Positions 1-64,000 are shown, numbered from the stretch's first letter. The stretch: 64,000 nucleotides of DNA from Lepidodermella squamata (GCA_047495785.1 JBLDXI010000004.1:1736001-1800000), one strand, 5' to 3'. Numbers and translations are program-made. The notes: generated by a model not told the origin, from the letters alone.

Positions 1-383
1 AATTCGACAAAGCCGAGGAAGAAGCCTGGCAGAGATGACGTGGTTGAAGAACCGGCAAAGTCGAGAAACAAGACGAAACATGCGAAGCAAATGTCCGCTA
101 CTGGGTCGGTTACGGTTTTTATCGAACGTTTTCTATAATTCTTGTTTTATTTGCGCTTGTTTACAAATAAATTATAGTCTTAACCTAAAAGCAAGCTTTT
201 CCAGCGAATTCCGATCGGAGAGCAACTATTATCTGTTATCTGAATTGCCAAATGATAAACTCAACCGCCATTAAAACTAGCTCTCCAGCGACATTTTAGG
301 TAGCATTAACAATTTCAATAAGGTTGGTCAAGTGTTTTCAACTTTTTACATTCTTGCTGGTCACTGGCATCCGAGACTGCAGT

Positions 384-5284
<4,901 letters not shown>

Positions 5285-7708
5285 TTGACGGTAAAATTGC
5301 GTATGTAAAACTCTAGATAGGGTCAACAACTTTTCAAATCAAAGCTCGAAATTAGCAGGAGTAGAATTCAGTCATAGAACGGGCAGATAAGCAAGCTACC
5401 TCCTTATGCCCCTCGTCCTTGTCCTACTTTTCCCTGTTTGAGCTCGTCCAAAAATCCGATAAATGAATCACAGCCCAGGGAAAAATAATGCATGATGGGT
5501 AGAAACAATCGCTAACAATCGGCCACTCACGTTCAAAATGTCGCTAATTAGGAGCCCGCAACTTTTCACGATGGATGGTAAGAAACCATAGATAAAAAAC
5601 ATACATTTATTTCAAAAATAAAAGATCAAATAAAATAATTGCAAAATAAAATAAAACAAATAAAGCAAACGAAGAAAGGTTGAATAATAATGCTAAATAT
5701 TATTCAAATTTTCAAAAGATAATGTAAAATGTATAGACTCGACAAAAAAAGGAATCACGCCATGGCTGCTTTTGCTGACTTCGTTTGAAAATCTCCCATA
5801 TTACCTTAAGAGCTCGTCGGAACAGCCTTTTAGCTTCATGCACTCCGAGAAGCTATTGCGCGATTTAGGTGCATCGCCGAAGCTAGAAGCAGGATCGTTG
5901 CTTGAAAACCATGTATCGGCGACTGCTGGCATGCAGTTATAAGCAAAGAGATCTGAATCCGTTCTTCGCGTTTAGCAAAACTTACTAAATGGCATGATGG
6001 CATGATGAACCCTCACTAAACTAACAGCTAGTTATTTAATTTGATAGGCTAAGGATCATGCTCAGCTTACAAACATTGAAGTTGAAGTCATCCGAGTCGG
6101 ATGGAGTTTTAGGACATCGCCTTGGTGGATGCATTTCTGGCATTTGAAAAGTAGGGCGAAATGAAGGGCGAAATGAAGGTAGCCGAAATGATAGCTTCAC
6201 CTACATATATCAGAGGAGGAGCGATTGTCCAATGAACGCGACACGTTTTTGCCGAACTCAAGACATCAGTTCACACTCACAGGTGGCGGCAGAGCCACTG
6301 AGATGACACCTGGGCCTGGGCCGCTCAGGTGTTATCAATCACGCTAATAAACTTGGGTGATAAACTTTATTGCCATGGCTATGCTCGTTTTCACACTAAC
6401 AACTCACTTTTATCCGCTTGGCCGAAATATTTTATACCTATACGAAAAAGCTATTGAGTCATTTGCATATGCTTTAAGGCTGTTATTGTAGGTCCCTTGC
6501 GATTCGTTTTCTCAAATTCGACCAATAGAGATAACTAGCTGTTTCAGCTAGACCCGTACTGGCGCCCTGATACACGAGGCACCCTTACTCAGTGCCTTTG
6601 AGTACTGAGCTGAGCATAAATCAGATATGTCGCCTCTATATGCAATTTCAAATGAAGACTTTTTCATTTCCTTTACCACATGTGTTAGGCATGGCAGGTC
6701 GTAGATGGACAAACTCATCGATGCGGATTGCTATGGCTATGGCTACAACTGAGCTTGGTTGGTACAAAGCAACGCCTTGTGATCTTCGCTTGCCGCTAGC
6801 TGCCCCATCTCCTGCAGAATCCAAGCTGCTCTACTGCCAAGGTAGGGCCGATCGATTGGACTTACTAGAAGAACGCAGCCTGGGTTCGCATTTTCAACGT
6901 TAACCAACGCTTTCATGGTGTCAATGTTTTTTAGTTGTGATTACCCTGTGCTGTATACTCCATAGAGATGAGCCAACCATGCAAGAATGTATTCTCGTCG
7001 TCGGCATAAGTGCCCAAGCTTGGTTGGTCCAAGTCAACACCTCTTTTTCTCGTATCGCTAGCTACCGCGCCTCCTGCAGCATCCCATTTTTCTACCACTT
7101 GGATGCACTCTACACTCTACCTAGTCCAATCAACTATGCAAGAAAAACGAGGCGGCTGGATTTTCATGAGAATCAGCCGACCTTGGTGATCAGCAAATAT
7201 CATTTGTCCAGCCTAAATGTTCGCGATTGGACCCGCTGTTATTTCTTTTATTCAATTTCATTTGATTCTTGTATAGTTGTGGCAATGTTTTATTGGATCT
7301 GAAATAATATGAGCTCCATAGAAGATTGAAGCGGAGCCATAACCGCTAAACGCTAAATAGGTGGTTTCCAGCATATCAAGCGTTGCAAAGACACCTATTT
7401 GAATAGAAACAGACGTCGCTAAGGAAAAAATCGATTCTATTCATTGATTCGTGATGAGCAATAGAGCATAGACTGTTACAGACACTGCATTTTCCCTGAG
7501 ATTTAATTCGAGCTGAATTAGCAAAGACCACTTTTCAGGTCACCTCATCCGCCCACTGTAATTCCCATCAATTTCTAAAATCGAAAACTCACTATTGCCC
7601 ATTTGAGAAAAATTGTTTATTCCCTGTTCACGGGGTTTCAATCACATATTATAATTGTTCCTGTTGCTCGAACTGTTCAAAATGACTTAAAAACGCTATA
7701 ACCTAATA

Positions 7709-7936
7709 CCGGGTCCCCTACAAAGTAGAGAAAATTTAGCAAAACGCTTCAAAGCAGCAAAATAAAAATGGCTTCAGATTAAAATACTATCATTAATTCG
7801 AAACATGCTGATCATTGCACAACACTCTACATATATTAATTTTTTGTGAGAGTTCTTTAAAGCCATTTGGTCTGGTGTGTGCGCCATTTGTTGCATTATA
7901 CTTTCTTTGAAGCCTTTAACTTTGTAGGAGACCCGT
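7709..7936. mobile_element. Probable MITE
   Basis: Inverted ends CGGGTCCCCTACAAAGT / ACTTTGTAGGAGACCCG. Confidence 0.45.
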
Positions 7937-8705
7937 CATTTTTCGCAAAAATGTCATTTTTCTTACATTTCGAGCTCAGATCTGCCGTAATATAACGAAT
8001 TTGTGGTCAATCAGAGATCAGCGTATCTTTAGCCTCTGCTTTGCAATTCGATTCAAATTCAAGTCAAATGAGCCAGCTTCTGATATATCGTTTGAGATCA
8101 AATGGGCCTTTTGTCGCCCGGGAAATTTATATTTAGCAGTGAGAATTTAGCACTTGATTCCGCAGATGAATCCCGCCCGCCACCACAGCACCAGTAGTGA
8201 TTCGTTGGCTCCGTTCTCTCTGCTTGAGAATAAATAAAGGCGATAATTCAAGTATCATATTAGCTATTAGCGATGCTGTCCGACTGTCCGACTGTAGAGA
8301 CCCGCGGTCATTCAGGATTCGGTGGCCTCGGGCCTCGGCCCATCCATTCGACGAATTTTCGAATTTTTCAACCGATACTGCTACCAAGTGCTATGATGCT
8401 ACTCCGTTCTTTGCGATGGTCCTAACTGTCGGTTTAAAACAGCGACGCACAAGCATTCAAAATTTATGACAAAACATTCGTCGTAAGATCTTTGTCTTCG
8501 TCTTCAAAGCCATCATTAACTATTCATAGCAGTATAAGACATCGCTGCTTAGTGTTATCATCGGATGAATAAATCCCTGGCACACAATGACGATTTCTTC
8601 GAGAAAGCCCTTCAGATTTCTCCCTTGATGGATTAATAATGCATAAGGAATTTCGTTATAAAATCTCGCAGTGAACTTGAAAAATGACGAATCTCGAGTT
8701 GGAAC

Positions 8706-11462
8706 ATGATACTCATAGCTTTGCTAGCTGTTTTCAGTCTCGCTTCGGCGGAAATGGTGTTCCGAGGGCGATGCACGCGCCTCATGCAGACCTCCGAGTC
8801 GTTCATCACCCTCGACCTGGGTGATCTCGTACTGAATCGCTACATCATTTTCCCGATCGTAACAGCTGTGTCTCAAGAGAACTGCGGCACTCGTTGCCTG
8901 TCCTCCGGCGATCCGCCCTGCCGAAGTGCGTTCTACGAGTCGTACAACAGAACCTGCGTCCTGCTGAGAGCTTTTCAAACGCAAGCCCTTGAATTCGACC
9001 GTCCTGAAGGGGCGAGTAGGCCGAGCCGCGGGGTTCTCATCTCAGCGGCTAGCATAACCGACAGTGGCGTGACAGACCGTCTGAATGGCGTCGAAGGCTG
9101 CAAGGAATTTTGCCCATTGCCTGGTCAGACTACCGAGGAAAGCGTGGCGCCGGTTTGCGTCAAGGATTGCGATGACTCCAAAACGTACTGCGCGGGTAAA
9201 AAGACGGAGAAATGCCTCGTTTACAATTTTGTAATAATTTTTCGACAGGTGAGGAATACGGCTGTGTGGAATACCCACGGCAGTCTGTATACTTGCAGTA
9301 CAGCGCGATCAGGTCTGGCAATGTAATCGCGGTAAGACCCGTCGATCTCTGAACACCTCGAAATTTTGAATTTGACTTTGAAAATGAAGTCTGGAACGTT
9401 TGTGAAACTGTACGATTTCACGCACATTCGAGTCACGCTGAATTTTCCTTGGTAAGAAACTGAAGATTTCCAACTCGAGTTCGACTCATCAGTTGCATGC
9501 CTTAGGTATTCGAGCAGCCAAGGCACCACAGGACGAGAAGTTGCTTACATCGACGTCACCCTTGCTGGGATGAAATGCCAAGGCGAAAGAGGGTTTGTTT
9601 TAAGATATCCAATTCATCACTCTATACAAAAGTTTGATAATTCAAATTTCAGATTTGCCCATCACATCGGCAAAGACATGAAAAACATTGGAACGGATTT
9701 AACATCGAACCCGGGTCAAACTATTGCAGGTATTCAGCGTGATTCAATCAACACTCATTTTCACAAAGGACTCATTCTTTGAAGGGGAAATGCTGTGTAC
9801 GAATACTGAAATTGCGAGTGGTAGCCGAAGTTTTTCGGTTAACTTGCGCCGCGAGCAAACTCAGCAGATGTCGGTACTGCTGGGTGCGACTTTCAGCAGC
9901 TACTCATCACCGGCGTTCATCTACTTTGAAGAGTTCATCCCATCGGCATACTTCTTCAAAACAGGTTATAGTGCTGCGTTATTTATTTTCGAAGAAAGTG
10001 CTTGGCTGACCTTGGCTGAAATTTCAGATGACACTGCTAGATGCCAATCTGCCACTGTTTACAACACGCATTCCGAGCAATTCCAGGAATCCTTCCCGTA
10101 CCAGAGAGGAGAGGTCCTTACTCCTTATGTAAGACAAAGTCCTTATGAAATTTACTAACGTAGCATTCATCATTGTACTAAGAATTACCCATATTTTAGG
10201 GTAATTTATTCAGTTTTTTATTAATCCCGAAGTCATAATTCTAGGCTGGGAAATTTCAAAAGTCCGCTATCAGTTAGGCCCTGTGAATTTCTGTGAATTT
10301 AATAAATTTTGATCACAGCGCATATTAAAATTCAAGAAGCGAAGTGAGACTTCGCTGTTTCGAATTTACTGGCACGCCAAAGTGATGTTCGACGTTTACC
10401 GGCGATGCCTGCGTGTTTTCGCGACAATCAACGGCCGCCAGTGCACGGACCCGGCGCCCATCCAGCAGACGTTCTACCAATGGCAGCAACACTCGAGCAC
10501 TGGGTGTCGGCAAAACACAGCCGCAACGACCTTAAACCGTAAAGAAGCATTTAGACACCCAAAAATCGAAATAATTTCTTTCATTTCAGTCGATGGCGTT
10601 TGCCGAAATTTACCAGCGGGTAAATATGATATCAACATTTTTGTGGACCAGTTGTGCATCGACTTTGGGCCAGATCTTGAGAGGTAACTATTAAGACTCG
10701 AGATGGCCTCTAAGATAATGATTTCTCTTAGTTTCATCGAGGTTAACATTGGAAATAGCCAGCCGTCGCAGCTGTTGGTTGAAGAGATTCGGGAAAACCT
10801 ACCAACTAACGGTTTGCTACTATCGGACGGCAGCCTAGTCGATTTGCCGTACTTCAATCGCAAGTACTGGACCTTCACCGGCAGTTGTCGCCACAGCGGT
10901 GACTGCTCAGGTGGCACGTGCCTCACTACGCCATGCGTTAATCGAGCTTTCCAGGCGTTTTCTTGGACGAAGCTGCACGACACGTCAGCGATTCACGTCA
11001 AGTGGTACGGAGGCCAGTACATGGGCACGGATGTGCTGTTCTCGGATTACCTTACAGATATCTTACGCTGGTACATCATGTTCAACGGCGCCGAGTGCAG
11101 ATCGCCGACCAAAATCGAGAGTCAGATGATTATGAACGCGAACTACCACGGCTTCAGAACAAGCCGGCCGACTTACGGTAAATGCTAACTGAATTCACTT
11201 GCTTACTGAAAATGAAGCTGTTGTTTAATTCTAGTCGAAGGCATTTGCGATATGCCAATCCAAGCCGGTCTTGTCAATTTGACGATACATTACGGCGTGA
11301 AATCGAACGCCTATCCATATTTGCGTTACGAAAGCGGTGAGCTGTGTTACTCATCTAAATTATCGAATTTTCCTTAAATTTTTGACTTTCCTCGAAACAG
11401 GAATAGGAACCGGTGGAACGTCTTACTTCATGGTCGAGGAAATATTTCCAAAACGTCTGTAA
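8706..11462 (+). CDS. Secreted PAN/Apple-like + 3x CTHRC1-C-terminal-like domain protein, paralog A (multi-exon)
   Basis: Signal peptide MILIALLAVFSLASA. PAN-like Cys pattern ENCGTRCLSSGDPPCRSAFYESYNRTCVL. Three domains follow the CTHRC1 C-terminal pattern F.K..D.S.LRV...RW...NG.EC..P..IE...VEG.C..I.AG...EE, e.g. WTKLHDTSAIHVKW..RWYIMFNGAECRSPTKIE..VEGICDMPIQAGLV..MVEEIFP. GT-AG introns keep frame; TAA at 11460-11462 is followed by AATAAA. Confidence 0.8.
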
Positions 11463-11854
11463 ATAAACGGTTATGAAATGCGACAAACTAATCTCTATCC
11501 TTTGCTTATATTCCTTGCCAAAAATAATTTATGAGATCGATGAGTGAATCTCAAAGAATAAAGCTTAACTTTATGCAGAATTCATGACGAGAAGAAAAGG
11601 AGCGGCGGGCTACCTGTGGATACCATTAATAAAAAATGACACTGTCCAAGTGCAGAAAATTGCGAGGTATGATTTCAACATTCAGCCAATCAATACCCGC
11701 TATTGTTCTAAGCGCTAAATCGAACTTCTCTCCTCAGAGAAAAAATGATATATTTTCTCAAAGAGATTTGGGCATGAATATTTTATTAAGAAGCATCGCT
11801 TGCAGGAAGGAAAATCTGGTAGAACCGAGTTTTTGCTTCAAGTAGCTGAAAAAA

Positions 11855-14800
11855 ATGAATACGAAGCTAGCTGTGTTGTTACTGGCCTGTGTGCTAAGCT
11901 ATGCCTCGGCTGAAATGGTGTTCCGAGGACAATGCACGCGCCTGATGCAGACCGTCGAGTCGTTCATGACCCTCGACCTCAGCGACGTGGTCTTCGGCCG
12001 TTACGCTATCTACCCGTACCAGACCGTGCCCGACCAGACCAGCTGTGCCACGCGGTGCTTGTCCTCGCCCAACCCACCGTGCCGCACTGCTTTCTACGAA
12101 CCCTACAATCGCACCTGCATTCTGATGCGAGCGACCAAGGTCCAGGCTCGGGATTTAGACCGGCCTGAGGGCGCTACCACCCCACTACGGGGTATCCTGA
12201 TCTCGGCGGTTAGTCTGACGGAGGGCGGGGTGACGGATCGTGGCAACGGGGTACAGGACTGTTCTGACATCTGCCCAGCCGTGTCTGATGGCTCAGTGAC
12301 GCCCGTCTGCATCAAAGATTGCGACAACTCAAAGTCGTACTGCGCCGGTGAAGAGTACGGCTGCATGGAATACCCGCGTCAGGTGCTTTTCATGCAGTAC
12401 ACCAGCCAAGTGTGGGGCGGCAGCTTCGTCATCAAGGTAAGTAACCTCGTTCGAAACATCCTGGGGTTCAATTGTCCCCCATGGGCTGAAAAATGAAGTG
12501 TTGATAAGCTTAAGCACTTTGGGAAATCAGAAACCAACATTGAGAAACACTTGAATTTTGCCAAAAAAATTATATTTTGCTGTCGAGGATCCTGGTTACA
12601 GAATTGAACATGAATTTTGTTCGCTTAGTCTGGTAGTTTTAACAAGCTGTACGATTTCACGCATATGCGAATAACTCTCGGCTTCACTTGGTAAGTCTTT
12701 TGTAACCCCACGTTATCCTCGTCGTCTGATCAATGTGAAAACATTAGGTTCTACTCGGGCCAGCCTACAACCGGGCGAGAAGTTGCGTACATCGACGTGA
12801 CACTGGCTGGTTCGAAGTGCCTGGGCGATGCCGGCTACTCGCACCAAATCGGCAAAGACATTAAGACGACGGGCACGAGCCTTGTGTCGAGGATCGGCTT
12901 CAACATTGGCGGCGAAATGGCGTGCACGGGCGTCGACATTCCGGACGGCTCGCGGTCGTACGAAATTGCCGTGCGCCGCGAGCAGTCAGGTTCTGGGACT
13001 GTCAATATCGGCGCCGAATTCAGCACCTACAACAATCCAGCTTTCATCTACTTCGAAGAGTTCGTCCCAGCCTCTTATCTCTTTAAAACAGGTTAAATAG
13101 CCGAGATAATTCGATGATCTTTTAAATTCTTGGTTTTTGAAGATGACACTGCTAAGTGCCAATCCGCGACAGTTTACAACACGGTGGCGGAGCAATTCCA
13201 AGCCAGTGTTCCCTACACCAAAGGCGAATTGCCGACGCCTTATGTGAGTTTCCTTGCTCTTATTCGGTGAATTGTGTACAAATCAGTGTATTATACCAAC
13301 CGGTTTTTATTCTGAAAAAACCGACCACCGGTTTAAACCAGTTTATTCCGGTAAAAAACACCGGTTTTTATTAATTTTACTAAACATATAGGATTTGGCC
13401 AAGTAGAGAGTCCAACAGCTCAAATTCCTTAGCTCACATCAACATTTCGACTGCACCACGTTAATCTACGCGTAAAACTGCATAGTTTGATGTATTACTC
13501 GCCTATTATTATGAAAAAAATAGCCAAAATTTCTTGGATGCAATAAAGCAATAAAAATTAAAAAAATTGGTAATTATCTCCGGATCTAGGATAGCTATGA
13601 AAATTCTGAAAAAGGGATTGAATTCCCCGTGCAAACTTTAACCCTCTGGGGTTTCTAAGGGGGATCTTGAGATCAAAAGACGCGGTTTTGCCGATTCTTT
13701 TGAAAAAAAGTTTTTTACCATCTCCCGCTTGTCAATTAAATAACCGGAAGTGAATTTTGATTTTGCAATATTTTCTTTATTTTAACGAATTTCGCAGAGA
13801 AATTTGGCTTATATGGGTAATCTGAGGCGCTGAACACGCTGAGCGCATCAGTTTCTTCACTGGGATTATCGATTGTCGATTCATGGTGAATGATTGATTT
13901 TGAATTTTCTGAAAATTAAACATTTTTTGAATATACCTGAAAATCTTGCATGACAAATGACCCTTCACAACAAGAATTAGCGATGACTATGATAACTAAT
14001 GCAATACCTGATCTCGTGACTGCATCTGGTGTCAAGACTTTGAGCTAGGACGACACATTTTCTATGCTTCTTTACCGTCTAGTCCTTGAATGTGAATGTT
14101 TGAATAAAAACCGCGGTTTTAATAGAATGAAAAAAAACCGGTTTATACCGGTGCCGGTATAAACCGGTATAAACTGGTAAGAGTTTAAACCGAATACACT
14201 GGTACAAATAACTGATAAGAATGAGAATATGAAAGCTATTTATGGAATATTTCATTGAAAAATTGATTTTTACGAAATTCCATTCGAATTAAATGTCTAT
14301 GAGAAGATAGCAGAAAAATTTTGGCTAGGTTCCAGGTCATCACTAGCCAATTTTACTAATTGGAAATTATTTTTTAATAAAGAATACTCTTATCAATGAT
14401 TCCTTACCTAATTCGAGCCAGAATTCGTCGAAATTGAATCGAAATATTTGCTGGAAAAAGGTTCATTTATTGATTTCGGGCCTAATGCAGGGCCCTACCA
14501 CTTTCAAAGCGTCCAAATGGGCCTAAACTCCGATAACAAAGACCTAAGTCAAATCATCACTTAATTTCATTAGCAAACAACTGCATTTTTCGAATTTTGA
14601 CTTTTCAGCAAATTCTCAAGTACAAGAAACGAAGTGACACATCGCTGCTTCGAATTTACTGGCACGCGAAGCTGATGTTCGACGTTTACCGACGATGCCT
14701 GCGCGTCTTCGCGACTATCAACGGCCGCCAGTGCACGAACCCGGCGCCTATCCAGCAGACTCAGTACAAGTGGCAGGAGCACACGGGAACCGGCTGCCGA

Positions 14801-17800
14801 CAGGACGCCGCTGCAACGACTTTCAACCGTGAGTTTGAGAATTTTCGTCAAAATTTACGACGAAAATCTCTGACATTCAAGAGATTGCCACAATTTTTCC
14901 CTTTTTTATTGTCTTAACTCTTTTTTATTGCAGTTGATGGCGTGTGTCGCAATTTGCCAGCGGGAAAGTACGACATCAACATAGTCGTTGACCAGAACTG
15001 CCCGCAATTCGGCCCCGATCTCGAGTCCTACGTCGAGGTGAACATCGGAAACAACCAACCGGCGCAGATGATAGTCGAAGAGGTTCACGAGCTGCTGCCC
15101 ACAAACGGCTTGTTACTCTCAGACGGCACCCTCGTTGATTTGCCGTACTTCAACCGCCAGTACTGGACGTTCACGGACAGCTGCTTGCACCCTGGCTCCT
15201 GCACGAGTGGCACTTGCATGACATCGCCCTGCATCAATGCGCCGTTCAAGGTACGTCCGATGATACCGGCTTCTTGAACAGGATTTCAACCAACTTTTGC
15301 AATTCAGACATTTACAGGGTGGTCGAAGCTGCACGATACTTCGGCCATCCACGTCAAGTGGTACGGCGGCCAGTACATGGGCTCGGACACACTATATCCA
15401 TCGTGGACGAACATCTTCCGCTGGTCAGTGATGCCTGAAGACTTTTAGCAGATAAATCATCTGCTTTAGTAGGCGTAAAAAATGGATTCATTTAAGACGT
15501 CCCCATAGACAAATAATAATTATTATTTGTCTATGGACGTCCCATTCGTTGAATGGATGGGCCGAAGCCATGGGACCCGAATGAGCGCTCTTAGGGTCGC
15601 TTGTAGGGGTGTCTTCATAGTGGGACAGCCTACAGGCATAATTTCTCTTAGAACTAGTAACCAGTGCCTTGGATTTTAGATTTTATTTGATTTAGACCCT
15701 ATTTTCACTCATTTGGAATGACTTGCCTGCCTATAGGCTTTTTCACACTACGGTAAAGTGAAGTAAAAAAAGCGTTAACCGGTCGCGTGCTCGTTGAAGT
15801 GCGTTGAAGTGATGTTAAAATTTCGTAGTGTGAACGCTTCTGTTGAAGCTAAATAGGCTTTTTGATAGCATAAAGCTGTGCAACGGCACTTTATACAACC
15901 CAGAACCAGTTTTAGTTGTCTCTATCGATATTAAGCAAGTAAATAGGCGTGGTAAATCGAAACAGTCCAGGGATTTCACGCCCTTGGAGGGATTGATTTA
16001 TCTATTGCTAAATGTTCATCTAAGTTTGCTCTTTTTGCCAGTCTCTGTTATACCGGGCCGTATATTTCAGATTTGAGGTTTATTCAGGGTCTAGTAATTT
16101 TTTATTATTAGAATTTTTTTTCGAATTTTCTAGTATTGCAAATACCTAACTAATATAACCCTCGACTGCTGATCAGTAAAGGCAATCAACTCATGAGTGA
16201 GTAATAAATATTGGTGGTCAGACTTTTCAGCGCTGTGACTTCCTAGCAAATGAGGGTCGAATCAGTAGTGACCTATTTTATCAGTGACACTGTCAGGAGA
16301 ATTTTTAAAAATTGTTTAGAGTTTTGACAATTGTTGACAAATTTGTGGCAACAATTCATCGAGCCCGAAAGATCAGTGAGAATTAAGCCGCGGCAAATGA
16401 GCAAGGGACGATCAAACTTTATTGAAAATTTCAAGTTGTAAAAATGTAGATGCAATTGAACTCAACTTTTAGTTAATTCCACTGTTCTCTATCCGAGTAC
16501 GGCTGAAATTCTAGGACATTTTTCTTGCCGTGAAATTGCCGTGAATGCTTATGTCACAGCGTAAATGCTACCGAGATGAAACAGCAAAAATCCGAAAGGA
16601 CTGGGATTGGGTTAAATATAAGAGAACCATTGCTGAATCGTACATGAAAAGTAATCACTGCGCAAATGTCGCCGCTGAAACGTCTCAGCATATTCGTGAA
16701 TGATTAATCGACCGCATTGCTCAAAAGTCTCTGCTCATATGTGTCGTACAGCCCCATCTCATAAATGGATAATTGATATCATAAATTCAAGAATGTCCGT
16801 TACAAAACATACCTCTTTTGAGCCTAGGTATTTAATCCTATCGATAGCTAGTGGTTTTTCGGTTTTCGGCACATCTATAAGCACGCATAAAACTGTTGTC
16901 TGGCCTTATTCTTAATTGCAAATATTCAGGCTCCATGGTTATACTAATTTTCTTTTAATTATTAGAGCATAGAAGGCATTTGCCCACTCATCGCTAAGTT
17001 AACTTCTGGCGTTCACACTGCTGTTTAAGTGAAAAAGATCACCAGCTTCAATCAGCTCGTGCTGGGGTATAAGTGCGGTAAAGAATTTGCATTGATTTGA
17101 TGCACGCGCTTTACCGAGCTCGGAAAAAAAATATAAAAAAAACACTTCAACTTAGATATGTTCACACTTGGTTATTAGGAAAAAATGATTTTTAACCAGA
17201 TCGCGTGGATTTGCGGTGATGAATTTTTTTCATTTATATGGCGATTGGCAATCTCAGATAATAACTTCATCGTAGTGGTGAATTTTTTGTGATCACCAGA
17301 GCACGTGTTCACACTACAGGGAATTTTTTTCTCAAAAAAATGCTTCAATTTTCTTCACTTCACCGTAGTGTGAAAAAGCCTAATGTGTTTCCGTCCACGG
17401 ACAATTTCGATTCCAATCTTAAATATTTTAAATCAAAAATATGTAAACTTGACTTTTCTAAACACTGCACTCTCGACAACTAAATTTAAATACATTTTCT
17501 ACCTAATTTCTCTATGATTTTGATATATGTTGACTCTCCTCTTGACTGTTCTATACGCTATCATATTGATTACTATACGGTTCAGAGTTAGTGGCCTGCG
17601 GGTCCTTCTGTATCCTCGAATCTTTTTTTACTGCTTAATTCAGATTTGGAAAGATTGATTCCTGGGGAAGCGTTTCGATTGGATTGATTTTGATTTACTC
17701 TTGAGGATGCAATCGAAAAACTAAGATGTTTCCTATTTTTTATGGAAATTTGCTTCAGAAAGTTAGAGTGGTTTCACATTCACAAAATTCCATCGATTTC

Positions 17801-18423
17801 TGGACATCGAAGCACCAAGCTTCGTGAAAATCGAGATATTTCGCGATTTAATGTGATTTAGCGGTGATTTTATTTGATTGATTCAGTCCTGGGATATTGC
17901 GACAACGATTGATTTTGATTGAAAGAAGGAGGTGATTGAATTCGAATCTCTGTTTAGAGTTTAGAACAATGACTTTCTAGAGATTATTTGATTTTCTGAC
18001 TAAACAAATCTGACTAAACAAATTTTTCCGATTTGCAGGAACGTAAAATTGAACGGCGTCGATTGCAGTTCTCCGACGACAATTGAATCGCAGATGATTG
18101 ACAACGATTCGTACCACGGCTTCAAATTCAGTCGGCCAGTTTATGGTTCGTAAAAAATTCCAACATTCCCTATAAATCTAGGTGAATTGTTTGTGATGTT
18201 GTAACAGTTGAGGGCATTTGCAACATGCCGATCGCATCTGGCCCGGTGACGTTCACTGTCCACTACAGCGTCAAGTCTGGCACTTATCCGTATTTGCAAA
18301 ACGAAAGCGGTGAATTTCAATTCAATTTACCAATGATTATATCTACTTTTCTTCGCATTAGGCATCGGAACGGGCGGTACTTCGTACTTCATGGCTGAAG
18401 AAATTTTCCCGAAAAATCTGTAA
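11855..18423 (+). CDS. Secreted PAN/Apple-like + 3x CTHRC1-C-terminal-like domain protein, paralog B (multi-exon)
   Basis: Collinear and clearly similar to paralog A (AEMVFRG.CTRLMQT.ESF.TLDL; YRRCLRVFATINGRQCT.PAPIQQT; KLHDTSAIHVKWYGGQYMG; TGGTSYFM.EEIFPK.L*). Large introns ~13244-14609 and 15424-18038 contain transposons. Confidence 0.8.
13284..14201. mobile_element. Non-autonomous hAT element (918 bp), intronic
   Basis: TIR CAGTGTATT / AATACACTG, 8-bp TSD GTACAAAT, subterminal AAACCGGT repeats at both ends. Confidence 0.85.
15504..15535. mobile_element. 32-bp perfect-palindrome mini-element with 8-bp TSD
   Basis: CATAGACAAATAATAA/TTATTATTTGTCTATG flanked by GACGTCCC on both sides. Confidence 0.75.
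15736..17380. mobile_element. Non-autonomous DNA transposon (PIF/Harbinger-like termini), 1.6 kb, intronic
   Basis: TIR GGCTTTTTCACACTACGGT.AAGTGAAG / CTTCACTTCACCGTAGTGTGAAAAAGCC, TA-flanked, internal GTTCACAC repeats, no transposase ORF. Confidence 0.7.
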
Positions 18424-18520
18424 AAAAAACACTCCTCATACTGGACCATGTGACTTTACTCACGTAAACTCTTCACTAAAAACGACGTTTTAATAAAATG
18501 CAAAAACAAATAGCTAAATT

Positions 18521-19091
18521 TTAGCCGAACTGTCGACCCGGATGTAGTTTAGCCATCTCGCCGCAAATGTACCTCGCCTCGGTTTCGTTCATTGAAAACG
18601 ACATGTTGATCTATGATGAAAGGACAATCAACACAATCACTAGACTTGTTTTTGTCACTAATTACCGGAATGTCATTGCCTGGACACCCAGCTGCATGCG
18701 AGTAACACTTTTTATCGTCGCACACAACAAATGCCTGGAAAAATTCAGAGACAAAATAATTTGATTCAATTAGATGTTCGTTAATTACGTACGTGTTCTG
18801 CTTCACATTTCGATTTTTCCGCCCAGCTGACTCGCCAGTTTTCAGGTACAGGTAGCTGGAAGTTTGTCAAAACAATGTAATGTGACAATTTTTTTCGCCG
18901 AAATGTTTGGATCATACCTCAAATTCAGATTTAGAACTGTCGCAGCGGCCTGATTTGCAGAAAAAATTGGCATCGCTCGCAGTTGCTTTGCAGCGATAGA
19001 AACCGGCTGCGCCATTACTCTGCGCAAGTGCCAGGCCAATGGCGAAATGGAACAGAAACAGACAGATTGTTTCCGTGGCTGATGGTTTCAT
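18521..19091 (-). CDS. Small secreted cysteine-rich protein (~130 aa, probably 4 exons), unknown family
   Basis: Signal MKPSATETICLFLFHFAIGLALA. Spliced model ...YRCKATASDANFFCKSGRCDSSKSEFE/LPVPENWRVSWAEKSKCEAEH/AFVVCDDKKCYSHAAGCPGNDIP/INMSFSMNETEARYICGEMAKLHPGRQFG* with canonical ~50-60 nt introns. Confidence 0.7.
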
Positions 19092-20801
19092 GTGGGCTGT
19101 TTTTTCAAAAACGCAGGCCTTATTGATTTTGTGGCAACAATTCACATCGAGTTTTGTGCGATTGTTTGCCGACGACACATGAAGCCAACAATGGCGTGTT
19201 GTAATAATAAAAGGCGAGTCGCTTTTGTAGCTTATTATTTTGTTTACGCACTTCACCTGCATTTATTCACGTGAAGTGTGAGCGGTCTTGTGTCAATGAT
19301 CGGCCTGATCAACTGCGCGCTTTATGAGATTTCCTTTATACAAAAAATAGCAAACAGCGAACAAGTTGGGCTGGCTGTATTTTATCGATGTGAATATTTA
19401 CAAAGACGCGTCCCAGTTCAAGCTTCGAGACTGAAATTGACTATTGGACTGTTATTCGTCGGCCGGTTAACCATTACTCTGTGCACTTTGTTTCGAACAT
19501 GATTCTATTTACAAGGCACATGTGGAGTTAACTCCATGCACCCTCTCTGATTAAGAAGAGAACAAGGGCCAAAGTTCAACCTTTCGAATTCACCGAAAGA
19601 GCTGTCGGAAAATGACAAAATAATGAAAATTGGCAAGTTAGAAACGCGTCTATCGAGCTTAATTTTTCTAGAGATGTATCAATTTGAAATTCGAAGCGCA
19701 CTTTGTATAGCGCTGTTTCTTTTCCGGTTCTTTCCAACATGCAAATAATACACTGGCGTAGAAAACGAAAGAAATTTGGAAAATGACCTCTTCTTCGCAG
19801 ACTGACTTGTTTTCCATTTTTCACGTAGTATTCGTAAGATATTATTTCGTTAGATTTGTTTCAGTATTTCTGGTTTCTAAAGTAATCCGGAATTGTCTTC
19901 AGGAATTAATAATTAATTTGAATTCATATCCTACTTTGAGTTTTTGAGCATAGAACACGTTTAGGGCGACTTCGGAGTGATTTTTTAATTAATTTTTTTC
20001 ATTAATTAATAGAGTTAACAGAGTAGCTGAGAGCAGCTCTGATGCGATATCTACACCGTGTTTTTTGTGTGTTGCCTACCTTCTACTCTACAAATATCGC
20101 AAGAACTGTGCGTGACATTTTAGAAATTATCAGATTAACAAGTCGTAATGCCGAATTTCTCAGGTTTATTTGAATTTTCGCGATAATGACGTTTCGGCTT
20201 TAATCACCAAATACAGTAGTAGGGCTTCTATCGTCATAATTTTCGTCTTGCCGCACATTCGAGGACAGTGGCTTTGAGCCTAGCTGTAATTAGTAATTAA
20301 TCCCAAGACATTGCCGATTAGCTCGGGATATAGCCTGCCCTTAAATTGTCGGTTGTCATGCTGGCATAAAACCGGCGTTTAATCAGTACTGCTGAAGAGT
20401 CTGATTCCGAGTTCCACATGGATCACGGATCACGCACTATATCCACAGACCCTGCAATTAGTTCAGAACCTGAAATTTAATCAAGTGTACGCGCGATTAA
20501 GTTTGAAGCTCACATTGGCTGATTGACCTAAATTCAATTACAGCAACAACAACTTACCTATATCGGTAAGAAATTGTCGAGCGATTAACGAGAAGTCCTA
20601 GATCCGGTGATAACACGTCTATGTATGGCTGTTGGCAAGCGGTAACTCTGTCAGGTGTCGTATCAGCCTGGACTTTCAGACGCCTGTCACTTCTCATCAG
20701 CATCGGCAACATCAGAGGGTAAAAAATCGCCAGCACGTGTCGGTTTTATTTAATAAAGAGGTCGGGTTTGATTCTAATATACCTCAGTCGGGCGAAAAAT
20801 A

Positions 20802-21173
20802 ATGGCGAAAATATTATTCTTCAGTTGTGTATTCATCGCGAGCCTAATAACAATCTTCACAACAGCAACAGCTGCCGAAAACACGGCGAAAGGTATTGTG
20901 TGATGTTCAATAACAGGAAATGCATCGGATGTGATTCACGTTTTAGCTATCAACTTTTCAGTTAAATACCAGCGTATCATCTCGGCGATATCTGCACTCT
21001 TCATCCGCTATCGCATGCATTTGCTCGACAGGTGCTTCGAACGCTACGGAGGTGCAGCCGCCAGGGCCATTCCGTTGTTTACCCGGCTGTGCTATCGCGA
21101 CGCCAACCAGCACCTGCTGCAGACTTCCGCCGCAATTCGAGCCGATAAAAGCGCGCCTCATTCTTCTTCTTAG
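20802..21173 (+). CDS. Small secreted protein, RCFE..GG..ARA..LF.R.C family member 1 (2 exons)
   Basis: Signal MAKILFFSCVFIASLITIFTTATA, intron 20893-20961, exon 2 VKYQRII...DRCFERYGGAAARAIPLFTRLC...*, downstream AATAAA. Confidence 0.7.
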
Positions 21174-21313
21174 AATTGGACTGTTTTTTGTGTACTAACT
21201 ACTCATTTTTTGCGACGTTCGTGGGAAATTTGAGAATAAAACACAACAGCTTATAAAGGCGTTTTTTCAATGGGCTATTTTGTATTTTCCATATTTTCAC
21301 TTTCTAGAAAAAG

Positions 21314-21730
21314 ATGCCTCGAGTTTTGGCTACTCTTCTCGCTATCGCCTTGCTTTTCGGTCTAGCTGCTTGCGGCTCTGATGACAACAATTCAACCACA
21401 TCGCCTAAAGATGTCAAGCTCAACTACAGCAAAATCAGTGAGTTTTCGAATCATTCCTGCCTCAATTTTTCTATGATTGGCTATTTCGTAGAGAACGATT
21501 TTCAACGGCTGTGGAAGCAGGAATTGCAGCGTAAATCTAGCGAGCAGATTTTGCAGAACCTGCTCTCAACGCTGGCGACTGCGTTGGAGAAACGCGAGCG
21601 TGAAAAATCGATGGAGCGGTGCTTCGAGCAGCTGGGCGGCGAGCAGGCTAGAGCTGTTGTGCTGTTTCAACGCATTTGCGCCCAGGGTGAAATCGCTGTA
21701 GATCGACGGGCGCCGTTCTCGCGTAATTGA
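21314..21730 (+). CDS. Small secreted protein/propeptide, RCFE..GG..ARA..LF.R.C family member 2
   Basis: Signal MPRVLATLLAIALLFGLAAC, probable in-frame 54-nt intron 21438-21491 (GTGAGT..TTTCGTAG), C-terminal KR-EREKSMERCFEQLGGEQARAVVLFQRIC. Confidence 0.7.
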   Translation: MPRVLATLLAIALLFGLAACGSDDNNSTTSPKDVKLNYSKISEFSNHSCLNFSMIGYFVENDFQRLWKQELQRKSSEQILQNLLSTLATALEKREREKSMERCFEQLGGEQARAVVLFQRICAQGEIAVDRRAPFSRN

Positions 21731-23160
21731 GACTGGGCTTCAAGGACAATCATTTCAATTTGCAATCGGGTCATTCTAAAACTGTCGTCGACGACCTCTC
21801 ATAATAAAATGATATTTTTCTGGCTCTGAGCCTATAAAAGAGATGAGCTATTTCCACCAGATAATTTTGGGAGAATTTTAGGGATTTTATCGCAAATTTG
21901 AAAGGTTACAAGAGGCAATAGGCAGCACAGAAGGTCCCCTGGGAATTTTTCCTACTGTTTTTTGACCTGCCTTAAAACTGTTACCCAATCTCACATCTCA
22001 GTCATTTAGAATGCGTAACGCTTCGTTAGTAACGGTGGATTGTCTTCGTCCTAACAAAGACAGACGCTCTTATTAACAGCTAGCTGCCCATTATAGCTTG
22101 TTTGTTACTACTTTTGAAAAAAAACAGACGTGATTGAATTATTAGCACTCTCTAATGTCAGAGTTTGTCTGAAATTTTTCGTTGAGAGGGGGAGTCGCCA
22201 CTTCATCAAGCCTATTAGCCTTGGCTATTTTAGTTTAATTGCTTTGTTGACTGTACAAATTCCGATTTTGAAACTGCGGTTATATTTAGCGACCGCAGCG
22301 GAATATTAGACGGTATAGCGAAAAACTGCGGTAATGCATCAAATTAGCGTTCAATACGCTCTAATTAAGATGAAAGCACTGTCATCTCGCCTGCCTGTCT
22401 TTAGGATAGGAAGGTTTAGGTGGGTTCAGGGTCGCTGCTCGTTGTTCTTGTAGGCTCTGTAAAACGATCATCAGAGCTCGGAGAAAATTATTTTTGTCAT
22501 TCGCTTTGACGAAAAAATTAAGTGAAATAAGAAATCAGGTAAAAAGTAAAACAGAAATGAAGATTAACGTTGAGTTGCTATTTCTATACAATTCATAAGA
22601 ATCAAGTTAAATCGAGTGTGGACGGCGGACAACGGAAATATTGATGAATTGATGGAGAAATGTCCGGAATCTTTTAACTTTAGGCTTTAGGAACATCTCA
22701 GATGATATAACTCCACATCATCAAGACTTGTTTATCTCCACCCCTAAAAACCTTGCTAATTTGATGAACCAATCAATAAATGCAGAGTTTGTTTTTCATC
22801 TCATCAACAATCGCCAACATTTGCTCGTTAGGCGAAAAAGTCTAGCCGTACGGAGGCGACAGCTAGCCATTCGAATTTTCGAGCCAATCAACAACTCGAC
22901 ATTTAACATCTGCTTTAATATTCGCCGACTCGAGGGGGCGTTCCTTCAAATAATTCCAGCAGCCAACAAGGGTGGGCCTTCCGCTACCTGGAGCGAGCCG
23001 CCTCACAGAATTTTCCCACCCTTCCATCCGGTGCGAATTCCTCACGGACTACCGATCCCTTTCTTCGTTATACCTGGGAATCTTCCGTCCACCGACTAAG
23101 ATCAGCACTGAGTCGCTCCGCCAGACATTTCGATAACTCCGAACTGTGACACCAGACGTA

Positions 23161-23727
23161 CATTATACTCCCGTTTTGCAGGTCAAAGGTCACACGTGCA
23201 CACGTGATCAAAACACTAAAATTTTAAGTTGTTGCTTGTTGTTAAGTTGGTGGTGGTTTCGTTATTTCGTCATTTCGTCAATTCGTCACTTTGAAAAACT
23301 TCCAAAAGGCCGAAAAAACTTAGAAAAAATCAAAAAAATGATATGACCTGGAGTCGAACTATCAACTAATAGTTTCGAGTGCTAGTGCTGGAACCACTAA
23401 GCAAGCAAGTTGTCTTAAAATCGTGTGCATCTATCTTGTTGAAGTATGCTTTAACTGTGGCCTATATCAATTGATTCTAAGACGGGTCCCATGTGTCTCC
23501 TGTGTGGTTTAGTGGTTCAAGCTATAGCTCAGGAAACCAGAGGTTGATAGTTCGACTCCAGCTCACAACATTTTATTTTTTATTTTTTTTTCATAGTGAC
23601 GAAATGACGAAATGACGAAATGACGAAACTACCACACTAGCAACAACCTAAAAGTTTAGTGTTTTGATCACACGTTTTGATCACGTGTGCACGTGTGACC
23701 TTTGACCTGCAAAACGGGAGAATAATG
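23161..23727. mobile_element. TA-flanked fold-back MITE containing two outward-facing tRNA-like (A/B box) cassettes
   Basis: ~55-bp TIR CATTAT(A/T)CTCCCGTTTTGCAGGTCAAAGGTCACACGTGCACACGTGATCAAAAC and TA TSD. The empty site is visible in the paralogous unit at ~44112-44135 (ACACCAGACGTAGATGCGGCG). Confidence 0.85.
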
Positions 23728-24220
23728 TAAATGCGGCGCTTACTTACAGGTTATTGGTTCGTCCGTCGTCCGGAAATTTACAAATACCCCACCAAAATAC
23801 GACCTTGCTGCTGGGCCAACACATTTGAAACAAATTATTGATCCCTAATAGCATGACTGCCGCCCAGTTCATTAACACTTCAACTGCCAAAAATAGACTG
23901 CGAGATCGATATTCGGATCCAAATCCTGGGTCTGTCAATAGTCTTTTTTTCAAGTCAACGATGCGTCGTCGTAGGGCATTACACTGCCGAAGCCACATCA
24001 CGGAGAACAGTGCGGTTTTTGCATTTTCAATAAAACTATCGTTAGGTTGCAGGACGTAACGATTCAGGAACATTCTTGAAGCCTAGATGCTGCTAAATCG
24101 ACAGACAACCTAGATTCAGAATTGAGAGTGAATAAAGAGAATAAATTGTATTTTGCACTTGGTTAACATTCGAGAAAAAGAATCGAAAATCCTCTTCCCG
24201 TGATTCGCTGGTTTCAAGTT

Positions 24221-27200
24221 TCAACAATATAACGTTGATCGACTTGCTCCCCGCGATGTCAGCAACTCAGCAACATCGGTTTTCTTATTGCAAATCGCGA
24301 TATTGACAGCTGTCTTAAAGCCAAATGCATTTCCAGCATCCTTATTTGCACCTCTATCCAGCAACAGTCGAACTACTTCGACTCTCCCATTCTGAGCCGC
24401 ATACATCAACGCCGTCCAGCCATCGTTATCCCTGGCCTCGATGGCAGCCCCGCGATCCAACAAAACTCGAGCTATTTCTAATTGCTCATTCGCAGCCGCA
24501 ACGATCAACGCCGTCCAGCCATCCTTATTCTGGTCGTCGATTGAAGCGTTGCGATCCCCCAACAGTCGAGCTACTTCGACTCTCCCATGCCAAGCAGCAA
24601 ACATCAACGCCGTCCAGCCATTGCCATTCTTCGCCTCGATGGAAGCGTTGCGATCAAGCAACAGCTGAACTACTTCGACATGCCCAAAATCAGCCGCAAA
24701 CATCAACGCAGTCCTGCCATCGTTATTCTTGCTCTCGATAGACGCGCTGCGATCAAGTAACAGTCGAGCTATTTCGACTTGCCCATACCTTGCAGCCAAC
24801 ATCAATGCCGTCTAGCCATCGTTATTTCTGGCTTCAATGGAAGCGTTGCGATGTAACAGCAGTCGAACTGCTTCGACTTGCCCATACATGGGCGCAATCA
24901 TCAACGCCGTGTTGCCATATTTATCCTTGGCCTCGATAGCCGCGTTGCGATCCAGTAATAGTCGAGCTATTTCGACTTGCCCATACTGAGCCGCAAGCAT
25001 CAACGCCGTCACGCCAGTGTTGGACTCGGCCTCGACGGCAACATTATGTTCTAGCAACAGTCGAACTACTTCTACCTTCCCCATCCGAGCCGCAATCATC
25101 AACGCCGTCCAGCCATTCTTATTCTGGTCGTCGATTGAAGCGTTGCGATCCAGCAAAAGTCGAGCTATTTCGACTTGCCCATTCCAAGCCGCATACTTCA
25201 ACGGCGTCCAGCCATAATCATCCTCCTTGACATTAACATTGGCTCCACGTTCAATGAAAAGCTGAACAATTTTCAGTCGCTGGTCTGATTGCGTCCGATT
25301 GCAGAATACACTGTGCAGTAGGGTGCCATTTGTGGCAATCCAACCACCACAGACAACCCTGGTTGGGTTGCGCCAGTTCGGGTCGAATTTGCCGCCTGTG
25401 GCTACGTCGATCTTCGCAACGAGCTGCCGCACCTGCGCCACGTCGCCCGTCTTGGCTGTCGCATTCCACAACTGCTCGTAAACTTCACGGATCTATATTA
25501 ATACGTAATAAAAAAAATAATGAGTTTATAGGATCGATTATTTGAGATTTAAGATGAAATTGAAGCTGAAGCTGAAACGGAGCATGATCCCGTTGATCGA
25601 CTAACTTGCCTAACGTCCTAACTTGCCTAACGTCCTAACTTGCCCTTTCGCGATATTCAAGCTTCGTCTTAATAATTATGATATTTCATCACAAAGTAGT
25701 TCTATCCAGGTATCTGTCTAGGTGAAAACTATACGTCACGTTTTTGTACGGCGACAATAGTGAAGGAAGATGGAATATATGCTAACAAGGGCCTGGTATA
25801 GACAGGATACGCCCATGTGAGGTGACTGCCCATTGAACGCCCAAAGAATTTTGTGAACACCTTGGTATTGGAAATATCTTGTTGAGCGATCATTTGTAAT
25901 CTATTAGTCTCAGAAGATCTTCTTTCTTCATCCTTATGACGTCCTTAGTGATCACGCTAACTTGCATTCTTCTCAACTGACTTCGTGTTCTTATAATCCC
26001 TCAAAAAGATGTTTCCATTACTAAAGTACTCAAGTGCGGGGAATTCAAAAATCAATATTAGAAGCTGAAGGTTGGCTATATTAGATCTAAAGGTTAGCTC
26101 GTCGTCAACAATAAGGAATCTTGATAGGATCTATGCAAGGATCTTTGTAAAAATTAGATATGGAACGTTTTTGTGTAAAGAGAAGAAAATGACACTTTAA
26201 CTGCCAAAAATGAACTGCGAGATCCGATAATTTTTGGATGCAAATATCGGATCTCGCAGTCCGTTTTTGGCAGTTAAAGTGATAATAAATTCGAGGATTG
26301 CTGTAGCCTAGTTGCATAGCGGCACATTTTTCAGGGGGAACACCAAGCTGCCAATCGCTAACCCAGGCAAAGATTATTTCGGGAGCGAGAGATAAACTAG
26401 AAGAAGAAAACAATGAATTATCGAAGGGAAATTTAATATATACTTTACAATCATCAGCTAATAGTCTGACTTTGACTCCGGCAGGAAGAATAGGGACTAA
26501 ATCGTTAATGTATATTAGAAGTAGTGAGGGGCCCAGGACAAAACTTTGGGGGACCCCACTAGTGACAGGCGTTGTAGAGCTAGAAGAATTATTAGCAACA
26601 ACATATGGCGTGCGATTAGAAAGGTAGGCAGCGATCAACTTTAAAATGTCACCGTCATGCTCAACGAGAGACGATTTGTTAAGAAGCTTGGAGGGATACA
26701 CAGAATCAAATGCCCTGGCATAGTCGATGTGAGCGATGTCAACAAATTCACCGCATTCAATAGCAAAGCACCAATCAGGGAACATTCGAGCATCTGAGAT
26801 TGCTGTGGGGTTGCGAGATCAGTGATTCGACTAGGGCTGAGTGCTAGGGGGTACGCAAAAAAGTGATTAAAAAATCGCGAACTTTGTTCGTTATCGAGAA
26901 AATTTCAAATGTTAACCATGCGGTGAAGCCAGGTTTTTTCATACAAAGAGCATGTAAGAGCAATGTAAGAGCGGGTAAATGGGCAAAATAAAGGCCGCAC
27001 TCAAATAAACGCCGTATTACAATAATTGCATAAAACATCCTGTTTGTGTTGAATATCAGTAATATTGAAATTTAACAAACCAGCGATGGTTGGTCGTTCG
27101 TTCCTGCTGAAGGGCTGCCTGGGCTTCGCGATGTCGCCACAGCTGTGAGGTTCACATCACCGGCTTCGGTATTATCTTGAGCAACAACAAGCCCGGATGC

Positions 27201-27242
27201 CAACCCAAGGAGAGCGATTACGATTGCTAAGTAGAGACGCAT
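24221..27242 (-). pseudogene. Secreted ankyrin-repeat protein copy 1 (~11 repeats) with an in-frame TAG
   Basis: Signal exon 27242-27081 (MRLYLAIVIALLGLASGLVVAQ..NDQPSL/gtttgt) joins the ankyrin exon 25492-24221 in phase 0 (atatag/ATC CGT GAA GTT). TAG at 24812-24814 replaces the usual Trp of GWTAL. Confidence 0.75.
26105..26785 (-). mobile_element. Degenerate non-LTR (CR1/L2/Jockey-group) reverse transcriptase fragment in intron 1 of ankyrin copy 1
   Basis: Motifs DYARAFDSV, SGVPQSFVLGPSLLLIYIND, LLADDCKVY, W..DWQL...PEKC. Confidence 0.8.
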
Positions 27243-30200
27243 TTTGAAAATTAAACAAGAAAACTGAGCTATCAACTAATAATTTTCTCTTTCTCGTGTG
27301 TTACGTGCTACGTGTTTTTTTTCGTTCAAGTATTTATTATATATTAAGTTTCAAGTCGTTTTTTTGTCCTTTTGTAATATTGATGAGTAATGCATGAGTA
27401 ATAAATTATTCAGATCCTTTGTTTACAAATTCCCTCTATTATATCAAAAACATCCTGTTGGGATCAGTCGTTTCATTGCCTTGACGGTGGCAAGTATGTT
27501 CAATCGTGATTGCGAAGAGGAGCGCAATAACCTCTCATTTGATGTAAGGTGTAAGGTAGCTGTTGAGTTTCGAGGCGAAGAAACGGTGGTCAACACCGAT
27601 CAACAAGGAAATGAACGACAAAAGCACGATGGCTTCCCCACGGCATCCCTCTCCTTGTCGTTGCACTCTCGTTCCGCTGGGCCGCGGATCGATGGCGATG
27701 AATCTTAGCTCGCGGGTCAAAACCAACGCATGGCAACTGGGCTTTCTCAACTTCGTCAGCTGCACAGCCTCAAGCAAAGTCACGCACTTTCCATCAAAGC
27801 TGCTGAATATCCTCTGAAAATGACAAAATTAAAACCAAGATCCCACATTCACCTTTACCCCTTACCCACATTTCACGCGTAAAGGGCAATAAATTAATAA
27901 ACACGAACCATCACTAGCTAATTTGATGTTTGAAGGTGTTAAATCGATGGCTAGCAAACAAGAAAAAAGATACTTTCCGATAAATTTGACAATATTCCGC
28001 AATGTTCCCTTTCAATATGAGGAGCGACAAATTGAGCAACAACGTTCCGATGTCTTTCGGATAATTGTAAATATCTTCTTCCGTGTTCCGTGAACGAGAG
28101 ACATTAGTTCAAGCTGGCTAAGCTCCCGCTGCCTCGAAACCTCGTTGGGTAGCTACGGACTTCCTGCGCGATCGTAGCCTACAAGCGCGTATTGTGGACT
28201 TTCTTAGCCATCAAGAAACCGTCAAATTCGGCGCTGTCACCCTGCTATACATCGTCCTCCGTTCTCGCGTAATTGAGACCGGGCTTCAAAGACAATCATT
28301 TCAATTCGCGATCGAGTCATTCTAACATTGTCGTCGACGACCTCTCATAACAAAATGATATTTTTCTGGCTCTGAACCTTTCTAGGAAATGTTGCCATCG
28401 ATATTTATGGGTTTTTTTTTAGCTTTTTTGTCATGGAAAACTAGGAAAGCTATTCAACATCACGGGATCATTCAGTGTTTTCCCTTTTTTGACCTATCAA
28501 GCTTATCTCCCAATGACGATTGAGTCGATATGGAATGGAATGCGTAACTCATCGGTAGTAACGGTGGATTGTCTTCGTCCTAACAAAGACAGACTCTTTT
28601 ATTAACAGCTGCCCATTATAGTTATAGTTCGTTTGTTACTACTTTTGAAAAAAACAGAAGTGATTGAATTATTACTAGCACTTTCTGATGTCAGAGTTTG
28701 TCTGACATTTTTCGTTGAGAGGGGGAGTCGCCACTTCATCAAGCCTATTAGCCTTGGCTATTTTAGTTTAATTGCTTTGTTGACTGTACAAATTCCGATT
28801 ATGAAACTGCGGTTATATTTAGCGGCCGCAGCGGAATATCTGGCGGAAGCAAAAAATTGCGGTAATGTATTCAATTAGCCTCCAATACGCTCTAAATGAG
28901 ATAAATACACTGTCATCTCGCCTGCCTCTCTTTAGGATAGGAAAGTTTAGGTGGGTTCAGGGTCGCTGCTCGTTGTTCTCGAAGGCTCTGTAAAACGATC
29001 ATCAGAGCTCGGAAAAAATTATTTCCGACATTCGCATAACCCCACATTAGGTCCAATTCTTGGGTCTGGTTTTTGCTCTAATCCAAAATTTCGAATTGAG
29101 TCACGTGGTTTCATCAGCATTCCTTCAGCATCACTCTGCATCATTGATTCAGGCAATTTCGCCAACTGGCTCAACGTCCTCTGCATCAGAGACGACATGC
29201 TCCAGAAGCTTAATGGAAGCTTTTTCATTCACAAATAGCTGTTTTGCGCTCATGGAAACTTTGCAGGAGGCAGTTATCAATTGTGATAACCTGCCCCGAG
29301 ATTTTGACGAGTCCATTTTGAGCGCCGAAAACAACGACGCCTATCATCTTCTTATCATCGCGCAAACAAATCGATCGGGTTGCTCTACAGAACCAGTGTT
29401 GTATCCCCACTTTCTTTTCCACGAGTTTTTATGGTTGCATGCCGCGGCTTGGCAGCTCTGTGTCGCATTTACAAGTATCTAAGAACTGCTACATTTACTA
29501 CAAGTAATGTAATGTTTAAACAATCAGCCGTCCTATTGCTTTGCCTGAATGTTTGAGAAAACAAAATGTATGACATAGAAATGTTTATGGTATCCAAAGA
29601 AGCGATCATCAACTAGTAAGAAACTGCGAATAGTCATGCGCGCGCGTATTCTGCTGACGTTCTCACTCTATTACAGGAACCGCCACGAAATAAAATTTGC
29701 GGCGATTCGCTGTAGTAATCTACCGATTCGTCGTCTGATGCTTGTGCTATACGAATAGCACGTTACATGGAGAGGCTATGGCGTGAAGATTTTCGCACGT
29801 CGCCGTGCGGCAATCTTGAACGCGCCTTTTACATCTTCAGTAATAAGAATAAGCAATAATCGATGGCTGTGAGACAGTTTGATAGTCTGTTTTTTTTACG
29901 AACACCACTATCCTCCTTGATGATACACCTAACACCGGAATACAACCTGCATCGGGTAACTGTGACTACACCGCTATCCTTTTTTAGGTACCCCACTATC
30001 TTCTTTGACGACCGACAGACGGACCGGCCGAAAACTACCTTCGACAACGCGGAGTTCCCCCTCATCTCTAATACTTATTAACATAACATGCCTACGGAGG
30101 ACGAAAAATAAAACTGATTCATTTTGGTCATATTTGTTCATTCATTCATTCGCAATATTAAGATTTTGTTATCTTCGGACACTTCTGAAATATCTCGTAT

Positions 30201-30567
30201 GACTTTCAAGTGTAGGTGTTAACTTTTGTCGCCCTGTCAATTTTAGGAGTTCACCGCCAACTGTCAAAAGCCGCTATAGGCTGACGGTGGTAATTACACG
30301 CTGCAGTAGCCACATAGCAGTTGACATCGTGGAGAACAGTGCGGTTTTATGCATTTTCACGAAACTATCGTTGGGTGCAGGACGTAACGATTTTCAGGAA
30401 TGATTTTCTTGAACCCTAGATGCTGCTAAATCGACAGAGAACACTGATTCGTAATTGAGAGTGAATAAAGAGAATAAATAATTGTATTTTGCCCTTGGAT
30501 AACATTCGAGAAAAAGTAAATTTGTAATTTGTTGAATCAAAAATCCTTTTCCGTGATTCCGCTGGTT

Positions 30568-33500
30568 TCAACAATATAACGTTGATCGACTTGCTCCCCG
30601 CGATCTCAGCAACTCAGCAACATCGATTTTCCTATTGCAAATCGCGATATCGAGAGCTGTGATAAAGCGGGACACATTTCTATTTCTAGCATCCTTGTTT
30701 GCACCTCTATCCAGCAACAGTCGAACGACTTCGACTTGCCCATTCTGAGCTGGAAACATCAAGGCCGTCCAGCCATAGTTATCCTTGGCCTCGATGTCAG
30801 CCCCGCGATCCAACAACAGTCGAACGACTTCGATGTGCCCATTATCAGCCGCAATGATCAACGCCGTTTGGCCATTGTTATTCGTGGCGTCAACGGTAGC
30901 GTTGCTATCAAGCAACAGTCGAACTACTTCGACTGTCCCATTCTGAGCCGCCCATATCAACGCCGTCCAGCCATCGTAATCCTTGGCCTCGATGGCAGCA
31001 TTGCTATCAAGCAAGAGTCTAACTGCCTCAACTTGCCCATTCTGAGCCGCCAACATAAACGCCGTCGCGCCATCGATATTCTTAGCCTCGATAGCCGCGT
31101 TGCGATCTAGCAACAGTCGGGTTACTCCGATGCGCCCGAGCAGAGCCGCAATCATCAACGCCGTGTCGCCATTAATATCCTTGACCGCGATGTCAGCCCC
31201 GCGATCCAACAACAGTCGAACGACTTCGGCTTGCCCATTCGCAGCCGCAACGATCAACGCTGTTTGGCCATAGTTATTCTTGGCCTCGATAATAGCCCCT
31301 CGATCCAGCAACAGTCGAGTCACTTCGACTGTCCCATTCTGAGCTGCAAACATCAACGCCGCCCAGCCAATGTTGGACTTTGTCTCGATGGCCGCGTTGC
31401 GATCCAGCAACAGTCGAACCACTTCGGCTTGCCCATACGAAGCCGCAAATATCAACGCCGTGTTGCCATCGTTATTCTTGGCCTCGATAGCCGCGTTGCG
31501 ATCAAGTAACAGCCGAACCAAGTCGACATAACCATACTTTGCGGCCAACATCAACGCCGTCGTTTTATCTTTATCCTTGTCCTCGATGGCAGCCCCGCGA
31601 TCCAACAACAGTCGAGCTATTTCGACTGTTCCATAGTGAGCCGCAAATATCAACGCCGTCCAGCCATTGTTATTCTTCGCCCGGATGGCCGCGTTGCGAT
31701 CCAGCAACAGTTGAACTACGTTAAGATGCCCATGTACAGCTGCTATCATCAACGCCGTGTTGCCATATTTATCCTTCGCCTCGATGGCAGCCCCGCGATC
31801 CAGCAGCAGACGAGCTACTTCTACTGTTCCATTCTGAGCCGCTATCATGATCGCCGTATAGCCGTAGTTATGCCTGGCCTCAATAGCAGCCTTGCGATCC
31901 AACAACAGTCGAGCCACTTCGACTGTCCCATACTGAGCCGCCCACATCAACGCCGTCGCGCCAAGGCTATCCGTTGCCTCGATGGCAGCCTTGCGATCTA
32001 GCAAAACTCGACCTACTTCAACATTCCCAACGATAGCCGCAATCATTAACGCCGTCATGCCATCAATATCCTTGGCCTCGATGTTAGCTCGGCGATCCAG
32101 CAACAGTCGAGTAAGTTCGACTGTCCCATTCTTAGCCGCATACATTAACGCTGTCCAACCAATGTTGGACTTGGCCTCGATGACAGCCCCTCGATCCAAC
32201 AACAGTCGAGCCACTTCGACTTGCGCATAGCCTGACGCAATCATCAGCGCCGTCGCGCCATAGTTATTCTTGGCCTCGATGTTGGCTCGGCGATCCAGCA
32301 ACAGCCGAACTACTTCGACGCGCCCATACGAAGCCGCATATATCAACGCTGTCCAGCCATTCATGGTTTTTGCCTCTTTGTAAGCGTTGCGGTCCAACAA
32401 CAGTCGAACTGCTTCGGCTCGACCATACGAAGCTGCAAATATCAACGCAGTCCAGCCAGATTCATCCTTGGCCTCGATGGAAGCGTTGCGATCTAGAAAG
32501 AGTCGAACTGCCCCGACTTGCCCATACGAAGCCGCTCTCATCAACGCCGTCCAGCCAGATGAATCCTCGCTGTTATTCACATCAGCTCCACGTTCAATGA
32601 AAAGCTGAGCAATTTCCAGTCGCTGGTCTGATTGGCTCCGATCGCACAATACACTGTGCAGCAGGCTGCCATTTGACGTAGTCCAACCATCACAGTCAAT
32701 CTGCCTCGGGTTGCGCCAGTTCGGGTCGAATCCGCCACCTGTGGCTTCGTCGATCTTCGCAATGAGTTGTCTCACTAGCGCCACGTCGGCCGCCTGGGCT
32801 GTTGCATTCCACAACTGCTCGTAAACTTCAGGGATCTATATTATGTACAAAATATTGAGTTTATAGGATCGAATAATAGTAGAGATGAAATTGAAGCTGA
32901 AGCTGAAACGGAAGATAATCCTGTTGATCGCATAACTTGCCCAACGTTATAACTTGCCTTGTCGTGATATTCAAGCTTCCCCTAAATAATTATTTGGTGA
33001 CAGACACTTCACATAGCTCTCATCACGATAGCTCAAAAAACCCATGACCGCAATGATATTTCATGGACCGAGTATGCCTACTTTGAGGTCTAGTAACTCG
33101 AATTATACTCAAAAGCCGGTCGGTAAGTCGATAAGTCGGTGAGCGCTGCTTTGGCGTTTTTGACGCGTCACAACCGCCTAACAGTGCCCCCCCCCCCCCT
33201 TCCACCCCCCGCGGGCTTGAAATCTGTTGGGGTTATAGAACCGAGGGCGCTCTATTCGACTGTCATGGTGAGAGCCCGAAGGAAAGATTCCCTGGCATTG
33301 ATAATTGGCCGCAAAACACCCCTGAAAATACAGTACTTTTCAAGCCGTCGAGCCAAAAGATTCCCTGGCATTGAAAATGGGCCGCAAAGGCAGCCCAAAA
33401 TGCGAGCAATTGGCCGAGATAAGCCCATTTATTGCATTATATTTTGTGAAGTAGTGGGTGGCATAATTGATTGGCGGGCATGGTTGATTCAATAAGTAAA

Positions 33501-34363
33501 TCAGCAAGGGTGGTTCGATTCATTGCGGCCGCTCACTGTATTTTTTATTTTTTCCTGATATTTTGGACCGTATTTGCTGCTTCTACTGTAGAAATTAGCA
33601 CTACGGAAAAATTCCCCTTGCATTTTGAAATTTGAATTTCTCGTCGTTTCTGTTCGCAGCCGTTTTACTCGGGGAATACCAAATGTGCAATTGAAGAGAA
33701 TACATGGCGTATAAGTGGCACGCGGAAGTGCCGGATTTTCCCAGTTGGAAATTTCTCGGCGCCCTAGGCAATATTCATTTTCGGGGGCCCCTATACCTAG
33801 TTTTTAGTTTTTTGGTTGCTTTCTTGCATTGAATTGCTCTATTGCTCAGATCACTGTCGGTTGGTTTCATAACGGAACATTGTTTGCCTAATGGAAAATA
33901 CGGCACTGGCACGCGGCCATCTGCAGTGGATTTGCGAGATCGGCGAGCCCACTAGGGCTGCGTGCTGGGGGGTACGCAAAAAATTATTAAAAAAAATTTC
34001 GCTCGCAAACTTTGTTCGTTATTTGAAATTTTGACCATTGGCGAAGCCATATTTTGCCATACAAAGAGCATGTAAGAGCGAGGTAAGAGCTCTGACAAAA
34101 TAATGGACAAAATAAAGGCCGCCCTCAAATAAACGCCGAATTCCAATGATGGCATGAAACATCCTGTTTGTATTGAATATCAGTAATATTTAATATAAAC
34201 AAACCAGCGATGGTTGGTCGTTCGTTCCTGCTGAAGGGCTGCCTGGGCTTTGCGATGTCGCCACAGCTGTGAGGTCCAGATCACCGCCATCGGTATTTTC
34301 TTGAGCAACAACCAGTCCGGATGCCAGCCCAAGGAAAGCGATTACGATTAAGTAGAGACGCAT
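30568..34363 (-). CDS. Secreted ankyrin-repeat protein copy 2 (~21 repeats, ~800 aa), apparently intact
   Basis: Signal exon 34363-34205 (MRLYLIVIAFLGLASGLVVAQENTDGGD..NDQPSL/gtttgt) joins a single long ankyrin exon 32835-30568 in phase 0. A possible 24-nt phase-0 micro-exon with a GC donor lies near 32960-32982. Repeats are 33-aa G.TAL..AA..G..EVVRLLLDR.A.IEAKD units. Confidence 0.85.
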
Positions 34364-35142
34364 TTTGAAAATTAATCAAGAAAACTATCTACTAAGAATT
34401 TTCTCTTTCTCGTGTGTAACGTGCTACGTGTTTTTTTTCGTTCAAGTATTTTTATTATATATTAAGTTTCAAGTCGTGTTTTTCTCCTTTTGTAATATTG
34501 ATGAGTAATGCATGAGTAATAAATTATTCAGATCCTCTGTTTACAAATTCCCACTCATACATTAAAACATCCTGTTTAGGATCAGTCGTTTCATTGCCTT
34601 GACGGTGGCGAGTATATTCAATCGCGATTGCGAAGAGGAGCGAAACAACCTCTCCTTGTAAGATGTATGGTAGCCTTTGAGTTTTTAGGCGAAGAAACGA
34701 TCAACGCCGATCAACAAGAAAATGAACGACAAAAGCACGAGGATTTCCCCAAGGCATTGCACTCTCCATCCGCTTGGCGTGAACAAAATTTACTTCACGC
34801 CCGGCGAATTGGGTACACCGGAGTGAATATTATTTTATCATTTTCCGTTCTCACTAGACTTTCAGGGGGGGGGGGGGATGGGGGGTATCATCTCAGAAAG
34901 ATGGCACCATGGAGAACAAATTAAATAGTCATTTTTTTCTCTGTGGATGGCACCAACGGCAAAGCTGTTATCATCACAACATAGAAAGTAGCCTAGCTAA
35001 GAATCGGTGATCTTACCTCCATGTAAATCAGTAACTTGGCTACACATCAAGTAATTGAGTAACAGTTTACATACTCAACTCTTTCTCATCTCCACATCGC
35101 GTAACTGAGGGAGTTTTTATATCGTAATCGCTGCCCGAAGTT

Positions 35143-35884
35143 TAGATTTTCGTTCACAGACGCGCGCACTTCGGCCAGCACGGCCGAAGTTTGAACAATA
35201 GGCGGTGCGCGCACACCGAACAAAGGACGCGCACAAACTTCGGTTTCAAGGACAAGTGCCTCCGAACCGAAGTTTGCGCGCTTCCGAAGTTATTACGCAC
35301 GCACGCAACCACGCGCGCGCGCACACAGCCAATTGACCACACTGTACCAGGCGCCTCAAATTTGTCTTTCCGGTGATATTTTCATTGACAATGCAATCCG
35401 TTTCAATAGTGATAAGCAATAGTGATAAGCATTTAGAAACTGAGAAATTAATATACTTAGCAAAAATGTCCGGTTTCTGTGACGAATTTTTAAATATTAT
35501 AGAAATAGCGCGGCGCGTATGGAAAGCGGTTTTGATAAGAATGCGCAAGAATATTTTAGTAATTGTTTTTAAAAGCGAATATGGTGAACTGAGCGTTGGA
35601 ATTTAGCTTCTTTTTATCCTCATCAGAAGGCGCGTCTCATTATGAAAAATATTTTGAGAATTAGGGTGAAATGGAAAAAAAATAGTATTGACCCTGAGCA
35701 GGAGCCATACCCGCACGTGGTTTGTGAGCGCGCGGCCAAACTTCGGTCGCGGACAATAGAAACTTCGTGCGTCACGCTTCGCGCGCACGTAGAAAATGCC
35801 ACTGATAAGGCCTCCGAAGTTTTCCGAAGTTTCTACTTCGATCTCCGAAGCGGTAGGTCTCCGAAGTAGTTTGTGAACGCACTA
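35143..35884. mobile_element. Probable non-autonomous DNA transposon
   Basis: Inverted ends around CGTTCACA(G/A)AC / GTTTGTGAACG with many subterminal CCGAAG/CTTCGG motifs; boundaries approximate. Confidence 0.45.
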
Positions 35885-37174
35885 TAACTATAATTCTTTT
35901 CAAATCCATATAAGAATTTAAACTAAGAATAAAAGCGGTATCAAAACTATTTTAGCTTTCTTTAGGCCAGCGTTTCGCAGGTTTTGCGCTCCCGTCGCCT
36001 AGCTGGCTGCCGACGAACGCCGCGCGCCGCGCGCAAAAATGTTTTGAAGGTCAAATCATATTGTTTTTATTTTTAACCAAATGTGAACATCAAAAATATT
36101 AATTTCTGAAATGTTAATTATTAGTTTTCTTTGTATTTCTGGTTGCCGGTTCACCGTCACTTATCGTTTTAGTAGTTTAGATTTTTTCTTTGTCTCTGTA
36201 CACGTCCTTGATGAAGGAAAAGGTAAAATAATGAAATGCTATGCTATGCTATATTATGTATGCTTCACCTTCGATAACTGGAAGCTTTTGCATCGGGTCA
36301 CACGACCAATAGGAACAATAGGACCTCTGCCGCGATGCTTGTACTTGTCTTACTTGTAACCCACAACTGCCTCCTCAAATAGAGCTGCCTTTTTAGCCGA
36401 ACTCGGTTTTCTCAACAGGCCCGGTTTTCCCTGCCTGTTCAGATGTCTCATACTTCGAAACTCCAACCAGTCTTCGGCGAAGACCGGGCTTAGGACATCG
36501 TTCTAACCGCTAGAGGAACAGAATGATTCCGCGGATCGATGGCGATGAATCTTAGCTCGCGGGTCAAAACCAACGCATGGCAACTGGGCTTTTTCTTCGC
36601 TTTCTCAACTTCGTCGCACATTTACGGATCCGCGGTGGTTTCCTCCGGCCACTAAAAAGCCGTGAAAGGCTAGTTTTCTCTAACAATTAATTGCTCGCAC
36701 GCTATTGGTCAATTCAAAAATGAACGCGGTAGTCGCATTAATGCCGCTGCGAAACAAAATAACCGTCGACTTCACAGATTCATTGCTAATAATGCAGACC
36801 GGTGCAAAGAAAAGCTTCTCAAAACTTGAGATACACGTAAAAATTATTTTCTTTAATTTTATCACGCTAGAAGCATATATCATTTGATAGAGAATTGCCT
36901 CTTCATTTTGGTGTAAAAACCGCCCAAAAAATCTAAACTAGTCTTTTGACATTAGCGCGCGCGGCTCTGGATTTGATGAAAATTTCGACTTAGCGTTTTG
37001 CGCTAAGTCCACTTTTACTCTCCAATTGCGCAACCGACGCGCGCGCGCCGGACGGAACTACGATGGGCCCGGAATTGAGCATAAATTTTATTTATTATAC
37101 CTTTTTCATCGTAATCACGTGATCTAACAATGTGTCCTAAATATATCCTAAACGTTGTTTTTCTACTATGCGAC

Positions 37175-37640
37175 TCACTTCAATGAGCCCTCCGCATAGA
37201 GCCAGCCTAATATCGATATTTGGTGGACACCTACTATTGATCGAAGCCATCGATACTCTATTGTATTTAGTCTATTTTCTTGGACTATCGAGATGTTCCA
37301 GGATTCACAGGCGTAAATGATGGTAGGTATTATCACGCAAGTTAGGACCTTCAATTTTGTTGATATGGAAACCTGATTTTTATTGCACATAAACTTATTC
37401 ATAGCCCCGAATACACTACCAGCCTTAGAAATCCTATAATTTAGTTCCTCGTCAATTTTGCCATTGCTGGTGATAATACTGCCTAAATATTTGAATTTGG
37501 TAACTTTTTCAAGTTTGTTACCATTTAGTTCTAATTCGTATTTGCAGGTTCCTTCCTCGTCCTTAGCGATAATCATATATTGGGTTTTAGCAACGTTAAT
37601 TTTAAGTCCTAATTCGGTGCATGCTAAGTCAAATTAGGTC
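37175..37640 (-). mobile_element. RTE-type LINE fragment (C-terminal part of RT region)
   Basis: LEKVTKFKYLGSIITSNGKIDEELNYRISKAGSVF..KLKVLTCVIIPTIIYACESW. Confidence 0.8.
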
Positions 37641-38603
37641 TACATCTATCATAATGGCCTGCCCATACGGTCCACCAGTGAAACTTCTCCTGCTTTTGGC
37701 TTTTTAATGGGCGGATGCGTAAAAATGGTGCTTTCAATGTGTAAAAAATTGCATTTTTCATGCGATTTTCTCGTATCAAAATTATTGATTTTTTTCCTGT
37801 CCAGCTGAAAAGTGGCTAGTATCGAGTCCATACAGTATTAGTCCCAAGGGAGTCGCCACTTCATCAAGCCTATTAGCCTTGGTTATTTTAGTTTAATTGC
37901 TTTGTTGACTGTACAAATTCCGATTATGAAACTGCGGTTATATTTAGCGGCCGCAGCGAAATATCTGGCGGAAGCAAAAAATTGCGGTAATGTATTCAAT
38001 TAGCCTCCAATACGCTCTAATTAAGATAAAAACACTGTCATCTCGCCTGCCTGTCTTTAGAATAGGAAGGTTTAGGTGGGTTCGGGGTCGCTGCTCGTGT
38101 TCTTGTAATAGGCTCTGTAGAACGATCATCAGAGCTCGGAGAAAATTATTTTTGACATTCGCTTTGACGAAAAAATCAAGTGAAATAAGAAATCAGGTAA
38201 AAAGTAAAACAGAAATGATGATTAACGTTGAGTTTCTATATAAATCATGAGAATAAAGTTAAATCGCGTTAAGGGACCGTGCCGAAATAGGCGCATTTTC
38301 GGCAGTCGGCGGCAGCAAGTAGCAGCGGATATCAGGCAGCAACAGGCGCGAGTAGTAGCTCGCATACGACCATAGCGCGCGGCGGCGCGGGGCAGACCCG
38401 CGCGCGCGCGTAACCGCCCAGCAGGGTGTGCTCGCAAAACAATGGGACAGTTATGCGTTCGCGTCGCCTAGTCGTTTCTTAGCATTATTAGAACATGAGC
38501 TGATTATTTTAACGTGGCAAGACGAAAACAGTTTTTCATTGAATTTTATTGGTAAAAAACGACCTCATGAACCAACACGAGTTCAATAACAATAATAATA
38601 AAA

Positions 38604-40476
38604 TTACAGACTACTGATGTTTGCAGACAAGACAAATCGATTCAGTGGTGTCGATGTCATCGGTGGCGGCGCAGGCAAGTTGATAGCATGACTAGGATGG
38701 AATGGGCGAGCAATTTGAGCCACCGGCCGCTGGCATGATAACGACGTTGGGGTGGACACAGGAGTGACAAGCTGCGCGGGACGTTCATCGACCAAGGCAG
38801 ACGGGGTGACGAGAGTCACAGGAATTTCGGCGGCCGCCGCCTTTTTCGCCGCTTGCGTTTCGCCTCGCCGGACTTTGGCCAGCGCCGACTCAACAAATGA
38901 AGTAGCACAAAGCGATGATGAATCGTCGGCGCAATAACGCATCGACAAACGGGTGAGTGCTTCCATCGAAGCGTCGCAGGTCAGCAGTTGTTGCGCGTCC
39001 GCCATGCTAAAAAATAGATGAAGAAAAACTTATTAAAAATTTCACTTTTGTTAAAAAATTTCATTATTTTTCATAATTCCAAAAAAAATAAAGCAAAAAA
39101 TACATACTTGTTGTCGACTAATTTTGTCAGGACTTCGAACGCGACGCTGGTTGCTTCTTTCTTCTTATCGCCGGCGATCAGTGACAGTTCGACCCGAGAC
39201 AAGGGCGTGCCACCCAGGGCCACTCTTTCGTTGTTAACCGACAAGGACCGCAGCGTGTCGTCGTCGAGTTGACGTGCGGCGGGCGCGCCGGCCTTGGCCT
39301 GCTTACCGGCGGCGGCATTTACGCGCAGCATCAGCAGCTTCTTGAGTCGAGCGCGGACGTGCGGCACGACTTTGTCGAGTTGACTGCGCTGCATAACGTC
39401 TTGTGTCACGGTGACGCGAAGACTTTTAAGTTCCGGCAGTTGCAAGAAATTTTTCAACGAGCTGAAAAATAATAAAAAAAATTAAAATCGGAACAATTAT
39501 TTTTGTTTGAATATGTTAAATATCTGGTTATTTAGGAGAGAAAACTCACTCTTTTTTGCTGGCAGCCAATCGACGGCATATTACGTAGAACAATTCGGAA
39601 GGCGATTGCTTCAGCCCTTTCTCCAAATCATCGATGCATCGGTTGGGCGCGGCGTTCAGTGAGGCGCTCGGCAGTCAGCTGCGCTTCCGGCTCGACTTCG
39701 TCCTCCCAGTCGTAAACAAATGAACCACCGCCGCGCATTGTTGGTAGCGACGTGGCCGCGCGAGAATGCGAGGCTGAGTACTGGCAGAAGACGGCGCTGG
39801 GCGAGTCGAAAGACGGCGAGGCGAAGGCGAACTGCTCCTGGCCGCACTTGATGACGACGATGACGACGACGCCGATGATGACGATGATGATGATGCGGCT
39901 GACGAGGACGACGACGACCGCGAGAGAGACGACCGAGAGCGGCGAGACTTGAAATTTGACGACGGCGAGGCATCGTCAGGTCGAGCGCGCTTCCGACCAC
40001 GTCCAACCGCCGCCAGTGCCTGACCATCAGAGCTAGTGGTGGCATTGAGAACAGTCTACAAAAAAATAAAATAAACAATATATATTAATTTTAAATTAAA
40101 TTAATTTTTTTCAATTTTTTAATTTAATTAAAAAATTTGGAATAATAAAAAAACAATAAAACCTTGTGCTAACCTGAGGAAATGTACCGCGAAGTTGCAA
40201 GAATTCAACAGGAGGCCCGGTTTCGCGATCGTCGAGTTTCAGGCCATCGGGCAGATCGAGGTAGAAGTTATTCGCCCAGAACAAATCGCGGTCGACAAAG
40301 CCGAAGCAGTACTTCTCGCCGCGCTCAATTTTCGCGTGAAATTGAACGGCCGTCGGCTGTGGCTCGACGAGACCGCAGTAAAAGTAGGTTCGCGGCCCTG
40401 GCCGTTTATCGCGAACGCAATCGGCAAAACCAACGGCAGAGAGTGTTTTCGTAGATGGGATAAAAGTTCGTGGCAT
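38604..40476 (-). CDS. Multi-exon accessory gene inside the Zator element (Ser-rich, NLS-like GRGRKRAR), function unknown, apparently frameshifted in exon 2
   Basis: Four GC-rich exons (~40476-40174, ~40057-39551, ~39461-39108, ~39006-38604) separated by very AT-rich GT-AG introns. ATG at 40476 is divergent from the transposase. Confidence 0.6.
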
Positions 40477-40718
40477 TTTACGACTCGAAAGACGAATTTG
40501 ACTTCAAACTAAAATTTTCTCTGTTTTAAACACCCTGACTTCAAAGCGCAGCCGCCAAACACAGACACACACCCGCGGTGTCGAGGATGCAGGATGCAGG
40601 TGTGGAACGTTGCGGTTGGGAGCCGATTTCAGAACCGCACCTGTCATTAGCGCACCTGTTGACAGGTCGCTATTTTCGAGGATCCGCAGTTAAAAAATTA
40701 GAATTCTAAAATTCTAAA

Positions 40719-43148
40719 ATGTCGAGAAAACGCCATGTTTTTGAAGATATTCTCGATTCGCCGCGACACTGCTCGAAAATTGAGCGATTGTACGACAATA
40801 TTCTCGACTCACCGAAGCCCGCCGGCGACACGGCCCTGTTCGCCAATATTCTCGACTCGGCTAATGGCGAATTTGAAAACTCGCCTTTTCATGGCATTCT
40901 AGCAGAGCCGTCGTTTGTTATGTCGCTCTTGTATGAAGATATTCTAGATAAATACGACTGTGAGGTAATTTATTCAATTCATTTTTTATTGAATTTCTCA
41001 GATTCATTAAAAAAATTTATATGATTTGATTAATTTTTAAAAATTAAAAAAAAAATTATATGATTTGATTAATTTTTAAAAATTAAAAAAAAAATTATAT
41101 GATTTGATTAATTTTTAAAAATTAAAAAAAAAATTATATGATTTGATTAATTTTTAAAAATTAAAAAAAAAATTATATGATTTGATTAATTTTTAAAAAT
41201 TAAAAAATTTAACTTAATTTTTTAAATTATATTTTAAATTTATTTAAATTTATTTAAATTTTTGATTAATTTTTCAATTTAATTTTTTTAGTCATTACAC
41301 TTCTACCTTTCCGACGACCTATCGCTCGATCCTGTTGAAGTAAGCAAGTCGAAATCATTGAAGGCTGGCCGCCGTGCGATTGAAGTTGACCAGCCCGGCA
41401 TTATCGATTGCATTCTAAATCTTGTTGAGCGCAAGCACGCCATGGTCGCCGCGAATAAGCGTCACGGTGATGATGCTGCAGCTGGTGTTACGCTCGATGA
41501 ATGCGTTGAAGAGTGTCAGCTGAACGGTTTTAAGTGCAGCCGCTCTTCAGTTTATCGACTGTTTCCGGCTTCTAACAAGAAACACAAGAATTCTGCGAAG
41601 ACGCATCGCGCTGTCATTGGTTTGAAGTTACGGCCCAAGCGCTGCGATCTGCGAAAAGGCGATGAAAAACTCGATCATCATCGGAATGCGCGCATGACGT
41701 ACCTCGACGAGTTGATGCTGCAGTTTCCTGATGACTTCACCTTTTTTAGCTGCGATAACAAAAACTCGATCGTCGTTGGTGACACGTGCGTGACCAAGTT
41801 GTGCCAAAACAAGTACTACTACTTCGAAGGTGAACAGCCGAATTTGCCCGACCACAACTTTCCGGCTGATAAACACCTGAAAATTGTCCCCGCCGGCTAC
41901 GAAAGACGCGAGCAGCCGTACGTGAGCGATTCTGGCCGCGTCAAGTGGCGCAACGCGGAGGTCGTCGTCGTAAACCGGTGCCGGCTTTTCAACGAGTGCG
42001 GCATAGCTGATCACGTGAGTGACCTCGCCACTCATGCCCTGAAAAATTCGCCCCGCGGCGGCGCACCATGCTTCGTTCTCGTCGTCGACGCCGGGCCCGA
42101 CTGGCGGATCGAATATCCTAATGTGCGGTATATGTATTGGCGCTTGTTTTGCGAACTCGGCCTCGAGGCGATGATCGTCGCGCATTACGCTCCAGGTTAC
42201 AGTTTTCGAAATAAGGTAAATAATATTGGTCACAAATAAAATCTCAGGAATTTTCTAAAATTTAATAAACTTTTAAAATTTATTGAATAAACAAAATAAA
42301 ATAATTTATGTTCATGTTTTATTAGATTGAACGTCGATGGTCGAAGAGCAATCGGCTTTTAGTTGGCCACACTACGTCTCATCCGGACAAATGGCTGGAT
42401 CAATATCCTCTGGCAAAGGACAAGCCGGTACGCGAACGATCACCGCCGAGTGCGCGCTCAAACTCGTGACTGAGCTCATCAATGGGAAACCGGCGGAGAA
42501 AGGCGTGCTCTTCTACTGCGTGGCTGAGCGCGCCGCGGCCGACCCGCGGTTCGTCATCACCCCCGCGGAGCACGACTTCATCAACACCGCGAAGCCGAAC
42601 GCGGTGGCTGTCGAGCAAAATCAGGACTTGTACGAAGACCTGATTCTCATGGAAAAGCACATCGACCTGTAAGCCTTTTTTCTTTCATTAATTTATTTTC
42701 AAATTTTGAAGCTGAAATTAATTTTGATTTTTTATTCAAAAAAAAATTCAAAAAAACTGAATGCTAAAATTAAATTATTATTTTTTTTCAATTTCAGCCG
42801 CTGCGGCCAGGTCTGTTTTACTCGGTGCGAGGATTCAGCCTGCGTACATTGCGGACAGCATCCGCCGCCCGCCTTCGGCCTGTGGAAGTACACGGCGTCC
42901 CCGACCCCGAGTACGACGATTCTCGGCCGGGTCAATACAAGAAATTCGCCGATGTGTTTGAAGCCCGGCAACGCAGCGCTGCTGTTGAGGCAACGAATCC
43001 GCGGCCGCCGGCTGGTCGTTGCGAAATTTGCCCATCATATAGCTTTTTCAGCGAGATCCACAAAACCAGGCACACTAATATGATGCATCCCGAAATTTTG
43101 AAAAAGGAAATAAAAAATGTCGGAAAGATTGATAATATGCGAGTTTAG
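40719..43148 (+). CDS. Zator (TP36-like) DDE transposase, 4 exons, with apparent frameshifts near 42435 and 42930
   Basis: Motifs SRSSVYR, FFSCDNKNSIVVG, LPDHNF, VVDAGPD, APGYSFRNK/IERRWS (joined across the intron at 42216), C-terminal CEDSACVHC and C2H2 CEIC..H..MMH. Confidence 0.8.
41017..41208. repeat. Tandem repeat, ~5 x 39 bp, >90% AT, in transposase intron 1
   Basis: TTATATGATTTGATTAATTTTTAAAAATTAAAAAAAAAA starting at 41017, 41056, 41095, 41134, 41173. Confidence 0.9.
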
Positions 43149-45202
43149 ATTTATTTTTGAAAAACGTTTGACAAATAAAGAGGCGACATACTATTTGAAA
43201 TTGTTGTTCATTTTGTTCCTCTTCGCTTTTCGAAAACAACGTATGTTGTATACGTGCACAGTCCCTCCATTGTGTTTGTATCGCGCGACGGGACTGGCGC
43301 TGAGAAGGCGGCGGACTGCACACTGTGTGGGGGTGGGACTGGCACTGCGAGGCGGCGGGCCGCCCGCGGTTTTGGTTACGAACGCGAGCATTTATAGCCT
43401 CATGCTGGGCTATAAATTTGACGACAAACAGCGTTTCACCTATTTATATAGCAAATTTGAGGCTGCTCCCATGTGTAACAGTCTACTATGGCCTGCCGTC
43501 AACTCCGCCGCCAACCTACACCTGCACCGGCCTGCCACGGCCTGCCACTGATTGCTGCGTTTCGGCATGGCCCCTAAATACGGTGGACAACGGAAATATT
43601 GATGAATTGATCGAGAAATGGCCGGAGTCTTTTAACTTCAGGAACATCTCAGATGACGTAACTCCACATAATCAAAAGGTTCCAAGACTTGTTAATCTCA
43701 ACTCCAATAAATGCAGAGATTGTTTTTTATCTCATCAACAATCGCCAACACTTGCTTGTTAGGCGAAGCCGTACGGACGCGACAGCTCGCCATTCGAATT
43801 GTTGAGCCAATTCGCAGCATTTTTCCACATATATATAACCCATTAGGAATTCAAGCAGTGTCTGTGCTTGAAGCCTTAATAGTCGCCAATTCAATCGCCG
43901 ACTCGGGGGAGTGTTTCTTCAAATAATTCCAGCAGCCAGCAAGGGTGGGCCTTCCGCTACCGGCTACGGGGCGAGCCGCTCCCCCACCCTTCCATCCGGT
44001 GCGAATTTCTCACGGACTACCGATCCCTTCCTTCGCTACCTGGGAATCTTCCGTCTGCCGACTTGGATCAGCACTGAGTCGCATGGTCAGCCATTTTACA
44101 ACTCCGAACTGTGACACCAGACGTAGATGCGGCGCTTAGTTACGCCGGACATTTGTCCGGACATTGGAATCCATTCTAAAGATAAATGTTCTGTAGAGCA
44201 CTCTAAAAATAACTCACCCAAATACGACCCTGCTGCTGGGCGAATATATTTGAAACAGATTATTGATCCTAATGGCATGATTGCCGACCACTTCATTAAC
44301 ACTTCAACTGCCGAAAATAGACTGCGAGATCGATATTTGGATCCAAATCCTGGGACTGTCAAAAGTCGTTTGGGTCAGCGATACGTCGTAGGGCAAAATG
44401 TTGGCCATGACCCAGCTGTTTGGGGCCAACGACTTCAAGGAACGCACAAGGAATCAACTTGCAAAAATAGTGAAATTTCGATTGATGCGCTATAATCCAG
44501 ACGACATAATCTGTGTCCAAAAATTTGGTCCAATTCTTGGGTCTGGTTTTGGCTCTAATCCAAAATTTCAAATTTATTTCGAAAGTCATTTTCAAAGACC
44601 TGCTCAGACCTTGTAAGCCCAAACTCGGTGTCAAGAGAACCGCCGTGTCATGGCCTACATTTTGCCCTACGACGCATCGTTAACCCGAAAAAGGACTATT
44701 GACAGACCCATGATTTGGATCCAAATATCGATCTCGCAGTCTATTTTCGGCAGTTACAGTGTTAACTAACAGCGATGCCTCCCAAAAAGAAATTTCGAAA
44801 TTGCTTGCCTCCCCAATATTAAGATTTTGTTATCTTCGGAAGCTCGACCCTTATGAAATATCTCGTATAACATTCAAGTGTAGGTGTTAACTTTTGTCGC
44901 CTTGTCAATTTTAGTAGTGCCTCGCCAACTAGCCGCTAGGCTGTGGTATTTACGCTGCAGTAGCCACATAGCAGTTGACATCGCGGAGAACAGTGCGGTT
45001 TTTTGCATTTAAACAAAACTATCGTTAGGGTGCTGGACGTAACGGTTTTCTTGAACCCTAGATGCTGCTCAATCGACGAAGAACACTGATTCAGAATTGA
45101 GAGTGAATAGAGACAATAAATTTTATTTTGCACTTGGTTAACACTCGAGAAAAAGTAAAGTTGTTGAATCGAAAATCTTTTTCCGTCATTCCACTGGTTT
45201 CA

Positions 45203-45320
45203 ACAAGCAAGCTGCTTTATTCTTTGAATTATTTAATAAAGCACCGGCCACGGGTGAGCTTTGGGCGCACACATCAAAGTGCCACTTCGCGCGTGATTAC
45301 AAGTAATGATAATTGTAGAT

Positions 45321-45355
<35 letters not shown>

Positions 45356-48336
45356 TTTTATTTGGTTGTACTGTGTCAATAATAACAATGCCTTTAAGAC
45401 GCAGTGGTATATATTTCTTAATTTTAGTTGGATAATATTTTGATTAATGGTTGGATTGATTGTTAGCGTATAGATGATGATTTAGGATTCTAATTCCATC
45501 TTTTAGAACTTGAAGGGCGATTTCCACTGATTTGCTGCTGCTGATGCCGTAATCCTGAAGTAGTTTTACCGCTTCTTTTGTCAGTGAGCCACGGGCGCCA
45601 ATGTAGAGGCCGCGTACTTCGACCGAGTCCAGGTCGAAAGCTTCACAAATAAAGTTACTGCACGGTTCATATATTGAACGCTTTTCCAGATCTACAGCTG
45701 TAAATTGGTCTTCAGTTGACTCGAATCTAATCGTCGGGTCGATAATTAATCCATGTCTACTTCCCTTTTGGACTGCTAAAAGGGTCGAATCGTCGCGTTG
45801 AACCATTGTTGGCGATGCAATGTCCTTCCTCAGTCACTTTGAGGCCTTGGCTACGTAATTCAGCCGCAGTCTAGAAGTAATCAGCAACGAGTTGAAGGGG
45901 CAAGCGCGGAGGACGAGGGGAAGGGTTTCAATCTCAGCGCCGCATCTGCGACACTGGGTACCGTCCTGACTGACACCTGGCCCACCTCTCACCGGAGCCG
46001 TATTCGTTGACATCTTAATTGCCATTGTCCATTCTGCTACACTCAAGCCATTCCTTCGCAGAACCCAGTTGTTTGTTTTAGGCACACATTTAAACTGAGA
46101 CACTCCTTTTCCTTTCTGTTCCAGGCTGCACCAAAATTGGAATTCTCGTTCTCTCAAATTGCTGCGTATAGCTTTTACGTGTGGCGGAAGGTTCTTCTCT
46201 GCCTCATGTCCATCATTTTCATCCAACTCTTCTTCAAGATTGAATTCGAGGTTTTCGTCCGAGGCTAAGTCGATATCAATTTTGGCAAGGCATTCCTCCA
46301 TTTCACCTTCCAGGTCCCTACAAGCCATCACAAGCGGTTCGCCATGGATGAGAAGCTTCCTGCAGATGTTATATATTTGTAAATACGCTTCCCAAGATGC
46401 TTTTGTTAGACCAAGACCACGGTGTTTTCGTGGTGCGTATAAGAAGCTCGATGGCGTACTGGTAGGAAGACCAATGAATTCTTTAACAACACTTCGTAGG
46501 ATCACATCAACGGAATCAAGGAAGGTCTTCCTTATAGCTTTGACTGGGGCCGTTTGAAAGGGATAGATAAGCTTTGGCCAGATAAATTGCGTTAGAATTG
46601 TTAGTTTTTGGTCCGCAAGCAAAACATTCGATTTCGCGAGTAGTTCCAATTGCTCCTTCAATTCTGAAATGACAGCTCCTTCATCGAAAATAATCTCGTC
46701 GTTAAAGGTTACTCCTAAGTATCTAATGGATTCATCCTCTTTGATAGCCGGAATCAAATCACCGTTGTTCAAGACCAAGGGTTCAGGATTAAGCTTTCCA
46801 TTTTCGACAATAATTGCCACGCATTTCTTCACATTTACTTCGAGTCCAATCTGTACAAATAGGTTTCTTGCAATTTCGACAAGCGTGGCAGCTGATTCGC
46901 GGCTGTTCCCAACAGGCGTAGTGTCGTCAGCGAAACCAAGAACAGAAACATTCGGAAGATCTGAGGAGAGTTTGAAACCATACTCTTCAGCTACTTCCCG
47001 CTCAGATAGCTCACGTAGAACGAAATCAATGCAAAGATTAAATAGAGTTGGTGAGATAGGTGAACCTTGCATAACTCCGCGTTCAAACGAGATTAGAGAA
47101 GTTTTAAGGCCATTTGCTTCAATTTGTGTAGAGTTATTAATTACTAGCTCCATTAGCATAAAGCGAAGGTCACTCGGGATGGGCAGATATTCCAATGTTT
47201 TCCGTATATGTTCGAAACCAACGTTATCGAAGGCTTTGGCTAAATCCAAGAAGGTCACAACGCAAGTAGATTTGTCTGCTTTGGCTTTTCTAAGACACCC
47301 AGAGACAATCGAAGCATTTATATGGGTGCCTGGGCACGAAGTGAATCCACGCTGATTCGATGAGAAGCATACGTACTCTCTAAGCCGGCGGTCCAGCATT
47401 CGTTCGAACACACGTCTCACGAGGGATGTTATTGTTATTGGGCGCCAGTTGTTCGGGTCATTGAGGTCGCCTGATTTATCAATAAGCACAGTTCTCGCAA
47501 TCCGCAGGCTGCTCGGAAGAAATCGGCGTTTCAACATGAAATTGTAAATCAAGACGAGTACATCAAGGCAACCCTCTGCATGAATAACTCTCATGAGTGT
47601 TCTATCCGGTCCAGGAGACGTGTCAAGGGCAATTCCAGCAGCTGCTGCCTTGATCTCACCTACGTTGGTGTCTAATTCGAAACTCGAGTCAATATTTTTC
47701 TGATCACTATCTGATATTGGACTTCCATAGGACGGTCTTGTTGCGTCAGCTATCAGTAATAGATAAACTAACCAATCAGCGCGCCCTCTAGTCCGCATCA
47801 TTCGTTTCTGACATACATGGCGTATTATAATTGAATCAGGATAAGCATAGTGCAAACGTGGGAATGGACATGTCGGGACCGTCTCGTGCAGTGCAATTAT
47901 CAACTTCTTACCCACGAAGAAACAGACAAGAATCATAGTGATACGCCGTTTAAAAGCAAATTTTCGCGGGGTAGAATATTCTTGATTGCGTTGGATATAG
48001 TCCTTTTTGCAGCGAAGTCTTACAGAGGATTTCCATCGGGTCAGGACTTGTTCGAGATAAGCAACTAACGCAATCGTGACAGTAAGTGAGGCAAAGAGCC
48101 AGATTTCAGGTTTCAAAAACGAGTAAAAGGCGGTGAAAGCGTCGAAGAATGCGAAGTATCCCCATGATTTTGATTATAGTTTTATATTAGTTTTATATTA
48201 TATATTAGTTATAGTTAATAATTATCGAGGTGTTACGTTGTTTCGATAATAGCGACAGGTGGATACACAGTAGATTTTAGCGTTGTACGATAGAGATGAG
48301 CTAAGGATATTATTCTAGATCTGGTTTCACTGCCGA
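45203..48336 (-). mobile_element. 5'-truncated RLE-type (R2-group) non-LTR retrotransposon insertion
   Basis: RT motifs SPGPD, WRPITI, QRGF, FLDLAKAFDNV, GVMQGSPISPTLFN, FADD, YLGV. Zinc knuckle CRRC..ETL...C, then restriction-like endonuclease IIDPTIRFE..EKRSIY in a frameshifted ORF (45444-45806). TSD CCACTGGTTTCA at 45191-45202 and 48337-48348. Confidence 0.85.
45322..45350. repeat. (AG)n microsatellite in the retroelement 3' region
   Basis: ~14 AG units. Confidence 0.95.
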
Positions 48337-48568
48337 CCACTGGTTTCAGCAAAATGGCGTGTATCGACTTGCTCCCCGCGATCTCAGCAAATCAGCAACA
48401 TCGGTTTTCTTATTGCAAATCGCGATATCAAGAGCTGTGTTAAAGCCAAATAAACTTTGAGCATCCTTATTTGCACCTCTATCCAGCAGCAGTCGAGCTA
48501 CTTCGATTGTCCCCTTATAAGCCGAATACATCAACGCCGACCATCCATCGTTATCCTTGGCCTCGATG

Positions 48569-51500
48569 AGTGGCGCCGAAAAAAATGAATTTGCCGAAAA
48601 GGCAACAATAAAAAATTCCAAACCCGCCTTTACCTTTTCGAGATAACGTAGTAAAACACCCCCCTTGGTCTGCTTTTTTTCAACCTGCTTTTTTTCAACC
48701 TGAAAGAAAGCAGCTTTAAGGGCATCGGGACCACTGGTCTCTAGATGGGTCCACTGGGCCCAAGCCCTTGGGAATAATTTCCCCAAATAAACGGGCCGAA
48801 GCACTGGAACCTTGACTTGGTGGCTGCCCCAGCAAACTTTGTGGGATACTCCGAGCCATCAGTTGCCTAATACCAGTGCATCTACCGGTTAGACTACCGG
48901 TTTGGGAAAACTTACTGACTCCCATTGTATCCTGCTACGCTACCTAGTAATGCGTGGTGTGCTACCCCAGCCCTCACTACCGGTGCCAGATGTCTGTGTG
49001 CTTGTCGTATAGGGCTCAGATGAGATTGCTTGTAGCGGGAACACCCACTACACCCAGTACGGGTTCTCCGGACTGGCTCCCCAAAAAAAAACCCCCTTGA
49101 ACAGCATCTAAGCAACTGTAAGGCCCACGTCCTCGAGCTTGGTGTCATTCGATAGCCCGTCATTTCAATATGCCAGCAAACCTTTTTCAGCCAGTTCGGG
49201 TGATTTTCCTATTTTTAGTGAATTTTTGAATGATTTTGTCGAAGTTGTTGTTGTTGTCGATCGATTGCAAAAAATCGATAACCGATAACGAAATATAGGA
49301 GGATAGAGGTAGGCGCTTAAAAAATGAGGCTTGAGAAAAAAACGCTGCCCTAACCTTGCCCTCCCCCATGTGGTGGGGGAGGGCTTCAAAGCTCCAATGC
49401 TTTTGATGACGTCAGGATGCGTCGTCGAACTTATTCAGCTTCAGCGATCGCAGTGTCTTACGACGCGACAGTCTACAACAGGTCATATTATGTTAGGTGC
49501 CAAGATTGTTCTTGGGCGTTGATAGCTCTGCACGGCTCAATAATATAGGTATACATTGTTCATTCAAAAAACTGTCCATGTTCTGAAGTTTTCAATGTAC
49601 AAAGGAAACTCAATACACGCGTCCCAAGCTGCAGCTTCTCCAATTAAAAAATACCCGTGCACCCTCAAAACGACTGCTATTCCACTTCATTCACCATAGC
49701 GTAATGTTTTCAGGTCAGCAGGACGTGCGCAGTTTAGGAAAGGCCCCCAACTTTGTTAATTGAAAAATTGCGGAAATCCAAGCGCGAGGTAGTCACAGCT
49801 CTTATTTACCCCTCAAACTGCCTATAAGTGGGCCGTACTTGTCACTTTCCCGCGGTACTATGAGAATAGCTTTTCCTGACTTTTCCTCTCATTTGTGTGC
49901 TCGCTTGTCAAAAAATCGTCAAGTTCGTTATAAAGCATCTGATGTGACATCATCGCCTAGAAGCAAAATGGACGACTGACGAATTCGTCAAAACGTGCTT
50001 TTTTACTAAATGTGACGTTAACACTTAACGCATGCTTCATCAAAAATAAGCTATTAGGGCAAAGCTTTAAATGGCTTAGAACCACATAATTACAAGCTCC
50101 CTTTGTCTGATTTAAGTCATTTCCCAAAGCCGTACACTATTTCAAGCGATAAGAAACACTACCAGTGGGTTATATCAGCAGAAATGTCGGAATCAGGGTC
50201 AGTTTCAGCGGAAAATTCGACTTCAGAACAGCTCTACGTTGATTATGATTTTTTGGCGGCAAGGCGCTTGAGAACATTTTCGACTTTGAATGAAACGAAA
50301 TTACCGTATTTCTCGAATATTTACCACGGGCTATACTATTTATGAGTGAATGATTTTTTATTCGGGTTGTATTAATGAGTGGGATATAGTATACGGATGT
50401 ACTATTTAATTGCGAATAATCACAAAAAGCCGTGAGCAATTCATATCAAGACGACGTGTTTGGATTATTTTATTTGTCGATTCATTGAAAAAGTGAAAAA
50501 GTTAAGTTTGGCCTACAAACAAAAACAATCATCATTGCAATCATTGCGATAGCGATTGCGAAAATCAGGGATTAGGGTCATGCGTTATTAATGCGTTATT
50601 AAGGCATTCAATTTTTTTCAACGCGTGCATCGCTACAAGTAAAGTAGCTGCGTGTCAATTTCGAGGCTAGGGTTAATTATGAACTAATGATTTTTTCGTC
50701 GGGTTGTCTTAGGTAGCGCGGATACATCGTTAACAGCGGCCAAAACAACCACAAAGATGACTCATTCAATCGTACTTCTAGCCACATAGCGTAATGGTGA
50801 AGTACGTTAGGCTTTTTGAGCACCGATTTTTTCATCTATCGAACGAACTTTCCTCATAAAATCTGTAAATAGTAAAGTGGTTGTTTTTGCGCGTCGCAAA
50901 CGATATACTTTCTAGAAATACGGTATTTACTATTTCGATACCACCAGCTCGGAAACCAGCGGCAACGTTGCTAGCACAAAATTGAGTGAGGCCACTAAAG
51001 AGGTGTTTCAATAAGCTGCTTCAGGAAGACCGGAACATTTTTCAGATCTGTCAAGCCCCTGAATCTATTGCGCCGCATTACCGCTCACCAGCCCTCTTTA
51101 GATGGAACATGATAGATCAATTAAATGGAGCATGTCCGTTAAGCCAGGTGGAAATCGAATTAGCTCGCTCGGTGTTTTGCTCCACAACTAACTCACAAAC
51201 CTCATACGTCAGGTGAGATCCGTGACCATCCCAAAGGACAAAACCCTCATCCTTGACTTAATACTTGGAGACTTGGGGTTTTGACCCGCACCCCGGACCC
51301 AGGTCGGTGAAGCTGCCGGGACTCGAAAAAAGTCGACGTTTTCTATGCAGATTTAGGCTGCGATAAAGGTTAAGATGGTTAAGATGTGAAACTATCCATC
51401 CTCTAATGTTGTCAAAATCTCGCGGTGCAAAGGTCAACATCTGCAAAGTAAACAAAAACGCGTGCCTAGACCAAAGCATTTAATAAGGTCATTTTTCTCT

Positions 51501-52682
51501 CATTTCTACGAAAATTGTCTCGTCCAAAATGAATGAAAATGATACGCCTGTAATATTTCCTGACTTTCAAATGAATCTAAGCTCATCGCGCGCCAAAATA
51601 GAGAAGACGCGCTATTGTTAGACAAAAGCGGTCGGAAACTTTTGAAATTGAAATTGTTTGACATTTGCCGGGACGGTAAATTTCAAAATTAGAAAAATTA
51701 TAAATAAATTTAGGTGCGCCTAATTCGCCAGCAGAGTTCCAAATGTTCTCACTATCTAACTGGCCTAAGCTCCGATATTTCTCCTGATTTTTTTCCGTTT
51801 TGGCATCATAGGTTTCCCAAAACCATGTCCATAGGACTCGTGCGAACCTTCAGGTTTCCCACGGGCTTCAAAATGACAAAATGACAAAAATAGATCCCCA
51901 CTAAGAAACGAGGCATTTTTGGATCATTTTCAGACCCAAAATTGAAGGAAAATTGTCAGTTTCGCTCGCGAGTGGCCTACTTACGAAGACGTTTAATGAC
52001 AGCCTCACTGATTAAGGGACGGTAATGTATACAATTAATTTTTTTAAACTGATCCATGATTTATGTCTCCTGCTATTTATTCAATCCACCTTTATTTTGG
52101 TTTGTGTTTTGTGAATAAAACATTTTTTTTGAATAAAAATTCGACTTAAGACATTCTCAGTCAGTTGATCAAGGTCCACGGCTTACGATGGTCTCAAAAC
52201 TAGAGCGGCATTCACAAAATGTATGTGCGTAGTGCTTTCATACAAAATGCACCCAAATTTGGAAATGGTATAAGGGCAGCAGTCAACTCGGATTCTGAAT
52301 GCTCCACGGTTAACAAGTGCTATGAAGTACTTTTAGGTCAGGTTATGCCATTGAATACTCGGGTTTAGACTGTATTCGGTGGTGAAATTATCCGACCTAA
52401 GGAGTGTTGGCTGTAGCTTGCAATGACCTCCTTAACAAGCCTAAGGCCGGATTGTTCGGCGATGTCAGCGAAATCTATTTGCTTCAGCGTATTTTGCAAT
52501 CAACTCGAATAACTCGTATTCGTATAGACGGATCTATTTGTTCACTGAGGGCACTGAATGGGAGGGGGCCGAAACACCCCTCCCTTTGGGAGGGGCTTAC
52601 GGGGTGGGATGGCATGCTGCGCAGTGGACTCTAACAACTAAACTATAGAACCGAAAAAAGCTGCTCGCTCTTCGGTATGCTG
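48569..52682. mobile_element. Unclassified 4.1-kb insertion with 4-bp TSD (GATG)
   Basis: Clean interruption of an ankyrin repeat; only weak end similarity (AGTGGCGCCGAA.. / ..TTCGGTATGCTG); GC-rich hairpins at ~49357-49385 and ~52560-52600; no transposase ORF. Confidence 0.7.
50304..50923. mobile_element. TA-flanked MITE nested in the 4.1-kb insertion
   Basis: TIR CCGTATTTCT(C/A)GAA / TTCTAGAAATACGG with TA flanks; same terminal style as 1078-1508. Confidence 0.65.
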
Positions 52683-55600
52683 GATGGAAGCCCCCCGATC
52701 CAACAACAGTCGAACTACTTCAACATTCCCATTCGCAGCCGCCAAGATCAACGCCGTCCTACCATCGTTATTCTTGGCCTCGATGGCGGCGTTGCGATCC
52801 AACAACAGTCGAGCCACTTCCCCTTGCCCATACTGAGCCGCATACATTAAAGCCGTCGTGCCATTTTTGGACTTGGTCTTGATGGCAGCGTTACGATATA
52901 GCAAAAATAAAGCAACTTCATCTCGCCCATTTGCAGCTGCTATCATCAATGCTGTCAAGCCATTGTAGTTCTTTGCTTCAATGGCAGCGTTGCGATCCAA
53001 CAACAGTCGCACTACTACGATGTGCCCATTCGCAGCCGCACTAATCAACGCCGTCCAGCCATCGTTATCCCTGGCATCGATGGCAGCGTGGCGATCTAGC
53101 AACAGTAAAGCAACTTGATTTCGCCCATGTGCAGCTGCTATCATCAATGCGGTCGTGCCATCGTTGTTCCTAGCCTCGATTGACGCGTTGCGATCAAGCA
53201 TCAGTCGAGCCAATTCGACGGTCCCATTCTGAGCCGAATACATCAACGCTGTCCAACCACCGTTATCCCTGGCCTCGATGGCAGCCCCCCGATCCAACAA
53301 CAGTCGAGCCAATTCGACGGTCCCATTATAAGCCGAATACATCAACGCCGTCCAACCACCGTTATCCTTGGCCCCGATGGCAGCGTGGCGATCTAGCAAA
53401 AGTCGAGCTGCTTCAACTTGCCCATACCAAGCTGCTCTCATCAACACCGTCACGCCCTGTACAGTTTTAGCTTCAATGGCAGCCCCGCAATCCAACAACA
53501 GTCGAACCACTTCGACTCGCCCATACTCAGCCGCAATCATCAACGCCGTCCTGCCAGTGATGGACTTGGCCTCGATAGCGGCTTTCCGATCAAGCAGCAA
53601 GTGTACCGTTTCGACACGCCCTTTCATTGCCGCATAAATCAACGCCGTCCAGCCATAGTTTTCCCTGGCCTCGATTGCAGCGTTACGATCCAGCAGCAGT
53701 AAAGCAACTTCATTTCGCCCATTTGCAGCTGGGATCATCAATGCCGTCACGCCCTCTACACCTTTAGCTTCAATGGCAGCCCCGCGATCCAGCAACAGTT
53801 GAGCCACTTCGAATTGCCCATACGCAGCCGCAACGATCAACGCCGTATGGCCTTGGTTATTCTTTGCTTCAATGGCAGCGTTGCGATCCAGCAACAGTCG
53901 AGCTACTTCGACTTGCCCATTCTGAGCCGCAAAAATCAAAGCCGTCCAGCCATAGTTATACTCCCTGACATTCACATTAGCTCCACGTTCAATGAAAAGC
54001 TGAGCGATTTGCAGTCCCTGGTCTGGCCGTGTCCGATTGCAGAATACACTGTGCAGTAGGGTGCCATTTGTGACAATCCAACCACCACAGTCAATCTTCT
54101 TTGGGTTGCGCCAGTTCGGGTCGAATTTGCCACCTGTGGCTTCGTCGATCTCCGCAACGAGTTGCCGCACCTGCACCACGTCGCCCGTCTTGGCTGTTGC
54201 ATTCCACAACTGCTCGTAAACTTCACGAATCTATATGTCATAAACAAAAATTGAGTTTCCAGGATCGAATATTTGAGATGAAATTGAAGCTGAAGCTGAA
54301 ACGGAGGATGATCCTTTTGATCGCCTACCTCTTGGCTTGCCCTTTCGCGATATTTAAGTTTCCCCTAAAATAATTATGATTTTTCATCACCAAGTAGTTC
54401 TATCCAGGGCCGGGGCATCGGCTTCCTCAGAAATTTTAATCAATATCTTGCTCAGACTGTTGATGGTAATCATCGCAAACAAGCATTTCTTCTCTAATCA
54501 AGCTATCAAGTAATTTCACGGAAACATGTAAGAGGATGTAAGAGCAATGTAAGAGCGGGTAAGTGAGCAAAATAAAGGCCGCACTAAAATGAAAGCCGCA
54601 TTCGAACACAAATAAACGCCGCAGAAAACATCCTGTTTGTGTTGAATATCAGTAATATTGAATTTAAACAAACCAGCCATGAGTAGTCGTTCGGTCCTGC
54701 TGGATCCACAGCTGTGGGGTTCACATAATCGCCTTCAGTTTTACCTTGAGCAACAACTAGTCCGGATGCCAGCCCAAGGAAAGCGATTACGATTGCTAAG
54801 TTGAGACGCATTTTGAAAATTAAAGAAGAAAACTGAGCTTTCAACTAATAATTTTGATGAGTAATGCATGAGTAATAAATTATTCAGATTCTTTGTTTAC
54901 AAATTCCCACTCATACATAAAAAACATCCTGTTAGGGGATCAGTTGTTTCATTGCCTCGACGGAGGCGATTATACTCAATCGTGATTGCGAAGAGGAGTG
55001 CAATAACCTCTCATATGATGTAAGTTGTAAGGTAGCTGTTGAGTTTCGAGGCGAAGAAACGGTGGCCAGCGGTCAACCCCGATCAACAAGGAAGTGAACG
55101 ACAAAATCACGAGGGTTTCCCCACAGCATCCCTGTCCTTGTCATTGCAACCAGCGTTTATCTCCAATTTACACCGTTTTCAGCCGCTGCGTTGTCGCAGT
55201 GAAATTTCGGAGAATATTATTGAGCGCAGGTGGGGCCTAAGGCTCATCAATAGTCCAAATAGTAAGAATCTGCTGTTCATTGTTTTACAAAAAGTATTCA
55301 TTGCTGTTATGGTAGATTTGACATTTTAACGCTGTACTATATTTGTTAGCTATGTTTCAGTATTTTGCTTACATTTTGCTTGGTAATTATACGATAATAA
55401 CTGAGATACAGCTGCTAACAGAGGCTAGATCAGAGATTTATCCAGCCATCCCCTACCCATCCCCTGGACATCCCCTCAAATCAAGCGGTCATCCCCTAAA
55501 TTTTAGAGACAGTAATAGTATTGTGCGATTCATGACTGATCCCGTAGGGCCGGCAGCCTTAATAGAACTTACCGCAGTCTATAAATTTAGCAGGGTTGCA

Positions 55601-55759
55601 CTATTCACAGATCGCGGTCAATTTATACATGTTAATACGTATAAACTGTTTAAACGTGTAAAAATATATGTTTAAACACTGCATATAAATAATAAGACTA
55701 AGGCTCAGATTTCGACGCCTAGCCTAGCACCATATTTCTGTTTTCTTACAACAGGACTC

Positions 55760-56200
55760 ACTGCTATCGTAAAACAGATATCACCATTGAATTCCTCGTC
55801 AAAAGTTACCCTAGTAACTATCAAGAAAACGATTAGCAGCATGTTTCTTAGCTGCCACAGTTAGGTACCTATGATGCAAACTCGCGAGGCAAACGGAATC
55901 TAAAGGCGTGATCGCGAAACAATTTTACGGTTCGTCGAGAATTAACGATGGACAACTGAGCTCTTGCCACTAAAGAAAGTTAACAAAGAAAATGGAAAGG
56001 GCCCCGCCGGATCGAATGGCTTTCGCAGAATTTTCATACCCATCGCCGCTTCCGAGATAGGATCACTTCCGGTCCAGATTACTTTATTGCAGTAATAAAT
56101 AATTGCCCTAAAGTCATTTTGCTAGTCGTTTTTTATGACTTATCTAGGGTAACTTTTGACCAGGAATTCAATGGCGATATCTGTTTTACGATTGCAGTAA
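55760..56200. repeat. Inverted repeat pair (~50 bp arms), probable MITE
   Basis: ATCGTAAAACAGATATCACCATTGAATTCCTCGTCAAAAGTTACCCTAG versus CTAGGGTAACTTTTGACCAGGAATTCAATGGCGATATCTGTTTTACGAT. Confidence 0.65.
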
Positions 56201-56812
56201 CCTTAGTTTCAGAAAAAGATGCTGATGAAGCTCAAGCACGTTGGGAACCCTTGTTCATCCTGTGTATATCCCATTACCCAAAAGTCATCTAATACACAAT
56301 CTAAATACATGTATTAGGTATATAGTATAAGTCTCGATATGTGATAAGTTTACAAAATGACGAAAATCCCTCAACTTTCACCTTAGTTTCCTTGTTTTAG
56401 TGGTCAAAATCTGCAACGTTTCTACCCCCGTATTTATACATTTTCACATGGCACCAAAACTTTATACTGCTTAATCATGTGTTTAAACACATGTGTTTTT
56501 ACAGACTGTTTATACAAGTGCAACTCTGAAATTTAGGTATTTTCTTTTGTCGACCTTCTCGAAACAGTTTAAACATCACTGTTATGTTAATTTGCATATT
56601 CGAATTCAGCGTGTGACTACGATAATGAGCGCGCGCACTAATGCTGGTTGCGTAACCGGTATTGCGTGACGCATTTTGAGCGACACATCGCACACTCGAA
56701 TAAAAAGCCGCACAACACGAAGAAAAGTGAAATAGCGCGCAATTTCTCTCATAAAATAATGTAATATAATAGAAATATAGGGGCAAAAAGTGATTATCCG
56801 CGAGCGAGCGTA

Positions 56813-57653
56813 CACAGGAAAAAAAAGGCATGAATTCCGTTTTCAAAGGCATGAATCTCAGCACGCGACATGAATTCGAGGAAAAAAATCGAGCCCTAAC
56901 TTGGGGGCATGAAATACAGGGACTTTTGCGACCCGAATTCACGCTTTTTTATGAAAGCTTGTAAATCATGTGCTTGATTTTCATGCTTTTCAAAGCGCAT
57001 TATATTTCAATTGAAATAACACACTGCATTGATATTTATTCTTCAGTTACTGAACTTTACGGGCTACAATAAGCATCAAGACGAGGTATCCACCCAATTT
57101 CAATCAAGTTTTATATCTCTTAGCTTTAGAAAGCTGAAAACTCTCCACGATGATCAATTATTTCAATTCGAGTGATCGTAAATAACCCAGATTGCATCTT
57201 AGTTACAGTATAGATTGGAATTGAGCATTTCTGTGCTAAAAAAGCTGCGGCGCATCGGCCCAAATGCCAGTGTTTCGGCGCTGAAGATTTTTCATTAGAA
57301 AAAAGCACAAGTCTAACAGAAAAAGGTGATGATTAGGCGATGTGAGCATTAGTTTTCATCTAAGCATTGGTAGTAAAGTGTTAAGAATCCTCGCCTGTAA
57401 CTCTAGAGACCCGTTCGAGTCCCCGCTAATGCGTCATTTTTTCTGCTCTCTATTTTTTTCCGTCATTTAAATATTCACACATCCTAAAAACTAAAAACCC
57501 ATGAATTCAGGGGCTGTAAAAAACGTTCATGCGGTTAATGCCTTTTCTAAAAAAGCATGAATAAGGATACGCATAGGGCCCGAATTACAAGGATCGCGTG
57601 TGAGCTCGCTAATGTTAGCAAAAAGCCTGAATTCATGCCTTTTTTTTCTTGTG
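56813..57653. mobile_element. Non-autonomous CACTA/EnSpm-like element (CAC..GTG ends, TA-flanked) containing a tRNA-Gly-like sequence
   Basis: TIR CACAGGAAAAAAAAGGCATGAATTC / GAATTCATGCCTTTTTTTTCTTGTG, repeated CATGAATTC subterminal motifs. Confidence 0.75.
57364..57433 (+). pseudogene. Degenerate tRNA-Gly-like sequence
   Basis: GCATTGGTAGTAAAGTGTTAAGAATCCTCGCCTGTAACTCTAGAGACCCGTTCGAGTCCCCGCTAATGC resembles eukaryotic tRNA-Gly (GCATTGG acceptor stem, CTCGCCT, GTTCGA B box) and is followed by a T run; anticodon and T arms are degraded. Confidence 0.6.
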
Positions 57654-58562
57654 TAGCTAGCGAGCGCCATATTTTTTAACCTCTAAAACCCCTTAATTTT
57701 GTAACCCATCCCCTCAGACAAAAAGCTAAACCCCTGGGCTAGATTAAACTAAAACCTTCTTCGTGTGCGCGTCAACTTGCAGCTTTCTTTGAAGAGCATT
57801 TTTCGTATATTATTAAGATTTTATTCGTGTTTATTTCTCTGTTTGTAAAAGTGATGAGATACATATTGGATAGTCAAAGCCCGGCGTAGAAAACTCTAAG
57901 GCTGGGTTCATCCTGTTGAAATACCTTAGCGTGGAAAGCCTGAAATTTCGACCCAGTTTTCTAGATCTTTTTATTTATGCCTTTGCCGGAGGAGATTGGC
58001 TTAAAAAATGTGTTATCTGCAGTGAAACCCCGACTCCCCATTTTATTTAGTGCCACGAACTACGAAAGTCAACAGCACATGCCAGCTCAAAATCCGTCAA
58101 CTCGAGCTTCTATGTTCCGGTCGGCCCTCACGTCTTGGGCAACAACAATCATCTTGTGTGATACAAAACAGCTCGACGAGCGACTGGATCAATTATAGCG
58201 GCTGTTATGATCTGTTTCTACGAAAGGCGAACTGGTTATACGACAGGAGCGATGCTGGCCTCCTGAGAATTGACTCACCTAACGCGCGATTATGGCCTCG
58301 TGAAGCTGTGTATCGATCGGTAGTTGAGATACAAGGCCTTGATTTCACAATGTAGCGCGGCTTGCCCGACATTGGGATAGCCCCAGCGACTGCTTCCTTG
58401 CAAGCCGGCATTATGAATCAGCTGTCAGGTTTTTTCACCTCAAACCTCTGTACTCAATTTAGGTCCTGCCTTTTATATTGGTGATGCCTAGTATTACGGT
58501 ATGTACGGTAATTTTCAGCTTCGATAACTGGAAACTTGCATCGGGTCACACGACCATCAATA

Positions 58563-61043
58563 CCCAGTCGGAAATCAGTAGACCGAGAAATAGCGGAATG
58601 ATCGAATTAGGATCGAATAAAGATCTATCAACTATGATCGTAGAAATTAGGTCACAGCTAGACCGAGGCGACCATTCAAACAGCCCGAATCGTGTACATT
58701 GCGTCTATTCCCATAGATCGAGGCTCCTCGATCGCCGCTAGGTCAGATTTCGTGCAGCTTCTCAGACAATTCATTGGCAATAATCAGCACATTTAATTAC
58801 TCAACGAAGGTTTAGCCACTTGGAGTAGGCCAGGGTCGTTTAAATAGGATCTAGCCAGGGTCGACCCACCAGCAGCGATGCTCTAATTTAACCACTGACT
58901 TAGCCACATTCTAGGTCATCAATTTCACACACATGGATCTAAGGCGATAGACCTACAGATGACCTACGTGGCAATATTCAGGTCATAAATTGTCTTGTTC
59001 GATTCAAAATTGGTTTGAGTCCAGCACGTGTCGTTATGACGCAGCATTGTTACAGCATCGGATTTCTGAACTACTTTGAGAATGAAATAAATCTCTCATT
59101 CCGCCATTCTTTAACCTAATTCGCACTTGCCATTTTCAGTCATAATATTTGTTCAATTTTCTTGAAGTTGACTTGCTTTTTCTCTGCTATGCTAAGGCTA
59201 TGCTGCTACCTCAACGCTCTTAGTTGATAGTCTTAGTAAATTTATTGAGATTTTTAAGATTAGAGAAATTCCGAAAGCCTGTTTATTCGCCCACTAAATC
59301 TTACCACTAAAATACATGTAGATTCGAACCGCATTTTAACCGACTGGACTAAATGAAGTTTTCGACATTTTTAGAATTTTATTAATTTCCATCCCGATGA
59401 CAGCCGTCGGCCGTAGTACAGGCTTGAAATGTCCGTCTATTTTTTCCTGAATTTTGTTATTAATTATTTCTACTTTGGATCGTTAAACGTCAGCCATTTT
59501 CGCCCGTCACCTCAATTTTTGTGAAATTCTTCAGGTTCAACATCGCGTACTAAGGCAGTCGTGATCTACATGGTTTGTTTTTTTTATCGAAAAGTCCACC
59601 TTAATTATTGAAGCTACCTCATGTAGTTTCCTGTCGAACCTGCTTCACAAGGCTGACTGTTCAACGGCTGAAGACAGCGTCAATTTCATGCCATCCAATG
59701 CCGAGTCTCAGTTAAACAAGATTTTGTGAAAACTATCAACCTCTGCGGTAAGAAATTTTCCTGCCTTGAAAATTTAGGTGACATTTTTTTTTTTTAAATT
59801 GGCGAAATTATTAGAAACCTGAATTAATTTGTCAAGTCAACCTTTAATGCTCTCGTATAATTTTTTGAGGCCTAGGATTGTTTACCATTGATACGAAAAG
59901 TTTAGCTATTCAACTTAGATGAATTACGCATTTTCGAAGCAAAAATCGAAATTTCCAATTTAATCAATGATTTTTTTTTTAATTTTCTAATTTTTAATTT
60001 TCAGCGATGCTATGTGATCAGGATGAAAACTTGGAATTCAAAACAATTATCGACCGATGGCAAAAAACTGCGGCTATCGGCTGGTTAGCAAAAAATATTT
60101 TCTGAAATTCACATGTAATTATTTCATGTAACTTTTCCGCCTGAAGCTTCAGCAATTTTTCCCGAATATTCGATAAATCTTTTCGAGTTCAACCACCGTG
60201 AAATCATGTGGGTAAGAAAAATTAATTTTTAAGAATCTTTTGTTTTCTGGTCTCAGGCCTCAGCAATAATAAAAAAATTCAATTTGTATTGAATTTTCTA
60301 GACGCAAAAGTTGGTTCAAAATTTCGGGCCAATTTCAACCCGAATGTCGATTGAAGTGAGAATGGCAAGTCAATTTTGCACCTATTTTTTATTTATTTTT
60401 GAGGACAATTTTTAGGTTCACCGTGCCAAGATAATGTGCTCAATTTCCTTGTCGCCGAGTCAATTTGAGCTCCCATTTCAGGTAAGAAAATCATACCCAT
60501 GGAAAAATGCTATTTTCATCCTAATTTTCTTTCAGAGACAACACTTTGAACACCTTTGCTGGACTGAAGCAGCAAGTGACGACGACAAGGTGGATGAACT
60601 CGAGGCAGCTGCGGCTGAGTTGCTTGAAAATAGAATCGAATTTTCATGCAGAGAGACATTATTTTAAATATTTATGTGATTTGTGATTTATTACTTCATC
60701 GTGAAAATATGACGAATTGATTATTGCGAAACTTTATTTTTGAAATAAATGAAAAAACTTCGGAATAATTGAATTTTATGAGGGTAAAAGAACCAAGTGG
60801 AGGAACAGCTGGGGCGAGCCGTGATTCATGCCGGCCGATGGTTATTCTGACCTAGATCTACGCACGATCTAATCGCGAAAATTTAGATCTACCGCCGGTC
60901 TATCCATCAGGACCTATCCGCCGTCTAGGTAGTCGCTAGCTAGATCTACCCCAGTGTCATTTTTCGCATCCCACACGATCTATCAAGATAGATCCAATAT
61001 TAGCGGTTTGGGTCTAGCTAGGATCTATTTTTTTACGACTGGG
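58563..61043 (+). mobile_element. 2.5-kb non-autonomous DNA transposon (CCC..GGG ends, TA TSD; CACTA-like) with an internal multi-exon unit
   Basis: Ends CCCAGTCG / CGACTGGG; empty site at ~36295-36330 (CACACGACCAATAGGAACAATAGG); GATCTA/TAGATC subterminal repeats; series of short GT-AG introns at ~59535-60670. Confidence 0.75.
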
Positions 61044-62890
61044 TAGGAACAATAGGACCTCTGCCGCAATTTTGACATCGCCCGCGCTTCGCATGCTTGT
61101 ATTACTTGTAACCCACAACTGCCTCCTCGAATAGAGCTGCCTTTTTAGCCGAACTCAGTTTACTCAACAGGCCAGTTCGATGTCTCATACTTCAAAGCTC
61201 CAACTAGTCTTTGGCGACGACCGGGCTTGGGACATCGTTCTAACCGCTAGAGGATCAGAATGATGCCGCGGATCAATGGCGATGAATCTTAGTTCGCAGG
61301 TCAAAACTTGCCGCATGGCAACAGAGCTTTTTCTTTGCTCCGTAGGGAAATGTCTTTAAAACTGCGGAATGGGTCACCTCAGCCTTCCAGGTAGCCAGTT
61401 GCACAGCCTCAAGCAGAGTCGCGAACTTTCCATCAAAGCTGCTGAATATCCTCTGAAAATGTCTTTAAAGCGACGAAAACTGACAAAATTGAAACCAAGA
61501 TTTCCAACATTCACCCTTACCCTTACCTTTACGAAGCCGCCTCTTTCTTTTATGAATTTCATCGAACTGATGGGATTGAGCGATCACAGACTTCGTAATT
61601 TCAAGTCATAAGACCGTCAAGAGGAAACACCGATTCGATAAGAAAATCGATTGAATGAATGAATTATTATCTTCCCAGGCTTGGTCTGATTTCCATTCAA
61701 GTGGCCTAATAAGATCACAGCAATTTGAAAAATCGGGCAGAAGCTCCCGCCGCCCCTCCTCGGGACGTTGCAATTTTCAAAGTCAAAATTATAAAAAGCT
61801 GTGAATGAACCGGGAAAATTGCCAGGGCGTTGAGCAAGTAAAGCGTAAAGTAGTGGCAGCCAGTTTCATGTTAGATCAGGCCTATCGACTAACGAAAATC
61901 GGCTAATTATTCCAATAACTAAGGACAACTGGAAGGAGTGAAATCAGTCTAATTATGAGAATATATCTATATGTATCGAAATTGAAATAAAATGTGAAAA
62001 CCAGGACATGATTCTTCATGATTACGCAACACAGCCGGGAAATAAATTGTGAAAAACTGAAGTTTCAGTTTCCTAAAAAAAATCACGATTTAAATCCTAA
62101 TTTGATCATGCTAATAATGCTGGTAAATTTCAAGAGATTTTCTGGTCGCGAAAAAGCTAAATAATGAAAAATCAGGGCAATTCCGATGGGTCTATTACTT
62201 GATCAGGAAATGACCTCAGCAAAAATCTGTAAATCAAGGAGATAGAAGATGGACGGGCAATTTATAGTTATTGAAATGAATTGCTGATTTTGTCTGATAA
62301 ACTGGCGTAATTTCTGAAAGAAGTTTAACTATCGTCGCATTTACACGAGCTACTTCGTAATTATCGATGTTAATTACTTCGGTTGTTGCGTCATCATTAA
62401 TATTTGAACTCGAGTGAGCGCTGTTTTTATTTTTGTGTGCACATTATATGGGCGCTGTTAACAAGTCACAGCAAGGTTATTTAAAACTCAAATTTTGAGG
62501 TATCAAGTAATCGCGATTTCGCAATCACATTTTTGGCTGACACCTGATCTATACAATTCTCCTTCTGGAAAAATAGAAACAATCGATTTATAAATTATAA
62601 AAAATCTTAAATGTTGGCAAAATCCTCTTAAAACGAGTTATGCACCGAATCGCGTCACTGGGGTAGTTTCCAGCCACATTGTACGGACAAATACAGACTT
62701 GAAATTTTCTTTTGAAAAATCAGAAAATATTGATAGCTTCAAGATTTTCTCATGACTTTCGTAGGTTTTGTTGAGCATTTCTTTTTATAGTCCAAACAGG
62801 AGCCTAAACTACATTGAATTTTCTAATATTCCTATGAGAAAATTCTCCCTAAATTATCTTAATAATATTGGTATAACCGTCGGCGTGATT

Positions 62891-63715
62891 GGATTACCCC
62901 CACTTGCGCATTTCTCGCTTGCGCATCTGCCACTTGCGCATCAAATTTTTATCACTTGCGCATTTATTACTGAATTTTCAACACTTTATCGTGAATTTGG
63001 CGGATAATTATATCTTTTAATACCAGAATTATTCAAAAACGTGTCATTATACTTTCTTGGTCATTTTGGTGTTAGGAAATGCCACACCAGAGACTAGTGT
63101 AATAAGAGAGGGGTGTAATAACGGTTTCGGTTTCAACATCGGCCCGTAGTTTCACTTTCGGCAATCACCGATTGTCGATGGCTGATGTCGAGCAGATCAA
63201 GTCGCAGATCACGAGCGCAGATGGTGGGACCTTTTCTCCGAAAAAGAAACTGACAATTGAGTTGCAGTTCAAAGTCAGAGATCTCGCATCCAGAGCTGCT
63301 GAGCTCGAAGCGGCGCCAAGATCCGAGTCGCCAGTGGAATCACTGCCTGAATCGCCGAGATAGGAATCTAACTTTCGAATCTATCAAGTAATTATGGTTC
63401 TCCAGGACGAGAAATTGGGGAAGAAGCAAGGCAATGTAAGCTCGATGCCGGTCTAATAGTCAGTCGGTTCTTGCCATTTCCTTAGATCGTCACGTTTTTC
63501 CATTACCTGGTATAGTCTTTATTGTTTATTGTGGTATTTTCAAGCACCAAAATTTACTCATGTAACATTTTTTGAATAGTTCTGGTAAAAAAGATATAAC
63601 TATCTGCCCAACTCACGATAAAGTACTGGAAATTCTGAAATAAATGCGCAAGTAATAAAAATTAAATGCGCAAGTGGCAGATGCGCAAGCGAGAAATGCG
63701 CAAGTGGGGGCAACC
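62891..63715. mobile_element. Mutator-like (MULE) non-autonomous element with ~190-bp TIRs
   Basis: TIR GG(A/T)T(A/G)CCCCCACTTGCGCATTTCTCGCTTGCGCATCTGCC... with TTGCGCA repeats; 9-bp TSD (G/C)GCGTGATT. Confidence 0.85.
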
Positions 63716-64000
63716 CGCGTGATTTCATCAATTTCGATCCGCTATCTACAAGTGTCGGATTTAAAAAATTACAATATAATAGTATAATTGTATAATCGCA
63801 AGGTTTCAAATTATTTTTGTTTTTTTTTCGGAAAAATTCTCAAAAAAATATCGGATTTATTTTCATATTAAGCTTGAAGCAAGGTGCTAGGCACGCATAC
63901 AGGGTGGCCAAAAAATTCCGCGGAGCGGAAATTCGCTGCGCATCAATTTAATGAGGAGTTTTAAGAAGTTGAAGAATTTCAAGCACTCTTTTGCCAATGA

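Follow-up and report, generated by a model that had tools for sequence, protein, structure and literature searches.

Predicted secretion of ankyrin-repeat proteins by means of a separate signal-peptide exon in a gene family of Lepidodermella squamata

Ankyrin (ANK) repeats are the textbook intracellular protein-binding scaffold. Three neighbouring genes, designated here A, B and C and located in a 64,000-nucleotide stretch of the Lepidodermella squamata genome (the window, i.e. the whole DNA analyzed), raise the question whether such a fold may also be exported: their long ANK exons lack a start codon, and each is preceded on the same strand by a small exon resembling the beginning of a secretory protein. 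In this work we have analyzed the organization, wider family, transcript-like coverage and predicted fold of these genes; they point to a normally intracellular binding fold that is predicted to be secreted through the joining of a separate signal-peptide exon to a long ANK exon.

All three genes are encoded on the minus strand. The first-pass annotation had placed the signal exons at 27242-27081 (A), 34363-34205 (B) and 54811-54674 (C), and these coordinates proved exact: the exons (162, 159 and 138 nt, respectively, all multiples of 3) start with ATG and end in phase 0 directly before GTTTGT. It had also described start-less ANK exons behind a conserved acceptor, which is true for all three genes. 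The ANK exons begin at 25492, 32835 and 54230, immediately 3′ of ATATAG, are in frame without an ATG and are each preceded by an acceptor of the pyrimidine-tract/AG type. Only Ank families were recognized in them by Pfam (E down to 1e-155), and the number of 33-residue repeats varies, from ~10 in A to ~21 in B and at least 14 in C.

Gene B is the only one of the three that is intact in the window. Its exon 1 (34205..34363) encodes the initiating methionine and the predicted signal peptide MRLYLIVIAFLGLASGLVVA, with Q directly after the putative cleavage site, and a 32-residue linker. The conserved region directly upstream (34364..34470), a putative promoter with a TATA-like motif and a short 5′ UTR, is 96% identical to its counterpart in gene A. 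The intron (32836..34204, 1369 nt) has a conserved 5′ block of ~130 nt and a 3′ block of ~190 nt, and its middle is composed of repeats, including a high-copy element at ~33240-33406. Exon 2 (30568..32835) consists of 755 codons and a stop and encodes an N-terminal cap (N-cap), ~21 ANK repeats and a C-terminal cap (C-cap), matching Pfam Ank_2 with E=1.2e-155 and 507 bits. The protein terminates with a cysteine (...STLYC), and a KDEL-type tail is absent.

The three-copy ankyrin family of the first-pass annotation is real, but the damage to two of its members had been overlooked. Gene A has an exon 1 (27081..27242, signal peptide and linker) with 94% DNA identity to that of gene B, an intron (25493..27080) containing a reverse-transcriptase fragment at 26105-26785, and an exon 2 (24221..25492) of 423 codons, in which both caps are present and the frame is interrupted once, by a stop at 24812-24814; its two ANK halves score 156 and 179 bits with Ank_2. 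In gene C, exon 1 (54674..54811) encodes a signal peptide and a linker shorter than in the other copies, and the intron (54231..54673) has 443 nt, which is probably close to the ancestral length for the subfamily. The ANK exon of this gene (Ank_2, 367 bits) is split: the 5′ part (52689..54230) comprises the N-cap and ~13 repeats before the homology breaks off mid-repeat, whereas the 3′ part (48346..48567), recognized by a Pfam Ank match and by family D1, supplies the last repeat, the C-cap, the terminal cysteine and the stop. Between them lie ~4.1 kb of transposon sequence, made up of nested repeated elements (48568..52688) whose copies on contigs C33, C42, C13, C19 and C26 are 93-98% identical. 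No tRNA was found in a search of the region for a tRNA-derived SINE. In both A and C the damage is of recent origin.

Comparison of the window copies with each other gives 80-90% identity at the intron ends and 86-92% in the N-caps, with an omega of 0.5-0.8 and with introns conserved as much as exons. The copies are too similar for their mutual conservation alone to prove function, and it is the wider family that supplies the proof. A genome-wide count, in which all family sizes are lower bounds, gave at least 131 homologous exons for the N-cap and, for the signal peptide, at least 68 exons homologous to exon 1 of gene B. For 54 of the 68 signal exons the same strand carries an N-cap no more than 8 kb downstream, compared with ~0.3 expected by chance. 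Across the 23 paralogues inspected, exon 1 identity ranges from 41 to 87% and the pattern of this exon is preserved: ATG, 14-17 uncharged hydrophobic residues, (V/A)xAQ(D/E), ...WL and an invariant GT, 3′ of which the bases vary. None of the 23 has lost the GT donor or the acceptor codon, even at ~40% identity, and the start of the ANK exon falls at the identical codon position, after a pyrimidine tract and AG. Despite lacking an ATG, the N-cap evolves under purifying selection (omega ~0.48). Two further intact short-form members, near-identical relatives with open frames of 587 codons, are present on contig C64. COX1 is absent from the assembly.

The relatives also indicate where exon 1 may have come from. 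Trypsin (PF00089) and Sushi (PF00084) exons are found between the signal and ANK exons in 19 of 20 other paralogues fetched, the lone exception being a near copy of gene C. Such exons are absent from the introns of genes A, B and C and of paralogue L071, and no protease or CCP remnants were detected in the window introns at E<0.01. Paralogue L068 (G000:C4:320000-323300), with the order signal peptide/trypsin-like/CCP/ANK, has a signal exon homologous to gene B exon 1 (41-67% identity for such genes). Genes of this type share with the window genes the donor phase, the acceptor codon, the N-cap and C-cap, the four cysteines and the terminal cysteine; they differ in carrying three protease exons and a CCP region, both missing from the window genes, and in having 4-8 repeats in comparison with ~21 in gene B. 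Because trypsin-like and CCP exons are so regularly present in the paralogues, exon 1 can be regarded as the first exon of a secreted-protease gene. Judged from these comparisons of sequence, exon 1 of the window genes is a remnant of such an exon, a point that the first-pass annotation had not noticed, and these genes represent a derived short form, apparently left after the loss of the protease and CCP exons. Since all junctions are in phase 0, a direct junction of exon 1 with the ANK exon is possible. In the window genes the ECG cysteine of exon 1 is gone and its PW motif is mostly gone; the drift is confined to the former protease part, and the signal part is intact in all copies.

Transcript-like coverage came from a run, X1, which is RNA-like and guessed to be RNA. 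Contigs of X1 match gene B exon 2 with 0 mismatches at a depth of 11-17 per contig. The depth is 9.31 on exon 1 and ~0 on the intron and flanks, and falls to 0 at 34390 and across 34409-34742, upstream of the gene. Bin arithmetic (2.06 x 167 / 9.31 = 37 nt, i.e. 34205-34241) places the boundary at a single position: X1 coverage ends at the predicted donor, 34205. The first 45 bases of the intron are conserved among paralogues, yet lie outside this coverage. Both exons of gene B thus appear to be transcribed, without the intron. No read or contig spanning 34205 to 32835 is present among the X1 matches displayed, and a search of the genome itself with a degenerate pattern for a retrocopy of the spliced exon 1/exon 2 gave no match. 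A micro-exon proposed earlier at 32960-32982 found no support and was rejected: its 23 nt are not a multiple of 3, which puts it out of frame between phase-0 junctions, it needs a non-GT donor, and its X1 depth is ~0.7.

It could be argued that the two exons are not productively joined, the signal exon being a decayed protease relic and the ANK exons being pseudogenes or served by another leader, with no protein or a cytosolic one as the outcome. The missing junction among the displayed X1 matches, the disruption of genes A and C, the weak constraint among window copies and the loss of the protease-type cysteine and PW motif would all fit. We consider this improbable, given that gene B retains its 755-codon open frame, that X1 depth on exon 1 is similar to that on exon 2 and stops at the donor, that the signal part of exon 1 has been spared in every copy, that the C64 members are intact as well, and that no alternative conserved coding element occurs upstream. 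Splicing of the signal exon onto the ANK exon, as the first-pass annotation had proposed, is supported by the conservation of splice sites and phase, the genome-wide pairing, the purifying selection on the N-cap and the RNA-like coverage.

The signal peptide was judged by inspection and hydropathy. The N-terminus of the gene B product has Sec-type features: M-R, 17 hydrophobic residues (mean Kyte-Doolittle 2.2) and then V-V-A before Q. Residues 1-21 are the only segment hydrophobic enough for a membrane span or a signal, the next-best 19-residue window (1.69) lying within an ANK helix with N, Q, E and R among its residues. The same segment might instead stay uncleaved as a signal anchor and make a type II membrane protein that presents the ANK array at the cell surface. 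The length of its hydrophobic core, Arg2 in front and the acidic residues behind, which favour an N-in, C-out orientation, would suit such a protein, but VVAQ(D/E) is near-invariant right after the core, as expected for a signal-peptidase site, and in the protease-bearing paralogues the same exon is an ordinary zymogen leader; a signal anchor is therefore, in our opinion, very improbable.

Further indications of the secretory pathway are given by the cysteines and glycosylation sequons. The confinement of cysteines to the caps, noticed at first in the window, turned out to be a family-wide pattern: 19 of 27 complete ANK exons have two per cap, at positions 48 and 64/65 and at L-22 and L (L being the last residue), and ~150 repeats have none. 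The C-cap pair is jointly lost in L032 and relocated in L057 and L079. Ten N-glycosylation sequons are present in gene B, and WN(A/V)T, NG(S/T), CN(R/Q)T and NKT are conserved. In sister genes the same ANK exon stands downstream of trypsin and sushi modules, and no membrane span separates it from them. The earlier secretory reading, with its sequons and lack of a transmembrane segment apart from the leader, is upheld by these observations; together, the cap cysteines, the sequons and the sister genes support the predicted routing of the products via the secretory pathway.

The AF2 model of the gene B product has ~22 helix pairs throughout, at a moderate mean pLDDT of 71.8 and with a weak C-terminus. 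Its best structural match is the 24 repeats of AnkB (4rlv; E=2e-19, TM 0.55, ~29% identity); AnkB, ankyrin-1 and DARPins are the top PDB matches, and alpha-latrotoxin (9goa_A) is among the fold matches. The membrane-binding domain of canonical ankyrins (AnkB/AnkR, 24 repeats) resembles gene B in repeat number, whereas these proteins work as adaptors in the cytosol, contain ZU5, UPA and death domains and have no signal peptide, cap cysteines or sequon conservation. Entropy along the repeat peaks at positions 4, 5, 7, 12, 15, 16 and 18 (in DARPin numbering 2, 3, 5, 10, 13, 14 and 16). Pooled omega is 1.72 at the hypervariable positions and 0.43 in the framework; an omega above 1 on the binding face is suggestive, the site classes having been picked post hoc and the aligned repeats perhaps not being orthologous. 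With DARPins and consensus ANK proteins the window proteins have in common special N- and C-capping repeats, a near-invariant framework, a variable repeat number and variability concentrated at positions 2, 3, 5, 13 and 14. They differ from them in being natural and germline-encoded, in having a signal peptide, cap cysteines and sequons, and in that variability extends to positions 10 and 16 and is lower at position 33.

The explanation that we favour, and hold to be reasonably probable, is a two-exon gene for a secreted, disulfide-capped, glycosylated and soluble extracellular ANK binder derived from protease/CCP/ANK genes. Translation would start in exon 1, which would also encode a cleavable Sec-type signal peptide (with the cut predicted between A and Q of VVAQ) and a short, probably disordered linker, and would be spliced in phase 0 onto the one large exon for N-cap, ANK repeats and C-cap. 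The product would enter the ER, where a disulfide probably closes each cap (Cys101-Cys117 and Cys786-Cys808 in gene B, spliced numbering) and the conserved sequons are probably glycosylated, and would leave the cell to act as a soluble extracellular binder. Specificity for targets may reside in the seven hypervariable positions per repeat, which lie on the canonical ANK binding face. Such genes would descend from the signal peptide/trypsin-like protease/CCP/ANK genes abundant in the genome, having shed their protease and CCP exons. From the data presented above we infer the exact junction, the cleavage of the signal peptide, the disulfides, glycosylation, secretion and ligand binding.

The same gene model allows another destination: the protein might be packed in granules, glands or venom-like organelles and delivered as an effector into cells of prey, host or symbiont. 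ANK domains normally act in the cytosol, and large tandem arrays whose leader is conserved and whose mature part diversifies, with surface sites at an omega above 1, fit effectors too. Secreted ANK effectors with signal peptides, expanded in a lineage-specific manner, are known in oomycetes, including Phytophthora (PMC11139960), and the Toxoplasma rhoptry protein RON9 combines a signal peptide, ANK repeats and a sushi domain with a C-terminal membrane span (PMC3299665). These proteins resemble those of the window in the joining of a signal peptide to ANK repeats, and RON9 also in its sushi domain, but they are protist proteins thought to act on or in host cells. Conserved pairs of cap cysteines and sequons are in keeping with residence in an oxidising compartment, fusion with an S1 protease and CCP is closer to humoral cascades than to translocated effectors, and a translocation motif is not evident; we regard delivery into cells as rather unlikely.

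The family is peculiar to the lineage, as the first-pass annotation had supposed, its N-cap being without close relatives among 1.84 billion representative proteins. A phmmer search of these with the 82-aa N-cap yielded five weak generic ANK hits only, over short stretches (best E=1.9e-9), and no homology to oomycete effectors or RON9 beyond the generic ANK repeat. Nothing scored in a word-indexed search with residues 1-95 of the 755-aa product against proteins of 415-1320 aa, the ESM Atlas offered generic ANK clusters only, and a phrase search of the literature found no animal family of secreted ANK proteins. Latrotoxins resemble the window proteins as long ANK arrays released by an animal, but have a large N-terminal helical or pore-forming part where gene B has only its linker before the N-cap. 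Latrotoxins are not known to have a classical signal peptide.

A parallel may be offered by secreted solenoids of another fold. Variable lymphocyte receptors (VLRs) and other extracellular LRR proteins have cysteine-bearing caps at both ends, differ in their number of repeats and bind through a hypervariable face. By this analogy the ANK family of at least 130 members could form a germline-encoded extracellular recognition repertoire, a kind of "ankyrin antibody", in which capped hypervariable arrays bind non-self, most of them coupled to a serine protease and CCP as a complement-like cascade and the short forms of the window serving as free binders or regulators; we put this forward as a tentative and rather doubtful proposal. 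VLRs have the LRR fold and a diversity assembled somatically, whereas here the fold is ANK and diversity would come from tandem germline paralogues. Automated annotation would miss such genes or label their products cytosolic, because the signal peptide is on a separate small exon. Engineered ankyrins (DARPins) serve as antibody substitutes; if an animal family of this size does send capped, cysteine-stapled and glycosylated ANK arrays along the secretory pathway, with diversifying positions on the binding face and often in fusion with protease and CCP modules, evolution would have arrived at the same antibody-like use of the ANK fold, and invertebrates would possess a humoral system for recognition or effector action of a new kind.

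The window carries three ankyrin (ANK) reading frames, all on the minus strand, in which Pfam detects Ank families only (E down to 1e-155). As the first-pass annotation had stated, none of them has an ATG at its start and each is directly preceded by ...ATATAG; they open with I(P/R)EVYEQLWNAT at 25492, 32835 and 54230 in the genes designated here A, B and C, respectively. The signal-peptide exons proposed for them proved exact in their coordinates, 27081-27242 (A), 34205-34363 (B) and 54674-54811 (C): these small exons lie 1.59, 1.37 and 0.44 kb upstream of the ANK frames, start with ATG and adjoin GTTTGT, and with lengths of 162, 159 and 138 nt they all end in phase 0. The product of exon 1 comprises M-R, 17 uncharged hydrophobic residues, VVA|Q(D/E/G) and a linker of 25-33 residues rich in Pro, Ser, Thr and Gly. 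The predicted spliced product of gene B has 808 residues, four cysteines (101, 117, 786 and 808), ten N-x-S/T sequons and a sole strongly hydrophobic stretch, residues 1-21, which agrees with the earlier view that a TM segment is absent.

The similarity of the window copies noted previously is real, but it does not prove function by itself, since A, B and C are 80-90% identical at the intron ends, close to the 86-92% of their N-cap DNA (pairwise omega 0.5-0.8), the N-cap and C-cap being the capping segments at the two ends of the ANK array. It is the comparison with the genome-wide family that settles the matter. In the 121 Mb genome the 82-residue N-cap query has at least 131 matches, and all those listed begin at query residues 1-4, i.e. 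at the acceptor; a profile search with exon 1 matched 68 signal exons. When the two lists were compared by manual count, 54 of these 68 were followed downstream by an N-cap within 8 kb on the same strand, while random placement would give about 0.3. Splice anatomy was inspected in 20 fetched pairs and the three window genes, and all 23 show ATG, a hydrophobic core, (V/A)xAQ and ...WL directly before GT. The bases beyond GT differ (GTTTGT, GTTCGT, GTATGT, GTCTGT), as expected if the invariant GT serves as splice donor rather than being read as a codon, and the ANK exon begins in every inspected gene at the identical codon behind a pyrimidine tract and AG. As exon 1 of these paralogues can be as little as 41% identical to that of gene B, the splice anatomy has been retained and is not merely recent. 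Pooled omega is about 0.48 for the caps, which carry no start codon themselves. About 75 of the 131 or more N-cap exons lack a signal exon of this type upstream in the lists and may use other leaders.

Only gene B is a candidate working gene among the three copies, given a stop in gene A and a repeat-element split in gene C. Exon 2 of gene B (30568-32835, minus strand) is intact, with 755 codons and about 21 repeats. Exon 2 of gene A retains both complete caps but has an in-frame stop (24812-24814) at a hypervariable repeat position. In gene C the ANK homology ends at about 52689; the final repeat and the C-cap follow from 48567 on, and nested repeated elements occupy the intervening 4.1 kb. 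This segment (48700-52650) is a composite of at least two elements, and the 93-98% identity of their copies on other contigs (C33, C42, C13, C19 and C26) indicates transposons with recent activity, and one of these split gene C. Just downstream of the gene C C-cap fragment lies a non-LTR-type reverse-transcriptase ORF of 760 aa (45834-48116, minus strand; RVT_1, E=2e-32). The gene A intron is enlarged by a 226-aa reverse-transcriptase fragment (26105-26785) on the same strand as the gene, and that of gene B by high-copy repeats; the gene C intron (443 nt) is probably near the ancestral size. The high-copy segment of the gene B intron (33150-33410; depth about 7900 in sequencing run X2, against about 100-400 nearby) is probably a SINE-like repeat; ARAGORN detected no tRNA in this region, and a run of about 13 G lies beside it at about 33190-33215. 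The spacer between genes B and C includes a 293-aa ORF (41358-42239, plus strand) with no Pfam match.

Two sequencing runs were aligned on the gene B region. X2 is evidently genomic DNA, as it gives coverage in every bin, and X1, labelled 'RNA?', behaves like RNA. X1 contigs match gene B exon 2 with zero mismatches at depths of 11-17, and depth is zero in the flanks and across most of the intron. Part of exon 1 is covered at depth 9.31; from the mean depth of 2.06 in the bin 34075-34241 the covered length is 2.06 x 167 / 9.31 = 37 nt, so that coverage starts from 34205, the final base of exon 1 ahead of the predicted donor. The first 45 intron bases after the donor are almost identical among paralogues, hence the alignment of a genomic or unspliced molecule would have run on past this point. 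One contig ends at 32828, 7 nt within exon 2, at the point of paralogue divergence. This pattern gives good indirect support to the proposed splicing of exon 1 to exon 2 in gene B. Non-productive splicing or pseudogenes, for which the damage to genes A and C might speak, appear improbable beside this coverage and the intact frame of gene B. X2 also shows 3-nt insertions (TGC/GCC) at 34348-34349, within the signal-peptide h-region of gene B; these correspond to the extra Ala codon separating gene A from gene B, and represent either cross-mapped paralogue contigs or in-frame length polymorphism.

Twenty paralogous loci, L068 among them, served to trace the origin of exon 1. Nineteen of them have, between the signal and ANK exons, three trypsin-like protease exons and a CCP/sushi region. 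L068 (G000:C4:320000-323300, plus strand) has, in order, frames with ...WLITAAHC... and ...GDSGGP..., sushi and the ANK exon, and Pfam confirmed both Trypsin and Sushi. It and 18 further loci (within L061-L080) encode a signal peptide, a trypsin-like protease, at least two CCP modules and 4-8 ANK repeats in an array; the N-terminus of the protease has GPGS where the activation site would usually have IVGG. Aligned by eye, the 3' half of exon 1 (ECG...PGSQPAGxxE(F/Y)PWL) seems to resemble the leader plus N-terminal part of a protease of this kind. In exon 1 of the window-type genes drift has affected the protease-type Cys and most of the PW motif and spared the signal part, and no traces of protease or CCP exons were found in A, B, C or the near copy that gene C has on contig C64. 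The simplest history is that the short form arose by deletion of internal exons from a signal peptide/protease/CCP/ANK gene, after which the phase-0 junctions would allow exon 1 to be joined directly to the ANK exon. Two intact short-form members, with frames of 587 codons, reside on C64. A third architecture (L017 and L028; G000:C36:561023-579563 and C42:230620-242091) has a shorter signal exon matching profile positions 1-26 only, then CCP-like sequence and an N-cap 1-3 kb downstream, apparently with no protease.

Cysteines are almost confined to the caps, as proposed: 19 of 27 complete ANK exons have exactly four, at 48, 64/65, L-22 and L, the final residue being Cys, and about 150 ANK repeats contain none. 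When the C-cap Cys at L-22 is absent, either its presumed partner is gone as well, as in L032, or a different Cys occurs nearby, as in L057 and L079, a pattern consistent with an intra-cap disulfide. The sequons likewise bear out the first-pass annotation, with four conserved in the caps, WN(A/V)T, NG(S/T)LLH, CN(R/Q)T and NKT. The ANK exon of the sister genes sits behind disulfide-rich extracellular modules (S1 protease, CCP), and the gap of about 180 nt between CCP and ANK exons in L068 leaves little room for a membrane-span exon. Taken together, the cap cysteines, the conserved sequons and this fusion are economically explained by an ANK domain that resides in the lumen or outside the cell. 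That the hydrophobic stretch of exon 1, which is followed by (V/A)xAQ in all inspected genes, is a type II signal anchor is very improbable.

An AF2 model of the exon 2 product from a single sequence (mean pLDDT 71.8) is an unbroken stack of helix pairs with a C-terminus of low confidence, in which Cys48 lies on a small beta-hairpin adjoining the helix that has Cys64 at its end. In the PDB the model best matches the 24-repeat AnkB domain, ankyrin-1, DARPins and latrotoxin. Across 147 repeats, entropy per position is very low at framework sites (G6, T8, L10, A13, A14, G17, L24-26, D27, R28 and A30) and high at positions 4, 5, 7, 12, 15, 16 and 18, which often hold W, Y, R, N or D. These high-entropy positions correspond to DARPin positions 2, 3, 5, 10, 13, 14 and 16, on the binding face made by the beta-turn and first helix. 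By the Nei-Gojobori method, pooled omega for 182 paralogue pairs is 1.72 at the variable sites, against 0.43 for the framework and 0.48 for the caps, values suggestive of diversifying selection at the hypervariable positions, with site classes picked from the same data, pairs that are not independent and aligned repeats that may not be orthologous. The product is best read, with moderate confidence, as a predicted secreted, cap-stapled, glycosylated soluble binder. The same gene model would serve an effector that is delivered into foreign cells, as are secreted ANK effectors of oomycetes (PMC11139960), or a protein kept in secretory organelles, as Toxoplasma RON9 is (PMC3299665); this is a distinctly weaker possibility, and non-productive splicing or pseudogenes and the signal anchor are less likely than either.

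As far as public proteins go the family is lineage-specific, as had been suggested, since neither 1.84 billion representative proteins nor a word-indexed protein search yielded a relative of the N-cap. The literature searched, which did not cover all journals, describes secreted ANK proteins only from oomycetes, apicomplexans and bacteria, plus latrotoxin, and no animal secreted-ANK family of such kind. There is nothing unusual in the ANK fold itself, unlike the predicted compartment, the cysteine caps, the split signal exon and the protease/CCP-fusion ancestry. To this family the window contributes the derived short form, evidence for a recycled protease-gene first exon as its leader, and RNA-like coverage.
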